Of a DNA stretch of 64,000 bases, positions 1-64,000 are shown piece by piece. Location: the sequence record OZ195776.1; one strand, given 5' to 3'. Below the pieces are notes generated by a model. The model was not told the DNA's origin, searched no databases, and worked only from the letters and a program-made list of their open reading frames with translations. The position numbers and the translations under genes are program-made. Within the stretch, counting starts at the first letter, position 1; the number at the start of each line of letters is the position of its first letter.

Positions 1-224
1 GGTTTACACCAACAACCGAGCTTTTTACCACGCAGTTTGAGAAACTCCGTGACGTTATCTGGATCTTCAAGTTCGCAAAGCAACCACTCTTCGTAAAGAG
101 CGATTACTTCGGTTCTGGTACCGTGGACACCAATCTTAAATGGGTTTCCCCACCGACTGAGTCCACGAGCTACCGGTACGTCACAATCTTCGTGACGCAT
201 GTTGACAACGGTTGTTTTTACCAC
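1..224 (-). CDS. DUF4326-family protein (runs off window start)
   Basis: Read manually from GTG at 224: VVNMRHEDCDVPVARGLSRWGNPFKIG...LRGKKLGCWCKP; WGNPF and GKxLGCWC motifs. Confidence 0.75.
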   Translation of the reverse strand, partial: MVKTTVVNMRHEDCDVPVARGLSRWGNPFKIGVHGTRTEVIALYEEWLLCELEDPDNVTEFLKLRGKKLGCWCK

Positions 225-835
225 TCATCATCCTCGTCAAGTTCGTCACCATGGTAGGCAACGATTGACGAACTTGACGATAGGTTCAGACCCATTACAG
301 ACTTCGCGAAGCTGTTTACTTCGTTAACCGTATTGGATGTAAGACGACTGTCGTTAAGAATCAGATCGTCACCAACGAATGAGCTGTTAATTGGAACTAG
401 CACGTTTTCGTTTGGTAAAAGACCAGCACCATGCTTCTTACACGCAGCAATCAGTTTCTCTACGCGTGCGATGTCCGAATCAGACATAACGTAAAACTCA
501 CTACGATCGATTTCAAGACCATATACGTAAAACGGTTCACCGCCGGAGTATTTGCGAACACTGTAGCCTTTGAGTTTCGATGGTACCACTGGAATTTGGT
601 AAATCCTCATGCCAAAGCCAAGAACCGCTGCTGGATCTTTCTTAGCAGGCAATGCGTCTTTCAACATTTTGCTAGTATTGACTGTTCTGCGTGAGCTTGA
701 GCTTGATGAGCGCATTGAGCTACCAAGTCCTTGACCAGCCATGTAAGATCGTGCCTGACGCGCGTCCATGCCACTTGAGCGAATGAAATCGCGTGCTGTG
801 TTACGCTGTTCGTTAAATTGAGTAAATGTTTTCAT
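218..835 (-). CDS. Hypothetical protein with capsid-targeting-like N-terminus (MKTFTQFNE)
   Basis: AGGGA RBS before ATG at 835; track extension to 1000 overlaps the upstream gene. Confidence 0.6.
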   Translation of the reverse strand: MKTFTQFNEQRNTARDFIRSSGMDARQARSYMAGQGLGSSMRSSSSSSRRTVNTSKMLKDALPAKKDPAAVLGFGMRIYQIPVVPSKLKGYSVRKYSGGEPFYVYGLEIDRSEFYVMSDSDIARVEKLIAACKKHGAGLLPNENVLVPINSSFVGDDLILNDSRLTSNTVNEVNSFAKSVMGLNLSSSSSIVAYHGDELDEDDEW

Positions 836-848
836 TGTAATCCCTATG

Positions 849-1292
849 TTATTCTGAAAGAATGAATAGAACTGAATCATCTTGGTCTTGCGTGCGTAGA
901 GTGTGGTACCCGTACTGCTTACCAAAACGTAAAGCCATTCTTTTGTATAATGATACACGACTTCGGTCCGCTTTAGAACCCTCAAATCGTATCGTATCAA
1001 TATCGTAACCTTGTTGCATTGATTTATTCAAAAATGCGCTAATTCCAGCTACGACTGTTGAGAATACCATAGGAGCATTGCCTGTTCCTGTCGCATCCCA
1101 TCTAATTTTGTTGCCATCTCGGAGGCTAAATTCGACATCAAGCGTACCTTCGTATTCGGTCAAATATATTCCGTACATACGGTCGTCTATTTTGAACGTT
1201 CCGGTCCACTCTTCGTCGTATTGCCACTTCCAAGTGATTTGAGCTGGTCGTGAATTAAACGACTCAGTCAAATGTTCTCTGAACGATATCAT
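849..1292 (-). CDS. Hypothetical protein with capsid-targeting-like N-terminus (MISFREHLTE)
   Basis: 147-aa ORF, AAGGAGG RBS, late-like promoter upstream. Confidence 0.6.
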   Translation of the reverse strand: MISFREHLTESFNSRPAQITWKWQYDEEWTGTFKIDDRMYGIYLTEYEGTLDVEFSLRDGNKIRWDATGTGNAPMVFSTVVAGISAFLNKSMQQGYDIDTIRFEGSKADRSRVSLYKRMALRFGKQYGYHTLRTQDQDDSVLFILSE

Positions 1293-1310
1293 ACGCCCTC
1301 CTTAAACTTG

Positions 1311-1318
1311 TATTTATG
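1311..1318 (-). promoter_or_regulatory. Late-promoter-like CATAAATA
   Basis: One mismatch to T4 late consensus TATAAATA, 19 nt before the 1292 start. Confidence 0.55.
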
Positions 1319-1332
1319 GAAGGCATATGCGA

Positions 1333-2124
1333 TTACGCCATTGAGTACTGGACACCAATCATATCTGGGTTGCAACCAATTGCTTGGAAATGCACTGCAA
1401 AACCAACAGGAACACCGAACGTGATAACGTTATCGGAAGTGTCTACTGGCTGGAATTCAAATCCATCAGCAAAACATTTGATGGTCGCGTCTACCGGTAG
1501 TCGAGAAATGTCGAATTCTACCGAAAGTACGCTACCTGCTGGCATGTCTGGGTGAGGATAAACCTGACCATTACCGCCGCTCCAAAGAAGCTCAACGTAT
1601 TCGCGTAGGTCTACACTCGTCCAATCAATTGGCGGAATACGCGGATCAACGCCCTTAGCAAACTCGATTAGAGTAATGTCAAGATCTGGAGTTGCATCGT
1701 TGATAACCTGCTCAATGATGTTCCAATCACCACCAGCAAGTTCGCTACCGATTTTCGGAATGTACAGCATTTCGATTTGAGATGCACGAGCGTTAAGCTC
1801 CATGAACGCAAGACCGATAGCAGCGTAGTTCGCATGACGTTTGTCCGTACCATACTCGTATTGAGAATACACGTTCAGTACGTGACAATCAGCACCAACG
1901 TTAGCAAGAGAGAATCCGCCAAGTTTCGCTCGATCGCCTTCCATGCCGTAGTCAACATCAGCTTGGAATACTTCAGGGAACTCACGAAGTTGACCAGCAA
2001 TACCACTACCTTGCGTGATAAAACAGTTACAACCTTGTGCCATCCAGAAGACTTCCTGGTCACGCTTACTATTGCGAAGCATTTCGACCAAATCACCTTG
2101 TAGAGTTTCTACAATCATTTTCAA
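1333..2124 (-). CDS. Macrodomain (ADP-ribose hydrolase, T4 Tk.4-like) with C-terminal extension
   Basis: QGCNCFITQGSGIAGQL and PKIGSELAGGDW macrodomain loops. Confidence 0.85.
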   Translation of the reverse strand: MKMIVETLQGDLVEMLRNSKRDQEVFWMAQGCNCFITQGSGIAGQLREFPEVFQADVDYGMEGDRAKLGGFSLANVGADCHVLNVYSQYEYGTDKRHANYAAIGLAFMELNARASQIEMLYIPKIGSELAGGDWNIIEQVINDATPDLDITLIEFAKGVDPRIPPIDWTSVDLREYVELLWSGGNGQVYPHPDMPAGSVLSVEFDISRLPVDATIKCFADGFEFQPVDTSDNVITFGVPVGFAVHFQAIGCNPDMIGVQYSMA

Positions 2125-2171
2125 TACCTTATGTTTGGAGTGAGTAGGTGGATACTATCCACCAATTCATC

Positions 2172-2660
2172 TTATTTGTAAACGCGAGTAACGTTCTTTT
2201 CAACGAAATGTACGCTACCATCTTCGTAACAATCCAGGTACATGTGACCGATGTGATTGCCACACTCGCATTTGAGCTTTTCACCCATTGAATAGTTGCA
2301 ACAACCATGCCCACGTTTAAATGGAGGAATGATGCCATCGAAAATGGAACTTTGACCAACCACAATTTCAGATGCGCGTTTGCGAACGATTTGAGCAGGA
2401 CGGTCATCGCAATACTTGTTGTTCTCTTTCTTTTGACCTTGCGACATGTAGAACACACCACGTTTGAAAGAGCCCCACTCGTATCGCTCAAGGATGCCTT
2501 CGCTGACGCCATCTTGATCATCGTAGATTGGTTGGTCCTTGTTGTAAATCGCTCCGGGATTTAGAATGCGGTCGCTAAACCAACCAGGGAACCAATGCAC
2601 CTTTGCTTGGTACATATCAGATGTTAACGGTTTGCTGCACTTTGAACATTGAAGTTTCAT
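2172..2660 (-). CDS. Hypothetical Cys-rich (possible Zn-binding) protein
   Basis: CSKC, CECG and CC motifs; in-operon ORF. Confidence 0.5.
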   Translation of the reverse strand: MKLQCSKCSKPLTSDMYQAKVHWFPGWFSDRILNPGAIYNKDQPIYDDQDGVSEGILERYEWGSFKRGVFYMSQGQKKENNKYCDDRPAQIVRKRASEIVVGQSSIFDGIIPPFKRGHGCCNYSMGEKLKCECGNHIGHMYLDCYEDGSVHFVEKNVTRVYK

Positions 2661-3109
2661 GATTTCCCCTGTAGATGGTCGCGAATCTCAGTCAAACGAC
2701 CACAGAATTCACGTACGGTTAGCACAGTATCGCAAGTTTTCTTACGACCGATTGAGTGTTGTAGAGTTGCTTTGCCAGTTGCCAATAGAGCTTTCTGGAA
2801 CTTCGTATTCTCCGCTAACGCCGCGTACGCTTCGTCCAGTAGATTCTGGTACGCTTCACTATCGCGATGAATCGGACATCCTTTCCAGTACAAAGTCTGG
2901 TTCGTTTTCCAGTTTTTCTTTGCACCCTTGCTTTTGGCCTGCTTGCCAACAAGAGTGCAAATATGACGTTGCATATCAACTCCAGAAAACTTCAACGATT
3001 GGAGGAAGCCTTCCATTGAGTTGCATTCAACGCCATCCACCACGAAACGATATGGAGCGAAGTTAGACAAAGCAGACGCTGGATAACCATTGCCTGATTT
3101 AATGTCCAT
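2657..3109 (-). CDS. NADAR-family protein, T4 gp30.3-like
   Basis: LSNFAPYRFVVDGVECNSMEGFLQSLKF and KFQKALLATG motifs. Confidence 0.8.
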   Translation of the reverse strand: MDIKSGNGYPASALSNFAPYRFVVDGVECNSMEGFLQSLKFSGVDMQRHICTLVGKQAKSKGAKKNWKTNQTLYWKGCPIHRDSEAYQNLLDEAYAALAENTKFQKALLATGKATLQHSIGRKKTCDTVLTVREFCGRLTEIRDHLQGKS

Positions 3110-3288
3110 TACAGTTCCTTTAGCATTTCTTCCAATGAGTTACGTGAACCCATATTTGGAGTTAGTTGGTCCGCAGGTGTGTTTTTGATGATTGCACGCA
3201 GCTTGTGCATGTAATCAGTTTGTGGATGTTCACCATGAACATTTTCTAAACGTTCATGAATCCAGATTAAAAAGTCGCGATCAAGCAT
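3109..3288 (-). CDS. Hypothetical protein (59 aa, not in track)
   Basis: Manual translation MLDRDFLIWIHERLENVHGEHPQTDYMHKLRAII; fills the operon gap. Confidence 0.65.
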   Translation of the reverse strand: MLDRDFLIWIHERLENVHGEHPQTDYMHKLRAIIKNTPADQLTPNMGSRNSLEEMLKEL

Positions 3289-3289
3289 A

Positions 3290-3535
3290 TTAGCGGTGCT
3301 CCATTACAATACTACGAGCTTTGATAATGTTTTCGTTCCACTCTTTGTACTTGTCCATTGGAATCTCGATACTTGCGTTAACACGACGTGCCAATTCAAT
3401 ATCTTTTCGAAAATCAACAAGTTCGAATATCTGCAAGCGCTTCTTTGTTGGAATGCGATCGGATACGGAACGATAAAGGTTCGTGATTGTATCGTTCAAC
3501 AATCTCAATGAGTTGTCGTCTAAGATTATGTTCAT
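3290..3535 (-). CDS. Hypothetical protein
   Basis: In-operon ORF abutting neighbours. Confidence 0.55.
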   Translation of the reverse strand: MNIILDDNSLRLLNDTITNLYRSVSDRIPTKKRLQIFELVDFRKDIELARRVNASIEIPMDKYKEWNENIIKARSIVMEHR

Positions 3536-4086
3536 TTTACCATCCTTTCGAGGGTGAGTTGTTCGTAATACAGATTCTCAGCTTGTTTCTCAGTCAACGT
3601 TTCTTTCGCGAGGTCGTCAGCAATGCGTTGACGCTTGGCTTTGATCACCGCAGCGATTACGCGTTTTTGGCTTTTCTCGGTGGGCGTCATTGTCTTTTCC
3701 AGATGCGCTTCCAGGTACTCGTCGTAATCAAACGACGAACCGTTGAAGTACTCGTATTTTAGTGGTTCGCGGCGAACGTATCGCCAAACCGTAACATCGT
3801 TACTACGAGAACAGTAATCTTCGTATTGACGGTCGTACAACTCATCTAAACGAGCAAGGGTTTCGTCAGTAACGCCGTATGCGCCACCCAACACGAACCT
3901 ACAATATCCATTGTCCATAAAACGAACCGTTTCGGTTAAGTCCAGATCGACCATTTTGTAATCCGTACGAGTTTCCCACTCGTCGTACCGTATAGTACTG
4001 GTGGCTACTGGAATGATGTCGAAAATGTAACAAGGACTACGAATCCATTCTTTGGTTAATGCACCGCGTTCGTCGCGAATGTTCAT
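3532..4086 (-). CDS. Hypothetical protein
   Basis: Start MNIRDERG at 4086 in ATGA overlap; GGGAG RBS. Confidence 0.6.
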   Translation of the reverse strand: MNIRDERGALTKEWIRSPCYIFDIIPVATSTIRYDEWETRTDYKMVDLDLTETVRFMDNGYCRFVLGGAYGVTDETLARLDELYDRQYEDYCSRSNDVTVWRYVRREPLKYEYFNGSSFDYDEYLEAHLEKTMTPTEKSQKRVIAAVIKAKRQRIADDLAKETLTEKQAENLYYEQLTLERMVK

Positions 4087-4244
4087 GGTGTAACTCCCCA
4101 AGCAAAAATAAACAACGCCCACCCCATCAAAGCAATTACGATTTGTGGAGTATCACCTGGACGACGAAAATACGCACGTCCAGTTTTGATAGTGTATAAC
4201 GCTAAGAAGAATGCGTATACCCAACCCAGATTAATGACAATCAA
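4083..4244 (-). CDS. Small two-helix membrane protein (53 aa, TTG start, not in track)
   Basis: TTGA and ATGA overlaps with both neighbours; MIVINLGWVYAFFLAL...ALMGWALFIFAWGVTP. Confidence 0.55.
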   Translation of the reverse strand: MIVINLGWVYAFFLALYTIKTGRAYFRRPGDTPQIVIALMGWALFIFAWGVTP

Positions 4245-4711
4245 TGTTTGATTCCACATTCAGTTAGAAAGGCGGAAACGTCTAAGTTTTCCACGTTGCC
4301 AGACTCCGCATGTTTGCTCATAACGGTAACGATGTTTGTTATAGCCTTCTCGAGTGCTTCTATCAACGAATCCTTGCTGATACCTTTTACAGATTTGAAT
4401 CCAGATTGGACCAATCTCAGTTCTTTCATTGACAGACGACTTAGCTCGCGATTTACAATCAAGCTAACCTTGCCTTTGCTACCTTCCGCGTAGTACTTTC
4501 CAGTTACGATGTCGAGCAACATAACGGTCCAGTAATCATTGCCTGTAGGTTCAACAAATACGCTCAGATAAACATCTTCGTCCGAATAACCTTTCATAAG
4601 TTCCAGGTTAAACTCTTTGAACGCTCCAGTTTCTGCAGAAGTTGTGTATTTGAGTAATACTTCACCTTGCTCAAACAGTACCGTTTCTTTGTCGCAAACA
4701 TACGGAGTCAT
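4241..4711 (-). CDS. Hypothetical protein
   Basis: Start MTPYVCDK directly after the upstream stop. Confidence 0.55.
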   Translation of the reverse strand: MTPYVCDKETVLFEQGEVLLKYTTSAETGAFKEFNLELMKGYSDEDVYLSVFVEPTGNDYWTVMLLDIVTGKYYAEGSKGKVSLIVNRELSRLSMKELRLVQSGFKSVKGISKDSLIEALEKAITNIVTVMSKHAESGNVENLDVSAFLTECGIKH

Positions 4712-4712
4712 A

Positions 4713-5042
4713 TTAATCACCAATGTTGAATTCAACGAAGTCTGAATGGTCTTTCTCATCATCGAAGCAAAGCTCATCCAAGAAACGTTCGATGGGCATG
4801 CTACGTGGCCACATATCCAACGCACCGAGTTTGTCAATCGAAGCAAACTTGTTGCCAAACTGAACACGTAGATTTTTGTGATCTACTTGGCCACGACGAA
4901 CTGCGATACGAATTGCATAAAGCATGTTCTCAGTTCCGATTGTTACATCACGTGGGTCAGCTACGAATTCTTGACCGAAGTCCCAAGCAGCACCGTCAGG
5001 TACTGCTGCGCCATTTACAGGGTCGTATGTAATTGTAATCAT
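4713..5042 (-). CDS. Hypothetical protein
   Basis: 109-aa in-operon ORF. Confidence 0.6.
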   Translation of the reverse strand: MITITYDPVNGAAVPDGAAWDFGQEFVADPRDVTIGTENMLYAIRIAVRRGQVDHKNLRVQFGNKFASIDKLGALDMWPRSMPIERFLDELCFDDEKDHSDFVEFNIGD

Positions 5043-5191
5043 AAGTCACAAACCTTATCTTCATTAATATAGAACCCATCATCTCGTCTGACAATGAGAT
5101 ATTCACCACCAGTTGCTGGATTTTCAATCCAATGGCGATTTAGGTCATTCTCTCTCATTAACACAATTGCATCAACTAAAATCTGATTCAT
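5039..5191 (-). CDS. Hypothetical protein (50 aa, not in track)
   Basis: MNQILVDAIVLMRENDL...; GGAG RBS; ATGA overlap with next gene. Confidence 0.55.
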   Translation of the reverse strand: MNQILVDAIVLMRENDLNRHWIENPATGGEYLIVRRDDGFYINEDKVCDL

Positions 5192-5198
5192 ATAAATA
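5191..5198 (+). promoter_or_regulatory. T4-type late promoter TATAAATA for the homing endonuclease
   Basis: Exact consensus about 95 nt upstream of ATG 5293. Confidence 0.8.
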
Positions 5199-5203
5199 CT
5201 CCA

Positions 5204-5271
5204 TTGTGGATAGGTTTAGCGGCCGAACCGACAGACATCGCACCTGTCTTTCCACAACCATTCAAGTGCGA
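5204..5271 (+). ncRNA. Candidate structured 5' leader (3-way junction plus pseudoknot)
   Basis: TTGTGGA/TCCACAA closing stem, two internal hairpins, loop TCGCAC complementary to downstream GTGCGA. Confidence 0.45.
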
Positions 5272-5292
5272 CGTTTATTAGCGAGATAAACC

Positions 5293-6021
5293 ATGAACTG
5301 CTACGTATACAGAATCACCAATGTAGTATCAAACCGACACTATTACGGATATCGTAAAAGCTCCACAAATCACCCAAATGATGATTTGGGCGTTGTATAT
5401 TTCAGCTCAAGCAGCGATAAGACCTTCATCGCCGAACAACGTGATTTTCCAACACACTTCAGATATAAAATAATTGCATGGGGACTAACACAAGAACGTG
5501 CTTTGATTCTTGAAGAAAAACTTCAACGAAGATTCCAAGTTGATGTCAATCCAGCTTTTTACAATCGTCGTATTATGAACGATAGATTTCATTGTAACAA
5601 AGAAACTGGACGTAAAATTGCTGCTAACAAATCAAGAGCTCGTAAAATATCAAAGACGCACAAACAACTATTCGCGAACGGAAAACGTACCAATTCAGGA
5701 AAATCCAATCCAAGATACGGTGACCACCGAACGTATGATGAGATTCACGGAGTCGGCAAATCAACCTCGTTAAAGTTGTCAATGTCACAATCGAGGACTG
5801 GAGCAGGCAACGCTAACGCAAAACGTTGGATAGCAATCGACCCCAATGGTAACGAGTATTGTATACGCGGAAATGTAAAGCAATTCTGTACAAATCATGG
5901 TTTGTGTATAAGGGCTCTCAAAACAAACCTCGGAAAGCCCTATTTGTCTAATCACACAAGAACTGACAAAGGTCGCAATACTATAGGATGGATGTTAATT
6001 AAGCTGCAACAATATCAATAA
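5293..6021 (+). mobile_element. Free-standing GIY-YIG (Seg-like) homing endonuclease
   Basis: N-terminal YVYRITN...HYYGYR; basic NUMOD-like C-terminus (GKSNPRYG, GAGNANAK); antisense to the surrounding operon. Confidence 0.8.
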
Positions 6022-7147
6022 CATCCAACTTTTGATACTTGTCGTTAATCATTGCTTGTTCGTAACCTTCAATTCCAAATAAGGTGTACGCTGGACAATG
6101 TTGACAACCAAGACCGTCGGTGTTTTTAACCATCATCTCACGAAATGCTACGGTCTTTGGATGCATCCAAACATCACGCACGAAATCATCCGCTTCTAAT
6201 ACGTTAATGCCTTCTGACCACCCACCAACATGCCATTCTTCTGTAAACGAACAAGGAAAAAAGATTCCTTTTTCCGATATATAGCTTGAGAATCGAGTAG
6301 ATTCACAAGGTTCAGACATCTGTACAAATTCATTGAATTTAGGATGATCTTTTACGCTTTGTAGAAACGCCCCTGCTGAACACGAATCAAATCCAAATTT
6401 TACATCATTGTCTAAGAACATTTGGACCATATCTTGATACGATTCTAGAGATGCAGTTTCGTGTTTGGTACCACGACCTTTTTGCTTCAATCCCAGACAA
6501 ACCAACGCGTTCATTCCCGCCAGACGCTCGTCTGTTTTAATATCAGATACAATCTGACCGACCGATTTAATGCTCTTTGCGCTAATCATAAAATGCGCAT
6601 TTACTTGCGTTAGGCCTGCGTCTGTCAATCGTTTGACGCTATTGTATCCAACATCCAATCCCGCATGTGGATAAAACGATACCGCCACAGCTCCACAAAC
6701 CGCTGCTAATTTCTTGGCAGTTTCTTCCGATACGTCAGCTACAGTGATGTTGGGAATAATTCCACGAGAACGAGCATATTCCATCATTTTGAAGATGTCT
6801 GGGTTTGCTTCACATTGAGCGTCAGCACCCAGTGCAACCTGCTGCAACCACGGCATTTTGTCAATGATGTTTTTAAATTCGTTAAACGACATGTTGTGTC
6901 CGTTTCGAGTGTTTGATTTGTAACAGAACGAACAGCCACGATTTGCCGGACCTGGACAAATTGTAGTTACCTCAATGTCCAAGATGTGAGGGAAATCGCA
7001 GTAATCAGGATAATCATCCACAGTCTCACCCCAAGTCATAGTACGACCGTTTTTCATGTTAAAATTGAAATTCACGTCTTTTGAACGAAATAGTTTCCAA
7101 TCGTCTTTAACAATCATTTTACCAGTTGGTGTTGGAATAGTTTTCAT
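5999..7147 (-). CDS. Radical SAM protein with C-terminal SPASM/Twitch-like region
   Basis: LDIEVTTICPGPANRGCSFCY cluster motif, QQVALG, PCES...GIFFPCSF...CQHCPAY; start MKTIP at 7147. Confidence 0.85.
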   Translation of the reverse strand: MKTIPTPTGKMIVKDDWKLFRSKDVNFNFNMKNGRTMTWGETVDDYPDYCDFPHILDIEVTTICPGPANRGCSFCYKSNTRNGHNMSFNEFKNIIDKMPWLQQVALGADAQCEANPDIFKMMEYARSRGIIPNITVADVSEETAKKLAAVCGAVAVSFYPHAGLDVGYNSVKRLTDAGLTQVNAHFMISAKSIKSVGQIVSDIKTDERLAGMNALVCLGLKQKGRGTKHETASLESYQDMVQMFLDNDVKFGFDSCSAGAFLQSVKDHPKFNEFVQMSEPCESTRFSSYISEKGIFFPCSFTEEWHVGGWSEGINVLEADDFVRDVWMHPKTVAFREMMVKNTDGLGCQHCPAYTLFGIEGYEQAMINDKYQKLDVIDIVAA

Positions 7148-7157
7148 TATGTTTTCC

Positions 7158-7364
7158 TCAGCGTTTAGCGATTTTAGTAGCGATTTTAGAGATAGACCAA
7201 GCATGTGCAGCAGTACAGAAACCGCCAACAACAGCGTTTGTGGGCCACAAGCCCAGACCAACCAATCCGTAGATTGAAGCGATTGTAACACCCAGACCAA
7301 TCAGTTGACAAAGTATGAATTTACCTTCTGCGATGAAAAAGGCTTTCACAAGATAATAACGCAT
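7158..7364 (-). CDS. Small membrane protein
   Basis: Hydrophobic ORF, AGGAG RBS before MRYYLV. Confidence 0.5.
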   Translation of the reverse strand: MRYYLVKAFFIAEGKFILCQLIGLGVTIASIYGLVGLGLWPTNAVVGGFCTAAHAWSISKIATKIAKR

Positions 7365-7372
7365 AATAACTC

Positions 7373-7585
7373 CTAGCAGAATGAACGCGCAACCCACATT
7401 AACACAAAACAAACAACCGATGCAACCATAAATTGGTCTTGACGACAGTTGCGTAGATCGAGTTTGCGATGAATACTAACTGGATTGAATATTTGAGTCC
7501 AAGCCATGCAGAACACACAAACAATCCAGCTAATGAACATAGCGATTGTAGCGTAACCTGGGATACCGTATTCTAAAAGTGCCAT
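7373..7585 (-). CDS. Small membrane protein
   Basis: Two hydrophobic helices; AAGGAAAACATTATG start. Confidence 0.55.
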   Translation of the reverse strand: MALLEYGIPGYATIAMFISWIVCVFCMAWTQIFNPVSIHRKLDLRNCRQDQFMVASVVCFVLMWVARSFC

Positions 7586-7595
7586 AATGTTTTCC

Positions 7596-7820
7596 TTACC
7601 CTAAAATTTCAACAGCGTTTGCAAGTGCCAGTTTAGCGCTATCAAAGACTTCACTTTGACGACCACCACAAGTGCGCTGCCAGTAGTAGGTAACACGACC
7701 AGAACCACATTGTTTAACAGGGAATAGGATGATTTTGTCAAAATCACCGATACACGCGTTGTAAATCTTGCCATCGTCTGATTTCAGATTTTTGTTTACG
7801 TATAGTCTTGGTAAAGCCAT
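7596..7820 (-). CDS. Hypothetical early protein
   Basis: Start MALPRL after AAGGAAAACATT; first gene behind the promoter at 7895. Confidence 0.55.
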   Translation of the reverse strand: MALPRLYVNKNLKSDDGKIYNACIGDFDKIILFPVKQCGSGRVTYYWQRTCGGRQSEVFDSAKLALANAVEILG

Positions 7821-7842
7821 AATGTTTTCCTTCTTTCTCAAT

Positions 7843-7895
7843 GACCGTTCCCGGCCGACAGAGCCCATATTACAGGACTCTGTCTCAAAGGCAAC
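7843..7895 (-). promoter_or_regulatory. Early promoter GTTGCC...TAATAT plus class A leader hairpin
   Basis: TTGCCT-N16-TAATAT then GGGCTCTGTC GGCCG-GGAA-CGGTC; repeated at 12.7 and 24.5 kb. Confidence 0.8.
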
Positions 7896-7898
7896 GCT

Positions 7899-8384
7899 TT
7901 ATCCGAAAAACTTTGGATTAAATGCGAGATGTTGATTGCTGTAGCGGCCATCGGAAGTTACCTCAACACCCACCCAATCAGGCAGTGTAACGTCTTCTAA
8001 GCCGGTTTCTAACTCAACCTCAGCAGTTACAAGCCCTTCCAATTCGCCACGGTATACATCGACTTCCCACACAGTTCCTTCGTGGTTGATGTAATGACGA
8101 GTTTTCTCAATCTCAGCCATTGCCATCTTTTGAAGTGCACGAGCTTCGCCCAAGTAAAGAGGTTTCTCTACTTCGAGTCGACGTAGACCACCATCGTACG
8201 ATTTGCCTTTGATAGTCAATGTACCGAGATGGTCGTCTCCGGTAATCGCTTCGATACGAACTCGCACTGCACGCTCTGGGTCGTTTGTAAGGTACGCTTG
8301 CTCAATTTCAACGCTGTAATTGGCCAACTTGCTCCAGTCTACTGAGCGATCAGCGACTAGGAATTTACGTTCTATCTCGATCAT
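7899..8384 (-). CDS. CYTH-domain protein (triphosphate tunnel metalloenzyme)
   Basis: EIERKF, IEQAYL, VRVR, IEKTRH, WEVDVY, AEVEL motifs. Confidence 0.9.
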   Translation of the reverse strand: MIEIERKFLVADRSVDWSKLANYSVEIEQAYLTNDPERAVRVRIEAITGDDHLGTLTIKGKSYDGGLRRLEVEKPLYLGEARALQKMAMAEIEKTRHYINHEGTVWEVDVYRGELEGLVTAEVELETGLEDVTLPDWVGVEVTSDGRYSNQHLAFNPKFFG

Positions 8385-8563
8385 GATAATTGTCCTGCTT
8401 TGAAACCTTCCAACCAAGCCGCTACGCAATACACGTTATACGACTCATATACGACTTGAGTACCTTCAAGAACCTGGTAGCGGTCCTCGTTGTATTCATT
8501 TGGAGAGCGGTCGTAATCGAATCCCGCTTTCTCTACCAGTTGTTGCAAATCCCAGCTTGTCAT
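8381..8563 (-). CDS. Hypothetical protein
   Basis: Start MTSWDL, GAGG RBS. Confidence 0.5.
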   Translation of the reverse strand: MTSWDLQQLVEKAGFDYDRSPNEYNEDRYQVLEGTQVVYESYNVYCVAAWLEGFKAGQLS

Positions 8564-8564
8564 G

Positions 8565-8963
8565 TTAGAACCTCTCGTATTCGTATTTGATACCAGCCGC
8601 GCCGAGTACTTCCGCGATTGGTGGATTTTGGTATGAATCGTCGTAACAGCCGCTCCACTCACGACGAGGAGTCAGATCTTTTTCTTCTGGATAATCGTCT
8701 ACCCATCCAGCCAGAAGTGCGATTTTGACTTTCTGCTCGTGGTCGAAACTTTCCCACATTTCGCGTTCATCATCGCAGCACCATACGAACTTATCGTCAT
8801 CGTAGTAACCACGACCGTAGTCGCTTAGGTAACGATAGATCTCGTTCTCAAATGGACTGATTATGCGTTCAGTGAACCAATTTGCGATTGATTCTGGTGG
8901 TTCTTGTGTAATAACGAAAGAAGACGAAGAACTGTTTGAAACAAAGCCGTTACGAATTTTCAT
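8565..8963 (-). CDS. FVSNSSSSSF-family protein 1
   Basis: N-terminus MKIRNGFVSNSSSSSFVIT. Confidence 0.75.
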   Translation of the reverse strand: MKIRNGFVSNSSSSSFVITQEPPESIANWFTERIISPFENEIYRYLSDYGRGYYDDDKFVWCCDDEREMWESFDHEQKVKIALLAGWVDDYPEEKDLTPRREWSGCYDDSYQNPPIAEVLGAAGIKYEYERF

Positions 8964-8970
8964 GCTGCAC

Positions 8971-9366
8971 CTATTCGATGATGTTGATTTTGTTACCAAA
9001 GCGACGGTTGAATCGCGCTACGATGTTTTCTGGATGACGTTGCTTGAACTTGTTGTACCACATGATTGGAACAAACGAGCCAACAATGACGCCAAAGCAA
9101 CACAACGCGAACAGACCTGTGCCAAATAGACCAAGAACCAGAACGCTAAGTGGACCAGGATTAACCATTAGTCCGGCAGCAATGTGCGTGCCGAAGGCGC
9201 AGACCACGGCAAAGATTGAGACAAATGCCATGACTGTGAGAAAGATGCTAAGAACAGTTTGCTTGACGTATTCAGCAGGCGACCAGTGGTTGATACGACC
9301 AGGAGATACGAAGAATTTGTTCAGTTTGAAGTGCCAAGATGATTTGCTAATTTCGAAGTTTTTCAT
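8971..9366 (-). CDS. Membrane protein
   Basis: Two long hydrophobic segments. Confidence 0.55.
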   Translation of the reverse strand: MKNFEISKSSWHFKLNKFFVSPGRINHWSPAEYVKQTVLSIFLTVMAFVSIFAVVCAFGTHIAAGLMVNPGPLSVLVLGLFGTGLFALCCFGVIVGSFVPIMWYNKFKQRHPENIVARFNRRFGNKINIIE

Positions 9367-9370
9367 AACG

Positions 9371-9616
9371 TTACCATTTAATTTCTTTGTTTAGGTCAAT
9401 GTTCGTGTGTTCTACCACCCACGTGACTGTAAAAATGATGATCTGAGCTGCGATTACAACAGCGATGCCGGTGAGTGTTCCTGGCAATCCAATCACCATT
9501 ACGAATAGTTGCCAGAGTTTCGCTTTGCGTTCTTCAAACACTGTGGTTGCGAAGCACAGTGCCATTAGATTGATGAAGAACCACGCTATTAGCGATAATG
9601 TGATGAGAGCTGTCAT
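9371..9616 (-). CDS. Small membrane protein (GLPGTL type)
   Basis: Hydrophobic; resembles 18235..18432. Confidence 0.55.
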   Translation of the reverse strand: MTALITLSLIAWFFINLMALCFATTVFEERKAKLWQLFVMVIGLPGTLTGIAVVIAAQIIIFTVTWVVEHTNIDLNKEIKW

Positions 9617-9885
9617 TACCACTCCACCATAATTGTGCGGTAGTTGTTTCCTTTGAAGTCTAAATCGTCAGAGGAATCTACCACGAAGTTACGAGCACGT
9701 AGCTCATCGGCAATCTTCGAAGTTGTTTCAGAATCCGTATAGCAACGCGGATGCATGAACTTACAACGAAATTCACCACGCATTGCTGCTTCTGTGATTG
9801 TTTTCAGTGCGTCAGCGACACACAAACGAAAGCGTTGTTGGTATTCTGCAAACTCACGAGCTTCTGCTGCGTTTTCAATAATCAT
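9616..9885 (-). CDS. Hypothetical protein
   Basis: In-operon ORF. Confidence 0.55.
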   Translation of the reverse strand: MIIENAAEAREFAEYQQRFRLCVADALKTITEAAMRGEFRCKFMHPRCYTDSETTSKIADELRARNFVVDSSDDLDFKGNNYRTIMVEW

Positions 9886-10337
9886 TTCATTGGCACCTTG
9901 TATTCGGTTTTACATTGTGGGCAAGCGCCCGCTTTAAATTGTGGAGAGACATAACTACGTCGTGTCCAGCTTACCAGATCAACATCAAACTCACAACAGC
10001 ATTTGTCTTCTGGAATGTTGTAGTAGTAACGAAGCAACTCGACGTTTGTTGCAACACCACAGAAGTACGGCTTGTGCAACACACCTTCTGGAATACGTTT
10101 GTCGACTACCAACGCAACTTTGCAAGGTCCATCTCCAAACAGAATAGCTTCCATCTTACCATCCAGAATATCATGATCGACCATGTATTCCAGATTCTCA
10201 GCCCACAAATTGGCCAGGTAAATCTCGGAACCACCACGACCAACAAAGCAGTAATTGCCACGTTTCCAAGGGAATTCTGACGAGAATCCTACACAACTCA
10301 TCATTCCGACCATGGTGCTAATCATTTCTGTTTTCAT
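9882..10337 (-). CDS. Hypothetical protein with C-terminal Cys motifs
   Basis: CCC and CPQC; start uncertain (10337 or 10349). Confidence 0.5.
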   Translation of the reverse strand: MKTEMISTMVGMMSCVGFSSEFPWKRGNYCFVGRGGSEIYLANLWAENLEYMVDHDILDGKMEAILFGDGPCKVALVVDKRIPEGVLHKPYFCGVATNVELLRYYYNIPEDKCCCEFDVDLVSWTRRSYVSPQFKAGACPQCKTEYKVPMK

Positions 10338-10573
10338 CGTATACCCCAATCATCTGTATCGGTTTTAACTTTCCATTTAGTATCCACTTGGTTGCTAGCA
10401 ACCTTGTGCATAATTGCGTTGGCATCTTCTAGTGAATACGTGTGATATTCACCACGAGTGTTTTTAGTTCCATCAGCGTTCAAATCGGTCCAGAAGAACC
10501 AACCTTTTTGTTGAACACGGAACTTACCGTTCTTCTCGATTACACGTACTCTGACATTAGCTGGATTCGACAT
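10334..10573 (-). CDS. Hypothetical protein
   Basis: In-operon ORF MSNPANV. Confidence 0.5.
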   Translation of the reverse strand: MSNPANVRVRVIEKNGKFRVQQKGWFFWTDLNADGTKNTRGEYHTYSLEDANAIMHKVASNQVDTKWKVKTDTDDWGIR

Positions 10574-10994
10574 TGAAATGACCACCCTTCTTAGTGAAAA
10601 TTTGATGAGTTTTGATCACACGCTCTCGGTTACCGTGGTTACGTTCTTTGTAACAGGTGTGCAACTTGATAAGGTAGTTGCCGTTCAACGTGCGGCGCAT
10701 GGTCATTCCGATCATATGGCCGTCATCACCATAAACGTTGATACGACGGTGCGTTCCAATTTCGTATAGGTAAATCATCTCACAAACATGGTATCGAACA
10801 GTACGTGTAATGATTTTCTCAAACTGCTCTTTTGGAAACTCACGATCGATTAGACGGTCAGCGATGTGCTTTTCGAAATCAAACTTAACGTTGATACCTT
10901 CATCATTTTCGGACAGGTTGTTTTTGATTACCATTTCAGTTAAGAAGTTGCTAATCAAACGACCCATTTTGTAGCGATTCATTGGTTGTGTCAT
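10557..10994 (-). CDS. regB: RegB-like site-specific endoribonuclease
   Basis: KHIADRLIDRE, RINVYGDDGHMIGMT and C-terminal RVIKTHQ match T4 RegB as I recall it (QHLLDRAIQRE, RLEITDGNLWLGFT, AVIKTQ). Confidence 0.65.
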   Translation of the reverse strand: MTQPMNRYKMGRLISNFLTEMVIKNNLSENDEGINVKFDFEKHIADRLIDREFPKEQFEKIITRTVRYHVCEMIYLYEIGTHRRINVYGDDGHMIGMTMRRTLNGNYLIKLHTCYKERNHGNRERVIKTHQIFTKKGGHFNVESS

Positions 10995-11004
10995 AATAAT
11001 ATCC

Positions 11005-11166
11005 TCAGTCAATCTGCAGTAATTTGCGAATGTTGTTGTAAACGTTTTCAGAGAACACAAATAGCATTTGCTGTTGTGCTTTTTCGGTGTAATCCCAGTA
11101 CTTCACACCACCTAGTCCACAATCAATGGCCAGGTCGTAAGCTGGGTTGCCTTGTGGAAGTGACAT
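11005..11166 (-). CDS. Hypothetical protein (53 aa, not in track)
   Basis: MSLPQGNPAYDLAIDCG...; abuts the J-domain gene stop. Confidence 0.5.
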   Translation of the reverse strand: MSLPQGNPAYDLAIDCGLGGVKYWDYTEKAQQQMLFVFSENVYNNIRKLLQID

Positions 11167-11729
11167 TAGCGCACTCCCATCTCTCTTAGTTCGTAGTCGC
11201 GATACTCTTGCGTATTGGCAGCTACCGGTAAACCATCCACCATGTGAGGTGCTGAGGCAACCTGAGTTGGCCCACCAAATGAAACTGTTGGACGACCTAT
11301 GTTAAACAGAATAACACCAAAGAACATGATAAATCCAAATAGCACCATGCCCATGAACATACGATCTTTTTCACCTCGCATCTTGGCTTGGTCGTATTGA
11401 AGAAAACGGCATCGGTTGTGGTAATAAACCGTGGATGCTTGTTGTTCTCTCAATTGACGATTCAACTTAACAACGTGGGTCTCAAGCTCGTCGATGTAAT
11501 CATCTTCGTAACGATGAGTCTGCTTCGGTTGCTCTTGTTGGATAGCAGTTTGGCTATCGCGAGCTCCATTACCAGCAAGAATCTGCTCGTAAGAGTTCTT
11601 CAAAAGAACAAACAACGGACCAGAACCGTTTTTGTCTGGATGCAGTTTTGTGCTAAGTTGACGGTAACGTTTTTTAACTTCTGATCGAGTTGCGTTTGGT
11701 TCAACACCAAGTAGTTCAAAGTGATTCAT
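11166..11729 (-). CDS. J-domain (DnaJ-type) protein with C-terminal transmembrane helix
   Basis: FELLGV...KKRYRQLSTKLHPDK with the HPD motif; TM MFMGMVLFGFIMFFGVILF. Confidence 0.85.
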   Translation of the reverse strand: MNHFELLGVEPNATRSEVKKRYRQLSTKLHPDKNGSGPLFVLLKNSYEQILAGNGARDSQTAIQQEQPKQTHRYEDDYIDELETHVVKLNRQLREQQASTVYYHNRCRFLQYDQAKMRGEKDRMFMGMVLFGFIMFFGVILFNIGRPTVSFGGPTQVASAPHMVDGLPVAANTQEYRDYELREMGVR

Positions 11730-11770
11730 AATATTCTCCTGTGGACGGGGTCGTTGACCCCATCTAAATG

Positions 11771-12019
11771 TTAGTTTGATTCAGCGAGTGCTTCGATGAC
11801 TTCACTAAGTGCCATTCCAGCCACACAATCAGCGCCTAAACGGGCAGCGGCCATGTAACGGATTTCACCTTCGGTAAGACCTTCTACGATATCCAGACCA
11901 TCACGAACTGGCTGTAATGCCATATCAACCGTGGTACCAACTGGATCATGACAGAAATCATCCACTGTATTTGAAACTGAGTCAACGGCGCTGCTTACTA
12001 AATTACCTAATCCAAACAT
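11771..12019 (-). CDS. Hypothetical protein
   Basis: GAAGGAAG RBS, 82 aa. Confidence 0.55.
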   Translation of the reverse strand: MFGLGNLVSSAVDSVSNTVDDFCHDPVGTTVDMALQPVRDGLDIVEGLTEGEIRYMAAARLGADCVAGMALSEVIEALAESN

Positions 12020-12076
12020 GTTACTTCCTTCTAATTGTGAGTTAATGGCTCCGAATGTTCCGGAGCCTACATTGTC

Positions 12077-12631
12077 TTACAGTTTGATACCGTTGTCAAT
12101 GCCTGTTTCAAACGCTTTGTTTGTGTGGTCGTTCAGAACAACTTTACAAACGTCAGACAGATCTTTCTTAGGGAAACCAGCCATGCGCAACCACATACCA
12201 CCCCAGAAGTAACCAAGTTCTTTCTCGTAGTTACCACAGATATCGATTTTCTTGGTCTGACTTAGACGGAATTCGTTACGACCAGCTTCCATTGTGTTCT
12301 GCAGACGCGTATACATGCTGCTATCAAACGGAAGATTCTGCTCTTGAATCCACTGCATCGTTGCTTTGGAACCATCTTTGCCATAACGACCGCCGAAAGT
12401 AGCTGAGATGACTTCTTTCAAGTCTTCTTTGTACTTGCCAGGAACTTGAGCCATTTCCATGATTTTGGTGGTGTAGTTGGCAAGAGTGTTTTGGCTTTCT
12501 TTGTGGAATTTGCCGATATCAGCTTCCCATTCCGTACCTTTGTTGTGAGCGCCAACGTAACTGGACACACCAACGAATGTTGGTACAGCGATAACAGTAG
12601 CAAGAATTAGAGCAACGTGAGAACCTTTCAT
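12077..12631 (-). CDS. LemA-like membrane-anchored protein
   Basis: N-terminal TM, helical body, GGMWLRMAGFP end; start MKGSH. Confidence 0.5.
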   Translation of the reverse strand: MKGSHVALILATVIAVPTFVGVSSYVGAHNKGTEWEADIGKFHKESQNTLANYTTKIMEMAQVPGKYKEDLKEVISATFGGRYGKDGSKATMQWIQEQNLPFDSSMYTRLQNTMEAGRNEFRLSQTKKIDICGNYEKELGYFWGGMWLRMAGFPKKDLSDVCKVVLNDHTNKAFETGIDNGIKL

Positions 12632-12658
12632 GATTTTTCCTTCATTTGTTTTTGTTGA

Positions 12659-12712
12659 TGGCCTTTGCCGGCCGACAGAGCCCATATTACAGATTTCATT
12701 TTAGATGGCAAC
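12659..12712 (-). promoter_or_regulatory. Early promoter plus class A leader hairpin
   Basis: TTGCCA-N16-TAATAT then GGGCTCTGTC GGCC-G-GCAA-A-GGCC. Confidence 0.8.
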
Positions 12713-12714
12713 AG

Positions 12715-13233
12715 TTAACCACAATCGGTTCCATCAAATTCTGGGAATTGACCATTCAGTATGCGAATTGCCTGGTTTGAGTCGCGCTCAGTAAGTCCAG
12801 AAAATCCATTTACATGGACGAAATTGTCGCGTTGCCAGTAAAGCATATCGCTATCATCGTCCAAAATAACGTACGTATTGAAGTCGTAATGATACCCAAC
12901 AAGTTCTTCATTGTCTTTGATCCACTTGAGGATTTCATTACCACGGAACACGAACCCGTTGTTGTAGTCTTCGGTCATTCCGATGATTTCACCGTCAATG
13001 CCCATCAAACGACACATTTCTTTTAGCTCATCGAGCTCTGCACCAAGTCTCCACGTAGACGAGATCACAATCTTAGCGTCTGTGTGGTCGATGATACGAT
13101 TCAACAAGCGTACGTTACGGTCGCTGTAGAAGTACGAACTACGAATGTTCTTCGGGTCGTGCGAGATTGGATGATTTTCAGCGTCGATGGCGTTATTCAA
13201 AACGCCATCGATGTCCAAGAAGATAATTTTCAA
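12715..13233 (-). CDS. HAD-family phosphatase (HAD_SAK_2, RNA-repair type)
   Basis: IFLDIDGVLN, IVISSTWR, RGNEI, YVILDDDSDM. Confidence 0.85.
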   Translation of the reverse strand: MKIIFLDIDGVLNNAIDAENHPISHDPKNIRSSYFYSDRNVRLLNRIIDHTDAKIVISSTWRLGAELDELKEMCRLMGIDGEIIGMTEDYNNGFVFRGNEILKWIKDNEELVGYHYDFNTYVILDDDSDMLYWQRDNFVHVNGFSGLTERDSNQAIRILNGQFPEFDGTDCG

Positions 13234-13234
13234 G

Positions 13235-14395
13235 TTATTCCCTATGTGTGTTTTGTGCTAAGCCGTAGCTGATACCAGCGCCCGCAAGGAAAGCGAGAAT
13301 TTGGATGATGACTAACAAACCAGTTGGTGGTTGGATAGACTTCTTGATGTATTCCATATTCTTCATTTCATAGCGATTGTAATCGGCTTCAATCACGGTT
13401 AATGACTTGTCTAGTGCAGTTTGCCAGAAATCTGGTTTGTCTTTGTTAGACTCGTGCAGAGACGCTAATTCACTGTGTAGCAATTGGTTGTTGTAACCTT
13501 TTGCGAACGACGTGCTCTTGAACCAATTCAGCTTGTTATCGTCGTCAAGACCAAAGAACAGAATTACGTCGTTCTTCTTACCGCCTTTCCATTGATACAT
13601 TACGTCATCAAAGTACGATGCAGGCTTTTTGGTACCAATTACAATCACATTCACTTGCTTTTCGTAACCATTGACGCGTAGCCAGTTACGAACTTGCTCG
13701 TTCCAACCATCAAGTGGAGATTTCCATTCGTTTTTAGGATTCGCAATTTCAGTATCATCAATTACCAAATCAACGTTGTAGTAGTCGATTACGCGTGGGT
13801 ACTTCGGAGCTAACGCATTCTCTGAGCGTGCATATTCAAATGCGTTATTCGGAGCAAGTAACCAGTTCGTATAGCCGTTGCTTTTCGATACAGGATCTTC
13901 TTTGTGAATCACACCCCAACGAATTGGCATATCAGTACCACGACGGTCTACACGATCAATCTCGTAACCACCAATGGTCGTCTTAACGAACCAGCGCGTT
14001 TCGTCGCGATAATCGTAGTTGTATTGCGTTTTGTAGTCACACACACGACGACTTGTCTTGTTCTTACCAGTGCCGGATGTTTCAGTGCGACAGTTGTATT
14101 CTACGGTACGAGTATCGTAGTTCGAACAGAATGCGTCTGGCCAATCGGTCCAACCACTCGGACAGGTTTCAGTGACTTTGTTCTTTTCTTGAACAAACCC
14201 ATGCCACAATTCAGTATCAGCGGTTTGGCTGTTCATATAACCAGCTTGTAAGCCAAGATGGATACCAATTGCCAACACAGAGGCAACAAGACCACCACCA
14301 ATTAGCTCATACCACGTAATTTCACGCTTAAAGACCGCGAATTTAAGGATAAAAACGCTTAAAAACGCTGTAATACCACTGAATATCCACATCAT
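13235..14395 (-). CDS. Multi-pass membrane protein with large extracytoplasmic domain
   Basis: Two N-terminal and one C-terminal TM; WKGGKKNDV segment. Confidence 0.6.
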   Translation of the reverse strand: MMWIFSGITAFLSVFILKFAVFKREITWYELIGGGLVASVLAIGIHLGLQAGYMNSQTADTELWHGFVQEKNKVTETCPSGWTDWPDAFCSNYDTRTVEYNCRTETSGTGKNKTSRRVCDYKTQYNYDYRDETRWFVKTTIGGYEIDRVDRRGTDMPIRWGVIHKEDPVSKSNGYTNWLLAPNNAFEYARSENALAPKYPRVIDYYNVDLVIDDTEIANPKNEWKSPLDGWNEQVRNWLRVNGYEKQVNVIVIGTKKPASYFDDVMYQWKGGKKNDVILFFGLDDDNKLNWFKSTSFAKGYNNQLLHSELASLHESNKDKPDFWQTALDKSLTVIEADYNRYEMKNMEYIKKSIQPPTGLLVIIQILAFLAGAGISYGLAQNTHRE

Positions 14396-14694
14396 ACTCG
14401 TTCACCATAGTCTTTGAGATTGTTGTTGATACCAAACACACGATCTTCGTGCTTCGAGTTTTTCATAGCTTCAATCGACTTTGCGGTAGGAGTAATGGTG
14501 AATATGTCTTCAACCACATCGTAACCGTATTTGGACGTCTTAGCTTGCTCACGAGCACGTTCTTGAGCACGAACAAGAGCATCACGAGTTGGAGCGATGA
14601 GGTAACCATCAGGACGAGCACCCCAACCAAATTCAACTTCGGTTACTGCTGCTGCATACGCGATTACTTTTGTTTCAAGTTTTAGTTCTGCCAT
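14392..14694 (-). CDS. Hypothetical protein
   Basis: AAGGAG RBS. Confidence 0.6.
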   Translation of the reverse strand: MAELKLETKVIAYAAAVTEVEFGWGARPDGYLIAPTRDALVRAQERAREQAKTSKYGYDVVEDIFTITPTAKSIEAMKNSKHEDRVFGINNNLKDYGERV

Positions 14695-14705
14695 GATGTT
14701 ACTCC

Positions 14706-14846
14706 TTAGTAACCAACGATTTCGTCAAGGATTTGATCGAAGTCTGAATTAACAGCTTCTTCGCCGAATTTACCAACGGTGTTATCACGAACAGCGTCGA
14801 TATCAAGATTCGAATTTTCGATAAGATCAAGTACGTAGTCAAACAT
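14706..14846 (-). CDS. Small acidic early protein (46 aa, not in track)
   Basis: MFDYVLDLIENSNLDIDAV...; AGAGG RBS; first gene after the promoter. Confidence 0.6.
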   Translation of the reverse strand: MFDYVLDLIENSNLDIDAVRDNTVGKFGEEAVNSDFDQILDEIVGY

Positions 14847-14865
14847 TTTAATTTCCTCTTTAGTT

Positions 14866-14918
14866 GCTAGCCCCGTGCCAACAAGACCTATATTACAGGA
14901 ATGCGTTTAAAAGGCAAC
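14866..14918 (-). promoter_or_regulatory. Early promoter plus class B leader hairpin
   Basis: TTGCCT-N16-TAATAT then AGGTCTT GTTGGC-ACGGG-GCTAGC. Confidence 0.8.
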
Positions 14919-14927
14919 GATCGGAAA

Positions 14928-14957
14928 ACAAAAAAAGCGCCAAAAGGCGCTTTCTTT
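14928..14957 (-). terminator. Intrinsic terminator
   Basis: AAAGCGCC/GGCGCTTT stem with T-tract on the minus strand. Confidence 0.8.
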
Positions 14958-14958
14958 A

Positions 14959-15351
14959 TTAGCAGTACTCTGTACCGCCACCAACTGAGATTTGCTTGCC
15001 AGTATGTTCGGCAATCTTCGTCAGCATCTTGTGTTGCTCTTCAGTTACGAAACCGTTGATACAGTCGTTTACCGAGAAGTTTTCTGGATCGTCTTCTACG
15101 CCCAGAGTGAATTCGTTGCCCCACTCGTACGTTTTAATACGTAGACCAGCATCGCCGAATGCACCTTCAAGCATATCGCCAAGAGAGTACATGCAATCTG
15201 TTTCTTCCAGGTCTTCTTTGTTCTTGTCGTAGAACGTTGGATCAAGGTCTTTAACCGCACCAAGCAATTCTTCGCGGTTAGCGAAATCAATACCACAAAT
15301 TACGAAAGAGCTGCTTGAGCTGTTTGATACAAAACCTAAACGAATTTTCAT
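14959..15351 (-). CDS. FVSNSSSSSF-family protein 2
   Basis: MKIRLGFVSNSSSSSFVICG. Confidence 0.8.
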   Translation of the reverse strand: MKIRLGFVSNSSSSSFVICGIDFANREELLGAVKDLDPTFYDKNKEDLEETDCMYSLGDMLEGAFGDAGLRIKTYEWGNEFTLGVEDDPENFSVNDCINGFVTEEQHKMLTKIAEHTGKQISVGGGTEYC

Positions 15352-15723
15352 TTATTCACCATCTAAAATTGTTTTCACGCCAGGAGCGCTTGTTAAAAGA
15401 TCTACGACACCAGTTTCGCCGTATTCAAAAGAACCTTCGAGAACCACGTTCCCATTTTCGATTGCTTTGCGCATGTCGTCGTAACGCTCTTGCACCCAAT
15501 CTTCGTCAGCTAGGATCTCAGCGACGTCTTGCTTACCGCCCCAACCGTAGTGGTCAACAACCCACTTATCCAACTCTTCCATGTTAGTAATCGTGGTTTC
15601 GAATACACGATCTGGTTTGATCTTGACAGTAACTGTACCATCATCGTTCATTCCGTCACCAGGAAGACTGATGATGAAACTTGAACTTGAGCTGTTTGAA
15701 ACGAAGCCATTACGAATCTTCAT
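15352..15723 (-). CDS. FVSNSSSSSF-family protein 3
   Basis: MKIRNGFVSNSSSSSFIIS. Confidence 0.8.
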   Translation of the reverse strand: MKIRNGFVSNSSSSSFIISLPGDGMNDDGTVTVKIKPDRVFETTITNMEELDKWVVDHYGWGGKQDVAEILADEDWVQERYDDMRKAIENGNVVLEGSFEYGETGVVDLLTSAPGVKTILDGE

Positions 15724-16103
15724 GACATTTCCTTCAATTTAGTTTTCCAAAAATTACGCCAGACGTGGATGTATTTGGATTTACCATTCCATTCTGACAG
15801 TTTCTTAGGCACCCACGTATCACCGTGTTTGGTTTTAATCCAAAATGCTTTTTCGGTTTCACGCAATACGATGCAAGGTACTTGTGTATGATGATGCAAC
15901 CGGTCACGATGAAAGGGCGCTGGTGGAGAATACGACCGTCCTGCGGTAGGAACTAAGTGCGAGCCACTTTGAAGCATCTCGTTTCCTTGCTCATCTACGA
16001 GACCAAGGTCATATCGAGTTTGCGGGTCGCTGTAACGATGTTCTTCCGCTAATTCTGAGGTGCTGAATGCGTAATCCAGCGCCATATCTGCCATATCACC
16101 CAT
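15720..16103 (-). CDS. Hypothetical protein
   Basis: In-operon ORF MGDMADM. Confidence 0.55.
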   Translation of the reverse strand: MGDMADMALDYAFSTSELAEEHRYSDPQTRYDLGLVDEQGNEMLQSGSHLVPTAGRSYSPPAPFHRDRLHHHTQVPCIVLRETEKAFWIKTKHGDTWVPKKLSEWNGKSKYIHVWRNFWKTKLKEMS

Positions 16104-16107
16104 GCCG

Positions 16108-16470
16108 TCACCACGTTACGTCAATCAACACTTTGGACCAATCATCGAACGACGGATCGTGCTTGCGGATGTAATTCGCGATTTCAACGCCGAGCATCCC
16201 TGCAGCATCGTCATTTGTACGACCGCTATCTGTGTGCTCATCGTAACCAGCGTCTGCACGCATTTCAGCAATCTCTTCTTGAGCAATTCCGTAGTTTTCC
16301 CAAGGATCCATGCTGTATCCGAGCCAAAATCGCTCAAGCAAATACATGCCTTCTTTAGCGTGCGGAATTGCGTGATGGTTGGTTAGCTCATGCCAAGCCA
16401 ACTCACTCTCAGGCGTATTGCGATGAATTGCGTCAACTGCCTTAACGATTAGATGTTTAGAATAATACAT
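16108..16470 (-). CDS. Hypothetical protein
   Basis: In-operon ORF. Confidence 0.55.
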   Translation of the reverse strand: MYYSKHLIVKAVDAIHRNTPESELAWHELTNHHAIPHAKEGMYLLERFWLGYSMDPWENYGIAQEEIAEMRADAGYDEHTDSGRTNDDAAGMLGVEIANYIRKHDPSFDDWSKVLIDVTW

Positions 16471-16480
16471 AAAACTGTTC

Positions 16481-16570
16481 TCATAAACTTACGAAGCAAA
16501 CAAATGCGACAATAAGGCATCCACTAAGGATGCCAAAACAAAACTGCGAACAACGTCTAATGAAGTCCAT
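16481..16570 (-). CDS. Possible 29-aa Cys-rich hydrophobic peptide (not in track)
   Basis: MDFIRRCSQFCFGILSGCLIVAFVCFVSL fills the gap; RBS weak. Confidence 0.35.
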   Translation of the reverse strand: MDFIRRCSQFCFGILSGCLIVAFVCFVSL

Positions 16571-16574
16571 ACAA

Positions 16575-17060
16575 TTACCCGTTGCGACCAGCACCGTATG
16601 AGTAATCAGATTTCGATGTAGCTGACATGAAATCGTTTATCATTTCTTGTTCAGATTCGTCGAAGAAGTCTTCGTCAATGTCGTAGTTCGGTTCAGCGTA
16701 CCAATAATCTTCTTCGTCTTCATCTTCGTCAGGCTCTGGAGTGAAGTAACTATCACCTTCACCACCGCCCCAAGACAAGATTGCAACTTTCGTGTCTGGA
16801 TTTTGGACCCACTGCTCGTGTAGGCCAGTAAACGATACTTCGTCGTATGTGAACGACTCTACTGATAGACGATCATTCTTTGGGTTGTAATTGTAGTTTG
16901 ACCACCAGCCGCGTTCTTTTTCCGGGCAGATGATGTCAGAAGCATCGACAATTTCGATGTCTTCGTGTTTGTTCAGTTTTTCCAAATCATCAACGATGCC
17001 AACACCGATGATGAAGCTCGAACTCGAGCTGTTTGAAACGAAACCATTACGTACTTTCAT
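16575..17060 (-). CDS. FVSNSSSSSF-family protein 4 (very acidic C-terminus)
   Basis: MKVRNGFVSNSSSSSFIIG from ATG 17060. Confidence 0.8.
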   Translation of the reverse strand: MKVRNGFVSNSSSSSFIIGVGIVDDLEKLNKHEDIEIVDASDIICPEKERGWWSNYNYNPKNDRLSVESFTYDEVSFTGLHEQWVQNPDTKVAILSWGGGEGDSYFTPEPDEDEDEEDYWYAEPNYDIDEDFFDESEQEMINDFMSATSKSDYSYGAGRNG

Positions 17061-17254
17061 TAAATCACCAAATAATATGCACCCAAGCAGATGCAAGCAA
17101 TAACAAATAAAGCAGCGAAGAATTTGAGCCAAGCGCTTGCTTCATTCCCACTCATGCTGCGGTACGTTCCGGAGAACGGACACGCAAGCACTTCAATTAG
17201 CGCCCACAGAAGGTATCCAATACCTCGGAGCACGAACTCGAACAAATCGTCCAT
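17060..17254 (-). CDS. Small membrane protein
   Basis: Hydrophobic; TAATG-coupled to both neighbours. Confidence 0.55.
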   Translation of the reverse strand: MDDLFEFVLRGIGYLLWALIEVLACPFSGTYRSMSGNEASAWLKFFAALFVIACICLGAYYLVI

Positions 17255-17655
17255 TAGTTGTACATCTCGCCGCCATCGACAGTGATGTCAAGGTCGATTA
17301 GATCAGAAATACGACGTAGTTCTTCGTATTGTTCGTCGGTTAAGAAACCGTTGCGACAGTCTTCGAGAGACATACTTTCTGGGTTTTTGAATTTACCCAA
17401 ATACATCGTGTCGCAGCATTCATCCAGAGATTCACATGAGATGCCTTCCGGAAGAACTTGGTCCATTAGATACGGAATTTCCCAATATTCATCATCAGCA
17501 ATGAGTTTTGTTACTTTGGATTCGATGGTTACGAACTTCTCACCAGCGATTTTGCGAACAGCGTCAACCAAGCTATCAACGTCGTTAAATTCGAAACCAG
17601 CAACGATGAACGAGCTACTTGAGCTGTTTGATACAAAACCTAAACGTACTTTCAT
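17254..17655 (-). CDS. FVSNSSSSSF-family protein 5
   Basis: MKVRLGFVSNSSSSSFIVAG from ATG 17655. Confidence 0.8.
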   Translation of the reverse strand: MKVRLGFVSNSSSSSFIVAGFEFNDVDSLVDAVRKIAGEKFVTIESKVTKLIADDEYWEIPYLMDQVLPEGISCESLDECCDTMYLGKFKNPESMSLEDCRNGFLTDEQYEELRRISDLIDLDITVDGGEMYN

Positions 17656-17656
17656 T

Positions 17657-17977
17657 TTAATCACCTAATGTTATTTTCAAATATACCATTTCTGGTATTT
17701 GGTATTCAGATTCAAGAGCGGCAGCAAAGCCTTCCAAACGAAGCATTTCGAGTAGGTCGTCTTCGTCTACCACTCCATTTGAGTCGGTAATTGGGAGCTG
17801 ATCTGAATGCTCCCATCGGAACGACATGAACTTCTTCTCTTTGAAAATAACAGAAAATGATTCAGACGTTTCGAAATGACTTCGAAGATCACAATACATC
17901 CAGCGTTTAACTTCTGGATACTTCTCGTAGAGCTTTTCAAGACGAGATGCGCGAATTACTTCTGCCAATGGTTTCAT
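17657..17977 (-). CDS. Hypothetical protein
   Basis: In-operon ORF. Confidence 0.55.
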   Translation of the reverse strand: MKPLAEVIRASRLEKLYEKYPEVKRWMYCDLRSHFETSESFSVIFKEKKFMSFRWEHSDQLPITDSNGVVDEDDLLEMLRLEGFAAALESEYQIPEMVYLKITLGD

Positions 17978-18228
17978 CGGATAGCATCTCCCGTTGGATC
18001 AATTTGGATTTCGAAGTCAACGTCGAAGTACTCGGTAATCTCACGTTTTAGCCATTCGATGTATTCGTCACGGTCGCGAGTTACTGGGAAATCTTCAACA
18101 AAGATGCTGAAACCTTGTGTCCAAAACATGATAACACCAAAGATGTCGTCTTGGTCGATGCACTCTACAAGAGGCTCTTCCTGTTCAGATGTAACAGGGA
18201 TGTTAATGTAAATCTCAAAGTCTTTCAT
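17974..18228 (-). CDS. Hypothetical acidic protein
   Basis: GAGG RBS. Confidence 0.55.
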   Translation of the reverse strand: MKDFEIYINIPVTSEQEEPLVECIDQDDIFGVIMFWTQGFSIFVEDFPVTRDRDEYIEWLKREITEYFDVDFEIQIDPTGDAIR

Positions 18229-18234
18229 ATTACC

Positions 18235-18432
18235 TCACAATGGTTTGTTCATGAATGGTTGGGAAAATACCCAGATAACCAATGCAAATAGGGTACCTGG
18301 AAAACCAACCGCAGACAACAAAAGATTTGCAATTGTTATCTGCTTGTTATCAATCATGTCTACCGTAGCGATAAACCCGAAGAAAGACAACAAAAGAATC
18401 ACGAACGTACCGAGAGAGACCATAATGATCAT
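18235..18432 (-). CDS. Small membrane protein (GFPGTL type)
   Basis: Hydrophobic; resembles 9371..9616. Confidence 0.55.
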   Translation of the reverse strand: MIIMVSLGTFVILLLSFFGFIATVDMIDNKQITIANLLLSAVGFPGTLFALVIWVFSQPFMNKPL

Positions 18433-18653
18433 TCTTTTCGTCCTGAGTTAGTGTAAAGTCCAAAAATCGCAGCTCCCGCACCAACAACCGTTGATACGAA
18501 ACCTGCCTGAGTTGCAGTCGGGTCAGGCAGTGCCATGAACCAAATGCACGCTTGGTAAAGCAAGTAACAATACATGCTTACCAAGATTCGCGGAACAACA
18601 CGCCATTTATCAAAGGCATCAGCGATTTTGCCGTTAAGTTCAAAGATCGCCAT
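18429..18653 (-). CDS. Small two-TM protein, possibly holin-like
   Basis: DKWRVVPR...WFMALPDPT..QAGFVSTVVGA; two TMs and a charged C-terminus. Confidence 0.4.
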   Translation of the reverse strand: MAIFELNGKIADAFDKWRVVPRILVSMYCYLLYQACIWFMALPDPTATQAGFVSTVVGAGAAIFGLYTNSGRKE

Positions 18654-19197
18654 GAGTATCCTCATATTCATCACCAAAGATTTCTTTCATCAAGCGCTTA
18701 TATCGAGGAGATCCCTTCCAGATCTTGTGAGCTTCACCGACTACATCAGAAACGCGTGATAATGCACGATATTCATCATACTGCTCTGGTTGCTCGACTG
18801 TATCATCGATTAGCTCGACAGCAGAAGCCAGCGTACCAATCGGGTAATACTCTTTGTCTTTAATCATAGAAACGATACTACGCATTTCTTGAGTTGTCTT
18901 GATATGGTCAAGCATTAGCTTCTGACAAACGTGATGAAATTCTTCAAAGTTGTAACTGGTTTCAACCTCAACGTGCCAAGGTCGTTCTGGATCATAACCA
19001 GCGCACGTATCGCATTTGTACATAAACCACGTACCACAATCGGTTCGTTGCTTATTCAGATAATCAACCTTTAGACCAATATCTTCGTCTGATGTACTAA
19101 ACTCTACATTAATACCGTGTGACCAACCAGCAGCTTTGTGATCGTTCCATTCTTTAGTGCCAGAATCAACCATCTCTTTAAAGTGTTCAAAACTCAT
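18640..19197 (-). CDS. Hypothetical protein
   Basis: 185 aa, GAAGG RBS. Confidence 0.6.
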   Translation of the reverse strand: MSFEHFKEMVDSGTKEWNDHKAAGWSHGINVEFSTSDEDIGLKVDYLNKQRTDCGTWFMYKCDTCAGYDPERPWHVEVETSYNFEEFHHVCQKLMLDHIKTTQEMRSIVSMIKDKEYYPIGTLASAVELIDDTVEQPEQYDEYRALSRVSDVVGEAHKIWKGSPRYKRLMKEIFGDEYEDTHGDL

Positions 19198-19261
19198 TAT
19201 ATTACCTTCTCAATTGTTCCTGATACCATAGTCGCCTACAATATCAGGAAGTTAAACAATG

Positions 19262-19606
19262 TTATGCAAAAAATAGCACATATGCTACCAACAAACTAAT
19301 CGTGTGGATTAGTTGGTCATACCCAATTACCTGGAAGAAACGACGTGTTTCACCACGTTTCCAGTAGTAGGCTGACACACGACTTGTAACAAAGTCGGTA
19401 ACAAAGTGCATTACACCGGTAAAGATTGCGAAATCAATACCGAAAATGACAAACGGCAATGCATACGTTGCGCAATGTCTAGCCAATGGCCAAATACTCT
19501 TGCTCTTGTTGAGAGCTTGGTGTTCTGTCTGAAACCAAAAATCTGCAACGTAGTGGATTGCGAAAATAAGGATCAGATGCAGAAACGCAGCAGGTGCGAT
19601 TAGCAT
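19262..19606 (-). CDS. DUF3307-family membrane protein
   Basis: HYVADFWFQT..QALNK, HFVTD, IGYDQLIH. Confidence 0.75.
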   Translation of the reverse strand: MLIAPAAFLHLILIFAIHYVADFWFQTEHQALNKSKSIWPLARHCATYALPFVIFGIDFAIFTGVMHFVTDFVTSRVSAYYWKRGETRRFFQVIGYDQLIHTISLLVAYVLFFA

Positions 19607-20073
19607 AATTCATCTCTCACTTTCATAATAGCTTGACCAAGCAAGTTTTGACCAAGCCACTGGCTCTTGTCGTACGCACGAGCGTCCGCTACACCCAGAC
19701 CAATGCCCCAAATGCGATCGTAAGGACTTGCCTCAACGAGCTCGCGCTTACCAGTCTTTTGCAGAATCTTGATTAGACGAGGATTCTGTGTGAATTTCAA
19801 CATGTTACCTTGGACAACAACATCGAAACGACGTGAACCCCAAAGCGCATCGTCGTATCCACGAACTTTACGGCCAAGCGCTTTTTGCGTTTTCGGATTG
19901 TTCGTTTTAAGAATCTGATCGGCGATTTCGTAGTCACCATGCACCGCAGCTTTGTGGTACATCATGTATTGCTCGGCAGTATTGAACGTAATGCCATCTT
20001 CCACGAAAGGACTCTCATACCATTGAGAGAACTCACCGCCCCAGAACATTACAAATTCGTCAGTGTATTTCAT
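19600..20073 (-). CDS. NADAR-family (YbiA-like) protein
   Basis: FSQWY, TAEQYMMYHKA, KALGRKV, LVEASPYDRIWGIG, GQNLLG. Confidence 0.92.
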   Translation of the reverse strand: MKYTDEFVMFWGGEFSQWYESPFVEDGITFNTAEQYMMYHKAAVHGDYEIADQILKTNNPKTQKALGRKVRGYDDALWGSRRFDVVVQGNMLKFTQNPRLIKILQKTGKRELVEASPYDRIWGIGLGVADARAYDKSQWLGQNLLGQAIMKVRDELC

Positions 20074-20146
20074 TATATTTTACCTTTCATTTAGTGGATA
20101 CAGATAGCTTACCGATTCTGAATCCAATTTACAACAGTTCAATTAC

Positions 20147-20170
20147 AAAAAAACCGGCAAATGCCGGTTT
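20147..20170 (-). terminator. Intrinsic terminator
   Basis: AAACCGGCA/TGCCGGTTT stem plus T-tract. Confidence 0.75.
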
Positions 20171-20172
20171 AA

Positions 20173-20481
20173 TTAATCACACGACGTGTCGTCGTATCCA
20201 CGATCGTCAAACATATCACTTTGACGAGTTCGTCGTGCTTTGGTAGCACCAAGTCGCTTTCTTCGAAGCTCTCTAGCTTGATGGTTTGCATTGAGATATG
20301 GGAGGGGCTGGATTTTACTCAGCTCCTCACGGATACGTCTCATTTGTGCAAGTTCAGCCTGTTTCCGACGTTGCTCACGTTTTGCATTGTATTGTAGTTC
20401 GAAATAGCTTACTACCGCAAGGAATGCAATGAATGCTACACTAATCAGTATAATAATTCCCGCAGAGATTGCGTATTCCAC
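20173..20481 (-). CDS. Membrane-anchored basic coiled-coil protein
   Basis: GTG start after the pseT stop; N-terminal TM. Confidence 0.5.
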   Translation of the reverse strand: MEYAISAGIIILISVAFIAFLAVVSYFELQYNAKREQRRKQAELAQMRRIREELSKIQPLPYLNANHQARELRRKRLGATKARRTRQSDMFDDRGYDDTSCD

Positions 20482-20483
20482 AG

Positions 20484-21419
20484 CTAGAAGTCCCCGGGTT
20501 GCACCTGCCAAACTTCCACACCAAGGAAACGCATAGCGTCTACAACCTGGTTACGGTCATCCAACATTAATAGCGGTTTGCTACCAGTAAGAAGAGCGAT
20601 TTCAAGCAACAACTCAGATTTTACAACCCAGTCAGGACGTTGGTCCTTTGCTTGACGCATTAACAGACCGTACTTTTCGAACGGAATGTATTGATGCAAC
20701 CAAAGAGCAGTTTCTGCACGACATACACCATCTCGACCAGAGAAGAACGTAATGTCTTTGCCAGCATTGAAGTACATTGTTAGCACATCAATTACGTTTT
20801 GACGAGGACTATCTTCTGCAACACGATGCCATTCGTATGGCTTACGCTTGCCAGGTTCGTCTTTGTGCATTTCAGCAACTGTGCCATCGATATCCGACAG
20901 AACGTAGTTACCGACTTTACCATTCCACGCTTCTTCCAGCAAGTCTTTAAAGTGTTGAAGAATCAGATCTTTGTTGCTTGCATGGTAAACGCGCATTTGG
21001 TTACGAATCACTTTCTTAGTAACCTGCATTTCACGTGCAGCGTCACGACGGAAGGCTTCTTCTTCTGTTACATGGCAGATCTTAGTTTTGTAAGTCCAGC
21101 CGTTAGTAGCAGCTAATGATTCCCAATGTTTGCGGAATTCTGGTTTCAAGTTTGTGTCGGAGATGATCACTTTGGTAACGTCCGGACGAGCCATTGCGTC
21201 CAAAGTGCGTTGCATCTGCATTTCACCAACTTTCTTTTCGTTTTCTTTCGTGAATTGCCACTCACCCCAAACGAAACGACGGCCATGCTCTTCCATGAAG
21301 AGTTCTTGACGCATATCGTCACGGTTCAAGTTTACCACACCTGGCTTGGTAGCTTCACGTTCAGCGTATGTCGTCTTACCTGACGCAGATACACCAATGG
21401 TTAGTTCAAGAATTTTCAT
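20484..21419 (-). CDS. pseT: Polynucleotide 5'-kinase/3'-phosphatase
   Basis: GVSASGKT P-loop, NRDDMR, SDTNL, DIDGT HAD motif, DDRNQVV. Confidence 0.93.
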   Translation of the reverse strand: MKILELTIGVSASGKTTYAEREATKPGVVNLNRDDMRQELFMEEHGRRFVWGEWQFTKENEKKVGEMQMQRTLDAMARPDVTKVIISDTNLKPEFRKHWESLAATNGWTYKTKICHVTEEEAFRRDAAREMQVTKKVIRNQMRVYHASNKDLILQHFKDLLEEAWNGKVGNYVLSDIDGTVAEMHKDEPGKRKPYEWHRVAEDSPRQNVIDVLTMYFNAGKDITFFSGRDGVCRAETALWLHQYIPFEKYGLLMRQAKDQRPDWVVKSELLLEIALLTGSKPLLMLDDRNQVVDAMRFLGVEVWQVQPGDF

Positions 21420-21607
21420 TCTACCCTCACAGCTTTTTCAAAATTTTGTTTAATATCACGCGGAAGCGTTATCAGACCTTTTCCTAACGAATAAGTCGCG
21501 AACCAAGAATCTCCCATTGGAGACTCTTTTGGGCGCGCACAACAACCATCACACGCGTCTTCAAGTAAATCACAATATGTAGCGGCAGCTTGATATGACT
21601 CGAACAT
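21416..21607 (-). CDS. Hypothetical protein
   Basis: GGAG RBS. Confidence 0.5.
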   Translation of the reverse strand: MFESYQAAATYCDLLEDACDGCCARPKESPMGDSWFATYSLGKGLITLPRDIKQNFEKAVRVE

Positions 21608-21616
21608 GTCAATCTC

Positions 21617-21967
21617 CTAAAGTTTATAGTTATCCAAAGAGCACATCATATCCTCTTCGGTTACAATTTCAGGGTTGAGCATGGTATCAGCTTCATACAT
21701 AGCTTCCTTTAGAGAAGCTATTTTAGTCGCATATTCAACGAATTTAAAGCCATTTGATTGCGTAGTACGAATCACTAGAATGGTCCACGGTTTGTACGTG
21801 CCACGCTTTACGATTCGAATACAACGAATGTTTTCGTTGAAATATGCAGTCTCTAGATGTTCTAGGATATCGTCTTTTGGATTTGGAACAACTACGTCAT
21901 AAACCCAAAGAGGTCTAATGTCACAACCATCTGCAATATTTTTACGTTTGAACTCAAGGTGTTTCAT
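21617..21967 (-). CDS. Hypothetical protein
   Basis: AAGGAG RBS. Confidence 0.6.
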   Translation of the reverse strand: MKHLEFKRKNIADGCDIRPLWVYDVVVPNPKDDILEHLETAYFNENIRCIRIVKRGTYKPWTILVIRTTQSNGFKFVEYATKIASLKEAMYEADTMLNPEIVTEEDMMCSLDNYKL

Positions 21968-21982
21968 CTGTCTCTCCTTTTG

Positions 21983-22026
21983 TTGGCGACAGAGATATAT
22001 TCCGTTATTCGTCTTCCGACGTCAAC
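21983..22026 (-). promoter_or_regulatory. Possible weaker early promoter with partial class A leader
   Basis: TTGACG-N17-GAATAT then ATCTCTGTCGCC. Confidence 0.4.
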
Positions 22027-22334
22027 GTTTGATCTTGAATTTTATACGCTTTTATTGCTTCCAGCAATTCGTCACTATATCCATCCACATCATGTAGGTA
22101 TTTCGCAAACTCCAACCAATCATCATACTTGAAACCAATATACGCAGTTCCAGGTTCGATTGTATCTTCTGTGATAACAACAACTTTATCGGCAAGTCCA
22201 GGATCCACTGGCGGATCTTTGACAACTGGATGAACCAATGTTACAGGATCTGCCGGGAGGTACCGATCGACATATTTAGTGGTTGTGCAGCCAACTAAAA
22301 TGATGGCTATTAACGCAATGGCATATCCTTTCAT
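22005..22334 (-). CDS. Outer-membrane spanin (Rz1-like lipoprotein, PseT.2-like)
   Basis: Signal peptide with LVGC lipobox, Pro-rich region. Confidence 0.7.
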   Translation of the reverse strand: MKGYAIALIAIILVGCTTTKYVDRYLPADPVTLVHPVVKDPPVDPGLADKVVVITEDTIEPGTAYIGFKYDDWLEFAKYLHDVDGYSDELLEAIKAYKIQDQTLTSEDE

Positions 22335-22714
22335 TTGTTAGCTACCTTATCAAAGAACTTCTGCATTGCGCGTTGTTCCATTCTTTCCACTAGTTTTGGC
22401 TTTTGGAATACAACGTGCTGCCTACCTTTGTACTTGTTGATTACCGCGTCTTTTTTAGCAAGTTCGGACCGTAAGTCGTTCGTTACCGTACTGTAATCGC
22501 TGATAATTTCGTTGCGACGTTCATACTGAGCACTCAGATTCTGCATCTGGTCGCTTAGTTCTCCATTCGCAGTATGAGCATCAGCCAAATCAGTTCGCAA
22601 CCCTTCAATCTTAGTATGAGCCGCTTCCAATTTAAGAGTTTGCACGTAAGCAAACCCGCCCGATACGAGTGCGGCAGCCAATAAGGCTGCCATTCCGATT
22701 TGAGTTATATTCAT
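22331..22714 (-). CDS. Inner-membrane spanin (Rz-like, PseT.3-like)
   Basis: N-terminal TM plus coiled coil; lies between pseT and rnlA as in T4. Confidence 0.7.
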   Translation of the reverse strand: MNITQIGMAALLAAALVSGGFAYVQTLKLEAAHTKIEGLRTDLADAHTANGELSDQMQNLSAQYERRNEIISDYSTVTNDLRSELAKKDAVINKYKGRQHVVFQKPKLVERMEQRAMQKFFDKVANK

Positions 22715-22989
22715 GCGCGTACCTGCATAAAGGTACCATCAGTTGGATCGACGTAGAACGTACTCATCTTTCCATTCTTGTCTTCAATGACAACATCGAA
22801 TCCTACTGGTGGTAGGTTTTGGACAATTTGCTGACCATTTGCGTGAAACACTCGTCGAATCGATTGAATATTGGCAGGGCCAACAAAGACCACTTTGCCG
22901 CCACGACGTTGAGGATCACTCTCCAATCGTTGGACTAACAGTGGTAAGAAGTCTGAGTTGAACTTATCAATAAATTGCTGTGGATTCAT
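22711..22989 (-). CDS. Hypothetical protein
   Basis: In-operon ORF. Confidence 0.55.
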   Translation of the reverse strand: MNPQQFIDKFNSDFLPLLVQRLESDPQRRGGKVVFVGPANIQSIRRVFHANGQQIVQNLPPVGFDVVIEDKNGKMSTFYVDPTDGTFMQVRA

Positions 22990-24137
22990 TACATCTCCCG
23001 AAGATACTTTTCCGGTACCAATAGCTCAGGACGACGAAGGTACACAGAAACAAGTTGTTTGTAGATGTCCTGATTGATAGACTCGTAACGATTCATGTAC
23101 ACACCAAATAGATGCGGTTCTGTTACACGTTTGCCTTCAATCGCGTAATCTTTACGAGACTTATGACGATTCTGAGCTGCGTGACGTTGAATGTTAGCAA
23201 TATCACGCTGTAGTTTGTCTACGACGTGTAGCTCAAACTCACGAATGCGATCTATTGTATTTTGATCGTGACAGAACAACGAATACAAATCATCATGATG
23301 ATTGTTTAGAACAGTTTCAACCAGACGTTTTGGATTCGATACTGAATCTTTCTGACGGTGTAGATTCACATACCAAGACGTTTTGATCTTGGTTTGAATA
23401 TCCGGAGTACGAACAATCACACCCTCAATGCCAACCATCGCTTTGATACTTTCAACGAAATCATCTTCAAACGCAATTGATGCATCATATTCATCAACTA
23501 ACCAAGGTTGTAATGAGTTCAGAATGTGATTCGGGATTGTATCAAAATCAACGTAATCGCCAGTCTCATTATCCCGCATGTTCAGAATCGTTAGTTTCGG
23601 TTCTTTGTACTCGAGTACGATGCGGTTATTAGGCGCTGTATACTCCATATTAACCGTGATTCCCATAAAAGAGCAATCTTCTACGAAGTCAAAGAGAACA
23701 CGATTCTCACGCAGTTTGATATAGCGATTTGCCGCAATTGCTTGATCCGACGAAATCGATGTTTTGGATTTCAACCCAAATGTTTGGTGATCACCTTCGC
23801 CAGTGATATACGTGCTGATCAACGAACCATCTACTTTATCCATTACAGATACCGCAGTTTTGTAGTCAATGTTCATCGTCATTGGGTTTTCTTTGTCGTT
23901 GAAGAATTTCTCCATCGGACGAGATACCAAACGAATCATCTTACCATCGTCGTCAATTTGGAACATGATTCCACGACATTCCAATGCGCTTGGTTTTAGC
24001 CAGTCTTCGTACTGAGCCACGTGATACGCGAACACACGTAGGCGTTCATTTGAGGTGTTGATATGATCAACACAGTAGAATTTACCTGGGCTCTCAACGA
24101 GAGCCATCAAGTCATCATAAAGTTTTTGGATTTTCAT
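22989..24137 (-). CDS. rnlA: RNA ligase 1
   Basis: LECRGIMF, SRPMEKFFN, DKVDGSLI, NMEY, IEGVIV, KIKTSWY. Confidence 0.93.
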   Translation of the reverse strand: MKIQKLYDDLMALVESPGKFYCVDHINTSNERLRVFAYHVAQYEDWLKPSALECRGIMFQIDDDGKMIRLVSRPMEKFFNDKENPMTMNIDYKTAVSVMDKVDGSLISTYITGEGDHQTFGLKSKTSISSDQAIAANRYIKLRENRVLFDFVEDCSFMGITVNMEYTAPNNRIVLEYKEPKLTILNMRDNETGDYVDFDTIPNHILNSLQPWLVDEYDASIAFEDDFVESIKAMVGIEGVIVRTPDIQTKIKTSWYVNLHRQKDSVSNPKRLVETVLNNHHDDLYSLFCHDQNTIDRIREFELHVVDKLQRDIANIQRHAAQNRHKSRKDYAIEGKRVTEPHLFGVYMNRYESINQDIYKQLVSVYLRRPELLVPEKYLREM

Positions 24138-24149
24138 TGTCTCTCCTGA

Positions 24150-24377
24150 TTAGCGACGTTTCTTGCCACGATTTTTAGTTACCCAATGTGGATGTTTATC
24201 AACTTGCGCAGTACCGGATGGATAGAACGCACGGAAACGAACACCAGGGTACTTCTGCTCAGCTTTACCACGAGCTTCTTGGATAGAGTAACCTTGAACA
24301 GTATCAGTTACGTACTCGCCGTCTGCTTTGATAAATTCAATAGTGTATACGTCGATGAAGTGTTGAGTAGATGCCAT
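24150..24377 (-). CDS. Hypothetical protein
   Basis: AAGG RBS. Confidence 0.55.
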   Translation of the reverse strand: MASTQHFIDVYTIEFIKADGEYVTDTVQGYSIQEARGKAEQKYPGVRFRAFYPSGTAQVDKHPHWVTKNRGKKRR

Positions 24378-24389
24378 GATATAAACCTT

Positions 24390-24518
24390 TTAAGCTAAGA
24401 AATGTGCGTAAAGTACGAGACCGATAAAACCTAGAACAATTGCGCCACCAACGATAGCGAAGGTGTTACGAACACCCAACAAGCATAATGCTGCAAGTAG
24501 TACAAAAAATTCTAACAT
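24390..24518 (-). CDS. Small membrane protein (42 aa, not in track)
   Basis: MLEFFVLLAALCLLGVRNTFAIVGG...; AGGAG RBS; first gene after the promoter. Confidence 0.6.
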   Translation of the reverse strand: MLEFFVLLAALCLLGVRNTFAIVGGAIVLGFIGLVLYAHFLA

Positions 24519-24540
24519 ACCGATAACTCCTGTTTTAAAT

Positions 24541-24593
24541 GACCGTCTCCGGCCGACAGAGCCCATATTACAGGAATACGGATAAAAGGCAAC
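24541..24593 (-). promoter_or_regulatory. Early promoter plus class A leader hairpin
   Basis: TTGCCT-N16-TAATAT then GGGCTCTGTC GGCCG-GAGA-CGGTC. Confidence 0.8.
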
Positions 24594-24601
24594 TACTGGA
24601 T

Positions 24602-24629
24602 AAAGAAAAAGCCGGATAAACCGGCTTTT
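24602..24629 (-). terminator. Intrinsic terminator
   Basis: AAAGCCGG/CCGGCTTT stem plus T-tract. Confidence 0.75.
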
Positions 24630-24631
24630 AA

Positions 24632-25441
24632 TTATTCTACTTCTTTAAACTCTTGTTCTAGCAGGAGTTCTACGTCAGTTTGGACATTATCTTCTTCAAT
24701 GGAAGGAGCTTCGTCTTGTGCGCGAACCTCGTCGTTTGTCATCGTGACGATTGTTGGATCAAGCGCACTCGGAGTCTTGATGAGTTCCGTAGCATTGGCT
24801 AATTCCTCAGCCATACGCTCTTCAACGCGTTTCTCAACAGCCTTTTCAAACTCTTCGATCTTTTTGCGCTTCTCAGCTTCTTCGGCATCGGCCGCTTCTG
24901 CTTCCATGAATTCAGCAACGTATTGCAAACGCTCTGTTACTTCTTCTGGAGTAAGCCACGCATCTTGGTTCAAGTTGATGATTTCGTTTAGTTCGACTTC
25001 ATCAAAGAACGGAGAATATAGGATTGACGCAACACGGTTTAGGTGTTCTTTGTGAGACTCAGCTTGTTTCAACGTATCTGGCATTTTACCAAGCTGTCCG
25101 CCTGAGCTCGTGTGGAACATAAACGTACTAAAGTCGCTTACGTGCCATGCGTTACAAGCAAGGAAAATCATAGTGCCTGCAGACAAAACTTCGCCTTCTG
25201 CACAACCAACAACAGCACCTGCTTTGGATTGCAAAATAGCATCACAAATCTGACACGCGGTTGCAAAATTACCACCAGGTGTGTTGATGTGCAAGTACAC
25301 AAGATCACGTTCGGTAGCAGTTGCCAAACACTGTAGCAGCGTGTGGTAGTCTTCTGCTTCTTCAATCACGCCTGTGATGTAAAAATCATGACGAACAGAT
25401 TGCGGATGCATGAACCAATCCACTGGGTTTTTAAAAATCAT
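24632..25441 (-). CDS. ClpP/crotonase-fold serine protease with acidic C-terminal tail
   Basis: LHINTPGG, EVLSAGTMIFLA (Ser), FMFHT (His), QDAWLT. Confidence 0.8.
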   Translation of the reverse strand: MIFKNPVDWFMHPQSVRHDFYITGVIEEAEDYHTLLQCLATATERDLVYLHINTPGGNFATACQICDAILQSKAGAVVGCAEGEVLSAGTMIFLACNAWHVSDFSTFMFHTSSGGQLGKMPDTLKQAESHKEHLNRVASILYSPFFDEVELNEIINLNQDAWLTPEEVTERLQYVAEFMEAEAADAEEAEKRKKIEEFEKAVEKRVEERMAEELANATELIKTPSALDPTIVTMTNDEVRAQDEAPSIEEDNVQTDVELLLEQEFKEVE

Positions 25442-25449
25442 ACTTCACC

Positions 25450-25974
25450 TTAATAACGAGTAAGTTTGTCTATAAAGACGCTTCGACCAACTTGATCAGT
25501 AAGAACTTTGACATTCTCTTTAATCGGAAATTGTTCTTCGATGTTAGTTACATCGATTGAAACATCGTATGGTAAATTATCTTCCACAATCGTGGTCTTA
25601 TAAACCACGTCCGCAAATTCAAGCCCTTCTTTTATCACACCAGGTCCACCAATAATGCTGTATTTCCAATTGAATCGCAGTGCATCTTCCAAACAATCCG
25701 CAAGCAAGTCGGGTAATTCGCCGTTCTTGGTTGTAGGAGATTGAAAGTGAGGATGATGAGCGTTTTCCGAAAGAACCATGTGCTTACGACCTGGTAGCTT
25801 AAACGGAAGACTTGCGAATGTATTGGCTCCCATTACGAGAACGGTGTGTTGTGTGATTTCCTTGAAGAATTCAAGGTCTTGTTTGCAATGACCCCAAGGA
25901 AGTGCTTGTTGGTGTCCGAAAGGAGCGTCTGATAGGTTTTCTGTATGACCGTGAGCGAATACGATTTGAATCAT
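25450..25974 (-). CDS. frd: Dihydrofolate reductase
   Basis: ALPWGHCKQDLEFFK, VMGANTFASL, LPGR, IIGGPGV. Confidence 0.9.
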   Translation of the reverse strand: MIQIVFAHGHTENLSDAPFGHQQALPWGHCKQDLEFFKEITQHTVLVMGANTFASLPFKLPGRKHMVLSENAHHPHFQSPTTKNGELPDLLADCLEDALRFNWKYSIIGGPGVIKEGLEFADVVYKTTIVEDNLPYDVSIDVTNIEEQFPIKENVKVLTDQVGRSVFIDKLTRY

Positions 25975-25989
25975 GTTTTACCTCATAAT

Positions 25990-26013
25990 AAAAAAGGGCC
26001 ATATTGGCCCTTT
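25990..26013 (-). terminator. Intrinsic terminator after gene 32
   Basis: AAAGGGCCA/TGGCCCTTT. Confidence 0.75.
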
Positions 26014-26018
26014 ATTTG

Positions 26019-26987
26019 TTAGTCGTCCAACTCAAGTTCTGCAAGCAGATCATCAAGTTCATCGTCTACTGAGTCTGACTTACCACCGCCAGTTGAAGCT
26101 GAAGTGTCGTCAAGATCAAGATCTTCGTCCTTTGAAGGAGTAGAAGATGCTGTAGTTGCTGGTTTGCTTGCTTGAGCAGCAAGGTCATCAGCAGCGCTAC
26201 GTTGAGTACCACCACCAGTGTTACCACCAGTTGAGCCAGCACCACCAGTTACTTGAAGGAATCGTTGCTGTAGAGCAGATTCTTCTTTGAAGTTGTCTGG
26301 GCTAACAATAGCATTTAGATCGTGCATTTCGTTCCACACACGCTCTAATTGGCCTTCGTCACCACCGAACAATTCAGCCGAGTTACCGAACTTAGAATCG
26401 TCGTAGTTAGGGAAGCCAGATACGCGCTTAACTTTCAGAGCGAAGTTCGCACCTTCAAATACACAAGTCACGTCAGTGCCTTCGATACCAAGGTCTTTGT
26501 CAGATTGTGCCGCAGCAGTAATCTTGTCAAGAATCTTTGAACCGAAACGGTATTTGAACACTTTGCCTTCGTTATCTGGGTTTGCTTCATCTTTGATAAC
26601 AACGATGTTTGCCCAGTAGCTTAGACCACGCTTACGCTTCTGAACCAATTTCTTGGTCGGATGCTGCGAGTTACGATCTTTTTGCTCTGCCTCTGGAATA
26701 GTATTCCAAAGCTCACCATTTGCCTTACAGCAAGGACAAGGCTGTTCGATAGTGCTTGGGCAGTTCTCGATGTACCATTGACCATTTTCTTTGAAACCGT
26801 GAGTGAAGATTTTTACGAATGGTAGATCGTCGTCACCTTTAGCAGGTAGGAAACGAATCACGGCGCCGCCGTTGCCCATTTTGTCTGTTGCCAGTTTCCA
26901 CTCAGTAGCGTCATCAAAAGATTTACGCTGGTTCATGTTCTCAAGTTTAGCTTGAAGTTGTGATGGTGATTTACGCTTAAATTTCAT
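26019..26987 (-). CDS. 32: Single-stranded DNA binding protein gp32
   Basis: AVIRFLPAK, HGFKENGQWYIENCPST, CPCC, YWANIVV, acidic tail. Confidence 0.96.
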   Translation of the reverse strand: MKFKRKSPSQLQAKLENMNQRKSFDDATEWKLATDKMGNGGAVIRFLPAKGDDDLPFVKIFTHGFKENGQWYIENCPSTIEQPCPCCKANGELWNTIPEAEQKDRNSQHPTKKLVQKRKRGLSYWANIVVIKDEANPDNEGKVFKYRFGSKILDKITAAAQSDKDLGIEGTDVTCVFEGANFALKVKRVSGFPNYDDSKFGNSAELFGGDEGQLERVWNEMHDLNAIVSPDNFKEESALQQRFLQVTGGAGSTGGNTGGGTQRSAADDLAAQASKPATTASSTPSKDEDLDLDDTSASTGGGKSDSVDDELDDLLAELELDD

Positions 26988-26997
26988 ATTAATTACC

Positions 26998-27648
26998 TTA
27001 ATTTACTGTATTGTAATGTTGTTTTTTAACTAACTTAAAGAGTTGTAATGATAAGTCATCATCTATCGATAATAAACTTTCATACTGTGAGGCACGTGTT
27101 TTAAAATCGTGCCAAATGATATCGTCACCGTACGTCTTATCGACATTTGGAACGAATTTAAGAATCCGGTTAAGAACAATAAATGTCTCAATCGAAATGG
27201 TGTTTCGTAATGCCAGTTGAAGTATAACTGGATGACCTTCACCCTTAAACAAATCCTTAAATTTTTTATCTGAGCTACTTATAAGCTCAAAAACTGTGCG
27301 CAATTCGTTCTTGAATTGCTGACTGAACGTTTCAAGATAACCTGTGTGTTTGAGATAAAACTCGTAGGCATCCGCTCCCGCAATTTCGTACGAGAGAGCA
27401 TTTGAGTTGGCAGCAAAGTTGCTAACCATTAACTGGTAACACTCGTTCAGGGTCAGTTTGCTTGCAAGACGCTCGAAGAAAACTCTATCAGAACGCTTAT
27501 TATAAGCGTCTGAGGTGACTTTTAAACCTAAACGGTATTTTTTAAAGTCATATTTTCCCAACATGTGGTTTTTCACAGCACAATACACCTTGAAGATGGA
27601 TTGGCCAGTCACCCACGATTTGGGAAAATCGTATTCCAGTTTTATCAC
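26998..27648 (-). CDS. 59: Helicase loader gp59
   Basis: GKYDFKKY, KRSDRVFFERL, ISIETF; synteny. Confidence 0.9.
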   Translation of the reverse strand: MIKLEYDFPKSWVTGQSIFKVYCAVKNHMLGKYDFKKYRLGLKVTSDAYNKRSDRVFFERLASKLTLNECYQLMVSNFAANSNALSYEIAGADAYEFYLKHTGYLETFSQQFKNELRTVFELISSSDKKFKDLFKGEGHPVILQLALRNTISIETFIVLNRILKFVPNVDKTYGDDIIWHDFKTRASQYESLLSIDDDLSLQLFKLVKKQHYNTVN

Positions 27649-27932
27649 ACGAACAGGTCGAGACTTGAACCAGAGTTACGCGCCGTCTTGATGGTTTTAT
27701 CGCGTACTGCTTCAGTTTCGATTTTGTCTTTTAACGTTTCGTTGATAAGGTTAGGAAAGCGAGCATATTCATAATCGTATTCTTCTACAAAGAAGAGACA
27801 CGCTTCCAGATAAGTCATTTCTGGACAACTATTGTATATGTCTTCGATTTCCAACGAGATTGCTTGACGTTGGCTCCCCTTTATCGGAGGAGTCAAGCCA
27901 GTTAGTTCGGTTTTAACTGTGTAATCACTCAT
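27645..27932 (-). CDS. 33: Late transcription co-activator gp33
   Basis: MTYLEACLFFVEE, LKDKIETEA; between dsbA and 59. Confidence 0.85.
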   Translation of the reverse strand: MSDYTVKTELTGLTPPIKGSQRQAISLEIEDIYNSCPEMTYLEACLFFVEEYDYEYARFPNLINETLKDKIETEAVRDKTIKTARNSGSSLDLFV

Positions 27933-28206
27933 CAGCATCTTCATCGAACAGTTTGTCGTAAAGATTGTGTACCTTTTCGTTCTTCGCCGCTTCTTCTTGG
28001 CGATTTTGCTTGTGGTACCACTTAACAACTTTGTTAAAATCTGCCGGTTTGATTTCAAACTCTTCTTTCATTCGATCAGCGATGTCTTTGCGAAGATCTT
28101 TTTCGCTGTCAGCACGTAGAAGCGACGCAGCAGCTTCTTTTACCGCATTGATAACTTCTTTTTTGTCGTTAGGAGTTGAAATTGTTTCGTATTCAAGAAT
28201 GTCCAT
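27925..28206 (-). CDS. dsbA: Double-stranded DNA binding protein DsbA
   Basis: AVKEAA, KDIADRMKEEF, FNKVVKWYHKQ; synteny. Confidence 0.85.
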   Translation of the reverse strand: MDILEYETISTPNDKKEVINAVKEAAASLLRADSEKDLRKDIADRMKEEFEIKPADFNKVVKWYHKQNRQEEAAKNEKVHNLYDKLFDEDADE

Positions 28207-28261
28207 TAGTTACCTTCACATTTGAGTTCATATATTGACGGTGCTGTAACACCGTCTTCAC

Positions 28262-29209
28262 TTAAAATTCGCTTAAATTACCGATGAGTTTTTCCAGCTT
28301 ACGTGAGGCAAAATAGTTAAACATTTTGCTCTTCGGTGCAGGCTTGTACTCTTTGTATTGAGCCAATATCATACTGCGAATATCTTCTGGGATAAAGTTG
28401 AAGTCTAATAAAAAACGATTCGTTTTGTATCGCTTCAAATGGTCCTCAGACAACATTTGCTCGATTTCTTCATCGGTTGCAGAAAGAAACGCTTCCAATT
28501 CCGGTTTACGGATAGCTGGAGATTTCTTACGCTCTTCGGATGTCAACGTCCAATGGTCTTCTGGAGACTTCATTGCAGCGATGCCATCTTTCTTATCGCC
28601 TTTGATACACTTGTAAAGCATATCGCGACGAGGAGAACCATGTTTTGGTTTCACCCATTCTTTACGAATCGGGCTCCACTGGATCACAGCTTTTGGATCA
28701 TCCGTATGACATTGAGTAAAGTCACCATCAGATGATGTAATCATCACCGGAACATTCAGAGAAACAAAGTAATCTGTTAGAATACCGATATGATCATCCG
28801 CTTCGATGCCCGGACTATCCATAACAACGTATGGCATAAACTCAGCAAGTTCTTCACGGATAACCGCAATTGCTTCAAAGATTGTTTCAAAATCCCAACC
28901 GGACTTTTCACGACCTTCTTTACGCTTAAACTTGTAGTACCAAGCATGCTTTTTACGCCAGTAACCACCCTGACTGTTATCCAAGCAAAGGATAACGTGC
29001 GGGTACTTAATGCGGTTTTTAAGCACATTTGAACGAATTGTGTTTAACGTGATATGACGAATCATATCCAAATCTAAACGATCTTCGGGTTTATATGCGC
29101 CCATAATGGAACTAAGGATGATTTGACTGAAATCAACTAGGTTCACACCAACAGGCAGCGAAGAATCGTTAGATGCGTTCTTACGTTTAAAGAACCCTTC
29201 TAAACTCAT
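28262..29209 (-). CDS. rnh: RNase H (5'-3' exonuclease)
   Basis: LVDFSQI, YWRKK..YYK, IEADDHIG, SSDGDF, KGDKKDGI. Confidence 0.95.
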   Translation of the reverse strand: MSLEGFFKRKNASNDSSLPVGVNLVDFSQIILSSIMGAYKPEDRLDLDMIRHITLNTIRSNVLKNRIKYPHVILCLDNSQGGYWRKKHAWYYKFKRKEGREKSGWDFETIFEAIAVIREELAEFMPYVVMDSPGIEADDHIGILTDYFVSLNVPVMITSSDGDFTQCHTDDPKAVIQWSPIRKEWVKPKHGSPRRDMLYKCIKGDKKDGIAAMKSPEDHWTLTSEERKKSPAIRKPELEAFLSATDEEIEQMLSEDHLKRYKTNRFLLDFNFIPEDIRSMILAQYKEYKPAPKSKMFNYFASRKLEKLIGNLSEF

Positions 29210-29712
29210 TGCTGTTCCTCATATTGTTTAATGGTCAACCAACGAGGTTTTCCATCACCATGTTTATCGAACAACTTGTCAAACAGACCTTCGGTAAGCT
29301 CAAAGATTGGAGTCTCACCGTCGTGTGTTTTAAGAGCATCGATAAACGCATTCATGTATGTTTTGCGAGCTTCACTATTGTCAGCCCACTCATCGTCACG
29401 GGCTTGATCAATGGCATTTTCCATGATTTCTCGTGGAACTGGAACGCCAATTGCCATGTAAACCGACGCGACAATAGGATACATGATCTCACCATCAATT
29501 TCAACGTACGATTTAAGTTTCTTCGTAATGTCTTCACAAGGGCGATGAATAAGTAGCTGACGCAAGTTTTCGTAATCATCTTGATGACGAATAGCATGCG
29601 TAGGATACAATTCAATTTCAATACCGAAATGTTGGCTGAGTACTTCCTGGAGACAATCAATTACGTCCAGAGCAGGATCTCCACCCAAAACAGTATGTGA
29701 CCACCATCCCAT
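29206..29712 (-). CDS. Hypothetical protein
   Basis: GAGGAAAACATTATG start. Confidence 0.6.
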   Translation of the reverse strand: MGWWSHTVLGGDPALDVIDCLQEVLSQHFGIEIELYPTHAIRHQDDYENLRQLLIHRPCEDITKKLKSYVEIDGEIMYPIVASVYMAIGVPVPREIMENAIDQARDDEWADNSEARKTYMNAFIDALKTHDGETPIFELTEGLFDKLFDKHGDGKPRWLTIKQYEEQQ

Positions 29713-29741
29713 AATGTTTTCCTCTTAATTTAGGTTGATGT

Positions 29742-29770
29742 ATTATCAACAATGTTTTCTGTAAGTCAAC
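29742..29770 (-). promoter_or_regulatory. Sigma70-like promoter for the rnh-dsbA-33-59-32 operon
   Basis: TTGACT-N16-GATAAT. Confidence 0.55.
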
Positions 29771-29823
29771 CACTATTTTATGTGAGGTTACCACTATTTT
29801 ATGTAGTAGGTTACTACTATTTC
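29769..29823. repeat. Three tandem AC(C/T)ACTATTT repeats
   Basis: accactattttatgtgaggtt, accactattttatgtagtaggtt, actactatttc. Confidence 0.8.
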
Positions 29824-29832
29824 AACAATCAT

Positions 29833-29840
29833 CATAAGTA
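29833..29840 (+). promoter_or_regulatory. Late-promoter-like CATAAGTA before gene 34
   Basis: Two mismatches to TATAAATA at the expected position. Confidence 0.4.
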
Positions 29841-29879
29841 AATGAAGACAGCTTCAATCTTACGTACAAGGAGCATTAA

Positions 29880-32800
29880 ATGGCTGGATACAAAAAGGCT
29901 TTCCGCGCAACCGCTGGTTTAGATTCGGCAGGCCAGCCTACGATTAACGTAGCTGATCCTCGACTAAACGAAGGGTTGGATGCGATTAACCAACAATTTT
30001 TCATTCGCGAGAACACCGTACAGGAGTATGATGCAACTCGTGAAAATTATCAACAAGATTTTATTGTTGAATTTAACAACCGTCTATACAAAAACATCAC
30101 CCCGATTACGACAGCAGAACCATTTAATACCAATAAATGGCGTTTGATTCGTACCGATCCATCGTGGCTAACAACGTCTACATCGACGTCTGCCACATCT
30201 GGTGATTATCTGTATGTAACGAACAGTAGCGCAGTAACGATTACGTTACCATCAACACCAACGCGTGGTGACTTGGTAGCGGTACAAGATGGCCTAGGCC
30301 AAGTGTCTCGCTACCCTATCACAATAACATCTCCTGGTGGCAACCAGATTCGTTATTTTGACACTCAAGGTGTTTCTGCTACCACAACAGATTACCAGCT
30401 AAACCGTAAACGTGCAACAATTTATTTCATCTTCAACGGTGTCGATTGGACTTTCCAAATTGAAGCTGAACACCATACGATTGTATTGGATGAAAACCAT
30501 CCATCGCAAGTTCCGTCAGATTATATCACTGCTGGTGGTTATCATGCGAATATCGGTGAAACGTTGTACCTATTCGGTGGAGCTAAAATGCTTTGCTTTA
30601 CACTACCTCCGTTTCCCAACGAAGGTGATGTAGTAGTTGCACTTGATGCAAACTTACGCAACAAGGAAACTCACGCTCTTGGTAAAGTCAGCACATTGGC
30701 ACCAAATGATTACCTAGTTGATCCGTTTACCGGAACTAAGGTAAAAGAGTTCCAATCAAATGCAAGTGGTTTCGTACAAGCGATTTATAGCAAAGATAGC
30801 TCCGGTGACGGTGTGTGGTCACCTATGTTCACAGATACGGCACCAAGATGGCGTCACGTTGGACATACAAACACTGAACAGCTAGTTTCACGATCACAGC
30901 ACTCTGTTCACGCTACACCAGGTGTATCGGCGATTACATTAACTCTACCAGAAAAGCCAGAAGAAGGCGACTGGTTGAAAGTTAGCAATATCTACGATCC
31001 AGAAATTCCAGTTACTATTAAAGTTCACCCAAACTTTGGTCAAGGTGATCCGGATTTTGGTAACCCTAATTTATTCAAAATCGTAAACGATGTCAACGAT
31101 TTCTTGAATAAAAAACGTTCGCACTACATATCTCTAGGTGAAACATACGTCGATTCGACTATTGTTCCTGGCGATTATCAAGGTTGGGAAATTGAGCTTG
31201 TATACTACGAAAAGAACTGGGAATGGGCAACGGTTGATGTTCGTGTTGATGTAGTTGACGAAAACTACCGCAGTTATCCTGGTATCGCACCCCTTGCAAC
31301 GCAAGCTGATACAAACAAACAAGATTACGCACCTGATAGTAAGAATGAAAGTCCGGACAAAGACAAGATTGTTACACCTGAATTGCTAGATGGACGTCGT
31401 TCAACTGAAACCTTAGCTGGTTTGGCTCGTTTTGCAACAACCGGTGAAGTAAACATCAACACATCTGCGACGCATCGTGATGATTTGATTGTTACCCCGT
31501 TGAAACTAAACGCTCGTACAGCGACTGAAACGCGTCGTGGTTTGGCTGAAATTGCAACAGCTAGCGAAATGCGTAGTACTACACTAGGTACTCATATCGT
31601 TACTCCTCAACGCTTCCACGCGATGCAAGCGGAAGAAGGATTGACTGGTGTTGGTCGTTTGGTGATTCGTTCGAATAATATCAGCTCATCAACTGAGCAG
31701 GTTTCAAGTACAGCTAATATGCGTACTTCGCGTCCAACGAATGGTGCGAACAATACAGTATTTGATCATGATGATCATCTACGCTTCGTAACACCGAAGA
31801 TGTTGAATGAATATCGTGCAACGCAAATGCAACCAGGTACGCTGTGGGTAGCGAACAACCTTGAATTACGCGTAAACGATTCAACAGTCGATGACGCAAT
31901 CATCACACCACGTTCATTGGCATATTGGAAAGCATCAGACACGATTCGTGGTATTGCTCGTTCAGCAACTCAAGCTGAAACAAACGCGACATCAGGCTCT
32001 GGCGAATCTTGGACAACAGTTTTTGTTACTCCAGAAACGTTGAATAATCGTACGGCAGCAGAAGCTCGTCGTGGTGTTGCTGAGATTGCGAATCAAAACG
32101 AAGTTGATGCTGGGGTAGACAACAGCCGCATCGTTGCTCCGCTTAAACTGAAAACTTGGTTGGATCGCGATCACTTTAGTACACCAGATTCAGATGGTCT
32201 GTCACACACCGGAACGCTTTGGGATGACGTTGCATTTACGATTGCAGTATCAACAGAAACTCAACGTGGTACGTTGGAAGTTGCAACTCAATCTGAAGCG
32301 AATGCAAACAGTGGCGGTAGTGATATTCACATCATCACACCTAAGAAGCTAAACGCTCGCCGTGCTACTGAAACGCTAGCTGGGATTGCGGAAATCGCAT
32401 CAACTGGCGAGACTGATAGTGGTACAAGTGATACACGTATCATTACTCCAGCTAAATTGCTGCGTTGGACTCGTACATCGGCAAATGCTGAGATGACAGC
32501 AACTCGTAAGGGTGTTGGTGAATCAGCGACGTACGATACTTCAGCAGATTCTGTTTGGGTAGAAGCGTCAGTTGATGGTGGTACTAACTGGTTTGATTCT
32601 TCAACAGATATTACAGTTTATGGTGCTCGTAAGCACAACCCACAAGTGGTAACTCCACGTGGTTTGAACTTTGCATTGCGCAACTACGTACCAATCGGTG
32701 CTCGTGTTAAAGATACGTACCAAATGAATGGCTTAAACCATACAGAATGGGCACGTCGTACTGCTGATCAAACGATTACTGGTACATACACGTTCATAGA

Positions 32801-33548
32801 TAACGCTGTAAACATCCATGGTGCAAACCCAGCATTAACGTTCAGAGACACTACAGACTCAGATAGCGAAATGCAGGTTTACTACCAAACTGGTAGAATT
32901 GGTTTCACAACTTCTGCAGACCAATGGAGATTCTCAGTAACAGATGCTGGCGTTGCGGCAATTTCAAATACATTGACAGTTAACACTGCTGCATCAAACT
33001 CAACTCGTTTGACTGTAAACGGTGCTATCGTTGAGAACGAATCATCTGCAAATGGAGCTTCTCCGGCAGCCGGTACGTTAAGAACCAAGTACTTGGGTAT
33101 TAGCAATAACGCGGTTTCAGCAAGCAAATGGGCAACGGCTCGTACATTGACGTTGACAGGCGATGTAAGTGGTTCTGTTTCATTTGACGGTACATCGAAT
33201 GTTTCAATTACTGCGGTAGTTGCTAACAACAGCCATACTCACACAGCAGCGAATATTACATCAGGCACTCTGAGTAGAGATCGTTTGTACAAAGCGAACC
33301 GTTCAACTGCTGGTATCGTTCAAGTTACTAACGATGCACGTACAGCAGATCCGTCTAGCGCATCTGCGGTTCACTTGGCACTATCGGCTGGTGTTGGTAA
33401 AGAGTTATCTGAGCGTATTGATATGTTCACTCCAGATGGCGGTACTGGTGACAGTGTTAAATACCGTGACTATGTCCAAGTGGGCTCGGTTCGCATTGGA
33501 ACAAACAGCGCAGGTGTGATGGAATTCACGTTCGGTCACCCAATCTAA
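29880..33548 (+). CDS. 34: Long tail fibre proximal subunit gp34
   Basis: FRATAGLDS, repeated TETRRGLAEIAT and IVTP motifs; divergent from rnh as in T4. Confidence 0.93.
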   Translation: MAGYKKAFRATAGLDSAGQPTINVADPRLNEGLDAINQQFFIRENTVQEYDATRENYQQDFIVEFNNRLYKNITPITTAEPFNTNKWRLIRTDPSWLTTSTSTSATSGDYLYVTNSSAVTITLPSTPTRGDLVAVQDGLGQVSRYPITITSPGGNQIRYFDTQGVSATTTDYQLNRKRATIYFIFNGVDWTFQIEAEHHTIVLDENHPSQVPSDYITAGGYHANIGETLYLFGGAKMLCFTLPPFPNEGDVVVALDANLRNKETHALGKVSTLAPNDYLVDPFTGTKVKEFQSNASGFVQAIYSKDSSGDGVWSPMFTDTAPRWRHVGHTNTEQLVSRSQHSVHATPGVSAITLTLPEKPEEGDWLKVSNIYDPEIPVTIKVHPNFGQGDPDFGNPNLFKIVNDVNDFLNKKRSHYISLGETYVDSTIVPGDYQGWEIELVYYEKNWEWATVDVRVDVVDENYRSYPGIAPLATQADTNKQDYAPDSKNESPDKDKIVTPELLDGRRSTETLAGLARFATTGEVNINTSATHRDDLIVTPLKLNARTATETRRGLAEIATASEMRSTTLGTHIVTPQRFHAMQAEEGLTGVGRLVIRSNNISSSTEQVSSTANMRTSRPTNGANNTVFDHDDHLRFVTPKMLNEYRATQMQPGTLWVANNLELRVNDSTVDDAIITPRSLAYWKASDTIRGIARSATQAETNATSGSGESWTTVFVTPETLNNRTAAEARRGVAEIANQNEVDAGVDNSRIVAPLKLKTWLDRDHFSTPDSDGLSHTGTLWDDVAFTIAVSTETQRGTLEVATQSEANANSGGSDIHIITPKKLNARRATETLAGIAEIASTGETDSGTSDTRIITPAKLLRWTRTSANAEMTATRKGVGESATYDTSADSVWVEASVDGGTNWFDSSTDITVYGARKHNPQVVTPRGLNFALRNYVPIGARVKDTYQMNGLNHTEWARRTADQTITGTYTFIDNAVNIHGANPALTFRDTTDSDSEMQVYYQTGRIGFTTSADQWRFSVTDAGVAAISNTLTVNTAASNSTRLTVNGAIVENESSANGASPAAGTLRTKYLGISNNAVSASKWATARTLTLTGDVSGSVSFDGTSNVSITAVVANNSHTHTAANITSGTLSRDRLYKANRSTAGIVQVTNDARTADPSSASAVHLALSAGVGKELSERIDMFTPDGGTGDSVKYRDYVQVGSVRIGTNSAGVMEFTFGHPI

Positions 33549-33557
33549 GAGGTAAAC

Positions 33558-36500
33558 ATGCCAAATCGATTAAAACGAGAAGGCGACTATCTACTAATCT
33601 TCCGCCACGATTCAAGTGGCGGAGCTGTATTTGGTAGTGACGCCGAAGCAAGAAGTACAGGTACGCCAGATTCTGATAAGTTCAGCGCATTAAATGCGCT
33701 TGAACATTTTCGTAGACCAGATGGCAACTTTCAATTCAAGTTAATATATCCAGAACATACGGACTTGTTCAATATATGGAAGCAGCAAAATAACTTTGCT
33801 GCATTCGATGTTGGCAATTATATTCGAAACGGCACGTTCGCGGGTGGACTTGGTGTGGTTGAGCACAACTACACCACAGGTTCGTGGAGTACTATCGAGA
33901 AGGAAAATCCAGGATCTTCGACGTACGTATTAGAACACCAACCAGGTGCGGCTCAGCAATATCGAATGGATATTCCTCAGAGTCGTTTAAAGCCAAATAC
34001 AACCTACACACTAACAGCATGGGTTGGTTTTGAAGATACTGCAGACCGCAACAAGGGCATTTTCCATGCTCGTTGGTATGATGGCAGTAGTAATCCGATT
34101 GCTAGTAGCTCACTTGAAAGTGGTGATGTTTATTTGGCAAACGGAAACTCGTATGTAATGGACGGAATTACTTGGGAACGTAGATATTACCGATTTACAA
34201 CACCAAGTTCGTTGGCTGATACAACCATGTTCTGGTATCTGGGTTATTCATCAGCATCTGGTGGCAGTCTAGCAGGTAAACGATATTTCACCAACATTCA
34301 GGTGTTGGACAAACCGTTGATCTACAATTACATGGGCGATTACACCGCAACTGCTGGTGGGGTTGTTGGATATGAAGCAATCGATATAAATGCAACAGGC
34401 AATAACTGGGGCGGATTGGAATATGCAACTAGATCGGAGACATTGGCGGATGGTTCGGTTGGAGTTAGCGATTGGTGGTTTTCGATCGGCTGTCAATCTC
34501 TATATGCCACTGACGATTATCCAGGTCCAAACTCGAATAAAGTCCAAGTTGTAGAGCTTTGGGTTTACGCACCATTAGGTGCTGCCGTAAAGCAAGGTGA
34601 ATTGTACGCATCTCACTTTTCTGAATCCAGTAGTAACCAGAATGTCATTTACGTGAATGGCGTTGCGACTGATCATATTGGTGGAAACCAACAACGACGT
34701 GGTCTTCCAATATGTTATCTAAACGACAACAGCATGATTACAGGATCTGCGACCACTCGTAGTGATGGTAAAATGTTCATCATTCGTTGGGATAGCAATT
34801 TAACGCACTTGACTACTCACGATTTCGATATGACCACTTCAACCGGACGAACCAATTTCGCTCAGGAATTGACAAACATCGCCGGTAACCAAGAGCTAGT
34901 CGCTATTGTATCTGCTGGTAATGTAATCTCGGATGCAAACGTCGATTCGACCATGGTTGGTTTTGGTGCAATTGAGTGGAAAGGTACGGACTTTTATTCA
35001 AAATACGATTATGGATATGCAGCAATCGTACGAGCGGATATGGGATTCGTTTCAGAACGTAGTCAATTTAACCATCCACTAGAAGAAGAAAGTCATACAA
35101 ATTGCGTATTCAATACGATTGACGATCTAGGTGATGTTGGTTTCGGTCTTCCGTTGCTTGAGGACATTAACACAGACGGAACTTCCGCGGATATCGATAT
35201 TACAGATGTTATGGAAGATCAGTATGTGCTGCTAACGTGTTTGGGTAAACGTTCGTACGCAGATGCGGCGGCTGGTACAAGTCGTTGGTGTACGATTTAT
35301 TGGAAAAACGGATCAACTGTAATTTCACAGAACGCGATTCGTATAGAATCGACAACGTTAACCAAATACCAATTGTACGCAAAGCGACCTGCTGGCGTCG
35401 ATGGCATGCACATTTGGTCTAGTGGATGTTCAGAAGGATTCAGATCAATTTACGAAGCTACGTACGAAATTCCAGCAACTGACAGAATAGCAACATCTCG
35501 AAATGGCATTTCTTGTAACCATATTTCGATTACTCCATTATCTGGAACTCCTTGGGAACCGGATTCGTGGTACCGAATGACTACAAGCAATAGTAATTTA
35601 CTAGCCGGTTTGCCAATATCGCAAGATGAACCAACGTCTGTTTATTGGGGTGATAAAACTCTAACAAGCAACAACGAAAAGTGCTACGTTGATAAAACAA
35701 ACGATGCTGGATCAACAACAGCAATTATTCCGTTTCCGGGTAAGGGAGTTCCTTATCATGTGAGTTGGTGGGTGAACTATAAACAAACTCCAACCGCAAA
35801 GAATTTATTCTTCCAATTGCGTGGACGGGATAGTGGTGGTAGCTACGTTAATACGATCGTAGATGCAGTTAATGGAGCGACTGGTTCAACGTACCCAAGA
35901 TTGCAATACGTCGACGGTACACAGTTGTCAGAAAATCTGGACAAGTGGATTTTGCTGTCTGGTTGGATTTTGCCTAATACTTGGTCACAAACCCAATGTA
36001 GATCGTTTGCCGCTCAACGAAGTTATTTCTTCGGAACAGTGGACAACATTGGTGATTTTGATGGTTTTTCCAATGGTATTGGTATCCACAACTCTACGTC
36101 TGAAACGACGTATTCTGGATTCTTCCAAGTACCAGATGACGTCACCGAAATTCAATTACGATTGGATGACCGTGATAATGCTGGTGGAACTACTGAATAT
36201 TGCACGGCGCTACCTTGTATTTCACAAGTTAAAGTAGCTGCGGCGGACATTGACAGAGCTTACGTTGAAGAAATGCAGGAATTCTGGGAATGGCGCTACA
36301 GAAATCACGACAACGAAGATACCGGTACGTACGGAACATTGGGGTTAACAATGAAGCCTAATGACGAAATCGAGTTTTATATACGTGGCGACGGAAATCC
36401 AGACGCAAGTCGTTGGCAGTATCTAATTGATGGCAATTCACCTAGATGTCATGTAGCATTAACAACTACCGATTCTTGGTCATTGTCAAGTCAATGGGAC

Positions 36501-36815
36501 TTGTGGGTTGATGGTATCAAGACGGTCAATGGTAGTGCGTTCAATCCACTAGATGGATTTATGCATCACGTTCGATTGGTCAACAAAAGCAGTTCAGATT
36601 TGTTGATAGAAACTATTGGCTGTCGATACAACTTCGTTGAGCTCAATACAATGTCGATGTGGGGCATGAAAGGTACATTTGATGGATCACCTCGTAGTTG
36701 GGAAATGAATGATGGACCAGATGCAACATTCTTTCAAGATCGTTACAACAAGACGAATATCACGCTCGTGAATCCAACAAATAAAAACTGGTATCGAACA
36801 GAAGTTCTAGTATAA
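33558..36815 (+). CDS. 35: Long tail fibre hinge/connector gp35-like with extra adhesin-type domains
   Basis: Follows gene 34; ILEI-like region (THDFDM...LVAIVS...FGAIEW...YAAI). Confidence 0.65.
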   Translation: MPNRLKREGDYLLIFRHDSSGGAVFGSDAEARSTGTPDSDKFSALNALEHFRRPDGNFQFKLIYPEHTDLFNIWKQQNNFAAFDVGNYIRNGTFAGGLGVVEHNYTTGSWSTIEKENPGSSTYVLEHQPGAAQQYRMDIPQSRLKPNTTYTLTAWVGFEDTADRNKGIFHARWYDGSSNPIASSSLESGDVYLANGNSYVMDGITWERRYYRFTTPSSLADTTMFWYLGYSSASGGSLAGKRYFTNIQVLDKPLIYNYMGDYTATAGGVVGYEAIDINATGNNWGGLEYATRSETLADGSVGVSDWWFSIGCQSLYATDDYPGPNSNKVQVVELWVYAPLGAAVKQGELYASHFSESSSNQNVIYVNGVATDHIGGNQQRRGLPICYLNDNSMITGSATTRSDGKMFIIRWDSNLTHLTTHDFDMTTSTGRTNFAQELTNIAGNQELVAIVSAGNVISDANVDSTMVGFGAIEWKGTDFYSKYDYGYAAIVRADMGFVSERSQFNHPLEEESHTNCVFNTIDDLGDVGFGLPLLEDINTDGTSADIDITDVMEDQYVLLTCLGKRSYADAAAGTSRWCTIYWKNGSTVISQNAIRIESTTLTKYQLYAKRPAGVDGMHIWSSGCSEGFRSIYEATYEIPATDRIATSRNGISCNHISITPLSGTPWEPDSWYRMTTSNSNLLAGLPISQDEPTSVYWGDKTLTSNNEKCYVDKTNDAGSTTAIIPFPGKGVPYHVSWWVNYKQTPTAKNLFFQLRGRDSGGSYVNTIVDAVNGATGSTYPRLQYVDGTQLSENLDKWILLSGWILPNTWSQTQCRSFAAQRSYFFGTVDNIGDFDGFSNGIGIHNSTSETTYSGFFQVPDDVTEIQLRLDDRDNAGGTTEYCTALPCISQVKVAAADIDRAYVEEMQEFWEWRYRNHDNEDTGTYGTLGLTMKPNDEIEFYIRGDGNPDASRWQYLIDGNSPRCHVALTTTDSWSLSSQWDLWVDGIKTVNGSAFNPLDGFMHHVRLVNKSSSDLLIETIGCRYNFVELNTMSMWGMKGTFDGSPRSWEMNDGPDATFFQDRYNKTNITLVNPTNKNWYRTEVLV

Positions 36816-36819
36816 CATT

Positions 36820-36843
36820 AAGCCCGCTCTTGCGGGCTTTTTT
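36820..36843 (+). terminator. Intrinsic terminator
   Basis: AAGCCCGC/GCGGGCTT plus TTTTT. Confidence 0.85.
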
Positions 36844-36847
36844 GTAT

Positions 36848-36940
36848 CTAAAATAACGCCGGAATAACTCCAACAGCGATTATTCCAAGTATAACAATTA
36901 CAATAATCAGTTCAATAAGTGTAAAACCTTTCTGGTTCAT
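36848..36940 (-). CDS. 30-aa micro-prepilin (type IV pilin alpha1-N only; not in track)
   Basis: MNQKG/FTLIELIIVIVILGIIAVGVIPALF with G-1, F1, E5, G14, P22; AGGAG RBS 7 nt upstream. Confidence 0.8.
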   Translation of the reverse strand: MNQKGFTLIELIIVIVILGIIAVGVIPALF

Positions 36941-37056
36941 ATAGCGCTCCTAATGCGTTCTAAAGGGTTCAAGTCGAAACTTGATTGATTTATCAGGTAC
37001 ACGTCTATAACACCAGTAGAACGGATTCTAGACGGATTAACAAACACGTTACTCGC

Positions 37057-37330
37057 ATTTCAAATCAAAATCAACCACGAACTTGGATTAAGCGCTTGCG
37101 CTAAAATCCTCCAGCTTCTTATAGTAGTTATTGTATTAGGGGTTTTTAAAAGGCTTTTAATAATTTTATAATTTATATAAGGGATGGTTTATAATCGCTA
37201 GTAAATCGATTTCAAATCAAAATCAACCACGAACTGGCGCTAAAATCCTCCAGCTTCTTATAGTAGTTATTGTATTAGGGCTTTTTAAGAGTTTTAAAAG
37301 GTCTTATAAGATTTTATAGGGTTTGTCAAC
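37057..37330. repeat. Long direct repeat with AT-rich tails (origin-like)
   Basis: 27-nt block at 37057 and 37209; 44-nt block at 37098 and 37237. Confidence 0.85.
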
Positions 37331-37405
37331 AGTTAAAGGTTATCTGGGTGCGAATTGCTGGGACAATGTAGGCCTCTGTTGATAAATACAAAGGTAATTT
37401 TTGAA

Positions 37406-37642
37406 ATGATTACTATTTACGTAATCCAAGGATGTGATAGCTGCAGACATGCTATTGCACTTGCTGAATTCAAAAAGGTTGAACACGAAGTATTGACTTT
37501 GGCGTCTGACTCCGACGTAGACCAATTGAGAACACGACACGATTTCAAAGGTCAGGTCCACGTTCCTCTAGTGTTTAACGAAAAAGAATACATCGGCCAT
37601 ATTCCCGAGTTCAAGCGTTGGGTAGACGCTCGATATAAATAA
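37406..37642 (+). CDS. Glutaredoxin
   Basis: CDSC, VHVPLVFNEKEYIG; GATAAATA upstream at 37381. Confidence 0.8.
   Translation: MITIYVIQGCDSCRHAIALAEFKKVEHEVLTLASDSDVDQLRTRHDFKGQVHVPLVFNEKEYIGHIPEFKRWVDARYK
37634..37641 (+). promoter_or_regulatory. Late promoter TATAAATA
   Basis: Exact consensus before the capsid vertex-like gene. Confidence 0.8.
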
Positions 37643-37693
37643 GGTCATCAAACAAAACCGCAGTATTTCGCGGGTAAGACAAAAGGAACAAAA

Positions 37694-38614
37694 ATGTCTA
37701 TTTCAACGGTAAATGCATTACCGGACATCGTATCCGTACAGAAGCGAGTGTATCCACTTATTCTAACTGCGGTGGTGTCTGAGCAACCAACATCACAACC
37801 ACTTGCAACAGCATTTGGTCTAACAAGAACCGCCGATACCGATGATGGTAGTGGTTGGTCTTCATTCAATTTCCGTTTTGATCGCTGGTATACGCAGGTC
37901 GAATCAACAAAGCTGAAATCTGAAATCTCAACTGAATTGCTGCAAGATATGCGTGCAATGGGTCTTGATGAATCAGTAATCGAAGAAAACCTTGCTGACG
38001 AAATTGCCGACGAAGTGAATAAGAAAATTCTACGTTCACTAGACTTGATTTCAGATTCTGGTACTGGCATTACAATTTCAGCAGCTTTGGACAAATTCAA
38101 TCAAGGTCGTAATCTGTACACCGAAGTACATGCTCGAGTGGCTCAATTAGAACGAGATACTGGTTGTACAGGTACGTACGTAGTTGCTGGTGGCGAGGCG
38201 TTTGATTTGCTTTCTGGGTCATCTTTGGCTAAGAAAGAAGAAGGTACTAATCACTGGAGAATGAAATCTGGTTTGATTTTGGTACACGACAAATACTCAG
38301 CTATCAATTACATCAACGTTGGTGTTAAGAAAGTATATAACGATTTCGAAATCTCAAGTCTTGTATTTTCAACATATGATTACATGGGTGCGACTAGCGC
38401 AGGTGTTCAAGCTCCATTGGCGTACAACGTAATTGGTCAAGATCCTAACTCGTTACATCCAATCTACGGTGTTATTGCTCGTTATGCAATTACTGCAGCT
38501 CCTATTGATGCACCAGCTGGTGGTCAAGGCGTGCAGGAAATCGACTGGACTGCTTTCGATGCAACGAAATTCCAATCAAAACTATCAGTTAAATCGACGG
38601 TAACGATAGCTTAA
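37694..38614 (+). CDS. 24: Capsid vertex protein gp24-like (short gp23 paralog)
   Basis: gp23/24-like segments VSEQPTSQP, EIADEVNKKILRSL, GTYVVAG, P.YGVIARYAI; late promoter. Confidence 0.7.
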   Translation: MSISTVNALPDIVSVQKRVYPLILTAVVSEQPTSQPLATAFGLTRTADTDDGSGWSSFNFRFDRWYTQVESTKLKSEISTELLQDMRAMGLDESVIEENLADEIADEVNKKILRSLDLISDSGTGITISAALDKFNQGRNLYTEVHARVAQLERDTGCTGTYVVAGGEAFDLLSGSSLAKKEEGTNHWRMKSGLILVHDKYSAINYINVGVKKVYNDFEISSLVFSTYDYMGATSAGVQAPLAYNVIGQDPNSLHPIYGVIARYAITAAPIDAPAGGQGVQEIDWTAFDATKFQSKLSVKSTVTIA

Positions 38615-38656
38615 TTCTATTGGGGAGCAGATTGCTCCCCTAATCACAGGTGGCAC

Positions 38657-39163
38657 ATGAGCAATAATCATTATGTAGATAATAAAGCACTCTTCGCAAG
38701 CATGAAAGAGTGGAAAGAAGAGTTAAAGACCAACCCAGAAGCGATCCTCCCTGATCCGATTGCCGAAGGTATTATTAAAATTGCGCAAAATCTTTCTCGT
38801 AGATATAACTTCTCTGGGTATACTGCAACGTGGAAAGAAGAGATGATAGGCGACTCAATCGAGCACTGTCTTCGATACGTAAAAAACTTTAACGTTGATA
38901 AATATGATAACGTGCACGCGTACATCACGCGTATTTGTTTCAATGCATTCGTTCAACGAATCAAGAAAGAACGCAAAGAAACAGCAGTTAAATACAAGGT
39001 GTTCCTCCAGGATGCAATGGACCATGTTGAAGAAGGTGAATTAGATTTCGAATTCTGTCAGCAAATGCTTGAGCGCGTAAACGATTACGAAGCAAGTAAA
39101 AACTCCAACAAACAACCGCCTGTGAAAAAGGAACCACAATTCTTAGAGAAATTCTACAAATAA
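38657..39163 (+). CDS. 55: Late-transcription sigma factor gp55
   Basis: HYVDNK, NFSGYT..WKEEMIGD, AYITRICFNAFVQRIKKE. Confidence 0.95.
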   Translation: MSNNHYVDNKALFASMKEWKEELKTNPEAILPDPIAEGIIKIAQNLSRRYNFSGYTATWKEEMIGDSIEHCLRYVKNFNVDKYDNVHAYITRICFNAFVQRIKKERKETAVKYKVFLQDAMDHVEEGELDFEFCQQMLERVNDYEASKNSNKQPPVKKEPQFLEKFYK

Positions 39164-39172
39164 GGACAGAAT

Positions 39173-40594
39173 ATGTTTGCTAAATTTGATGCATTCCTAT
39201 CGGAAAATCAACGAGCAACGGCAACTGGCAAATTGTACAGTAAATTCGGGCAGGTTGTAATCATGCTGGGCGAAGCTAAGACTTCGTTCAGCAAACGTTA
39301 TGCAGATCGTGTAACCCTAAAGCAACTTTACAAGATGGGTGAATTGCAAGAGACTTTCCATTCTCGTATTAAAGCGGAAATTGGCAAGCCTGCTCGCTAC
39401 TTCGATCTATCTTTGACCGAAAACATTGGTACAGCCAACTTGCTGATGCAAGATGTGTACGAATCATTACCAATTAATGACGTATCACTACACAAATCAC
39501 AACTACTTGCTGTTGAATCACGTCTACCGACTATGGTTTTCGACGCAACTAAAGACGACATCAATTGGATTGTTGAAAATGCTGTGAAACTTGGTTACAA
39601 AAGCGAAAACGTACACGTAGTTATCAACGAATCTACAATGGATGTTGAGCTTGCTGAATCAGAGCGCATTATCCCAGACCGTATTTCATTCGGTGGCGTT
39701 ACAAGTAAAGAATTGCTAGAGTCAATCAGCGATATCGAGCTTGGCGACGTTTACGTAGCGTTCCAAGAAGCTAAATGCCCAGTTCAACTGGAAGAAGTGT
39801 CTGAAATCCAAATCAAACACCGCAAAACAGCTATGAAAGTAAGTGAAATGAACCGTCATGTTCTAAATCACGTAATTGCTAAACCATCTGCAGATAGCGA
39901 CTTTGGTATCAATAAAGTAGACGGTCCAGTAGTTGAAGGCTTCAAAGCGTATGAGTTCCACCTACCTGGGGAGCGTCATGTATTTGAAAGCAGCGTATTT
40001 GCTACTCCGACAATCGTTCCGATGACGGAATCTGGTTGGAATAAACTAGCTGATACAAAACTTGCTTACTTTAGCAATGGCTGGAAAATGCAACAAAACA
40101 ACCGCCGTATCGTGTTCACGGAAGCTAAAGACGCTCTGCGCTCTGGCAAACGTTGTACAGAATACGTGTTTGAGTTGAAAGAGCCTGGTTACCCACTGTT
40201 GGACGTTCTAACAATGTGTGAAGGTCGTTTCAGTATTGATGCAATTGCTCGCTCAATTCCAGCAATGAATGGTCGTACAACTCCAGACTTCCAAACTGCT
40301 ACTGCATTCGTTACAGAAGTAGAATCAAACCGCGTTTATCATCCTGGTCAAGCACATAACTTGCGTCCAGCCACCCAGATGAACTCGCTAAACGATTTGG
40401 TACGTGCTATTTCGAACAAGCAATTCAACGAATTCGTGGTTGAACATATCGACACGGATACAATGCTAAGTGAAAACTCAATTGATTCATTAGTAGAACA
40501 CATCGTTTCTAATGGCGTTGAGATGAGCCAATCTGGCAACGAAATTACATTTGACATTACGGATGTTAAATACAAAATCAAACACACAGTTTAA
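39173..40594 (+). CDS. Hypothetical protein, possibly a degenerate P-loop fold; capsid-targeting-like N-terminus
   Basis: KFGQVVIMLG without GxGKS; TACAAATA at 39155. Confidence 0.5.
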   Translation: MFAKFDAFLSENQRATATGKLYSKFGQVVIMLGEAKTSFSKRYADRVTLKQLYKMGELQETFHSRIKAEIGKPARYFDLSLTENIGTANLLMQDVYESLPINDVSLHKSQLLAVESRLPTMVFDATKDDINWIVENAVKLGYKSENVHVVINESTMDVELAESERIIPDRISFGGVTSKELLESISDIELGDVYVAFQEAKCPVQLEEVSEIQIKHRKTAMKVSEMNRHVLNHVIAKPSADSDFGINKVDGPVVEGFKAYEFHLPGERHVFESSVFATPTIVPMTESGWNKLADTKLAYFSNGWKMQQNNRRIVFTEAKDALRSGKRCTEYVFELKEPGYPLLDVLTMCEGRFSIDAIARSIPAMNGRTTPDFQTATAFVTEVESNRVYHPGQAHNLRPATQMNSLNDLVRAISNKQFNEFVVEHIDTDTMLSENSIDSLVEHIVSNGVEMSQSGNEITFDITDVKYKIKHTV

Positions 40595-40606
40595 GGACTA
40601 TTTTGA

Positions 40607-41254
40607 ATGAAATCATTAACTGATTATCTTGAAGAAGCACAAGTATTCTCATCTGCAGCGACTTCAATTAAAGGTAAAGAAGTAGCAGCACTTGTCAAGC
40701 TGTACAATTCTGGTATGTTCCGCGAAGGCGGTACTGCACTTGATGCAGGTGCTGGTAAGTACGGTCGTAACGCTGAATGGCTACGCAAGCAAGGTATTCG
40801 CACTTACGCATATGATCCTTTCAACGGCACTACTGCTGATGGTTGGGAAGCTGTTTCGACTGTTATGCCAAACGAAAAGTTTGATACAGGTTTCACATCT
40901 TACGTACTAAACGTTGTACCAGAAGAAGTTGAAGCACAAATCATCCGTGACGTTGAAGGTCGTGTAAATGGCACAGTATTCCACATCACTCGTGGTACTG
41001 ACGTAACAGACATGATTTGGCGTACAATCCAGCCTGGCGGCAAGCGTAACAAGTACATCATGGAATTCATCGAAGCTAACTACCCTGAGTACATGGCTAA
41101 GATCGATGCTGGTGATGTAACTAAAGAAGACGCAACAGCTCTTGCGAAACTTGGAGTTGCATCCGCAAAAGATAGCTTCCAACGTTATCCTGATCTATCG
41201 AAGTACGGCTACAAACGTAGCGGTTCTGGCGCGTCAATCGTCTGGACGAAGTAA
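40607..41254 (+). CDS. Class I SAM-dependent methyltransferase-like protein
   Basis: ALDAGAGKYG motif I, YAYDPF, FTSYVLNVV. Confidence 0.7.
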   Translation: MKSLTDYLEEAQVFSSAATSIKGKEVAALVKLYNSGMFREGGTALDAGAGKYGRNAEWLRKQGIRTYAYDPFNGTTADGWEAVSTVMPNEKFDTGFTSYVLNVVPEEVEAQIIRDVEGRVNGTVFHITRGTDVTDMIWRTIQPGGKRNKYIMEFIEANYPEYMAKIDAGDVTKEDATALAKLGVASAKDSFQRYPDLSKYGYKRSGSGASIVWTK

Positions 41255-41267
41255 TTCGAAACACTTT

Positions 41268-41294
41268 AAAAGCCCGCATTTAGCGGGCTTTTTT
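41268..41294 (+). terminator. Intrinsic terminator
   Basis: AAAAGCCCGC/GCGGGCTTTT. Confidence 0.85.
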
Positions 41295-41373
41295 GTGCCT
41301 CAAAGAAAATCGTTGCCAATCAGTTTTATTCGTGTACGGTGTGCTGTGTAATCAAATTAACCGGAGAAATCGC

Positions 41374-41586
41374 ATGCTATTAGCGACTTGTATCAACAAC
41401 ACTTCATTTCGTATCGACAAGCCAGAGCCACCAACTGGTCTTACTCACGGCAAAACGTACGAGGTTGCTATCTACAACCAAAACGCAGATAACAACCAAC
41501 GCCCTCCAATGGTTCGTTTCCGTAACGATAACGGTCAAATGGCGTCTTATACTGCTGACCGATTTAAAATCGAATTTGTTGGATAA
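41374..41586 (+). CDS. Hypothetical protein
   Basis: GGAG RBS; TTGCCA-N16-TACGGT upstream at 41313. Confidence 0.55.
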   Translation: MLLATCINNTSFRIDKPEPPTGLTHGKTYEVAIYNQNADNNQRPPMVRFRNDNGQMASYTADRFKIEFVG

Positions 41587-41590
41587 AGTT

Positions 41591-41644
41591 GTTGCCTTAA
41601 AATTGTTATCCTGTAATATGGGTCTTGTTGGCACGGGGCCGACC
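41591..41644 (+). promoter_or_regulatory. Early promoter plus class B leader hairpin
   Basis: TTGCCT-N16-TAATAT then GGGTCTT GTTGGC-ACGGG-GCCGAC. Confidence 0.8.
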
Positions 41645-41662
41645 TACTAAAAGGAAAACAAG

Positions 41663-41944
41663 ATGGCAATTATCTACCTTAACGACAACATGGTTCTTCG
41701 TCTTGCAGAGCGTGACATCGTTCAAGTAAACACGGAAGATGGTCCTGGTTTTTACCCAATCACCAATCTTCTGCTTGATCTTGACGATGGTAGTGTTTTC
41801 ATCTCTGATAATTCTTGGACTCATAACTGGATCGAGACAGAAGATGATAGCATCTTCGAAACACCGCGCGCTTACGGTGAACGTATGATCGCTGCTATTA
41901 AAAAGCGTGGTTGGGTTGATCTAAGCAAATGGGAGATGATCTAA
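41663..41944 (+). CDS. Hypothetical early protein
   Basis: AAGGA RBS. Confidence 0.6.
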   Translation: MAIIYLNDNMVLRLAERDIVQVNTEDGPGFYPITNLLLDLDDGSVFISDNSWTHNWIETEDDSIFETPRAYGERMIAAIKKRGWVDLSKWEMI

Positions 41945-41945
41945 C

Positions 41946-42221
41946 ATGAAGGTAGAACTGCAGGATATTGAAATCTTTGGTACAGCTATCGTGGCGGATG
42001 ACCGCCACATTAGCGATTGGGTAGAAGACTTTTTGGATGACGATGAAAACATCCAACGCGTTAAAGAAGCGAAAGTAGTTGAGTTCGAACTTGATTGTTC
42101 TTCTATTTGGGAAGACGGTGACGAAGAGCTTGACATTTGTGTCTTCTGGCCTGAAACTGGCAAAGAAATCATCTTTAATTCACCAGAGCAATTCCAGCAC
42201 TGGGTTCGTGAAAATCTTTAG
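41946..42221 (+). CDS. Hypothetical acidic protein
   Basis: In-operon ORF. Confidence 0.6.
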   Translation: MKVELQDIEIFGTAIVADDRHISDWVEDFLDDDENIQRVKEAKVVEFELDCSSIWEDGDEELDICVFWPETGKEIIFNSPEQFQHWVRENL

Positions 42222-42231
42222 GAGTAATAAA

Positions 42232-42726
42232 ATGAAAACTGTATACGTTGATATCACTGACATCATGACTAACGATGCTGTTGGTTATGCACAATTTGTA
42301 GGTGCACCAAAAGAACTAATCCCAGAAGATAAGCGAGAAGCAATTCACAACAAGTTGGTTGAAAACAACTTCTTCGCTATCCTACCAGGTACGTTCATTG
42401 TCGATTATATCGCTCGTTTTCCATCGGTCGCCAAATACACCAAATTCATCCTTTCACCTGATGAGAGAGTGGCTGAGCAGCAAATTGAATGGGTTTCTCG
42501 TGTGATGTTAAACGCCGACAAGCAGCCAATCGACATCGAAGTTGTAACTTTGAAAGATGTGCCACATGAGCCAAATGTCCTAATGATTTCTGCTTCTTAC
42601 CCTGACTTGATTCGTCATGGTGGTATGGGCGGTGAAATTCTTCACTTTAAAGGGTTATCTCAACTTGAATTTGTATTAGGATGTATTTCTAAAGCACGCG
42701 ACGTTCCACTCTCAATAGTGAAATAA
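42232..42726 (+). CDS. HAD-fold-like protein lacking a full catalytic motif
   Basis: TVYVDITDIM, VLMISAS, GGEILHF; AGGAG RBS. Confidence 0.45.
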   Translation: MKTVYVDITDIMTNDAVGYAQFVGAPKELIPEDKREAIHNKLVENNFFAILPGTFIVDYIARFPSVAKYTKFILSPDERVAEQQIEWVSRVMLNADKQPIDIEVVTLKDVPHEPNVLMISASYPDLIRHGGMGGEILHFKGLSQLEFVLGCISKARDVPLSIVK

Positions 42727-42828
42727 TGGATCAAAGCCAGAAACAATTTTTACAACGCATGAACGACATGCAAAGATTGCGTCGACTGGCGCAATCTCTT
42801 CGTGAACAACCGACCAAAAGGGTACAAA

Positions 42829-43236
42829 ATGAAAGAACAAACCAACGCTGAACTACTTGACTCGCTACAAGACAAAACTGTTGCAGAAGCAGTTGAAATC
42901 ATCGAAGACGCGGACATTCGCAACGTAGAAGATGACGAGCAAGTTGAAGAGTACGCTCAGCAAATGCAAGCAGAACGCGCTGCTATGGTCGAAAAGCAAA
43001 CCAATCGCTACATGCGTAAAAATGCACGCGAAATCAAACGTCTTCGTGCACACGCCGAAAAGTGTCTTCTTGATGAAAACAAAGAAGGTTACATCTACGC
43101 AGTTGGTAAGCTACGCAAAATCATCGGCAAAGAAGTATCTCGTGATGTTCTTGAAACGATGTACGAAACTTCGCTTGAAGAAGTAGTCAAAATCATTCAA
43201 AACTTCCAAGAAGCGAAATCACAACAGGAGCAGTAA
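42829..43236 (+). CDS. T4 a-gt.4-like conserved hypothetical protein
   Basis: RYMRKNAREIKRLRAHAE, YIYAVGKLRKI; position upstream of gene 47. Confidence 0.65.
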   Translation: MKEQTNAELLDSLQDKTVAEAVEIIEDADIRNVEDDEQVEEYAQQMQAERAAMVEKQTNRYMRKNAREIKRLRAHAEKCLLDENKEGYIYAVGKLRKIIGKEVSRDVLETMYETSLEEVVKIIQNFQEAKSQQEQ

Positions 43237-43712
43237 TGCGAACGTTTAACTTCACAAAGCCTGTAGTTTACGTGGACATGGATAATGTCCTCGTGAATTT
43301 CCAAAGTGGTATTGATCGATTACCGTGGGATGATGCATGTGAATACGAAGGTCGCTACGACGAACATCCACTCATCTTTGCGTTAATGGATCCGATGCCA
43401 AACGCAGTTGCTGGATTTTGGATGTTGTGCGAGCACTTCGATGTGTATATCCTATCCACTGCACCGTGGGATAATCCAAATGCATGGCAACAGAAACGTG
43501 AATGGGTGGAGAACCATCTTGGTTCTGCAGCTCATAAACGTCTAATCTTGTCGCACAACAAGCATTTGAACGTTGGTCATTATCTGATCGATGATCGCAC
43601 AAAGAACGGTGCTGGTAAATTCACCGGCGAACTGATTCAATTCGGTAATGAGCAATTTCCAGATTGGAAATCTGTCATCAAATACCTAGTTGATGGTAAA
43701 AAATACGAATAA
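43236..43712 (+). CDS. 5'(3')-deoxyribonucleotidase (HAD)
   Basis: YVDMDNVL, YILST.PW, KREWV, LIDDR. Confidence 0.88.
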   Translation: MRTFNFTKPVVYVDMDNVLVNFQSGIDRLPWDDACEYEGRYDEHPLIFALMDPMPNAVAGFWMLCEHFDVYILSTAPWDNPNAWQQKREWVENHLGSAAHKRLILSHNKHLNVGHYLIDDRTKNGAGKFTGELIQFGNEQFPDWKSVIKYLVDGKKYE

Positions 43713-43726
43713 ATGAAGGATTTGTC

Positions 43727-44767
43727 ATGAAAATAGCGATTCTCGGTGACCTTCACCTTGGTGTAAAAGACGATGATGCGTGGGTTCAACAGAACCAGCG
43801 TGATTTCTTTGAGTTCTTTTTCGGTGAGTGTGAAGAGCAAGGTATCAAAACGATTTTCCAGTTAGGTGACTGGTTTGACGTTCGTCGTGGTCTGTCGCAA
43901 GAGACTCTGATGTTCCAACGTGAATATCTGAATCCAAAGCTGATGGGATACGAGACATACGGTCTGGTTGGTAACCACGACATGCACTTGCGTGAAGAGA
44001 TTACTCCAAACTCGATGTACGAAGTTCTGAGCACACATCCAAACATCCACGTAGTTGAAAAGCCTACGATGATTCGTTTGGGTGGCGTTGATTTCGATTT
44101 CATTCCATGGATGTGTAAAGAAAACACAGAAGAAGTGGCTGAATTCGTTGGTCAAAGCTCTGCAGATTACTGTCTAGGCCACTTCGAGTTGAATGGTTTC
44201 TACTTTGCACGTGGTCAAAAGTCATCTGGTATTGATGGTGGTTTCCTAAGCCGTTACGATCAAGTTTGGTCTGGTCACTTCCATACAATCTCAACAAACG
44301 GTAACATTCGTTATATGGGTACTCCATACACATTAACGATGGCTGATGCGGATGATCCTCGCGGTTTCCATATATTTGATACTGAAACTCGTGAACTAAC
44401 ATTCGTAGAAAACCCAGTTTGTCACCATACGAAACTTTATTTCAACGCTGATACGTTTGATACTAAGTCCATTGAATCGTTCGCGAACAAAGCGGTTAAA
44501 ATCATCGTAGAGAAGCGTAGTTCTGACGAACGCAAGAAGATTAACTTCGATGCGATCGAAGAACGTATGGCACAAGTAGTTCACCAGCTACAAACTCTCG
44601 ATGAAATCGATTTGGTCGAACACGTCGCAGATGACGTTAAAACGATTAAAGACATCGATACGTACGTCGATGAATACGTTGAAACCTTGGATGAATCATC
44701 TGAGGTTAAAGAACGCGTCCGTACAATCTTCAAAGCACTCTATCGAGAAGCTAAGGATTTAGAATGA
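43727..44767 (+). CDS. 47: Recombination endonuclease subunit gp47 (Mre11-like)
   Basis: GDLHLG, QLGDWFD, GNHD, GHFEL, SGHFH. Confidence 0.95.
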   Translation: MKIAILGDLHLGVKDDDAWVQQNQRDFFEFFFGECEEQGIKTIFQLGDWFDVRRGLSQETLMFQREYLNPKLMGYETYGLVGNHDMHLREEITPNSMYEVLSTHPNIHVVEKPTMIRLGGVDFDFIPWMCKENTEEVAEFVGQSSADYCLGHFELNGFYFARGQKSSGIDGGFLSRYDQVWSGHFHTISTNGNIRYMGTPYTLTMADADDPRGFHIFDTETRELTFVENPVCHHTKLYFNADTFDTKSIESFANKAVKIIVEKRSSDERKKINFDAIEERMAQVVHQLQTLDEIDLVEHVADDVKTIKDIDTYVDEYVETLDESSEVKERVRTIFKALYREAKDLE

Positions 44768-44994
44768 GTTTGAGCCCTTGTAAAGTATGTGGCTGCGCTC
44801 CGTTTGTTCACCAATCGCCTGTTTCGGCGGTTGGTTGTACGTTTTATGCACATATCGTGGAATGTACATTCGAAGAAGAATACAACGGTAAGCAAGTTCC
44901 ACCATTCGTTGAACATACTCTCTCAGTGTACGGCGCTACGAAAGAAGAAGCTGAACAACGCTGGGAGGAATTAAATGGCGAAGTTGGTGTTTAA
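44764..44994 (+). CDS. Lar-like (restriction alleviation family) small Zn-finger protein
   Basis: LSPCKVCG at N-terminus and TKEEAEQRWE at C-terminus. Confidence 0.45.
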   Translation: MSLSPCKVCGCAPFVHQSPVSAVGCTFYAHIVECTFEEEYNGKQVPPFVEHTLSVYGATKEEAEQRWEELNGEVGV

Positions 44995-45532
44995 ATACGC
45001 GTCAATGAACGCAGGTAAAACTGCAAATCTTATTCAAACTGCATACAATTTCAAAGAGAGCAACAAAACAGTTGTCATTTTGACTTCAAGTTTGGATACT
45101 AGATACGGTAAAAACAAAGTAGCAAGTCGTTTAGGTATTGAAGCAGATGCCATTCCAATCTCCCCTGGAGACTGTTTGATGGGTTCGTTTGTTTACGAAT
45201 GTGACGTTATCCTAGTTGATGAAGCTCAGTTCCTCACGAAATCGCAGGTAAAACAACTTGCAAAAATCGTTGACGAATTGGATACAACTGTGATATGCTA
45301 CGGACTTCGAACTGACTTCCAAGGTGAATTGTTCGAAGGTAGTCAGGAACTGCTTGCTCTTGCAGACAAGCTAATTCAGATGCCGTCCGTATGTAACGAA
45401 TGCACAGAAACAGCAACGATGAATGCTCGTTTAACTAATGATACTGATAAAACAGTTATTGGTGGTAACGAGACGTATACTGGAATGTGTCGTAGTTGCT
45501 TCGTGGAGCATCTTAACAAAAATGGTGAGTAA
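44975..45532 (+). CDS. tk: Thymidine kinase
   Basis: YASMNAGKT, ILVDEAQF, YGLRTDF, CRSC. Confidence 0.95.
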   Translation: MAKLVFKYASMNAGKTANLIQTAYNFKESNKTVVILTSSLDTRYGKNKVASRLGIEADAIPISPGDCLMGSFVYECDVILVDEAQFLTKSQVKQLAKIVDELDTTVICYGLRTDFQGELFEGSQELLALADKLIQMPSVCNECTETATMNARLTNDTDKTVIGGNETYTGMCRSCFVEHLNKNGE

Positions 45533-47764
45533 ATGATTAAGTTCATCGACATTGAATATCAAAATATCATGAGTGTCGGGAACAATCCAGTTTATCTAAC
45601 GCTGAATACAGATCACAAGTCACTTGTTACTGGCACCAATGGTGCCGGTAAGAGTACTTTCATCGAAGCGTTGACATTTGGATTGTACGGCAAACCCTTC
45701 CGTAACATTAAGAAACCGCAATTGGTTAACACAGTTAACAAGAAGAAATTGCTAGTAACTCTTAAATTCCAAGACCGTAAGCATACGTATACGATTGTGC
45801 GCGGTATCAAGCCAAACAAATTCGAAATCTATCGCGATGGCGATCTGATTCCACAAGAAGCTGCAGTTGCAGACTACCAGGAAATGCTTGAAAAGCAGAT
45901 TCTGAAAATGTCACTAAGCACATTCAAGCAGATTGCGGTATTGGGTTCTGCTGGTTACACACCGTTTATGTTGCTAACTGCCGGCAAACGTCGTGAAATC
46001 ATCGAAGATTTGTTGGATATCGGCATTTTCTCGAACATGGCTGACTTGAACAAGCTCCAATTGCGTAAGCTGAACGATTCCATCAAAGAACAACAAGCTG
46101 ATATTGATGCTCGTATGAACGAGATTCGTATTCACATCGAATACCAGAAAGAGAACCAAGCTGCTGTCGGTGAAGACATGGCCAAATTGGAATCTCGTCT
46201 GGCTGAATATCAAGCTGCGCGTGAGACTTTGGCTGCTGAAATCATCAAGTACACTGACGAATCGTCTCGTGCACTATCCGAACTGACAGAATACGATGAA
46301 GAAGTGTCTGCTCGTATGGCAGAACTTGCGAAGAAGCATGACGCTGCTGTCGAAAAGATGGACAAGTTGCACCGTGATATGTTAGCTGCGTTCGATGACG
46401 CGAGCAAAAAAGCAGTCAACAACATCCAATCACAGCACGATGAGATCATCGCGAAGTTTGATAGCGAAGTTGAGCGATCTGTTAAGGACCTTGAGTCTTC
46501 TCAAACATCACGTCGTGAAGAATACGAGTCGCATTTTGATAACGAAATGCCACCACGTGTATCTGTTGATGTAATCGCTGAGCAGAAAGCACAGGTAGCG
46601 ACCAACAAGACTGAATTGGATTCACTTGCTAAAAACAAGAGCTTCTACGATACGACTGTTGATTGTCCTACGTGTCGCCAAGCGATTCCTGAGAAGTTCG
46701 CGCAAGAGTTTATTGACTTGGCTAACCGTCAAATCAAAGAGCTGAAAACTGCTACTGTTGCGTTGGTGAACGAAATCAAACTGGCAATGGCAAAGAACAC
46801 CGAACATCAAGAATACCTGGATCAAGGTAAGCGTGATGTTGTGCAAATGAATAGCGAAATGACCGCTGAACGCAATGAGATGATGAAACGTCAAACTGCG
46901 GAACGTCTTGAGCTAACTGGCAAGACCGGTGCGGAAATGGCATCGCTTACAAACGAGCAGAACACGAACCGTCGTCAGATTTCTGATGAAGCAAGTGCTG
47001 AGCGTCGTGAGCTGACTGACAGAAATGACAAAGAACGCAAAGAACTACAGGCGGAAACGTCTTCTAAGCGTGCTGTATTGTCTGATACTCGTCATAACGC
47101 AAGTTCCCAGCTACAAACGGCTAAAACGTCTCAGAATGCGAATGACACGCAATTACGCCAGGTTGAAGGTGACATTGCTGCATTGAAGAAACGTAGCGAA
47201 TCGGAAGATCGAACTGATTTGATTAAAAAGTTGTCTTCTGAGTTAAAAACAGTTAAAATGACGAACGAGCATGATGTGCAAACAAAACACGCTCGTGACA
47301 TTGTAAACACCTTATTGAAAGATAACGGCGTTAAGACAATGATCATTCGTCAATACATCCCGCTAATCAACAAGTTCATCAATGATTACTTGAAGATTAT
47401 GGGTGCCAACTACAACTTCATTCTTGATGAAGAGTTCAACGAGACAATCAAATCTCGTGGTCGTGATGACTTCAGTTACACGTCTTTCTCTCAGGGTGAA
47501 CGTGGTCGTATCGACTTGGCATTGTTATTCGCTTTCCGTGACCTAGTTGCGGCAAGAACTGGTGCAATGAGCTCAATCCTGGTACTAGATGAAGTGTTCG
47601 ATTCAGCAACCGATACCGATGGTGTGGATGCAATCAACTCGATTCTGGATAACCTACCAGACAACGTCATGGTGATTTCTCACAACGAGAAAAACCAAGA
47701 GAAAGAATTCGATCGTCATCTTCGCTTCAAGAAGGTCGGGAGCTTTACTCGATTGGAGAACTAA
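45533..47764 (+). CDS. 46: Recombination endonuclease subunit gp46 (Rad50-like)
   Basis: GTNGAGKST, CPTC zinc hook, FSQGE, LVLDEVFD, ISH. Confidence 0.95.
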   Translation: MIKFIDIEYQNIMSVGNNPVYLTLNTDHKSLVTGTNGAGKSTFIEALTFGLYGKPFRNIKKPQLVNTVNKKKLLVTLKFQDRKHTYTIVRGIKPNKFEIYRDGDLIPQEAAVADYQEMLEKQILKMSLSTFKQIAVLGSAGYTPFMLLTAGKRREIIEDLLDIGIFSNMADLNKLQLRKLNDSIKEQQADIDARMNEIRIHIEYQKENQAAVGEDMAKLESRLAEYQAARETLAAEIIKYTDESSRALSELTEYDEEVSARMAELAKKHDAAVEKMDKLHRDMLAAFDDASKKAVNNIQSQHDEIIAKFDSEVERSVKDLESSQTSRREEYESHFDNEMPPRVSVDVIAEQKAQVATNKTELDSLAKNKSFYDTTVDCPTCRQAIPEKFAQEFIDLANRQIKELKTATVALVNEIKLAMAKNTEHQEYLDQGKRDVVQMNSEMTAERNEMMKRQTAERLELTGKTGAEMASLTNEQNTNRRQISDEASAERRELTDRNDKERKELQAETSSKRAVLSDTRHNASSQLQTAKTSQNANDTQLRQVEGDIAALKKRSESEDRTDLIKKLSSELKTVKMTNEHDVQTKHARDIVNTLLKDNGVKTMIIRQYIPLINKFINDYLKIMGANYNFILDEEFNETIKSRGRDDFSYTSFSQGERGRIDLALLFAFRDLVAARTGAMSSILVLDEVFDSATDTDGVDAINSILDNLPDNVMVISHNEKNQEKEFDRHLRFKKVGSFTRLEN

Positions 47765-47768
47765 CCAA

Positions 47769-48182
47769 ATGAACATAATCCCAATGCGCGCTGATTTCAG
47801 CGCGGATTTTTACAACATGATTACGTTCCTCCAGACTTACGAACATCGGAACGGCTCTATTGAGTGCCGTACCGGATCGTTTCAACTTGGAAGAGCAACT
47901 GGTCATACCGAAGTGCTGAAATCGACTGTAAAACGTCTGAAAGCTGAAGGTAATGACGTAATGGTAGTCGGTCTAAAGTGCAATCAGGATGGTTGTGATG
48001 TGACGTATGATAAATTCACAAGAGGTGAGATTTTCCGTGGACATCGTAATTTCCCTGACGTAATCATATTCGAATGTTTTTCGCATCCCAATGTTCCGAT
48101 CGGGCATGTGTATGAAACAATCGCTGATATCGAGTGTCGTGTACGAGGTAGATCGAAACCGGTTTATTTTAAGGTGCAGTAA
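47769..48182 (+). CDS. Hypothetical protein
   Basis: In-operon ORF. Confidence 0.55.
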   Translation: MNIIPMRADFSADFYNMITFLQTYEHRNGSIECRTGSFQLGRATGHTEVLKSTVKRLKAEGNDVMVVGLKCNQDGCDVTYDKFTRGEIFRGHRNFPDVIIFECFSHPNVPIGHVYETIADIECRVRGRSKPVYFKVQ

Positions 48183-48400
48183 TGGATTTCATAGACGATT
48201 TACACAAAACACATCCAGAAGAAAAACACTGGGTAATCATAGAAAAGTTATCCGGAAAGGAACGAACCATTCCAGAAGCTATTTTGAAACAACGATTTGA
48301 TGCTGACCGTTGGACGGCAATTACATCAGGTACAGATCGCTATTTTATGGCGTATGAATATAACCTGACTTCCAACGAACGTACGTTTAACCTGCAATAA
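48182..48400 (+). CDS. Hypothetical protein
   Basis: In-operon ORF. Confidence 0.55.
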   Translation: MDFIDDLHKTHPEEKHWVIIEKLSGKERTIPEAILKQRFDADRWTAITSGTDRYFMAYEYNLTSNERTFNLQ

Positions 48401-48413
48401 ACCAGCGTATAAT
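48386..48413 (+). promoter_or_regulatory. Promoter for 45-44-62-regA
   Basis: TTTAAC-N16-TATAAT. Confidence 0.55.
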
Positions 48414-48439
48414 AATCTTATTTGAATGAAGGAATGAAC

Positions 48440-49096
48440 ATGAAACTGAGTAAAACAACTATTGATGTGCTGAAAAACTTTGCAAGCATCAATAACGGTA
48501 TGGTTATCCACGAAGGCTCTCGCATTCGTACACAAGATAACTTGAACAAACAAATCGCATTCGCTGATATCGATGATTCGTTTCCTATGGACTTTGCAGT
48601 GTACGATTTGGGTGAATTCCTAAGTGCATTAGCGTTGGTACCAGAAGCGGAATTGACGTTCCACGAATCATTCGTTGAAGTATCGAACCCAAGCACGAGC
48701 TTGACTTTCCAATACGCTAATATGGCGTTTGTAACAGAAGCTCCTGAAAAAGTAAACTTCCCACAAGATGGTGTAGTTGATTTCGAAGTTCGTGGCGAAG
48801 ATCTAACACAAGTACTAAAAGCATCGAGCACCCTCGGTCTTCCGGAAATCCGTGTTAGTTCTGAGATGGGCACGAAAGAAATTCAAATGTCTGCTGTTGA
48901 TGCGGAAGGTGCGTCTAAGCACACATTCAAAATCAACGTAGGTGAGACAAAAGAGAACGAAGAATTTGAATTCTTCTTCAAATCTGACTTACTGACAATT
49001 GTTAAACAAGACTACCGAGTATCCATTCACCCAGCAGGCATTGGCCGTTTCGTTGGTCTGAATCTGGAATACTTTATCGCAACAGAAGCTCACTAA
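48440..49096 (+). CDS. 45: Sliding clamp gp45
   Basis: MKLSKTTIDVLKNFASINNG, FAVYDLGEFL. Confidence 0.95.
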   Translation: MKLSKTTIDVLKNFASINNGMVIHEGSRIRTQDNLNKQIAFADIDDSFPMDFAVYDLGEFLSALALVPEAELTFHESFVEVSNPSTSLTFQYANMAFVTEAPEKVNFPQDGVVDFEVRGEDLTQVLKASSTLGLPEIRVSSEMGTKEIQMSAVDAEGASKHTFKINVGETKENEEFEFFFKSDLLTIVKQDYRVSIHPAGIGRFVGLNLEYFIATEAH

Positions 49097-49104
49097 TCCA
49101 AATC

Positions 49105-49128
49105 AGCCGGTTAATCGACCGGCTTTAT
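49105..49128 (+). terminator. Probable terminator
   Basis: AGCCGG/CCGGCT plus TTATT. Confidence 0.55.
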
Positions 49129-49168
49129 TCTCCACCCTATTGTGTTTGTTATATTTGAAGGAAAAATC

Positions 49169-50119
49169 ATGAAATTTATGCCCGATGAGTTGTTGTGGGA
49201 ACAAAAGTACCGTCCACTTTCTATTGAAGACTGTGTATTGCCAAGTCGAGTTCGTAAAATGTTCGATACTATGATTGAACAGAAGTCGATTCCAAATATG
49301 CTGCTTTGTAGTTCTTCTCCAGGTACTGGTAAAACAACTGTAGCACGTGCTGTAATGAACGATCTTGGTTACGAAGTGTTGTTTGTCAATGCATCAAGTA
49401 ATCGCGGCGTATCGCTCGTACAACACGATTTACCAGCATTCTGCAGCAGCGTTTCAATGACAGGTAAACCAAAAGCTGTTATTCTGGATGAGGCTGATAA
49501 CCTTACTCCTGATGCACAAAAAGCGTTGCGTGGATTAATCGAGCAGTTCAGTAAGAACGTTCGTTTCATCTTGACTTGCAACTATGCGCAAAAGATTATC
49601 GATCCTATTCGTAGTCGTCTCCAAGAGTTCGAGTTTGTATACAGCAAGCACGAGCAACTGGAATGCATCAAGCAGATGATTATACGAAGTGCGAAAATCT
49701 GTAAGAACGAAAAGGTTGCCGTATCATCAGCAACGGTATTGAAAGAGCTTGTTAAGCGTAACTACCCAGACAACCGTAAAACAGTTGTTTCGTTGCAAAA
49801 CTACGCTCGTGGCGGTAAGATTGATGAAGGTATTCTATCGGAAATCATAGCAAATGATGATATCAGCGTTCTAATCGACGCGTTGAAGAGTAAAAACTTC
49901 AAAGTGATTCGCGATCTGATTCCAACATACGCTGGTGATGTTGCAGCGTTCCTGCATACTTTGTACAAGAAAGCGTATCTTGAGTTAGAACCAGAAAGTA
50001 TTCCAGATTTCATCGGAATCGTTGGTGAAACCAATAACAACGTTCACTCTTGTGTAGATACAGAAATTCTATTATCTTACGCATTGTGTCAAATCATGGT
50101 TGAATGTAACTTCCAATAA
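49169..50119 (+). CDS. 44: Clamp loader large subunit gp44
   Basis: LWEQKYRP, SPGTGKTT, ILDEAD, FILTCN, IRSR. Confidence 0.96.
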   Translation: MKFMPDELLWEQKYRPLSIEDCVLPSRVRKMFDTMIEQKSIPNMLLCSSSPGTGKTTVARAVMNDLGYEVLFVNASSNRGVSLVQHDLPAFCSSVSMTGKPKAVILDEADNLTPDAQKALRGLIEQFSKNVRFILTCNYAQKIIDPIRSRLQEFEFVYSKHEQLECIKQMIIRSAKICKNEKVAVSSATVLKELVKRNYPDNRKTVVSLQNYARGGKIDEGILSEIIANDDISVLIDALKSKNFKVIRDLIPTYAGDVAAFLHTLYKKAYLELEPESIPDFIGIVGETNNNVHSCVDTEILLSYALCQIMVECNFQ

Positions 50120-50127
50120 GGTGTTCA

Positions 50128-50622
50128 ATGGATATTTTTGAAATGGTGAGAGCCGGGCAGAAAGCCCAACTCGAGCAAGAAACGCGTGAAACTGAGCTCA
50201 AACAAGAGTTTGATGCGATGAAAGTGAAAAAGCTGTCACCTTTTGATTGGTTGAACAGCATCTATAACAAAGATCATATAATGACGCCGGAAAATGAAAA
50301 ACAATACAGCGCATTTATGGTTAATCGTGGTCTAAGCCAAAACGTTGATACAGTGGTGCACGCGTTTTATATGGACCAAATGAGCAAGTTGCCTTTGGAT
50401 ATGCAATACGATTACCTGTTTCACGCAGTACGTAAGGGACGTCGTCGTGGTGGATGGGCGAAAGCTCCTAAGCACGACGTTGATACCATTATGGAAGTGT
50501 TTCAAGTGAATCAGAATCAAGCATTGGCAATATCAGCTCGTTTAACAGACGAACAGCATGAACAACTAAACAACTGGTTTAATGATCGTGGTGGCGTTAC
50601 CCGTAAACGCCGTACTAAATAG
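50128..50622 (+). CDS. 62: Clamp loader small subunit gp62
   Basis: SPFDWLNSI, FMVNRGLSQ, QYDYL; synteny. Confidence 0.9.
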   Translation: MDIFEMVRAGQKAQLEQETRETELKQEFDAMKVKKLSPFDWLNSIYNKDHIMTPENEKQYSAFMVNRGLSQNVDTVVHAFYMDQMSKLPLDMQYDYLFHAVRKGRRRGGWAKAPKHDVDTIMEVFQVNQNQALAISARLTDEQHEQLNNWFNDRGGVTRKRRTK

Positions 50623-50649
50623 CGGGTAACTACAACATGGAACAGTGAA

Positions 50650-51033
50650 ATGAATGAGATTATTAACAAACTAGAGATCCACCTGCCGGACGAGGACGCG
50701 TTTCTGAAGATTCGTGAAACGCTAACCCGTATTGGTATCGCTAATAACAAGACTAAGACGCTGCATCAGTCGTGTCATATTCTTCAAAAGCGTGGCCATT
50801 ACTACCTTGTGCATTTCAAAGAACTTCTGGCTCTGGATGGTCGTTGTGTGGAAATGTCTGCCGAAGACATTGAGCGTCGAAACAACATCGCGAAACTATT
50901 GGAAGATTGGGGTCTATGCTCAGTTGCTAACCCAGTAGATCACGAGTTTACCGGCGACAACAAGTTCCGAATTATTTCGTATCGTGACTCCAAAGAATGG
51001 ACATTGCGTTACAAGTACAAAATCGGCGCTTAA
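50650..51033 (+). CDS. regA: Translational repressor RegA
   Basis: FLKIRETLTRIGIAN, CHILQKRG.YY.VHFKELL. Confidence 0.96.
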   Translation: MNEIINKLEIHLPDEDAFLKIRETLTRIGIANNKTKTLHQSCHILQKRGHYYLVHFKELLALDGRCVEMSAEDIERRNNIAKLLEDWGLCSVANPVDHEFTGDNKFRIISYRDSKEWTLRYKYKIGA

Positions 51034-51038
51034 CTGAT

Positions 51039-51058
51039 ATGGGCTCTACGGAGCCCAT
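51039..51058 (+). other. cUACGg tetraloop hairpin after regA
   Basis: ATGGGCTC-TACG-GAGCCCAT; only a short T run follows. Confidence 0.6.
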
Positions 51059-51075
51059 TAGACGAGAATATTATT

Positions 51076-51582
51076 ATGGACAACTCAACATTTCTTGAAT
51101 ACCTTAAAATCGGTGGCGATTTTGAGAATGCTGTACTACCTCTTCTGTTTGAATACTTTTCAAAGATTGACGAAGAAGTAGCAATCCTACCCCTTGCAAA
51201 CAGCAAGGATAATCCTGAACAAGGACGTGGTCAAGTGTGGATAAACGCTAATGGTACCACTCACGCAGTTCCGGATTTCATCGTGCGCTGTCACGATTAC
51301 CTATTCCTTATCGACGCCAAGTCGAAAAACTTCTGGTTCGAAGACCGATTCGGTTATATCGACCAGCACAAAGTCAAAGATGACTACATTCCAAGTTTAA
51401 AAAAATTCAAAGCAGATGCTGTACTATATGTGTTCGGTAATCGTAAGACGGGCGAAGTGTATCTGACAAAGACACGCGGAGAATCTTTGCACATCAGTTC
51501 TATGGCAAACGCTAAGAACCAAGGCAAGTTCCTTGGATGGGACATCAACGATCAAATCTTTATCGGCAAAGCTGATTGGTAA
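51076..51582 (+). CDS. PD-(D/E)xK-like nuclease
   Basis: VPDFIV...LIDAKSK. Confidence 0.55.
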   Translation: MDNSTFLEYLKIGGDFENAVLPLLFEYFSKIDEEVAILPLANSKDNPEQGRGQVWINANGTTHAVPDFIVRCHDYLFLIDAKSKNFWFEDRFGYIDQHKVKDDYIPSLKKFKADAVLYVFGNRKTGEVYLTKTRGESLHISSMANAKNQGKFLGWDINDQIFIGKADW

Positions 51583-51585
51583 TCG

Positions 51586-51614
51586 TTGTATCGAATAAGC
51601 AATTCCTGTATAAT
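51586..51614 (+). promoter_or_regulatory. Promoter for gene 43
   Basis: TTGTAT-N17-TATAAT. Confidence 0.65.
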
Positions 51615-51646
51615 TTTAGATTCATGTGAGTAAATTGAGGAGCATC

Positions 51647-54223
51647 ATGTTTTACCTTTCTGTAGATAAAATCGGCAACCGTCTTTTAGAACGTTACATT
51701 GACGTTGACGGTGTTGAAAAGAGTCGAGAAATCGATTACACACCAACCTTATTCTTACCAACCATTCACGACAGTCCATATAAAGATATTTTTGGTCAAG
51801 CACAGCTTCCTAAGATGTTTGACACAATGCGAGACGCTGATGACTATATTCGTCTAGCGAAGGATCGTGGAGCAACAATTAATGGTATGGAAGACTACGT
51901 TCTTGCATACATCTCGGATCGTTACGTGAATCGTGAGTTCGATATGAGCAAGATTCGTGTAGCAAATATCGATATCGAGACGCCGTCTATTGAGTTTCCA
52001 AACGCAATTGAGGCGAAATACGAGATTACATCGATTGGTCACCACGATAGCATCAAAGACAAGTACTTCGTGTGGGGCATTCCTACAAACGAAGAATGGT
52101 CAAAAGAAAAGTCGGAACTAGATCCAGCATTACTTGAAAAAGTTGAGTACATTCGTTGTACGTCTGAAAAAGAGCTGTTGATTCGTTACCTTCAATTCTG
52201 GCGCCAATTCACACCAGCAGTCGTTACTGGCTGGAACATCGAAACGTTCGATTTACCGTACATTGTCAATCGTATGGAGAAGGTTCTCGGTAAAAAAGTA
52301 ACCCAAACATTAAGTCCTTGGAATAAAGTGAATAAACGCACTATTACCAACGACTATGGTCAAGAATCGATGAAGATCAACATTGTAGGTGTTGCGGAAC
52401 TCGATTACCTTCAACTGTACAAGAAATTCACGTTCATCACTCGTCCATCATACAAGTTGGATTATGTTGGTGAAGTGGAAGTTGGTCAGAAAAAAGTTGA
52501 GTTCGAGCAAGCTAACTACTTGGAATTCTACAAGCAAGACTACAAAAACTTCATTGACTACCAAATTCAGGATGTTCAGTTGGTTAATCGTATCGATACC
52601 AAACTAATGCTCTTGAACCTAGCATTCAGCATTTCTTACTACGCAGGTATCAACTTTACAAGCGTGTTCGGAACGTTGAAGCCGTGGGATGCAATCATCT
52701 TCAATAGCTTGAAGAAAGATAAGAAAGTCGTCCCAATGTCTAAGCACCAAGAATCTGCAAGTTTCATGGGTGCATTCGTTAAAGCTCCGCAGGTGGGATT
52801 CCATAAATCGATTGGCTCTTTTGACTTAACATCACTATATCCGTCAATCATTCGTGAATGTAACATCTCGCCTGAGACAATTGTGAGACAGTATGACTAC
52901 GTTGGTCAGTTAGCTGATCGTGTGGATTTACTAGTTGGAATGGAAATCGGCGTTCCTGATGATGGCAATAGCCACTCAGCGAATGGTATGTGCTACCGTA
53001 AAGATATCCGTGGAGTAATCCCAGTTGAAATCGAGAAAGTGTTTTTCGAACGTAAGGCGAACAAGAAGAAGTCGTTTGAGCACCAACAAAACGCGTTGGA
53101 TGCACAAGCAGAACTAAAAGATCGTGGTAAGTTTGATAAATTTGATGGGTTATCCGTTGAAGATATAAACGCTTACTACAAAGAGAGCAACAGTTTAGCG
53201 ACTCAATTCGATGTCCAGCAAATGGCTCGTAAGATCTTGATCAACTCGCTTTATGGAGCTCAAGGCCATCACATGTTCCGTTATTACGATCTGCGTAATG
53301 CAGAAGCGGTAACATCGTACGGTCAACTTGCAATCAAATGGGTTTCACGTGACGTGAACGTTTGGATGAACAAGATGTGTGGTACGGAAGATGTCGACTA
53401 TGTCGTATACACCGATACTGACTCAATCTATGTTGGATTCGAAACGCTGATGAACAAACTTGGCATGTACAAGTTGGAAGGCGACGCGTTCACTGACAAA
53501 TTCTCTATGATCTGTGAAAAGATCGAGACAAACGTGATTAACCCTTCGTACCAACATCTTCATGAATACATGAACACATACGAGCGTCAGATGTTTATGG
53601 ACCGAGAGGTTCTTGCAAACACAGGCTTCTTTATCGCTAAGAAGCGTTATGCGCTGGATGTTCAAGACAACGAGGGCATTCGTAAGCCTAAGTTGAAAAT
53701 CATGGGTATTGAAACGCAACGAAGCAGCACGCCACCATTGGCTCAGAAGGGCTTGAAAGAATCGATTCGTTTGATTCTTCAACAAGGTGAAGATGCAATG
53801 CAGGCGTACGTGAAAGATTTCCGTGATGATTTCATGAAGGCTGAATATCAGCAAATCAGTTTCGTATCGAGTGCGAATAACATGGGCAAATACAGCAATG
53901 TAGATGGAACACCTGGTAAAGGTTGTCCTGGTCATGTTAAAGCAGCTCTTTACTACAACAAAATCGCCAAAGACCTTGGGTTTAATCCAATCGAAGAAGG
54001 CGATAAGATTGCTGTCGTGTTCTTAGATCGAAACGAATACGGAATTGACCGTATTGCGTATCCTTCTGGTGGCAAACTTCCACGTGAGCTGAATCATATT
54101 GTTTCAGCAGTAGACCGTAGACGTTTGTACGATGACAAGTTCATCGCACCGCTGAACAAAATCTGTGATGCAATTAAATGGGAACACAAAAAGTCCAACA
54201 ACCTTAGCGCGTTCTTTGGTTAA
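51647..54223 (+). CDS. 43: Family B DNA polymerase gp43
   Basis: [32 protein letters not shown]; uninterrupted. Confidence 0.98.
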
Positions 54224-54231
54224 GACCTGGA

Positions 54232-54264
54232 AATATGCTGGTATAATGCCAGCATATTCTTTTT
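54232..54264 (+). terminator. Terminator-like hairpin with TATAAT in the loop
   Basis: AATATGCTGG-TATAATG-CCAGCATATT-CTTTTT. Confidence 0.6.
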
Positions 54265-54276
54265 GAGGAACAGATA

Positions 54277-54582
54277 ATGAATGAAGCAGATGATCCAAAC
54301 AAATGTTTCCACCATACAGTAGGTGGAGCCCAAGTCGGTGATTCCAGTGTTTGTCGTGACCATTTTCCGGATCAAGGGCAATACGTTTTTACCGGCAATC
54401 TAAATACGTTACCGATTTCGTACAATGTTGATGTTAACATCAAAGATGTGGCAATCGAAGGTGATAAATTGGTAGTGGTGATGGGCTCGGAAGTAGCAAC
54501 GACATCAACGCCAGATACTCGCATTCGTCTGCCTATGAAACAGGTACGTGAAATCGCACAAGTAATACTACAAACAATTTAA
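54277..54582 (+). CDS. Hypothetical protein
   Basis: GAGG RBS. Confidence 0.55.
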   Translation: MNEADDPNKCFHHTVGGAQVGDSSVCRDHFPDQGQYVFTGNLNTLPISYNVDVNIKDVAIEGDKLVVVMGSEVATTSTPDTRIRLPMKQVREIAQVILQTI

Positions 54583-54608
54583 GCAAATTTAAGAAATAGA
54601 GGTGACTG

Positions 54609-55685
54609 ATGTCTTTAATGGACCGTATGAAAAAGAGCTCTACCAGTGGCTACGCAAAAGTTTTGTCTAACTCAGAACTAATGCACAAAAAAGACCAAGT
54701 TCGAACCAGTATTCCTGCGTTGAACTTAGCGTTATCTGGTGAAATTGATGGTGGTTTAACAAGTGGCATTACGCTATTTGCTGGCCCGTCAAAACACTTT
54801 AAAACGCTGTTAGGTTGGATTACCGTTCGTTCGTTTTTGAACAAATACGACGATGGTGTCTGCGTGTTCCTGGATACAGAATTCGGTACCACTCCAGACT
54901 ATCTAAAATCACAGGGCATTGACCCTGACCGCGTACTGCACATTCAATGTGAGAACGTGGAACAGATGAAGTTTGAACTTGCTAACCAGCTAGAAGAGGT
55001 TAAGCGTGAAGACCGCGTTATTTTCTTCATCGACTCGGTTGGTAACGTGGCGTCTAAGAAAGAAGTCGAAGATGCACAAAACCAAAAATCTGTTGCTGAT
55101 ATGTCTCGTGCGAAACAGCTAAAAAGCATGTTCCGTATTGCAACTCCATATTGTACAACTCGCGATCTTCCTATTGTGGCAATCAACCACACATACGAAA
55201 CGCAAGAGATGTTCAGTAAAACAGTAATGTCTGGCGGTACTGGTCCAATGTACTCGGCAGATACAGTTATCATTCTTGGTAAACAGCAAGAAAAAGATGG
55301 CAAAGAATTAGTTGGCTACAACTTCATCATGAACATCGAGAAAAGCCGTTACGTGAAAGAGAAATCAAAGATTCCTCTACAAGTTACGTACGAAAAAGGC
55401 GTAAACGTGTTCTCTGGTCTAATGGACATTGCACTTGACTTAGGTTGGGTACATAAGCCAAACAACCGTTCATACCAAGTTGTGCTTGGTTACGATGAAG
55501 AAACCGGTGAAATGCTTTTAGACGAGAAGAAGTGGTATCGTAAAGATACAGACTGCGCAATGTTCTGGAAGCCATTGATTACTAATCCAGAATTCCGTGA
55601 AGCAGTTAAAGGTCACTTCTCGCTTGGTCAAATCGACTGTGAAGCGTTAGAAGCGGAAGCTGCTGAGTTATTCGAAGAAATGTAA
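54609..55685 (+). CDS. uvsX: RecA-like recombinase UvsX
   Basis: AGPSKHFKT, FLDTEFG, IDSVGN, VMSGGTG.MYSAD. Confidence 0.97.
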   Translation: MSLMDRMKKSSTSGYAKVLSNSELMHKKDQVRTSIPALNLALSGEIDGGLTSGITLFAGPSKHFKTLLGWITVRSFLNKYDDGVCVFLDTEFGTTPDYLKSQGIDPDRVLHIQCENVEQMKFELANQLEEVKREDRVIFFIDSVGNVASKKEVEDAQNQKSVADMSRAKQLKSMFRIATPYCTTRDLPIVAINHTYETQEMFSKTVMSGGTGPMYSADTVIILGKQQEKDGKELVGYNFIMNIEKSRYVKEKSKIPLQVTYEKGVNVFSGLMDIALDLGWVHKPNNRSYQVVLGYDEETGEMLLDEKKWYRKDTDCAMFWKPLITNPEFREAVKGHFSLGQIDCEALEAEAAELFEEM

Positions 55686-55691
55686 TACATT

Positions 55692-55713
55692 AGGGCGCGA
55701 AAGCGCCCTTTTT
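55692..55713 (+). terminator. Intrinsic terminator
   Basis: AGGGCGC-GAAA-GCGCCCT-TTTT. Confidence 0.8.
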
Positions 55714-55726
55714 GGAGAATAAAACC

Positions 55727-56020
55727 GTGGAAATAAGCCCAAAAGAAGTAAAACATGTTCTTCAAGAGTTGAAAGATAAAATCAAATTCAGTATACTCGT
55801 AGATGATGTAGAAGTGTATGTAACTAATATAATCGTCGAACCATCAGGGGGGTTACGAGTAGAGTTCTTTACTCAAAATCCCGATAAAGAAGATGAAGTT
55901 CGGCCTCATGTAGAGGCGTGTATACAAAAACTGATAAACGACGAGGAACAAAAAGAATGCAAATCGAAAGGTCCATTTTCTCGAACCTTCTCGAAAATCA
56001 TGAATATTTTGCGACGGTAA
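55727..56020 (+). CDS. 40: Head vertex assembly chaperone gp40-like
   Basis: Between uvsX and 41; HVEACIQK; GTG start after GGAG. Confidence 0.65.
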   Translation: MEISPKEVKHVLQELKDKIKFSILVDDVEVYVTNIIVEPSGGLRVEFFTQNPDKEDEVRPHVEACIQKLINDEEQKECKSKGPFSRTFSKIMNILRR

Positions 56021-57369
56021 TCCCACATTTGAAGGCTGGATACTTCCAGCGTTCATCTGACCGTGCAATTTTTAAAATGATTAAAGACCATGCTGATGAA
56101 TACAAACGTCGTGCAACCAAAGAAGTTTTGCTTGTCGGGGTAGAATCAATCCACGGTCTTTCCGAGTACGATCGAACGGAAATCATGGAAACGCTTGATA
56201 ATATCGAGCCACATCCATCACATGATCTTCGTTGGTTAATTGACACAACCGAGCGGTTTTGTGTCGAACAGAGTGTATTCAACGCTCTGAGTAAATCACT
56301 TGAAATTCAAGACAACTCGCGATTGCCAGACGAGCAACGCAATAAACGTCTTCCAGACATCGGTATCATTCCTGATTTGATGAGAAAAGCACTTGAAGTG
56401 TGTTTCGATACGTCGGTTGGTCATGAATACTTCGCTGATTGGGAACCTCGATACAAGAGTTACATTGAGAAAGCGCTTAAAATTCCATTTAGCATGAACA
56501 TCTTGAATAAGATCACGCAAGGTGGTGTTGAAAGAAGCACGTTAAATCTAATTCTAGCGGGTTCTAACGTCGGTAAATCACTTGGCTTGTGTCATTTAGC
56601 AACTGAGTATCTTCTACAGGGATACAACGTGTTATACATCTCCATGGAGATGAGTGAAGCAGCGGTTTCTAAACGTGTTGATGCCAACTTAATGGACATC
56701 AGTATGGATGACTTTGAGACGATTACTGAGAAAACGTACGGTAACCGAATCAAAGCACTTGAAGCTAAAACGCAAGGTAAGTTGTTCATCAAACAGTTCC
56801 CAACTGCTGGTGCATCTGTTACGCACTTCAATGCGTTGATGAACGAACTGAAACAGAAAAAGTCATTTGTACCAGACGTTGTTATTATCGATTACCTTGG
56901 CATCTGTGCAAGTAGTCGTGTAGCAAGTTCTGAAAACACATACGTTCACGTTAAAGCAATCGCCGAAGAAGTTCGTGGTTTTGCAGTAGAACACAACGTA
57001 GCAGTTTGGTCTGCAGCTCAGACAACTCGTAGCGCTTGGGATTCCAGTGATATGGGAATGGGAGACATTGCCGAATCGGCAGGTCTTGCTCATACAGCCG
57101 ACTTAATACTCGGTATCATGGAAACAGAAGAAACTGTGGCGATGGGACAACAACGTGTCAAGCAAATCAAGTCTCGTTACGCTGATAGAAACGTCGATCA
57201 GACGTTCATGATTGCAGTTAACAAAGCGAAACAACGTTGGGGTGATACTGACGGGGATCTGCGTGATTACACGAAGCAACCGGCTGAAAAGCAAGAATCG
57301 TCAGCAAGTCCGTTTGGCAAGAAACCAACAAAACCCAAAGAAGAGAAGAAATCTAACGTTAAGTGGTAA
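55957..57369 (+). CDS. 41: Replicative helicase gp41
   Basis: AGSNVGKS, YISMEM, IIDYLGI, DIAESAGL, KSRY. Confidence 0.97.
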   Translation: MQIERSIFSNLLENHEYFATVIPHLKAGYFQRSSDRAIFKMIKDHADEYKRRATKEVLLVGVESIHGLSEYDRTEIMETLDNIEPHPSHDLRWLIDTTERFCVEQSVFNALSKSLEIQDNSRLPDEQRNKRLPDIGIIPDLMRKALEVCFDTSVGHEYFADWEPRYKSYIEKALKIPFSMNILNKITQGGVERSTLNLILAGSNVGKSLGLCHLATEYLLQGYNVLYISMEMSEAAVSKRVDANLMDISMDDFETITEKTYGNRIKALEAKTQGKLFIKQFPTAGASVTHFNALMNELKQKKSFVPDVVIIDYLGICASSRVASSENTYVHVKAIAEEVRGFAVEHNVAVWSAAQTTRSAWDSSDMGMGDIAESAGLAHTADLILGIMETEETVAMGQQRVKQIKSRYADRNVDQTFMIAVNKAKQRWGDTDGDLRDYTKQPAEKQESSASPFGKKPTKPKEEKKSNVKW

Positions 57370-57371
57370 TA

Positions 57372-57635
57372 ATGATAGAAATAGTTGGTTCAAAATACTG
57401 TGGCGCTTGCGGAGAATACAAGCGTCGTCTCGAAAGAGATGGATTCGAATACAAGTGGTACGACACGTTAAATCCTTGCGAACGCGGCAACGAATTAGTT
57501 GAATTGGCTGCAGATGATGGGTACGAAAACATACCACTAGTATTTTACAAAAATGAGTGTATCGGTTCTGGAATCGGTACGTACAATAGACTATTGCAAC
57601 ATAAGGGAATTCTACCAGATGAAGTCATCTATTAA
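57372..57635 (+). CDS. Glutaredoxin-like (NrdH-type) protein
   Basis: CGAC, IPLVFYKNECIG; next to nrdD. Confidence 0.75.
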   Translation: MIEIVGSKYCGACGEYKRRLERDGFEYKWYDTLNPCERGNELVELAADDGYENIPLVFYKNECIGSGIGTYNRLLQHKGILPDEVIY

Positions 57636-59472
57636 GCAACTGGTATACGGCGACACTGAAATTAACGAAAACGCCAACAAAGATAGCAAATTGATCCCAA
57701 CAATGCGTGACTTAACTGCCGGTATTGTTTCGAAAGACCTTGCATTGAATGACATTCTGCCAAAGCATATTGCAGAAGCACATATCTCTGGCGACCTCCA
57801 TTTCCACGACTTGGATTACAGTCCACTTTACCCAATGTTCAACTGCATGTTGATTGACGTTAAAGGTATGTTGGAAAACGGATTCAAGCTGGGCAATGCT
57901 GACATTGAAACGCCTAAGAGCATTCATACCGCAGCAACAATCACATCACAAATCATCCAACAAGTTGCATCGCACATTTACGGTGGTAACTCAATCGGTC
58001 GCATTGATGAAGTACTTGCTCCTTACGTTCGCAAATCATACCACAAGGCACTTGAACGTGGTCGTCAGTGGACAGAAAGCGAAGCAAAAGCAGCAATTTT
58101 CGCTCGTGAAACTGTAGCAAAAGAAACGTACGATGCGTTCCAAACTCTAGAATACCAGACGAATAGCATGCAGACTACAAATGGTCAGACGCCATTCACT
58201 ACGCTTAATTTCGGTCTTGGTACAAGCTGGGAAGAACGCCTAATTCAAGAAAGCATTTTGAAAGTGCGTATCGCTGGTCTTGGCAAAGAACGCAAAACAG
58301 CAATCTTTCCTAAACTGGTATTCACGCTAAAAGACGGTGTAAACCTGAAAGAAGGTGATCCGAACTACGCGATTAAACAACTCGCGCTAGAATGTGCATC
58401 GAAACGTATGTACCCAGATATTCTATGTTATGATCGTCTGGTAGAGCGCACCGGATCGTTTAAGCCACCAATGGGATGTCGTAGTTTCCTAAACGTTTGG
58501 GAAAATGAAGAAGGCGAACAAATCCACGATGGTCGTAACAACCTCGGAGTGGTTTCGGTAAACATTCCGCGTATTGCTATTGAAGCTGGTGGCGATCCGA
58601 ACAAATTTTTCAGTCTACTAGATGACCGTTGTCAAGTAGCATTTGAAGCACTACAACTTCGTATTGAACGTTTCCGTGGCGTTAAAGCATCAGTTGCTCC
58701 GATCCTGTACTGTGAAGGTGCAATGGGCACTCGTCTTGATCCAGATGATGATGTAATGGAACTGTTTGAAGATGGTCGCGCAAGTATCTCGTTGGGCTAC
58801 ATTGGTCTACATGAAGCTGTAACGTACCTGGACAAGCAAAACCCAGAACACACGTTTGATAGCAAGCGTAAGCAAGACTACGCAAAAGGCATCGTGAAAA
58901 TCCTAAGCGATTACACGAAGAAGTGGAAAGAAGAGACTGGCTTTGCATACAGCTTGTACTCAACTCCATCTGAGTCACTTTGTGATCGTTTCTGTCGCCT
59001 TGATCGTGAGAAGTTTGGTGTTATTGAAGGCGTGAACGACAAAGAGTACTACACTAACTCGTTCCACTTGGACGTATTCAAGCACGTTGATCCGTTTGGT
59101 AAGATTGATTTCGAAGCAGAATACTCTCAGTGGGCATCTGGCGGTTTCATCAGTTACGTAGAGTTCCCTAACATGCAGCACAACCTCAAAGGGCTTGAGC
59201 GCGTTTGGGATTACGCTTACACCAAATTACCATACTTCGGTACGAATACTCCAATTGACCATTGTGGCAGTTGTGGTTGGTCTGGTGAAGCTGATTGTAC
59301 ATCAACTGGTTTTGTGTGTCCTTCGTGTGGAGAAACAAAGCCAACAAAATTGTCTGTCACTCGCAGAACGTGCGGCTATCTAGGAAATCCATCAGCGCGT
59401 GGATGGAACCGTGGCAAGACCGTAGAAATGCAAAATCGCGTTAAGCACTATGAACCATCAGCGGGTCTATAA
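57619..59472 (+). CDS. nrdD: Anaerobic ribonucleotide reductase
   Basis: HFHDLDY, MGCRSF, GRNNLGVVSVN, YYTNSFH, RRTCGYLG glycyl-radical motif. Confidence 0.97.
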   Translation: MKSSIKQLVYGDTEINENANKDSKLIPTMRDLTAGIVSKDLALNDILPKHIAEAHISGDLHFHDLDYSPLYPMFNCMLIDVKGMLENGFKLGNADIETPKSIHTAATITSQIIQQVASHIYGGNSIGRIDEVLAPYVRKSYHKALERGRQWTESEAKAAIFARETVAKETYDAFQTLEYQTNSMQTTNGQTPFTTLNFGLGTSWEERLIQESILKVRIAGLGKERKTAIFPKLVFTLKDGVNLKEGDPNYAIKQLALECASKRMYPDILCYDRLVERTGSFKPPMGCRSFLNVWENEEGEQIHDGRNNLGVVSVNIPRIAIEAGGDPNKFFSLLDDRCQVAFEALQLRIERFRGVKASVAPILYCEGAMGTRLDPDDDVMELFEDGRASISLGYIGLHEAVTYLDKQNPEHTFDSKRKQDYAKGIVKILSDYTKKWKEETGFAYSLYSTPSESLCDRFCRLDREKFGVIEGVNDKEYYTNSFHLDVFKHVDPFGKIDFEAEYSQWASGGFISYVEFPNMQHNLKGLERVWDYAYTKLPYFGTNTPIDHCGSCGWSGEADCTSTGFVCPSCGETKPTKLSVTRRTCGYLGNPSARGWNRGKTVEMQNRVKHYEPSAGL

Positions 59473-59506
59473 TGCTTTAATGGACCGAGCTCAGACTCGG
59501 TAATAG

Positions 59507-59532
59507 AAGCCGCTAAATGCGGCTTTATTTTT
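59507..59532 (+). terminator. Intrinsic terminator
   Basis: AAGCCGC/GCGGCTT plus T-tract. Confidence 0.75.
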
Positions 59533-59562
59533 GTTGACATAAAAAATAAATTCCTGTAATAT
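59533..59562 (+). promoter_or_regulatory. Early promoter for nrdG
   Basis: TTGACA-N17-TAATAT with the same CCTG-TAATAT context as other early promoters. Confidence 0.8.
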
Positions 59563-59606
59563 AGGCCGGGTCTGAACTGAACTCGGTATTAAATCAAGGA
59601 AACGTA

Positions 59607-60056
59607 ATGAACTATCACAAAATCATCAAGCATGATTTTCAAAACGGAGAAGGGTGCAGAGTTACTCTCTTCGTTTCTGGGTGTATTCACGCCTGTGACG
59701 GTTGCTACAACAAGAGCACTTGGAACCCGAAATCTGGTTCACCTTTCACAGAAAACGTGTTAGAATCGATTTTAGATGCGTTAGATTTCCACGATGGATT
59801 GTCACTGTCTGGTGGAGATCCGATGCACCATAGAAACAGAGATGAGATACACAAGCTCTGTAAAGCGGTTAAGGAACGATATCCAGATAAAGACATTTGG
59901 ATGTGGTCTGGTTATCGTTTTGAAGATCTCAAAGATGAGCCTGTAATGGCTTATGTCGATGTCCTAATCGATGGAAAATACGAGAAGGACAACACGTCGC
60001 TATTACCTTGGAGAGGTAGCGATAATCAACGTCTAATCAAAGTGAAAGAATTATGA
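59607..60056 (+). CDS. nrdG: Anaerobic RNR activating enzyme
   Basis: FVSGCIHACDGCYN, LSGGDP, VLIDGKY, WRGSDNQ. Confidence 0.97.
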   Translation: MNYHKIIKHDFQNGEGCRVTLFVSGCIHACDGCYNKSTWNPKSGSPFTENVLESILDALDFHDGLSLSGGDPMHHRNRDEIHKLCKAVKERYPDKDIWMWSGYRFEDLKDEPVMAYVDVLIDGKYEKDNTSLLPWRGSDNQRLIKVKEL

Positions 60057-60268
60057 GACAAGAAATGATATCGCCTGGTCGTTTACGATTCGTTTTTCAT
60101 GATGAGTACGTAATGACCAAACACGATAAATGGGATGACTGCAATGGATTCTGGTTAGATGAACGCATCTTCTGGCATTCCTGGTTAGCAGACGTCCTTA
60201 AAGAGCATATTGGATTTACTGATATGTTTCGAATTGGTTCACGAGGCTTTGAGTGCATCGAATGGTGA
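60053..60268 (+). CDS. Hypothetical protein
   Basis: ATGA overlap. Confidence 0.5.
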   Translation: MRQEMISPGRLRFVFHDEYVMTKHDKWDDCNGFWLDERIFWHSWLADVLKEHIGFTDMFRIGSRGFECIEW

Positions 60269-60286
60269 AATAAAATAGGATAAGTC

Positions 60287-60811
60287 ATGAGCAACACATG
60301 GATCAGCTCCGATTTGCATATCGGACATCAACGAATTGGAAACTTCCGCAACGGAATCAACTCTGATGCGGAGAACCGTGCTTGGATTGAAGAGTTTTGG
60401 TGGAAGAACATCAAACCTCGCGACCAAGTAATCTTACTAGGCGACAGCGCTTTCTCAGAAGAAGCTGTTGATTGGTTTGCGCGTTTACCTGGTACCAAAA
60501 TCAACTATGGTGGCAACCACGACGATCTACCGATTGAGAGTTATCTTCGTGCGTTTGACAAGTATCGTGGCTGTAAGAACCAATCAAAATTGGGTTGGTT
60601 GAGTCATTTCCCACTACATCCTGCTGAATTGCGCGGCAAGTTCTGTATCCATGGTCATGTTCACTACGAGACCATTGACGATTGGCGTTATATCAACGTC
60701 TGTTGCGATAACTTGCAAGAAAGCATTGGACAACCATTCATTAACATCGAACACCTACGTCGTATCATTGAGCTCCGTAAGCAGAAGCAAAAAGTGGTAT
60801 ATTGTAAGTAA
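60287..60811 (+). CDS. Calcineurin-like metallophosphoesterase
   Basis: SDLHIGH, LGD, GNHD, SHFP, HGHVH. Confidence 0.9.
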   Translation: MSNTWISSDLHIGHQRIGNFRNGINSDAENRAWIEEFWWKNIKPRDQVILLGDSAFSEEAVDWFARLPGTKINYGGNHDDLPIESYLRAFDKYRGCKNQSKLGWLSHFPLHPAELRGKFCIHGHVHYETIDDWRYINVCCDNLQESIGQPFINIEHLRRIIELRKQKQKVVYCK

Positions 60812-60850
60812 CGATAAATACGCATACGTCTCACTCACAATTAAGGACGT

Positions 60851-61735
60851 ATGCAGAATGTTTTATCCAAATATGATGCGAAGTGGGTCAATCGCCGTAA
60901 GGTTTGTGTTTATACCGACGGCAATCGAATAGACCTACTCATGAAACTAGCCGAGGAGTTGCAAGGAACGTACCATAAAAGGGATCCAGGCAGCGGAATC
61001 GGTTGTATTAAACTGGAAGATGTAAGAGTGTATGTCAAACCGAAAACATTACCAGGACAAGCCAATGAATTAGCATTTGTCCAACACATCGAGTCTTTTT
61101 TAGGTGACGGACCCATTGATATTCGTATCAATGACCGACTTCTCAAGGGCGTGTATGAAGTTCAATACACTGCTCAGTTAACTCGTCGTAACCGCAAAGC
61201 TGATGTAGTATTGCTATCTCATGACGGCAAAGTGCCAATATCGCTGAAACAAACTAACGCTAGTCGTTGGTCTTCTGCAGATAAATCGCACGGAGCTGAA
61301 GCAAGAGAGCTATTACGAGCTGCGCTAACACGAGGAGATGTGGAGTTACAATCGCGACCTGTTCAATACGACGACGATGACATTTATCGCGTCACCAACC
61401 AGATTGCGAGGAAACTCACAATCGATGAAATTGATAGCGTTGTGTTTGGCTCTGATGTCATGAATAAAGGTTTTGTTCTAATCAACGACTTCTGTTCGTC
61501 AAACTTCACCAGAACTCCTAACGGACTGCTGGTGGATGGTAAGATGATACGGAGTCGCGACGAAATCATAAATACTGAATATCACCCGTATTTGTTGATC
61601 CGGAACGACGTCGGTAGAAACCCTAAACACCTCCCACGAGGAATTAGAGCGGAAATCGTCTATAAATCCCAGATAACATCAAATACTGTATTATACGGGT
61701 CCAACTGTATACCAGAGGAAAACAATGGCACTTAA
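60851..61735 (+). CDS. Hypothetical protein, restriction-endonuclease-like fold possible
   Basis: RKADVVL...PISLKQ. Confidence 0.45.
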   Translation: MQNVLSKYDAKWVNRRKVCVYTDGNRIDLLMKLAEELQGTYHKRDPGSGIGCIKLEDVRVYVKPKTLPGQANELAFVQHIESFLGDGPIDIRINDRLLKGVYEVQYTAQLTRRNRKADVVLLSHDGKVPISLKQTNASRWSSADKSHGAEARELLRAALTRGDVELQSRPVQYDDDDIYRVTNQIARKLTIDEIDSVVFGSDVMNKGFVLINDFCSSNFTRTPNGLLVDGKMIRSRDEIINTEYHPYLLIRNDVGRNPKHLPRGIRAEIVYKSQITSNTVLYGSNCIPEENNGT

Positions 61736-62546
61736 AGATAGCATTGAAGAGCTTATCGGTTCTGTTCATAGTTGCGGTACGCGCGACGGTGTTAAAGAAC
61801 TAGAAGGTCTTTTTAGCAAAAAGCAAAAGGAACTTGGTGGCAACATCACTCCTATGATGGCAATTCGTGTTAAGGATGCGATCAATACTCGTTACCAGCA
61901 ATTTGATGATATGGAAAGCGAGCGTAAGGAAATGGAAGCCAACAAGAAGAAAGATGAAGAAGCAGCTAAGATTCAAGCTAAGATGGACGAAGGTCTGTTT
62001 GTTAGTACGGATGTTGAATTCTTCAATCATGAAGTTCCGCTCGATGAGACTGATATCAGCGCTGTTTGTATCATGGATATGAACGCACGTGTACCTACAA
62101 AAGGTCATCGTGAATTGCTTGGTATGATCGAAGACGCCGCAGATCACGTTGGTGCAACTGCGCGAGTTTACGTAAACGAAGGTGGGGTTGCAGATAAGCG
62201 TCAGCTAATCGAATCCATCGCTCCAGAATCCGTGAAAGTGCTTGAGAAAGACTACATGGTTGCTGAGCTAGACCGTCTACGTGATTTAGGTGCAACGCGT
62301 GTATTTGCGTTTGTACCAGAAAGTCGTGTAGCTGAGTACCGTCGTTACGGCAGACATTTTCTTCGTGAAGGTCAACGTTTCGAAGTCGTTACGTACAATA
62401 ACAAGACACGCTCCGCTGAGATGGTTGAGTTCGTACGTAAAGATGATTTTGACAGCTTCTTAGAAGCATCCCCATTCGAACCAGCAATGTCGGAAGTGAT
62501 TTACGAATCATTACTGTTCGATTACGTAGAGGCAGAGACTGAATGA
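61725..62546 (+). CDS. Cytidyltransferase-like (TxGH) protein with N-terminal extension
   Basis: RVPTKGHRELL, VPESRVAEY, SAEMVEFVRKDDFDSF; TATAAATC at 61661. Confidence 0.5.
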   Translation: MALKDSIEELIGSVHSCGTRDGVKELEGLFSKKQKELGGNITPMMAIRVKDAINTRYQQFDDMESERKEMEANKKKDEEAAKIQAKMDEGLFVSTDVEFFNHEVPLDETDISAVCIMDMNARVPTKGHRELLGMIEDAADHVGATARVYVNEGGVADKRQLIESIAPESVKVLEKDYMVAELDRLRDLGATRVFAFVPESRVAEYRRYGRHFLREGQRFEVVTYNNKTRSAEMVEFVRKDDFDSFLEASPFEPAMSEVIYESLLFDYVEAETE

Positions 62547-63031
62547 GTATAGCAAAACGTGGAGCTGATGGGTTCTATGCGTTGCGTCTCGCAAATCTAA
62601 TGCGTATTCCGTTTACTAAATGGAAGGCATTTGAATTGGGTCTTATTGACGCTAACGGACAGAAACTCCGTGATGCAGAAACTCCATTTGAAAAAAGTAA
62701 CTGGACGCTATTCCACGTAACTGCTGCTAATCTGAAAAAGATTGTCAACAAGTTACCTGGTGGCAAGACCATGCTTACATTCGGTGCATCGTTTTTGTTA
62801 TTGAAAGAACTCGCAGCAACTTACGAGTTGAGCGATGATTTCATTACAGAGACAAGCGAATTGCACGAAGCAATGGTTGCTGGTGATGCTGGCGGGGATC
62901 CAGATATGATTGCGAAGGGTGAAAACTCTGGTCCAATTACATCTCCTGGTCCAAAAGTGCTTGGTAAGAAAAAGCGCAAAGTTAAACGATTTAATCACTA
63001 CAAGGACAAAGACAGTGGCAAAGACATTTGA
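62543..63031 (+). CDS. T4 gp61.1-like conserved hypothetical protein
   Basis: PFTKWKAFELGLIDANG, FHVTAANLKKI; upstream of primase. Confidence 0.7.
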   Translation: MSIAKRGADGFYALRLANLMRIPFTKWKAFELGLIDANGQKLRDAETPFEKSNWTLFHVTAANLKKIVNKLPGGKTMLTFGASFLLLKELAATYELSDDFITETSELHEAMVAGDAGGDPDMIAKGENSGPITSPGPKVLGKKKRKVKRFNHYKDKDSGKDI

Positions 63032-63251
63032 TCAATACATAGCTGAGGTTGCGGTCAACATCGCACAGCTATATCGTATTCTTGATGAGCTTGGTGGCAC
63101 GTCTGTGTATGATCCAGCAGCAGACATTGCAGCAGGATTCAACGCCGACAAAGCCGGTACAGTTCAAAAGATTATCGATCTGGTAACCAAGTCGAAAGAA
63201 GATACTGGTTACACAGTTGCTAATCTAAAGTCGTTCCAACGACGCATTTAA
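63015..63251 (+). CDS. Small protein with capsid-targeting-like N-terminus (MAKTFDQYIAE)
   Basis: GTG start, AAGGA RBS. Confidence 0.6.
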   Translation: MAKTFDQYIAEVAVNIAQLYRILDELGGTSVYDPAADIAAGFNADKAGTVQKIIDLVTKSKEDTGYTVANLKSFQRRI

Positions 63252-63276
63252 TTATGAAAAGCCCTCGCCAGAGGGC

Positions 63277-63305
63277 TTGATTCTTGTGAAAATCCGATGT
63301 ACAAT
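63277..63305 (+). promoter_or_regulatory. Promoter for primase
   Basis: TTGATT-N17-TACAAT, overlapping the hairpin AAGCCCTC/GAGGGCTT. Confidence 0.6.
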
Positions 63306-63324
63306 GCGTGCACGGAGGTAGATT

Positions 63325-64000
63325 ATGAGTTTATTAGTAGAAATTCAATACGCTAAGATGCTTCAACATCGTCTTACGCTTCCAAAAGTTGTTAGCAATC
63401 GTCCATTCAAACTTAATGCACGCTGCCCTGTATGCGGGGATTCACGCAAGAAAAAGCATTTATGTCGATTTTGGATTAATGAAGTCAAAGATAAGCACGG
63501 TATTCGTTTACGAGTTGGTTGCTGGAACTGCGACTACAACGAAACGCTTTCAACCTTTCTAAAAGACCACGAGCCTGCTCTATTCGCGCAATATCGCGTT
63601 GAAATGTTTAAAGAGAGCAACAGTCGGGTAGAAACACCTAAAGAAACACAAGTAGAAGAACCTGTAGTAGAAGAGCAAGAACCGGAACAGGAAGAACCTA
63701 AGGTCATTGCCACTTCTGAACAGAGCAAGTTATTCCACCGTATTACGGATTTGAAGGAAGATCATGTGCTTAGAAAGTACGTGAAACATCGACAGATACC
63801 AGAAGACAAGTGGCATTTGCTGGGATTCACACGAACATGGACAGCGCTTGCAAAAAAACTTCGTCCTGACCTTTATCCTGGTGAGATTACAGAGGATCAT
63901 CCAAGACTGGTGATTCCGATATACAACTCGGAAGGATTAATAGCCGTTCAAGGACGTGCACTTACGAATAAGCACACTCAGCGTTATATGACCATCAAGA
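63325..64000 (+). CDS. 61: DNA primase gp61 (runs off window end; not in track)
   Basis: NARCPVCGDS...GCWNC zinc finger, PRLVIPI, AVQGRAL; GGAGG RBS. Confidence 0.93.
   Translation, partial: MSLLVEIQYAKMLQHRLTLPKVVSNRPFKLNARCPVCGDSRKKKHLCRFWINEVKDKHGIRLRVGCWNCDYNETLSTFLKDHEPALFAQYRVEMFKESNSRVETPKETQVEEPVVEEQEPEQEEPKVIATSEQSKLFHRITDLKEDHVLRKYVKHRQIPEDKWHLLGFTRTWTALAKKLRPDLYPGEITEDHPRLVIPIYNSEGLIAVQGRALTNKHTQRYMTIK

Follow-up and report, generated by a model that had tools for sequence, protein, structure and literature searches.

A radical SAM enzyme and a serine-rich N-terminal tag as a candidate two-part module of phages

Vibrio phage D479 encodes a radical SAM enzyme together with five small acidic proteins that share a 16-residue N-terminal tag, and in the phage loci surveyed the two kinds of genes co-occur on one strand and vary together. 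All six genes are located on the complementary strand (-) of the stretch of 64,000 nucleotides analyzed here (sequence record OZ195776.1; hereafter the window). Sequence comparisons and structure models suggest that enzyme and tag probably constitute a two-part phage module, in which one radical SAM enzyme recognizes and modifies the N-terminal tag of small acidic proteins. The enzyme had been put forward in an earlier note on this DNA as a candidate maturase of the serine-rich family, a proposal supported by two-way co-occurrence, by presence and absence in whole genomes, and by clade-wise co-variation of the tag.

The enzyme gene occupies positions 5999..7147 (-), where the earlier note had placed it, and its 382-aa product starts with MKTIPTP; the GenBank record of phage D479 places the start 57 nt further upstream, at window position 7204. 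The assignment draws on the open reading frame, 1656 homologues, a structural model with its Foldseek matches, and a match at 1e-145 to phrog_7293 (function unknown in PHROGs). The sequence CPGPANRGCSFC is found in the enzyme with its cysteines at residues 64, 72, and 75, i.e., a putative radical SAM [4Fe-4S] cluster motif C64-x7-C72-x2-C75 (codons 6923..6958, (-)); the CX6CX2C spacing given earlier was a miscount of this CX7CX2C motif. The three cysteines that mark the superfamily are thus present, though the canonical form is CX3CX2C, and the cluster loop varies in length across the family, from CX3CX2C to CX12CX2C among members and CX7CX6C in a divergent clade. Across 67 homologues, C64 and C72 never vary, and the conservation of C75 is 90% or more. 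The C-terminal cysteines noted previously in PCES (C281), PCSF (C299), and CQHC (C348, C351) are all present. They delimit a predicted auxiliary-cluster region, C281-x12-G294-x4-C299 plus C348-x2-C351 (codons 6095..6307, (-)), just upstream of which lies an additional invariant cysteine, C256 (codon 6380-6382, (-)). In the homologues C281, C299, and C351 likewise show no variation, and G294 is retained in at least 90%.

Profile searches place the protein at the edge of the described families. Pfam Radical_SAM (PF04055) scores 16.4 bits on the enzyme, below its 29.5 gathering cutoff (E = 0.011), and a hit to the same model is precomputed for a few homologues. A match to Pfam SPASM (PF13186) at residues 281-352 is also sub-threshold (13.2 bits vs. 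a cutoff of 21.5; E = 0.11); it covers model positions 1-67 of 67, and PF13186 is on record for several homologues. In NCBIfam, no characterized maturase was matched above threshold and no anSME family was matched, while weak partial hits far under the cutoffs were obtained to a W-cofactor maturase, NirJ1, an N-terminal twitch family, and SkfB. No PqqD/RRE Pfam domain (RiPP recognition element) was found in the enzyme. The enzyme is distinct from NrdG, as stated before: NrdG is a separate gene at 59607-60056 (149 aa, with a CX3CX2C motif), adjoined by NrdD at 57553-59472. D479 has two further radical SAM genes beyond the window, which are unrelated to the present enzyme.

According to its AF2 model (pLDDT 93.1), the enzyme belongs to the radical SAM fold class and has three parts: (i) an all-beta N-terminal extension (residues 1-50), modeled as five beta-strands with no helix; (ii) a partial TIM barrel, in which residues 55-253 form the alternating beta/alpha elements expected of a partial (beta/alpha)6 barrel; and (iii) a twitch-like (truncated SPASM) C-terminal domain with a beta-hairpin at residues 287-297. 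The top Foldseek matches of the model are all radical SAM enzymes (E 1e-8 to 1e-5), including TigE, HydE, EpeE, PqqE, and BtrN, and a PDB sequence search with the family profile returned BtrN as its sole match, over the auxiliary-cluster region (E = 0.039). The earlier description of a SPASM-type enzyme needs qualification. The radical SAM fold and the CX9-15GX4C signature of SPASM/twitch domains (here CX12GX4C) agree with it, but the full 7-Cys SPASM set (CX2CX5CX3C plus a distal Cys) is absent, as the window enzyme has just C348-x2-C351 in its place. Its four invariant C-terminal cysteines would suffice for one cluster, as in a twitch-like domain; the divergent clade has kept a richer CX2CX3CXCX3C block.

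The five FVSNSSSSSF genes recognized previously were confirmed on the strand of the enzyme, all opening with MK[IV]R[NL]GFVSNSSSSSF and all preceded by a Shine-Dalgarno-like GGTG/AGGA element. Protein 1 (8565-8963 (-); 132 aa, pI 4.4; tag codons 8916-8963) has a body that forms a singleton family. Protein 2 (14959-15351 (-); 130 aa, pI 4.3; tag codons 15304-15351) is paralogous in its body to protein 5 (17254-17655 (-); 133 aa, pI 4.1; tag codons 17608-17655). The body family of protein 3 (15352-15723 (-); 123 aa, pI 4.3; tag codons 15676-15723) occurs in 11 loci, and that of protein 4 (16575-17060 (-); 161 aa, pI 4.05; tag codons 17013-17060) has a conserved C-terminus, ...YGAGRNG. A degenerate DNA pattern for the tag matches five times in the window vs. 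0.00 expected (100 shuffles), and a chance origin of the copies was rejected. Each serine position of the tag mixes AGY and TCN codons, and the other positions use synonymous codons freely. The mixed serine codons indicate selection on the protein, and on these grounds a DNA-level repeat, a recombination site, or a translational element was rejected as the nature of the tag.

The consensus of the tag is M-K-x-R-x-G-F-V-S-N-S-S-S-S-S-F. Asparagine stands at position 10 in 263/273 tag copies; where the anchor did not force these residues, N10 and S11 were present in 292/292 copies and S12 in 289/292. At S11, S12, and S15, threonine and alanine are absent or nearly so. At least 82 unrelated body families bear the tag at residues 1-16, and several of them have conserved extreme C-termini as well; a tag profile search recovered 24,426 sequence clusters (50% identity). 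The tagged proteins are small (median 134 aa, 5th-95th percentile 86-221) and strongly acidic. A signal peptide or lipobox is improbable, as no hydrophobic stretch follows the tag, while the bodies look soluble and are acidic.

The AF2 model of protein 4 has a mean pLDDT of 89.8, but the average over residues 1-10 is 53, and coil extends over residues 1-12. A low-confidence tail on a confidently modeled body is what a linear motif dependent on a partner typically looks like. Residues S13-F16 open the first beta-strand of the modeled body, and the tag is therefore no detachable leader. Searches of the tagged proteins against Pfam, NCBIfam, and PADLOC gave no family, and PHROGs gave just a weak match over the tag to phrog_7397 (function unknown there). 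Foldseek of the modeled body against the PDB and BFVD gave nothing under E = 0.27, and neither the body profile nor the tag peptide had a meaningful sequence match in the PDB. tblastn with whole paralogues found no match outside D479, because the bodies diverge and the serine run is masked, and tagged relatives were located by motif and pattern scans instead. No description of the tag system was found in family databases or the searchable literature; even in well-studied isolates such as RB43, RB16, KP15, and Miro, the tagged proteins are all annotated as hypothetical.

These features bear on the possibility that enzyme and tag share a pathway without touching each other, the enzyme making or altering a small molecule (a nucleotide, sugar, or cofactor) that the tagged proteins bind or use through a serine-rich N-terminal loop. 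Such a loop after a beta-strand could bind phosphate or another ligand, the enzyme lacks an RRE, and its best structural and sequence neighbors include the small-molecule enzymes HydE, BtrN, DesII, and NifB. However, no fold signal unites the many unrelated body families, which also lack Pfam and structural matches, the tail of protein 4 is not packed into the modeled fold, and a common ligand hardly explains why clade-specific tag variants, described below, are common to all paralogues of a genome. A shared small molecule is thus an improbable account.

The earlier note had named genomic co-occurrence as a check, and the association proved very strong from the enzyme side as from the tag side and in two collections. 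The enzyme served to retrieve 80 viral loci (36-57% identity), of which 68 carry tag genes, 1-13 of them per locus where present; all 265 tag copies lie on the strand of the enzyme, and nearly all start at Met-1. The genome collection behaves alike, with tag genes on the enzyme strand in 13/17 enzyme-fetched loci. Of 120 short stretches retrieved with nothing but the tag pattern (7.9 kb long on average), at least 45 contained the enzyme; 46 of the 120 had no link to the enzyme among the matches listed, and the contigs are fragmentary, so that tags without an enzyme may exist. The apparent exceptions, the T4-like phages RB43 and RB16 and a related contig, have their tag genes about 20 kb from the enzyme. 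In RB43 the enzyme is ORF169c, and ORF116c and ORF121c are tagged proteins. ORF116c has homologues in 174 phage records, whose spectrum of genera matches that of the enzyme, and RB43-type phages hold both parts. At the level of whole genomes, D479 has one enzyme and five tags, while the related phage D480 has neither in the 250 kb scanned. The co-occurring loci span very different phage types, with genome sizes from 24 to 460 kb, and no third conserved partner (a protease, an RRE protein, a transporter, or any other family) was found around the enzyme in 81 loci.

Co-inheritance in a mobile cassette might produce such a pattern if the tag were a sorting or turnover signal (for capsid packaging, proteolysis, or export) read by other machinery. 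The position of the tag at the exact N-terminus and the location of the tag genes in plastic early regions are in keeping with this, as is the precedent of T4-type phages, whose hypervariable internal proteins carry a short conserved N-terminal sequence. That capsid-targeting sequence is read by the scaffold and the prohead protease, with no radical SAM enzyme involved; its sequence is different, and the present tag extends far beyond T4-like phages and tracks the clade of a radical SAM enzyme. Moreover, no gene family other than the enzyme is conserved with the tags in phages of very different types, the tag lacks a hydrophobic stretch for export, and the parts of the RB43 system are 20 kb apart, yet both are kept in 174 genomes. 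A signal read by other machinery therefore seems a poor candidate.

Tag variants track the clade of the enzyme rather than the body family. In the divergent enzyme clade, 96/96 tags have T9, and in a sub-clade of these enzymes every tag copy has D6 and T9, while the sister enzymes of two loci (L077 and L190) are paired with S6 and A9 tags. The same body families bear S9, T9, or A9 depending on the enzyme of the genome; for instance, the family of protein 3 turns up in the divergent enzyme clade as well, where it bears D6/T9 tags. Mapped on the enzyme tree, the tag states require four changes, the minimum possible, vs. a mean of 10.8 after shuffling, and 0/200 shuffles were as low. As just ~3-4 independent tag changes were seen, this co-variation could stem in part from shared descent of a cassette.

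The same variants speak to a proposal that the enzyme is an activase placing a glycyl radical on G6 of the tag. The K-I-R-x-G-F segment superficially resembles the RVxG[FWY] motif, with an arginine ahead of the glycine and an aromatic residue after it. On the other hand, one enzyme sub-clade goes with aspartate instead of G6 in all of its tags, and others go with serine, which effectively refutes a glycyl-radical site there. The arginine is also not in register with that of the known motif, the bodies lack the 10-stranded barrel of glycyl-radical enzymes, and the enzyme differs in type from PflA and NrdG, the phage having its separate NrdG. The chance that this proposal is right is close to nil.

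A docking role for the tag would account equally well for co-occurrence, for a common tag on diverse bodies, and for enzyme-tag co-variation. The tagged proteins would then be interchangeable adaptor or regulatory subunits, bound to the enzyme by the tail, that steer or modulate its radical chemistry on something else (host proteins, nucleic acids, or metabolites, for example), and an exposed, low-confidence tail suits a docking peptide. However, the strict invariance of the hydroxyl-bearing S11, S12, and S15 looks more chemical than purely steric, and each of the 1-13 adaptors per genome would need its own target. To our knowledge, no radical SAM enzymes with exchangeable targeting subunits have been described, which also counts against docking. 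Docking is accordingly unlikely, if somewhat less so than a shared small molecule or a sorting signal.

Modification of the tag by the enzyme remains the preferred reading, and its steps may be outlined as follows. One part of the module would be the radical SAM enzyme with its twitch-like (truncated SPASM) auxiliary-cluster domain, and the other a repertoire of small acidic proteins with many unrelated bodies and the common 16-residue tag, the first ~12 residues of which would form an exposed N-terminal tail. The enzyme would recognize this tail and thread it to the SAM/[4Fe-4S] site, where the 5'-deoxyadenosyl radical may take a hydrogen from one of the unvarying residues N10, S11, S12, and S15. 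As a guess, the outcome might be a two-electron oxidation (-2 Da) that yields formylglycine from serine or a crosslink within the tag; the formylglycine option is conjectured by likeness to the twitch/SPASM dehydrogenases BtrN and anSME. A single enzyme would mature all tagged proteins of its genome.

Several known systems resemble parts of this scheme. The anSME/AtsB enzymes also belong to the SPASM/twitch group of radical SAM enzymes, act on full-length proteins rather than peptides, target a serine or cysteine in a short conserved motif, and serve many paralogous substrates with one enzyme; their serine-to-aldehyde chemistry would suit the strictly conserved serines of the tag. The earlier note had drawn this analogy (Ser/Cys to formylglycine), but it does not extend to family membership: the phage enzyme has no anSME HMM match, and the anSME substrate motif C/S-x-P/A-x-R is absent from the consensus MKxRxGFVSNSSSSSF. 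The window enzyme also has 4-5 C-terminal cysteines in comparison with the 7-Cys, two-cluster SPASM domain of anSME, the tagged proteins are not sulfatases, and the present system is essentially phage-only. BtrN resembles the phage enzyme in that one auxiliary cluster follows a CX9-15GX4C-type hairpin, and it oxidizes an alcohol to a carbonyl. Its substrate, however, is a small-molecule aminoglycoside, its identity to the phage enzyme is ~11% with Foldseek TM-scores of 0.34/0.49, and the N-terminal beta domain and the invariant C256 are extra features of the phage enzyme.

Radical SAM maturases of RiPPs whose precursors have a conserved leader (e.g., PqqE, TigE, and EpeE/YydG, with a multi-substrate logic like that of prochlorosins) share with the phage system a conserved N-terminal recognition sequence ahead of a hypervariable remainder, several substrate genes beside one enzyme on one strand, and the joint diversification of enzyme and recognition sequence; TigE, EpeE, and PqqE are among the best structural neighbors of the phage enzyme. 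Co-localized, co-evolving enzyme and candidate substrates, as expected of RiPP maturases, are thus found here. On the other hand, the phage enzyme has all-beta residues 1-50 and no RRE/PqqD-like domain, and no protease or exporter is conserved nearby. The tagged proteins are folded, acidic, and 90-220 aa long, with the tag running into strand beta-1; they are not short precursors with a removable leader and a modified core, and their invariant part is the tag itself, not a downstream core. In the QhpD/QhpC system, a SPASM radical SAM enzyme crosslinks a dedicated small protein subunit encoded nearby. QhpD differs in forming thioethers to cysteine, whereas the tag has no conserved cysteine, and in serving one substrate, not a repertoire of many families; none of the searches detected it.

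In its broadest form, which stands at about even chances, the proposal describes a virus-wide "tag-and-mature" system, in which one radical SAM enzyme per phage would modify the universal tag of fast-evolving acidic effectors and install a group (e.g., an aldehyde or a crosslink) needed for their action on the host, a new virus-specific, RiPP-like class of protein modification. The repertoire would comprise over 24,000 sequence clusters, with dozens of folds that are unrelated to each other, and early host-takeover or anti-defence functions are plausible for its members. If the tag is indeed modified by the enzyme, this radical-SAM protein modification would be exclusive to phages and hitherto unknown, and it would give a very large block of viral "dark matter" (the 24,426 clusters) a shared biochemical handle. 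The 16-residue tag with its clade variants (S9; T9; D6 and T9) would constitute a ready-made orthogonal enzyme-tag pair for protein engineering, and the activity of the tagged effectors may depend on oxygen-sensitive chemistry.

The stretch spans positions 62001-126000 in the genome of Vibrio phage D479 (OZ195776.1, 257,764 bp), a KVP40/T4-type myovirus originating from seawater and oysters. The radical SAM enzyme is encoded at 5999-7147 on the minus strand as an ORF of 382 aa, the GenBank start lying at window position 7204, 19 codons further upstream. On the same strand are five genes whose products begin MK[IV]R[NL]GFVSNSSSSSF, the N-terminal tag (8565-8963, 14959-15351, 15352-15723, 16575-17060, and 17254-17655), the five proteins to which the earlier note had referred. 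When the window was scanned with a degenerate nucleotide pattern of the tag, exactly these five genes matched (0.00 expected, 100 shuffles), and no further tag genes were found in the remaining D479 genome, which was read except for 50001-54999. NrdD (57553-59472) and NrdG (59607-60056; 149 aa, CX3CX2C) are encoded separately from the enzyme, as had been claimed for NrdG. D479 has two more radical SAM genes outside the window (record positions 157380-158381 and 173070-174116), which are 31% identical to each other, unrelated to the enzyme, and present as homologously annotated counterparts in the related Vibrio phage D480.

A GIY-YIG-like homing endonuclease gene (5293-6021, plus strand), so named in the record and with no Pfam match at 1e-3, converges on the enzyme gene, the two overlapping by 23 nt at the 3' end of the latter. 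A homing endonuclease also adjoins the enzyme homologue in several Klebsiella phages, and the match to the enzyme gene is split in two pieces in phages leB, IME-CF2, and Kpn35c1. A CYTH-domain protein (triphosphate tunnel metalloenzyme fold; 7899-8384, minus strand, E = 1.8e-12) is encoded between the enzyme and the first tag gene, and is not conserved as a neighbor in other loci. The same early region encodes, all on the minus strand, a Phage_30_3 protein (2657-3109), a J-domain protein (11166-11729), a HAD_SAK_2 phosphatase (12715-13233), and a NADAR domain protein (19600-20073, 4e-52).

The enzyme matches the Pfam Radical_SAM and SPASM models below their cutoffs (16.4 vs. 29.5 bits and 13.2 vs. 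21.5 bits, respectively), has weak partial NCBIfam matches only, and has no match in PADLOC. It falls in phrog_7293 (1e-145), which is annotated "unknown function." A collection of 5.8 billion proteins contains 1656 homologues (E <= 0.001), nearly all on contigs from metagenomes, as long as 437 kb, and the few named ones are labeled "radical SAM protein with SPASM domain." The cluster cysteines C64, C72, and C75 lie within CPGPANRGCSFC; the string and its cysteines were as previously described, while the spacing given, CX6CX2C, was a miscount for CX7CX2C. Across the family this loop ranges from CX3CX2C up to CX12CX2C. The C-terminal strings PCES (C281), PCSF (C299), and CQHC (C348 and C351), also listed earlier, are all present in the translation. 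Alignments of 22 and of 67 homologues show C64, C72, C256, C281, C299, and C351 as invariant and conservation of at least 90% at C75 and G294. The CX9-15GX4C signature of SPASM/twitch domains takes the form C281-x12-G294-x4-C299; since only a CX2C follows it, the window enzyme has the cysteines for one auxiliary cluster and, as judged from its sequence, is twitch-like without the full seven-cysteine SPASM set.

The AlphaFold model of the enzyme (pLDDT 93.1, pTM 0.90) begins with an N-terminal extension of 50 residues, all beta, continues with a (beta/alpha)6 barrel, and ends in a C-terminal domain made up of a hairpin and a helix. Every Foldseek neighbor in the PDB is a radical SAM enzyme (TigE, HydE, EpeE, PqqE, BtrN, DesII, and NifB), with PqqE at TM 0.50/0.60, and identity to the phage enzyme is only about 10%; a profile search of PDB sequences matched BtrN alone, weakly and over the auxiliary-cluster region. 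Because of this low identity and weak match, the enzyme is placed as a distinct family within the SPASM/twitch group.

The tag has the consensus M1 K2 x R4 x G6 F7 V8 S9 N10 S11 S12 S13 S14 S15 F16 [IVC]17 [IVL]18 (217 distinct N-termini). N10 occupies position 10 in 263 of 273 copies. When the anchor leaves these residues free, both N10 and S11 reach 292/292 and S12 reaches 289/292, and R4 is conserved in 216/217 under a second anchor. Thr, Ala, or Cys is tolerated at positions 9, 13, and 14; at N10, S11, S12, and S15, Thr and Ala hardly occur, if at all. AGY and TCN codons are mixed at every tag serine, so the tag is conserved at the protein level. A 30-column N-terminal profile retrieved 24,426 representatives (50%-identity clusters, E <= 0.001) from 1.84 billion proteins, the match beginning at residue 1 in nearly all of the 150 matches listed. 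Some database proteins (P0209-P0217) carry a second, internal tag preceded by Met; these probably represent neighboring tag genes joined by read-through in gene calling, possibly from phages with reassigned stop codons.

The remainders of the tagged proteins, their bodies, were compared by BLAST for 219 proteins and form about 82 clusters. A dozen or more body families are found in several loci, among them a zinc-ribbon type and one ending in ...YGAGRNG, and none was matched in Pfam, NCBIfam, or PADLOC. The bodies are strikingly acidic (median pI 4.46), with 84% below pI 5 vs. 21% of neighboring ORFs. The modeled body of the protein at 16575-17060 (pLDDT 89.8) has no structural neighbor in the PDB or BFVD. 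In this model residues 1-10 have a mean pLDDT of 53, residues 1-12 are coil, and S13-F16 open strand beta-1; the prediction is thus that an exposed tail forms where the protein is most strongly conserved. Many body families also have conserved extreme C-termini of their own (...GAGR[ND]G, ...GGGY[DN]G, ...G[TS]x[YS][CN], ...[IE]S[HNM]H, and ...NDN[YH]; loci L002-L081 and window genes 14959-15351, 16575-17060, and 17254-17655), and the two longest strands of the model are the first (13-23) and the C-terminal one (148-159). These C-termini could represent a second functional site or reflect N-to-C proximity.

Co-occurrence of the enzyme with the motif family, which the earlier note had proposed as a test, was borne out from the enzyme side. 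In 80 viral contig loci selected by the enzyme (36-57% identity) and scanned over +/-10 kb for NSSSxS[FYW], the tag was present in 68, with 265 copies (1-13 per locus), all on the enzyme's strand and directly after a start codon. Eight of the 12 loci without a nearby tag are RB43/KP15-type T4-like phages, and RB43, RB16, and one related contig carry their tag genes some 20 kb from the enzyme. In RB43 these are ORF116c and ORF121c, with the enzyme as ORF169c, all three annotated "hypothetical protein"; ORF116c homologues occur in 174 phage records and the enzyme in 173 non-Vibrio records, with an equal genus spectrum. D480, taken as a negative control, has neither enzyme nor tag (250 kb of 253.7 kb scanned). 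Clustering of same-strand ORFs from 81 loci showed tag-bearing families to be the only ones conserved beside the enzyme. Among 185,579 cellular species genomes the enzyme was found 17 times, almost always on MAG contigs that are probably binned phage DNA, and 13 of the 17 loci carry tag genes. The only isolate genome with the enzyme (54% identity) is that of Flagellimonas marina, on a contig of 178,077 bp (NZ_JBHSCL010000010.1) that is as large as an RB43/KP15-type phage genome and, as in those phages, has no tag within 10 kb of the enzyme; it is probably a phage contig within that assembly. From the tag side, a DNA pattern for the tag alone selected at least 120 stretches (mean length 7.9 kb); of the 120 listed, 45 contain the enzyme, about 29 more share a contig name with an enzyme-bearing contig, and for the other 46 no such link was established.

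Within a genome, the tags vary in concert. In each of the 13 loci with S9T, every tag copy carries it, and the four of these loci that include the enzyme all have a divergent type, with about 30% identity to the main clade, an unusual CX7CX6C motif, and a more complete set of SPASM cysteines (CX2CX3CXCX3C; members L105, L118, L133, L192, and L220-L261). This more complete set suggests a loss of auxiliary-cluster cysteines in the main clade. The T9 link was treated as a prediction, and in 42 loci fetched through the divergent enzyme, 96 of 96 tags carry T9; a sub-clade at 63-69% identity also has D6 in every copy. S6 and A9 tags accompany two sister enzymes (loci L077 and L190). When mapped onto a maximum-likelihood tree built from 72 representatives of the enzyme (90% identity dereplication), tag states require four changes, the minimum possible (shuffled mean 10.8; 0 of 200 shuffles as low). 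Single body families, including the zinc-ribbon family and that of the protein at 15352-15723, bear S9, T9, D6/T9, or S6/A9 tags depending on the enzyme clade of the genome. Tag state, as read from these sequences and over only three or four independent changes, thus follows the enzyme and not the body.

Less probably, the tag could serve as a docking handle or a sorting signal, or enzyme and tagged proteins could belong to a shared small-molecule pathway. The most economical reading of the co-occurrence and co-variation is the one first put forward, a maturase for the tagged family, in which we infer that the enzyme recognizes and modifies the N-terminal tag. One enzyme would then mature the whole tagged repertoire of a genome. 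Since N10, S11, S12, and S15 never vary, they would be the likeliest modified sites, and position 9, where S, T, and A are tolerated, is probably a recognition contact. By analogy with BtrN and anSME, twitch/SPASM dehydrogenases of this architecture, the chemistry might tentatively be a two-electron oxidation (-2 Da), converting serine to formylglycine or forming an intra-tag crosslink. A glycyl radical at G6 is ruled out by the G6D and G6S clades.

The system resembles anSMEs and RiPP maturases in that a radical SAM enzyme of the SPASM group is paired, and co-evolves, with several candidate substrates sharing a conserved motif for recognition, but it lacks defining features of both groups. 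Unlike anSME, the enzyme has no anSME family match and no two-cluster SPASM set, and the tag lacks the C/S-x-P/A-x-R motif. In contrast to RiPP maturases, no RiPP recognition element was found in the enzyme, tagged proteins take the place of a short precursor, and no protease is conserved nearby. Neither enzyme nor tag is named in any family database, and no description of the system was found in the literature, in a search that included the tag strings. The system is sharply defined, occurs widely, and lends itself to direct tests with RB43 on E. coli.

Follow-up and report, generated by a model that had tools for sequence, protein, structure and literature searches.

Repeated early-promoter cassettes with a putative 5'-proximal leader hairpin in Vibrio phage D479

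Promoter cassettes of phage D479

The window, a stretch of 64,000 nucleotides (positions 62001–126000 of the record OZ195776.1), was from the Vibrio phage D479, a KVP40-like, T4-type jumbo phage. The original prediction of five GTTGCC(T/A)-N16-TAATAT promoters was confirmed exactly. The window contained five matches, at 7895, 12712, 14918, and 24593 in the minus strand and at 41591 in the plus strand, whereas 0.02 matches were expected by chance and none of 100 shuffled sequences reached five. The consensus was found to be longer than the predicted one and read GTTGCC, N14, and CTGTAATAT. All five sites were members of a genome-wide family of 19 cassettes (14 of class A and five of class B), and the PWM scores set the 19 copies cleanly apart. 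The assignment of the five sites to early promoters of the sigma-70 type in a T4-like phage is supported.

Each cassette was about 75 bp long and contained, in order, a GTTGYC element, a 17-bp spacer, (C)TG-TAATAT, a GGGCTCT-type discriminator, a purine at the 8th nucleotide after the −10 box, and a hairpin, followed by an A-rich linker without structure, a Shine-Dalgarno (SD) sequence, and an ATG. A T followed by a purine was present at nucleotides 7–8 after the −10 box in all the copies (19/19). Conservation was highest from −10 to +20 (0.94–0.96), above that of the −35 element, and fell to the background (about 0.4) beyond −35 and +40; the expectation that the conserved block continues past the −10 box into the transcript was borne out. 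The ORFs downstream of the cassettes were unrelated to one another. A terminator was found upstream of six of the 19 cassettes, and five of 24 strong D479 promoters were without a 5' hairpin. Transcription starts were predicted from promoter geometry with the T4-type numbering, in which the −10 element of early promoters spans −12 to −7 (PMC1524935). The features of the window are listed in Table 1.

Table 1. Coordinates of the cassette features in the window of phage D479
Feature	Position	Strand	Remarks
Class A cassette 1 (A1) promoter	7867..7895	-	GTTGCC 7895-7890, 17-bp spacer, TAATAT 7872-7867; PWM 48.1
A1 discriminator and predicted start region GGGCTCTGTC	7857..7866	-	predicted TSS G 7859; "boxA-like" string of the original prediction
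A1 leader hairpin GGCCG-GGAA-CGGTC	7843..7856	-	predicted +4..+17; -8.1 kcal/mol
A1 10-bp inverted repeat GACAGAGTCC / GGGCTCTGTC	7857..7884	-	-10 box in the loop
Class A cassette 2 (A2) promoter	12684..12712	-	
A2 leader hairpin GGCC-GGCAAA-GGCC	12660..12673	-	-8.6 kcal/mol; ATG 12631-12629
Class B cassette 1 (B1) promoter	14890..14918	-	
B1 leader hairpin GTTGGC-ACGGG-GCTAGC	14866..14882	-	predicted +1..+17; -7.0 kcal/mol; ATG 14846-14844
Intrinsic terminator adjoining B1 upstream	14934..14953	-	PeSL-like terminator-promoter arrangement
Class A cassette 3 (A3) promoter	24565..24593	-	
A3 leader hairpin GGCCG-GAGA-CGGTC	24541..24554	-	-8.1 kcal/mol; SD, ATG 24518-24516
Intrinsic terminator adjoining A3 upstream	24607..24629	-	gene order vs KVP40 breaks here
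Class B cassette 2 (B2) promoter	41591..41619	+	early promoter at equivalent position in KVP40 and 6E35.1a
B2 leader hairpin GTTGGC-ACGGG-GCCGAC	41627..41643	+	-8.1 kcal/mol; ATG 41663
Sixth related cassette	59506..59609	+	terminator 59506-59526, GTTGAC 59533-59538, TAATAT 59557-59562

In cassette A1, the leader hairpin was the sole predicted structure of the 39-nt UTR and was followed by an unstructured linker, an SD, and the ATG at 7820–7818. The inverted repeat of this cassette together with the GNRA hairpin folded at −25.5 kcal/mol (z −6.1; 0/200 shuffles); only read-through RNA or single-stranded DNA allows the repeat to pair. The inverted repeat was also present in the record copies at 165133 and 189982, and three of the 19 cassettes have the −10 box enclosed by a stem. 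The sixth cassette of the window (59533, plus strand), which the original prediction had overlooked, contained a leader unlike those of class A and B, and the ATG of nrdG at 59607. Its folding energy was −2.1 kcal/mol from the predicted start and −9.9 kcal/mol if read through; as the inverted repeat at 59566–59586 spans the predicted start, a transcript from its own promoter would be without a stable 5' hairpin.

Leader hairpin

The class A leaders contained GGGCTCTGTC followed by GGCCG-GGAA/GCAA/GAGA-CGGTC or -AGGCC, and the class B leaders contained (A/G)GGTCTT followed by GTTGGC-ACGGG-GCTAGC or -GCCGAC. The hairpin was present in 19/19 cassettes, at a fixed 10 nucleotides after TAATAT, and no occurrence of the motif away from that promoter offset was found in 257 kb. 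Two natural variants were found in the record: at 145036 the hairpin was kept with a different discriminator, and at 175545 GGCTCTGTC was kept and the hairpin was absent. By promoter geometry, the hairpin is predicted to begin at +1 in class B and at +4 in class A; its distance to the ATG ranged from 18 to 33 nucleotides. No U-run followed it in the five window leaders, so that it is not a terminator.

The hairpin was the sole predicted structure of the UTRs of 35–50 nucleotides, with −5 to −11 kcal/mol. These energies rank in the top 1–6% of genomic 24-mers (1% of random genomic 24-nt windows reach −8.1 kcal/mol or better), and the folding z-scores of single leaders were modest (−0.9 to −2.25). 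Of the 14 class A copies, 11 have a GNRA loop on a 5-bp stem. The class A leaders read as had been described, with one exception: at 12712, the GCAA copy has a closing G.A pair (5 bp if that pair is counted), which makes it in effect a hexaloop on a stem of 4 bp. The 5' arm was invariant, and the variation was found in the loop, in the closing pair, and at positions where a G.U keeps the pair. The class B sequences were likewise as described; of the pairing kept by wobble changes, only one-sided changes were found. No double-sided compensatory change was present in either D479 class, only one-sided GC/GU and UA/UG exchanges, and the shuffle controls were not significant (107/500 and 91/500). 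The earlier term "covarying" is thus too strong for these hairpins. Against the Rfam covariance models, nothing reached the gathering cutoff, and the leaders had no hit at E<=5. In a double-stranded DNA palindrome, the G.U positions would be mismatched, and they were counted for a hairpin at the RNA level. A short transcribed hairpin is plausible, and formation in RNA is favored.

Conservation in related phages

In an uncultured relative (Logan SRR25393948; amino acid identity of 73% for Alc and 89% for NadV), TAATAT-GGGCTCYGTC-GGCC...GGCC was retained and with it the stem, whereas the spacers, UTRs, and loops differed. Its loops read GGAA, AACAAA, and GGGTTA, a drift from GNRA, and its contig ends fall within the repeat. 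D479 gene 0047 contained a class B leader and its ortholog in this relative a class A-type leader. In a separate lineage (an ENA scaffold), six promoters were followed by GAA and GUCGAG-loop-CUCGAC/CUUGGC, which is another hairpin at the same place; every cell pairs, and GC, GU, and AU all occur at one of the pairs. KVP40, 6E35.1a, and other relatives contained pyrimidine-rich strings after the −10 box (AGCTCT, AGCTAC, AACCTT) without boxB. KVP40 and 6E35.1a conserved a related start motif, AUCGNAACGA, which resembles that of D479 in the promoter type, in its place directly after a pyrimidine-rich discriminator, and in the purine followed by UCG. It differs in that little or no hairpin was predicted (0 to −4.4 kcal/mol), whereas the stems of D479 and of the ENA lineage were stable. 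The motif is thus kept in these relatives in the absence of a stable hairpin, so that something other than structure may make the initial transcribed sequence important.

Proposed function of the leader hairpin

We consider the repeats to be PeSL-type (promoter-early stem-loop) early-promoter cassettes in which a 5'-proximal hairpin opens the transcript and most likely serves to protect the 5' end; we give this reading a probability of about 0.45. The strong sigma-70 promoter (GTTGYC, 17 bp, TG-TAATAT) would drive the early transcripts, with the G-then-pyrimidine discriminator GGGCTCT probably a part of the promoter and mostly outside the RNA. Transcription would start at the conserved T-purine step, 7–8 nucleotides after the −10 box, and a small GC-rich hairpin would form from the initial transcribed sequence before nucleotide 18. 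As a structural element of the 5' end, this hairpin most likely guards the early mRNAs against decay that depends on the 5' end (RppH, RNase E/G) and keeps the ribosome-binding site open and its context constant whatever gene comes next. Recombination among cassettes would keep the copies alike and swap cassettes between genes. It is known that 5' stem-loops protect mRNA and that RppH requires unpaired 5' nucleotides (reviewed in PMC3997798). In class A, three unpaired 5' nucleotides may leave the protection only partial, and the 5'-terminal argument would be weaker if the start lay further upstream or downstream than predicted. The missing double-sided compensation, the weak z-scores of single leaders, and the strong promoters without a 5' hairpin also speak against this reading. 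The genes of D479 include those for PNK and an Srd-like protein. Among the functions proposed earlier (antitermination, stabilization, or translation), stabilization is the one that we prefer.

The invariant 5' arm fits a sequence-specific DNA or RNA signal as well. It is rather unlikely that +1 to +17 acts at the level of DNA or initiation, by tuning open-complex stability, promoter escape, or early pausing, or as an operator for early-promoter shut-off. The conservation peak above the −35 element and the start motif kept without a stable hairpin in relatives agree with this explanation. Sigma region 1.2 contacts the discriminator, and the GGG directly after the −10 box fits such a contact. 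The operator variant would suit the shut-off of T4 early promoters, which is incompletely understood (PMC3014915). However, arms that pair through G.T form a poor double-stranded DNA palindrome, three unrelated stems (class A, class B, and the ENA lineage) with different symmetry centers lie at the same place, which makes a single DNA-binding protein unlikely, and sequence inspection found no −10-like pause element in the leader. A hairpin without a function of its own, carried in a recombining cassette that gene conversion keeps uniform and that matters only because its homology lets genes be shuffled as modules (the role of PeSLs), is unlikely. Concerted evolution alone could cause the likeness of paralogous copies, which are near-identical; the relative's assembly breaks at the repeat, the class is swapped at one orthologous gene, one cassette lies at the clpP synteny break with KVP40, and PeSL-mediated exchange is documented in RB49/phi1 and nt-1/KVP40 (PMC2839356, PMC4122927). 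Against it, the conservation is sharply peaked rather than even over the cassette, two phages with protein differences of 11–27% share the core, and hairpins of unrelated sequence are found at one and the same offset in both classes as well as in another lineage.

The original prediction had compared the layout with lambda nut sites. In such a nut- or put-like system, RNA polymerase would be modified at the promoter by the leader RNA, either by itself or together with Nus factors and a phage protein, and would then read through the terminators of long early operons. The class A stem with its GNRA loop resembles boxB, GCTCT resembles boxA, the cassettes at 7895, 12712, and 41591 lead long gene arrays without an upstream terminator, and T4 delayed-early expression has long been tied to antitermination, according to references listed in PMC2988021. 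We nevertheless regard this explanation as very unlikely, and the nut-like layout did not hold. The boxA of lambda and rrn reads CGCUCUUA and UGCUCUUUA, respectively (PMC2724277); class A matches it over the five nucleotides GCUCU only, and class B reads GCUUUGU or GUCUUGU. The boxA-like string lies 2–8 nucleotides after the −10 box, mostly upstream of the predicted start. GGGCTCT comprises the seven nucleotides directly after TAATAT, upstream of the start expected at the 7th–8th nucleotide, and would therefore be mostly absent from the RNA. The similar pyrimidine-rich strings of relatives that have no boxB likewise speak against the nut reading. The 8–9-nt spacer with AUU that separates boxA from boxB was missing, as the hairpin abuts GUC. 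In place of a few intra-operon sites upstream of terminators, there were 19 promoter-locked sites, each 10 nucleotides past the −10 box. The loops GGGTTA and AACAAA of the SRR25393948 relative argue against loop-specific protein recognition, and the class B loop ACGGG differs from that of class A; the leaders gave no Rfam match. A promoter follows each of the strong terminators at 14953, 20170, 24629, 26013, and 59526, and no terminators requiring read-through were found. No N-like ARM protein or antiterminator was found in the record annotation, and no small coding-strand protein with an Arg-rich N-terminus in an ARM scan, which is a weak test. The least probable explanation is that a post-transcriptional regulator, either a RegB-like nuclease or a repressor of the CsrA or RegA type, binds or cleaves the site and so times early gene expression. 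Many class A loops contain GGA or GGAG, which recurs in the SD about 20 nucleotides further downstream, and D479 encodes RegA and PNK; however, the GCAA, ACAA, and GGGTTA loops and the class B ACGGG are without the motif, the hairpin-to-ATG distance is not constant, and RegB is absent from the D479 annotation.

Comparison with known systems

The cassettes share with lambda nutL/nutR (boxA-spacer-boxB, with NusB/E, NusA, and N) a GNRA-type loop on a 5-bp stem in most class A copies and, in class A, a GCUCU 5' of the stem. They differ in the location of that string in the discriminator, the missing spacer, the 19 promoter-locked copies, the variable loops, and the failure to find an N-like protein. 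The 5'-end protection that we prefer has its counterparts in the stabilizer stem-loops of ompA, papA, and T7 phi10: the D479 hairpin is likewise short and stable, lies a few nucleotides from the predicted 5' end, shows no loop sequence requirement, and has an unstructured linker and an SD downstream of it. Unlike in those leaders, it is a repeated module fused to the promoter and not a gene-specific UTR, and its effect on half-life is putative.

PeSL cassettes of T4-like phages were described in RB49/phi1, T4/PST, and KVP40/nt-1 (Arbiol 2010; Comeau 2014; PMC2839356, PMC4122927), with a promoter consensus of TTGYVH-N17-TAWWAT in nt-1/KVP40. Like PeSLs, the D479 cassettes are dispersed repeats of about 70–100 bp in early plastic regions, and each combines a strong sigma-70-type promoter and a stem-loop with the SD and start codon of a small downstream ORF. 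As has been described for PeSLs, a terminator precedes some copies, and in some a stem surrounds the −10 box, the latter as in RB49. Cassette exchange between close relatives was seen in one clear case in a small sample (the gene 0047 ortholog). Unlike in the published PeSLs, the main stem-loop of D479 lies downstream of the −10 box, in the transcript of the cassette promoter itself and at a fixed offset; without a U-tract, it is no terminator and is not predicted to attenuate upstream transcription, and no mention of such a leader hairpin was found in the parts of these two papers considered here. The D479 cassettes therefore look like a variant of the known PeSL regulatory modules and not like a lambda-style antitermination site.

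Promoter-leader cassettes of phage D479

The motif GTTGCCW-N16-TAATAT matched the window exactly five times (0.02 matches expected), at the positions and on the strands of the original prediction, i.e., 7895, 12712 and 24593 (class A, minus), 14918 (class B, minus) and 41591 (class B, plus), and the leader sequences of the five sites read as it had described them. The whole D479 genome was pieced together from fetched segments and scanned, and the promoter family was found to contain 21 clean PWM hits, with no scores between 12 and 24.8. The class A leaders (n = 14) contained GGGCTCTGTC followed by GGCCG-loop-CGGYC and the class B leaders (n = 5) contained GGCTYTGTTGGC-ACGGG-GCYRRC, with GGGCTYTGTYGGC common to both classes. 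In the 257 kb, every occurrence of the class A hairpin motif lay 10 nt past a TAATAT. The observation is correct and extends to the whole D479 genome. A sixth, related promoter was found in the window at 59533 (+), behind a terminator and with another leader.

The majority-base frequency across the copies was about 0.4 (background) upstream of the -35 element and past about +40, 0.76 at the -35 element, 0.59 in the spacer and 0.94-0.96 over -10 to +20. The ORFs downstream of the cassettes showed no mutual relationship. The UTRs ranged from 35 to 50 nt; their sole predicted structure was the hairpin on the 5' side (-5 to -11 kcal/mol), and the remainder 3' of it, carrying the SD, was predicted to be open. 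The copy at record (whole-genome) position 145036 contained ATCCCTT instead of GGGCTCT and kept the hairpin, and the copy at record 175545 kept GGCTCTGTC and had no hairpin; the discriminator and the hairpin are therefore separable in natural variants.

The annotated CDS starts of VPHD479_0107 and VPHD479_0151 (window 7868 and 24566, minus) were ATG codons within the -10 box (TAATATG), and the SD and ATG found 48-50 nt downstream (7820 and 24518) are more likely to be the starts. The cassette repeat probably misleads gene callers elsewhere, as with the tiny CDS at record 132946 that overlaps a cassette. Recognition of the cassette is of practical value, as it draws attention, in phages of this kind, to gene starts mis-called in the -10 box and to assembly breaks caused by the repeat.

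Predicted start site and leader structure

GTTGCC, a 17-bp spacer and TAATAT form a canonical promoter geometry, and nucleotides 7-8 after the -10 box were T followed by a purine in all 19 cassette copies. In T4-type early promoters the -10 box lies at -12 to -7 relative to the mapped start (PMC1524935). From the geometry and the T-purine step, the RNA is predicted to start with GUC-GGCCG in class A and GUUGGC in class B, placing the predicted stem at +4 to +17 and +1 to +17, respectively, and GGGCTCT, which had been read as boxA-like, thus becomes the discriminator. Relatives contained similar pyrimidine-rich strings at this place (AGCTCT, AGCTAC, TACTTC, AACCTT), followed by quite different sequence downstream.

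The stems had been called covarying; 95% and 93% of cells pair in the D479 leaders, but no double-sided change was found, the variation being all GC/GU or UA/UG and on the 3' arm. Shuffle controls for stem pairing in these leaders were not significant, and the folding z-scores of single leaders ranged from -0.9 to -2.25, so that within D479 alone the evidence for the hairpin as an RNA structure is suggestive only. Three features favor RNA. G.U pairs, which would be mismatches in a double-stranded DNA palindrome, were the majority state in class A and accounted for two of six pairs in class B; the variation was confined to the loop, the closing pair and wobble-tolerant sites; and windows as stable as the leader hairpins made up 1-6% of genomic 24-mers. 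A search of Rfam gave no leader match at the gathering score or at E<=5. A class A covariance model recovered the 14 class A copies plus one hairpin-less derivative, recovered class B weakly, and found no match in 100 kb of KVP40 and 6E35.1a.

In the 7895 copy (window 7857-7884, minus), the spacer sequence GACAGAGTCC was complementary to GGGCTCTGTC after the -10 box, so that the two can form a 10-bp stem whose loop holds the -10 box; with the leader hairpin it folded at -25.5 kcal/mol (z -6.1). The same stem was present in the copies at record 165133 and 189982, the latter with a C-to-T change that keeps the pair as G.U. The SD of T4 gene e is masked in read-through RNA and accessible in the transcript of its own promoter. 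Such an arrangement was considered for D479 and rejected, the overall effect not being significant: by predicted folding, the SD was unpaired at 0.45-0.9 in the promoter's own RNA vs. an average of 0.32 in read-through RNA and 0.38 with shuffled upstream sequence, where 4 of 60 replicates were as low as the real read-through value. Sequestration was convincing at a few copies only, among them 24593.

Phage identity and relatives

The window region 7000-15500 matched one record at 100% by megablast, Vibrio phage D479 (OZ195776.1, 257,764 bp), in which the window covers record positions 62001-126000. Its annotation contains a T4-type gene set (gp32, gp59, gp33, dsbA, gp55, gp46/47, gp43, rIIA/B, RegA, Alt, Alc) and also encodes PNK and a Srd-like protein. 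The DNA polymerase shared just 66-67% identity with the enzymes of KVP40 and the 6E35.1a group, a divergence that makes D479 a lineage of its own among the KVP40-like 'schizo-T4' vibriophages. Outside the window (record 52974-53663, 153707-154513 and 189067-189969; 161609-162649 and 166363-167784), GTP cyclohydrolase, QueC-like and QueE-like genes were annotated, which suggests 7-deazaguanine DNA modification, together with an NAD salvage pair (NadV and NMNAT-like), Sir2 and an Alc-like gene. In the window, the annotated ORFs in a stretch of about 850 bp between the tail-fibre gene and a gp24-like gene (36816-37693) were all tiny. The T4 late-promoter motif TATAAATA was present at 37634, about 55 nt 5' of the gp24-like start, and again at 5191, ahead of an opposite-strand homing endonuclease gene (5293-6021). 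The gene order clpP-uvsX of KVP40 (L011, 4480-4547 compared) is not kept in D479: a terminator and a class A cassette (window 24593-24632) come after the clpP-like gene, then some 24 kb of mostly hypothetical genes, and uvsX is elsewhere, so this cassette sits at a synteny break.

Distant-mode blastn of both leader types against GenBank phages found no match besides D479 itself. Exact-pattern matches in IMG/VR and JGI metagenomes (-10 plus leader, -35 plus -10; n = 3, 94 and 111) were rejected as chance, the other half of the element being absent, and homologues of the gene at window 13235-14392 were found only in distant phages that had no cassette. Relatives with cassettes were reached through proteins encoded beside them. 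Two contigs of Logan SRR25393948 (L218 and L222), from an uncultured close relative of D479, carried the D479 cassette in synteny (Alc 73% and NadV 89% amino acid identity). The core TAATAT-GGGCTCYGTC-GGCC...GGCC was kept and the spacers, UTRs and loops differed; the loop at alc was GGCAAA in D479 and AACAAA in the relative, another copy had GGGTTA, and one was identical to D479 class A with GGAA. A GNRA loop, put forward as part of the element, is therefore dispensable, which argues against loop-specific recognition. The leader of D479 gene 0047 is class B and that of its SRR25393948 ortholog class A-type, a direct case of cassette exchange. The terminator after NadV in SRR25393948 had a stem sequence unlike that of D479 and was still a terminator. 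Three contig ends fell inside the repeat TAATATGGGCTCTGT(C), which thus breaks short-read assemblies.

The ENA scaffold ERZ23489554 scaffold_4 (NadV 64%; record 86.9-127.7 kb) represents a separate schizo-T4-like lineage. Within 41 kb it had six early promoters, and behind each came 6 nt, GAA and GUCGAG-loop-CUCGAC or -CUUGGC, one copy having GUCAAG and a longer loop. The hairpin lay at the same promoter offset as in D479; all cells paired and one pair occurred as GC, GU and AU, which with six sequences is not statistically significant. KVP40, 6E35.1a and the KVP40-type phage L225 shared the motif AUCGNAACGA at the leader position (0 to -4.4 kcal/mol), apparently a homologue of the 5' arm plus loop of the ENA hairpin, mostly with the 3' arm missing. 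In several KVP40-type early promoters the -35 element was inside a terminator stem (GGGTTGC-TTCG-GCAACCC, then a T-run). A stable hairpin is thus predicted in the D479 clade, with two unrelated stems, and in the ENA clade, with a third.

Terminators and the nut reading

The leaders had been read as nut-like, and against the definition of lambda-type sites (PMC2724277) this layout did not hold: the boxA match was limited to GCUCU and lay mostly upstream of the predicted start, the boxA-boxB spacer was absent, and the site was locked to the promoter in 19 copies with drifting loops. An ARM scan of D479 for an N-like protein gave no convincing candidate, and the annotation contained no antiterminator. 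The strong intrinsic terminators on the early strands were each directly 5' of a promoter; the early region consists of terminator-promoter units, not of one promoter reading through terminators. On this comparison of sequences, the nut interpretation of the leaders is not supported.

Terminator-promoter units of D479 (window coordinates) and early promoters of KVP40-type phages
Phage	Feature	Coordinates	Strand	Remark
D479	Strong intrinsic terminators, then promoter	14953-14934, 20170-20151, 24629-24607, 26013-25993	minus	
D479	Strong intrinsic terminator, then promoter	59506-59526	plus	
D479	Terminator and GTTGAC-N18-TAATAT promoter upstream of nrdG	59506-59609	plus	Different leader; inverted repeat 59566-59586 spans predicted start
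KVP40 (L011)	Early promoters with start motif (C/T)ATCGNAACGA	9466, 16450, 21147, 34356, 39858		Little predicted structure
6E35.1a (L106)	Early promoters with start motif (C/T)ATCGNAACGA	9233, 14763, 28548, 39187		Little predicted structure
L225	Early promoters with start motif (C/T)ATCGNAACGA	11592, 15395		Little predicted structure

The leader at 59533 was considered as a third type supporting a general 5' hairpin and was rejected, its inverted repeat straddling the start; KVP40 and 6E35.1a also have an early promoter at the nrdG junction. At window 20074-20172 (minus), the promoter behind the strong terminator is of the family type but weaker (GTTGTA, 18 bp, TAAGCT), and its leader is unrelated. 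The terminator between gp32 and frd is perfect and bidirectional, AAAGGGCC-loop-GGCCCTTT, with T-runs on both strands.

Proposed function of the leader hairpin

In the first minutes of infection, T4-type phages depend on very strong early promoters, and the protection, timing and later shut-off of these transcripts are only partly understood. We favor the D479 hairpin as a structural 5'-end element, small and stable and placed 0-4 nt from the predicted 5' end, because it is 5'-proximal, tolerates changes in its loop, precedes an open RBS and is fused to a portable promoter. Among the roles first proposed for the leader, stabilization is the one that this reading would retain. In E. coli, 5' stem-loops protect mRNAs from RNase E and RppH requires unpaired 5' nucleotides, according to references collected in PMC3997798, and T4-type phages act on 5'-end-dependent decay by way of PNK, RNase G/E and RegB (PMC3014915). 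A CsrA/RegB-type GGA or GGAG loop motif was rejected, as it was not in all loops and not in class B.

A serious rival is that the conserved initial transcribed sequence acts in initiation, escape or early-promoter shut-off. The KVP40-type phages keep the sequence without the stem, and conservation of the initial transcribed sequence is thus a general trait of the group; inspection of the leader showed no sigma-dependent pause element. Pure hitch-hiking of the hairpin in a recombining cassette may account for the paralogues; it fits poorly with a peaked conservation profile, with a cassette conserved between phages and with unrelated stems recurring at one offset. We regard it as a long shot that the promoter-coupled hairpin marks phage early transcripts, or their transcription complexes, as 'self': some factor of phage or host would recognize it as it emerges, and this would confer resistance to termination or host shut-off on the complexes, or exemption from phage-stimulated RNase E decay on the mRNAs. 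Tagged complexes would resist, e.g., the phage's own Alc-like terminator, a possible threat because D479 DNA may lack hmC; if true, T4-like phages would possess a promoter-proximal, RNA-based device for immunity or antitermination. The compact portable module of promoter, 5' hairpin and open RBS, used about 19 times, offers a clean testable case, which can show by what means a phage makes its shuffled accessory genes uniform in expression and whether structure at the 5' end serves to favor phage over host mRNA.

Comparison with PeSL cassettes

Promoter-early stem-loop (PeSL) cassettes were described in RB49/phi1, T4/PST and nt-1/KVP40 as an AT-rich region, a stem-loop, a sigma-70-like early promoter, an SD and an ATG, repeated in plastic regions where they mediate gene shuffling; the RB49 stem-loops either sit in the interval from -35 to -10 or overlap the -10 box, and those of nt-1 are upstream terminators (PMC2839356, PMC4122927). 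Six of the 19 D479 cassettes have an upstream terminator, as in nt-1, and three, including the 7895 copy, have a 10-bp stem around the -10 box, as in RB49. Unlike the described PeSLs, the constant feature of the D479 cassettes is a transcribed hairpin without a U-tract, of which the accessible text of the PeSL papers makes no mention. PeSL is the closest known system, and the D479 element is a variant of the PeSL-type cassette with a probable 5' leader hairpin, which extends the PeSL concept to a transcribed stem-loop.

Follow-up and report, generated by a model that had tools for sequence, protein, structure and literature searches.

The window analyzed here is a stretch of 64,000 nucleotides from record OZ195776.1 (window position 1 is position 62,001 of the record), the 257,764 bp genome of Vibrio phage D479, whose source is a mix of seawater and oyster. 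D479 is a lytic T4-like vibriophage, distantly related to KVP40. Gene order at the locus is T4-like: rnh on the − strand is followed by a gp34-like gene and a distal fibre gene, both on the + strand, then by a very short ORF on the − strand (the micro-ORF), a spacer of 750 nt, and the gp24-like gene and gp55 on the + strand. The junction is a break in synteny with both KVP40 and D527: upstream of gp24 in these genomes lie nrdH and further genes, none of them for fibres. Coordinates of all features are given in Table 1.

Table 1. Features at the micro-ORF locus of Vibrio phage D479, in window coordinates.
Feature	Position	Strand	Description and basis
1085-aa long-tail-fibre gene, annotated 'hinge connector'	33558..36815	+	Convergent with the micro-ORF
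G+C-rich hairpin (36820-36839) and T-tract (36840-36847)	36820..36847	.	Ends the fibre gene on the + strand; terminator call, sequence, RNA fold
Micro-prepilin ORF VPHD479_0163	36848..36940	-	30 codons plus TAG stop; translation, Pfam and TIGR matches, CDS in OZ195776.1
Predicted mature 25-residue alpha1-N transmembrane helix, without head domain	36851..36925	-	F1, E5, G14, P22, F25; alignment with longer phage pilin-like proteins
Class III signal leader MNQKG, Gly(-1) marking the predicted prepilin-peptidase cleavage site	36926..36940	-	Translation and profile matches; cleavage inferred
Shine-Dalgarno AGGAG	36947..36951	-	6 nt 5′ of the ATG; read directly
Unique 105-nt upstream region, expected site of the micro-ORF promoter	36952..37056	-	Relaxed late-type motif GATAAATC only
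Two ~150-nt tandem repeat units with 43-nt D1 block	37057..37318	+	In the spacer between micro-ORF and gp24-like gene
gp24-like head vertex gene	37694..38614	+	Divergent from the micro-ORF; canonical late promoter TATAAATA at 37634-37641

The initial annotation of this DNA described the micro-ORF as hidden between the tail fibre terminator and an origin-like repeat. Since the ORF is already annotated in OZ195776.1, as the hypothetical protein VPHD479_0163, it has been overlooked rather than hidden. The placement itself holds in part: the stop codon (36848-36850) directly adjoins the T-tract of the fibre-gene terminator, and direct repeats do start at 37057, but the repeat is a dispersed intergenic cassette and not demonstrably an origin. 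The D1 block is present at three other intergenic sites in D479, in each case oriented like the next downstream gene. Because the block always points to the gene downstream of it, at this locus it serves the + strand. No reason to call the repeat an origin was found, and D1 was set aside as a dispersed, oriented intergenic cassette that is not part of the micro-ORF feature.

Translation of the micro-ORF reproduces exactly the 30-aa peptide first reported for positions 36848-36940 (−). The leader is short and basic: five residues, with Gly(−1) at the end. Within the predicted mature 25-mer the sole charge is E5, the final residue is F25, and mean Kyte-Doolittle hydropathy is 2.82. The type IV pilin features present are thus a leader with Gly(−1), F1, E5, a hydrophobic alpha1-N, Gly14 and Pro22; the amphipathic alpha1-C and the globular head are absent, the stop falling after mature residue 25. 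This composition, which had been described from the letters alone, is seen in the translation and is matched by profile scores: Pfam PF07963 (N_methyl) gives 41.7 bits against a cutoff of 21.2 (E 7e-11) and TIGR02532 gives 38.8 bits against a cutoff of 16.3. A strict prepilin motif is found in one of the 1,894 six-frame segments of at least 20 aa in the window and in none of 200 shuffles, from which it follows that the signal is not due to chance. Read-through and a longer frame are both ruled out by sequence, as the frame continues past the stop for 9 codons only and then meets a TAA within the terminator hairpin. The micro-ORF encodes a true prepilin-type leader followed by the alpha1-N helix, without a head domain.

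It is also solitary. No other class III ORF was found in six pieces that together span the whole 257-kb genome, and the annotation of D479 up to ~103.7 kb and from ~125.9 kb onward in the record, where many products are listed as hypothetical, names no pilus or secretion gene and no prepilin peptidase.

Signals for translation are good. The strong AGGAG ribosome-binding site reported earlier is there, on the − strand at 36947-36951, and AGGAG at this ideal spacing of 6 nt precedes just 18 of the 2,279 ATGs in the window, about two-thirds of those 18 being real gene starts. Signals for transcription are less clear: no convincing promoter was found in the interval 36952-37056, which contains relaxed late-type motifs only (that in Table 1 starts at 36994, 54 nt 5′ of the micro-ORF ATG) and no match to the sigma-70 consensus. 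One sigma-70 consensus match lies inside the micro-ORF itself and is irrelevant to its promoter. An annotated + strand ORF of 39 aa at 36985-37104 is probably spurious. On the − strand the terminator hairpin begins 8 nt beyond the micro-ORF stop, and the U-tract is weaker in this direction. An Rfam search returned sub-threshold, terminator-like matches only and the RNA fold was not exceptional (z = −1.9); on these grounds an RNA element was dropped as the main reading.

The D479 copy has no near kin. At 90% identity the peptide forms a cluster with one member among ~15 billion proteins, D479 being the sole encoding contig, and a close relative of D479 was found in none of the collections searched. 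A tblastn search of the phage collection with the 30-aa peptide gave no match, which is probably an effect of the low-complexity filter. An exhaustive phmmer search with the peptide gave 52 matches and no near homologue; the short matches were mostly metagenomic fragments or longer proteins. Two of the matches, neither a close relative, are P0011, an ORF of 48 aa from a contig of 2 kb, and P0022, a 32-aa ORF in a bacterial pilus operon, where an ORF of 119 aa follows it directly. As the operon is complete and the two ORFs adjoin, P0022 looks like part of a split pilin. The nearest relatives, reached via the adjacent gp24 gene, show 53% identity in IMG/VR and 50% in metagenomes, and no prepilin motif was found near gp24 in either. 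With a singleton whose nearest relatives stand at 50-53%, selection on the D479 copy is not measurable. A full-length pilin in related phages had been named at the outset as the observation that would make the micro-ORF a truncated remnant: none of the relatives carries one at this locus, and T4-like phages of Aeromonas have ORFs that are equally short.

These Aeromonas ORFs came to light in a sensitive blastn search, which found the prepilin motif in other phages. Seven T4-like Aeromonas phages, drawn from three genera, have an intact prepilin ORF of 27-29 codons between nrdB and nrdD: Aeh1 and Ah1 (Cinqassovirus), phiAS5 and avDM12 (Chrysonvirus), PX29 and AsFcp_2 (Angelvirus), and phiWae14. 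Like the D479 ORF they consist of leader and alpha1-N only, have P22 and a terminal F25, and belong to lytic T4-like phages of aquatic gammaproteobacteria. All are headless micro-prepilins in the sense used here, that is, ORFs of 27-30 codons with a stop 2-4 residues after Pro22, a group into which the D479 peptide also falls. When aligned with longer phage pilin-like proteins, the seven Aeromonas ORFs and D479 have their stop in the identical column, and all eight have P22 and F25. As to the stop after ALF, whose conservation the initial annotation had proposed as a check, PX29 has the same C-terminal PALF as D479; within its own lineage the D479 copy is a singleton.

Within the Aeromonas phages the micro-ORF is the best-conserved piece of its region: 94-99% identical, against 57-79% for the flanks. 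Between Aeh1 and avDM12, 86 of the 87 nt of the ORF agree, against a flank identity of 57-78%; in PX29 an ORF that is 75% identical sits between unrelated flanks. The three Aeromonas sequence types and D479 diverge at 25-40% of DNA positions and have kept frame, start, stop position and pilin landmarks. The near-identity of Aeh1 and avDM12 exceeds what selection at the protein level would need, and part of the conservation may therefore reflect recent exchange. A promoter-stem-loop motif is found downstream of the Aeromonas micro-ORFs. Their locus differs from that of D479: they reside in the early nrdB-nrdD cluster, and the ORF of Aeh1 is coupled to the ORF upstream by an ATGA overlap, whereas the D479 ORF stands alone between a fibre gene and gp24. 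Identity of the D479 micro-ORF to the Aeromonas forms is 59-64% (amino acids) and ~62-64% (nucleotides), and as the amino acid identity lies mostly within the generic motif, common descent is unproven.

The distribution of such short forms was compared between viral and bacterial sequences. A scan of IMG/VR with an eight-residue core gave 102 clean ORFs among the matches listed; a scan of bacteria (one genome per species) with the 16-residue N-terminus of D479 gave 75. Among the matches listed, a mature length of 30 or less was found for 7 of 102 viral-contig ORFs versus none of 75 bacterial ORFs (Fisher p = 0.02), and a mature length of 70 or less for 32 of 102 versus 1 of 75 (Fisher p = 4e-8), in a comparison where the two motifs are of unequal length and some of the viral contigs may include host DNA. 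In the bacterial set all 75 ORFs have a mature length above 45, and almost every one is a full-length MSHA-type pilin of marine Alteromonadales or Succinivibrionaceae. Most headless viral ORFs among the matches listed score above the Pfam threshold and have plausible ribosome-binding sites. To judge from these sequences, headless prepilin forms seem to be phage-specific.

Nor does the D479 ORF look borrowed of late. The exact 16-residue N-terminus is absent from the species-representative genomes of Vibrio, and the best nucleotide identity of the micro-ORF to the 5′ ends of bacterial pilin genes with the same 16 residues is 58/81 (≤72%). It follows that the D479 ORF is not a fresh host fragment, and recent capture from a host pilin is ruled out for the sampled species.

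The MSHA-type pilins (PDB 9lab_B, and the Alteromonadales pilins whose 16 N-terminal residues are identical) share with D479 the leader, F1, E5, G14 and P22, and are identical to it at 18-20 of the 25 mature residues. However, they continue for 111-200 residues, with a head, and are encoded in pilus operons, whereas the D479 peptide ends at residue 25. The resemblance to Vibrio MshA that was noted initially is real in that MshA is among the best named matches (9lab_B, 27.4 bits), but it does not look specific, since Geobacter pilins score no worse (27-28 bits); PilA (9laa) scores 23.6. Partial NCBIfam matches of the peptide to GspH, PpdD, GspG and ComG are all similar. Given that these and MshA score alike, the target system cannot be told from the N-terminus.

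Pilin-like genes of other kinds are found in a variety of phages. A prepilin-like gene of ~60 aa (phrog_13280) is located immediately upstream of td in 28 of 28 KVP40/nt-1-like records; D479 is without this td-linked gene, the slot being taken by an unrelated ORF of 50 aa. The 44RR/31 group has a prepilin-like gene of 72 aa, and some Vibrio siphophages and cyanophages have genes of 117-136 aa. The KVP40-type protein and the D479 peptide both have a class III signal, and their phages fall in one broad group and share a host genus, but the KVP40-type protein is without P22 and has a ~35-residue tail with a Cys, where the D479 peptide has P22 and no tail. The best PHROG match of the D479 peptide is indeed phrog_13280 (34.5 bits), over profile positions 1-23 of 67 only; ORF295 of nt-1 scores 127 bits against the same profile over positions 1-61. 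Six families in PHROGs are pilin-like, five of which carry the label of unknown function; the headless forms have no family there.

The PilA of Caulobacter is a Flp-type (Tad/Cpa-class) pilin. Its 17-residue transmembrane helix, termed 'CIP', signals through PleC (Del Medico et al., PNAS 2020, PMC7196804). In the same study PilA constructs with 17, 25 or 37 mature residues complemented the defect of a pilA deletion, and synthetic CIP peptide reduced susceptibility to phiCbK by 77% and attachment by 71% (PMC7196804). CIP is therefore, like the D479 peptide, a pilin N-terminal helix without a head, and one that is bioactive (PMC7196804). A further link between pilins and sensing is the regulation of PilS by pilins through intramembrane contact (Kilmury and Burrows 2016, as cited in PMC6058289). 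The two peptides nonetheless differ in origin: CIP is a laboratory fragment of a bacterial pilin and the D479 peptide the product predicted from a natural phage gene, with no homologous sensor known for the D479 host.

The type IV pilus inhibitor of Pf phage is reportedly not pilin-like and binds a component of the machinery. A small Pf phage protein shuts down type IV pili and prevents superinfection (PMC8764522). Closer in kind are the truncated PilA proteins of ~60 residues that six virulent phages of Pseudomonas encode (Sztanko et al., Cell Rep 2026, PMC12952977), which the authors suggest may enter pili, or inhibit pilus assembly or phage binding. In the same paper, phages with PilA-like proteins are described as not temperate, and prophage-encoded minor pilins (P-FimU) are shown to block tip-binding phages (PMC12952977). 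P-FimU, as portrayed there, is full-length, replaces the host subunit and leaves the pilus unimpaired (PMC12952977); the D479 peptide, without a head, is no such full-length pilin. The truncated Pseudomonas PilA proteins share with the D479 peptide a phage origin, a pilin-like character and a proposed function in protection from pilus-dependent phages, but are about twice its length (PMC12952977).

Taken together, the complete motif, the gene-like signals, the phage-specific recurrence and the conserved, equally short Aeromonas forms suggest that the D479 ORF is an expressed mimic of the pilin helix that disturbs type IV pilus, MSHA or type II secretion (T2SS) function. We hold this interpretation tentatively, giving it slightly under an even chance. 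It would work as follows. By virtue of its leader and hydrophobic helix the peptide would insert into the host inner membrane as the precursors of type IV pilins and pseudopilins do, and a host prepilin peptidase of the PilD/VcpD type would cut after Gly(−1), leaving the 25-residue alpha1-N: the segment of a pilin that serves both the membrane pool and packing in the filament core. Having no head domain, such a peptide could not build a normal filament. It might instead mimic the membrane pool of pilins, competing for the peptidase, occupying or poisoning the assembly platform and the base of the growing filament, and/or spoofing the intramembrane sensors of pilin level. Infected cells would then have fewer, or non-functional, type IV filaments (MSHA, other type IV pili, possibly the T2SS pseudopilus), and the phage could gain superinfection exclusion or less wasteful adsorption.

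Expression, processing, target and benefit are thus what we infer for the micro-ORF from its sequence and context. A dominant-negative or decoy role may be envisaged by analogy with the truncated PilA proteins (PMC12952977) and with CIP (PMC7196804), precedents that lend it some backing. A broader proposal, that headless prepilins at large are recurrent, phage-specific mimics of the pilin pool (~25 residues, processed by the peptidase, jamming assembly and spoofing pilin sensing), we regard as possible but on balance doubtful.

One alternative is that the micro-ORF is a remnant: the 5′ end of a captured pilin gene, or of a phage mini-pilin gene, severed when the fibre module and its terminator recombined in, and gene-like still because the event was recent. 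The break in synteny with KVP40 and D527 marks a place where a truncated leftover could arise, and the way the stop abuts the fibre-terminator T-tract agrees with this, as do the singleton status of the ORF, with its lack of measurable conservation, and the lack of a clear promoter. Yet start codon and strong ribosome-binding site are intact, and the stop occupies the column found in the seven conserved Aeromonas ORFs, with PALF as in PX29, a coincidence expected for ~2% of random cuts in a pilin of 130-160 aa. Moreover, the 9 codons that precede the TAA in the hairpin bear no trace of a pilin head, and no bacterial pilin gene of the sampled species exceeds 72% nucleotide identity. We consider a remnant unlikely.

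The landmarks themselves speak to a second alternative, in which the micro-ORF encodes a generic small membrane peptide. For such a peptide the prepilin leader would be a device for insertion or topology, and the function might be membrane or lysis timing, or an Imm-type block to DNA entry. An arbitrary transmembrane helix needs none of G(−1), F1, E5, G14 and P22, yet the forms from D479 and Aeromonas retain all of them and score far above the N_methyl threshold. What the peptide reading has in its favor is a lone helix of very high hydrophobicity (mean hydropathy 2.82, one charge), the many small membrane proteins encoded by T4-like phages, and the viral headless ORFs L078, L034 and L036, which keep the leader and E5 and have tails that are not pilin-like. 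This, too, appears improbable to us.

That the frame is incidental to a DNA- or RNA-level element, be it an island of recombination and module shuffling or a regulatory signal beside promoter/terminator cassettes, is very improbable. In its favor are the single difference in 87 nt that separates Aeh1 from avDM12 amid flanks of 57-78% identity (beyond what a protein would need), the promoter-stem-loop motif that follows the Aeromonas ORFs, and the place of the D479 ORF, with a terminator on one side and a dispersed repeat cassette on the other. Against it, the reading frame, its start and stop positions and the landmarks have been kept through 25-40% DNA divergence, with no Rfam match and a fold z of −1.9.

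Were the D479 peptide a pilin-helix mimic that is made and processed, it would rank among the smallest known phage factors for host takeover or exclusion, and would be a natural counterpart of the synthetic Caulobacter pilin-helix peptide. Phages would then be exploiting the one segment that is common to all type IV pilins and pseudopilins, and a single tiny gene could act at once on adhesion pili, on competence pili and on type II secretion. The same reading would shed light on the fixation of small pilin-like ORFs in KVP40-like phages and in T4-like phages of Aeromonas. If the wider class of mimics were also real, it would amount to a minimal, machinery-agnostic switch by which Vibrio and Aeromonas T4-like phages, and other large phages, strip pili and pseudopili, with the 30-codon gene of D479 as one of the smallest natural examples.

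Phage-encoded pilin-like proteins are an already known kind, noted in passing by annotators and in one recent paper; what is new is the extreme that consists of alpha1-N only. Truncated phage pilins as such, assumed at first to be new, have in fact been remarked upon before: forms of ~60 aa are discussed by Sztanko et al., and the depositors of Aeh1 and PX29 had flagged a pilin N-terminus. Gene callers set length limits that headless ORFs just reach or fall short of, and the true distribution of these ORFs is accordingly not captured by annotation, a gap visible in the Aeromonas phages themselves. Five of the seven copies (those of phiAS5, phiWae14, avDM12, Ah1 and AsFcp_2) are unannotated; the other two, ORF040c of Aeh1 (28 aa) and PX29p038 (annotated as 31 aa), come from the records whose depositor notes read 'similar to N-terminal ... 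pilin'.

The initial annotation described the direct repeats beside the headless prepilin micro-ORF of D479 as origin-like, a reading that the distribution of the repeat does not bear out. Its 43-nt core recurs at three further intergenic positions in the D479 genome, with at most two substitutions in each copy, and at the D479 sites its orientation is, without exception, that of the next downstream gene. A dispersed regulatory cassette seems a better description of the repeat than an origin. The spacer that holds the presumed promoter and the repeat is overlapped by two annotated mini-ORFs, VPHD479_0164 and VPHD479_0165; neither motif nor RBS support was found for either, and both are probably spurious gene calls.

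Exact TATAAATA motifs occur only twice within the 64-kb window, and one of them precedes a gene annotated as 'major head protein'. Despite this label, the predicted product is a gp24-like vertex protein, because it is similar to that of KVP40 gene 24.

The micro-ORFs of the Aeromonas phages Aeh1 and avDM12 are identical at 86 of 87 nt, and their flanks are 57–78% identical. Such identity exceeds what protein-level selection would need and suggests recent exchange or nucleotide-level constraint. Directly 3′ of the Aeromonas micro-ORFs the minus strand carries a TTGAC motif, then a hairpin, then a TAAGAT/TATGAT motif, an array similar to the early-promoter stem-loop cassettes of T4-type phages.

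Feature coordinates (L-handles are retrieved loci, with local coordinates)
Feature	Location	Strand	Remark
Late promoter TATAAATA	window 37634-37641		canonical T4; 53 nt before gp24-like gene
gp24-like gene	window 37694-38614
Repeat	window 37057-37318		two tandem units, ~150 nt each
43-nt core copy	record 33870-33912	-
43-nt core copy	record 175458-175500	+
43-nt core copy	record 227983-228025	-
VPHD479_0164	window 36985-37104	+
VPHD479_0165	window 37340-37429	-
Micro-ORF, Aeh1	L006:2467-2553
Micro-ORF, avDM12	L132:1567-1653
TTGAC–hairpin–TAAGAT/TATGAT array	L006 about 2400-2466; L005 about 2410-2477; also L132, L133	-
Prepilin-like gene at td	L002:2874-3059	-	27 further KVP40/nt-1-like records
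44-aa prepilin-like ORF	L009:2373-2507	-	IMG/VR
44-aa prepilin-like ORF	L013:4512-4646	+	IMG/VR
32-aa N_methyl ORF, then directly 119-aa ORF	L228:2678-3184		bacterial metagenomic pilus operon

A prepilin-like gene of ~60 aa lies directly upstream of td in all 28 KVP40/nt-1-like records found, whereas D479 lacks it and has in this slot an unrelated 50-aa ORF, VPHD479_0214.

Two IMG/VR contigs (152 kb and 276 kb) encode identical 44-aa ORFs (N_methyl, 38.7 bits; strong AGGAGG RBS), in which a prepilin leader and an alpha1-N segment are followed by a second hydrophobic stretch that replaces the head domain. A second recurrent family of viral mini-pilins was seen at seven IMG/VR loci: in six (L021, L077, L099, L107, L093 and L014) the mature length is 59 residues; in L076, where a segment of about 11 residues is duplicated internally, it is 70. 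All seven carry a conserved Cys pair close to the C-terminus. The bacterial 32-aa and 119-aa ORF pair appears to be a major pilin gene that was split or frameshifted; its operon contains T2SSE, T2SSF, several N_methyl genes and Peptidase_A24.
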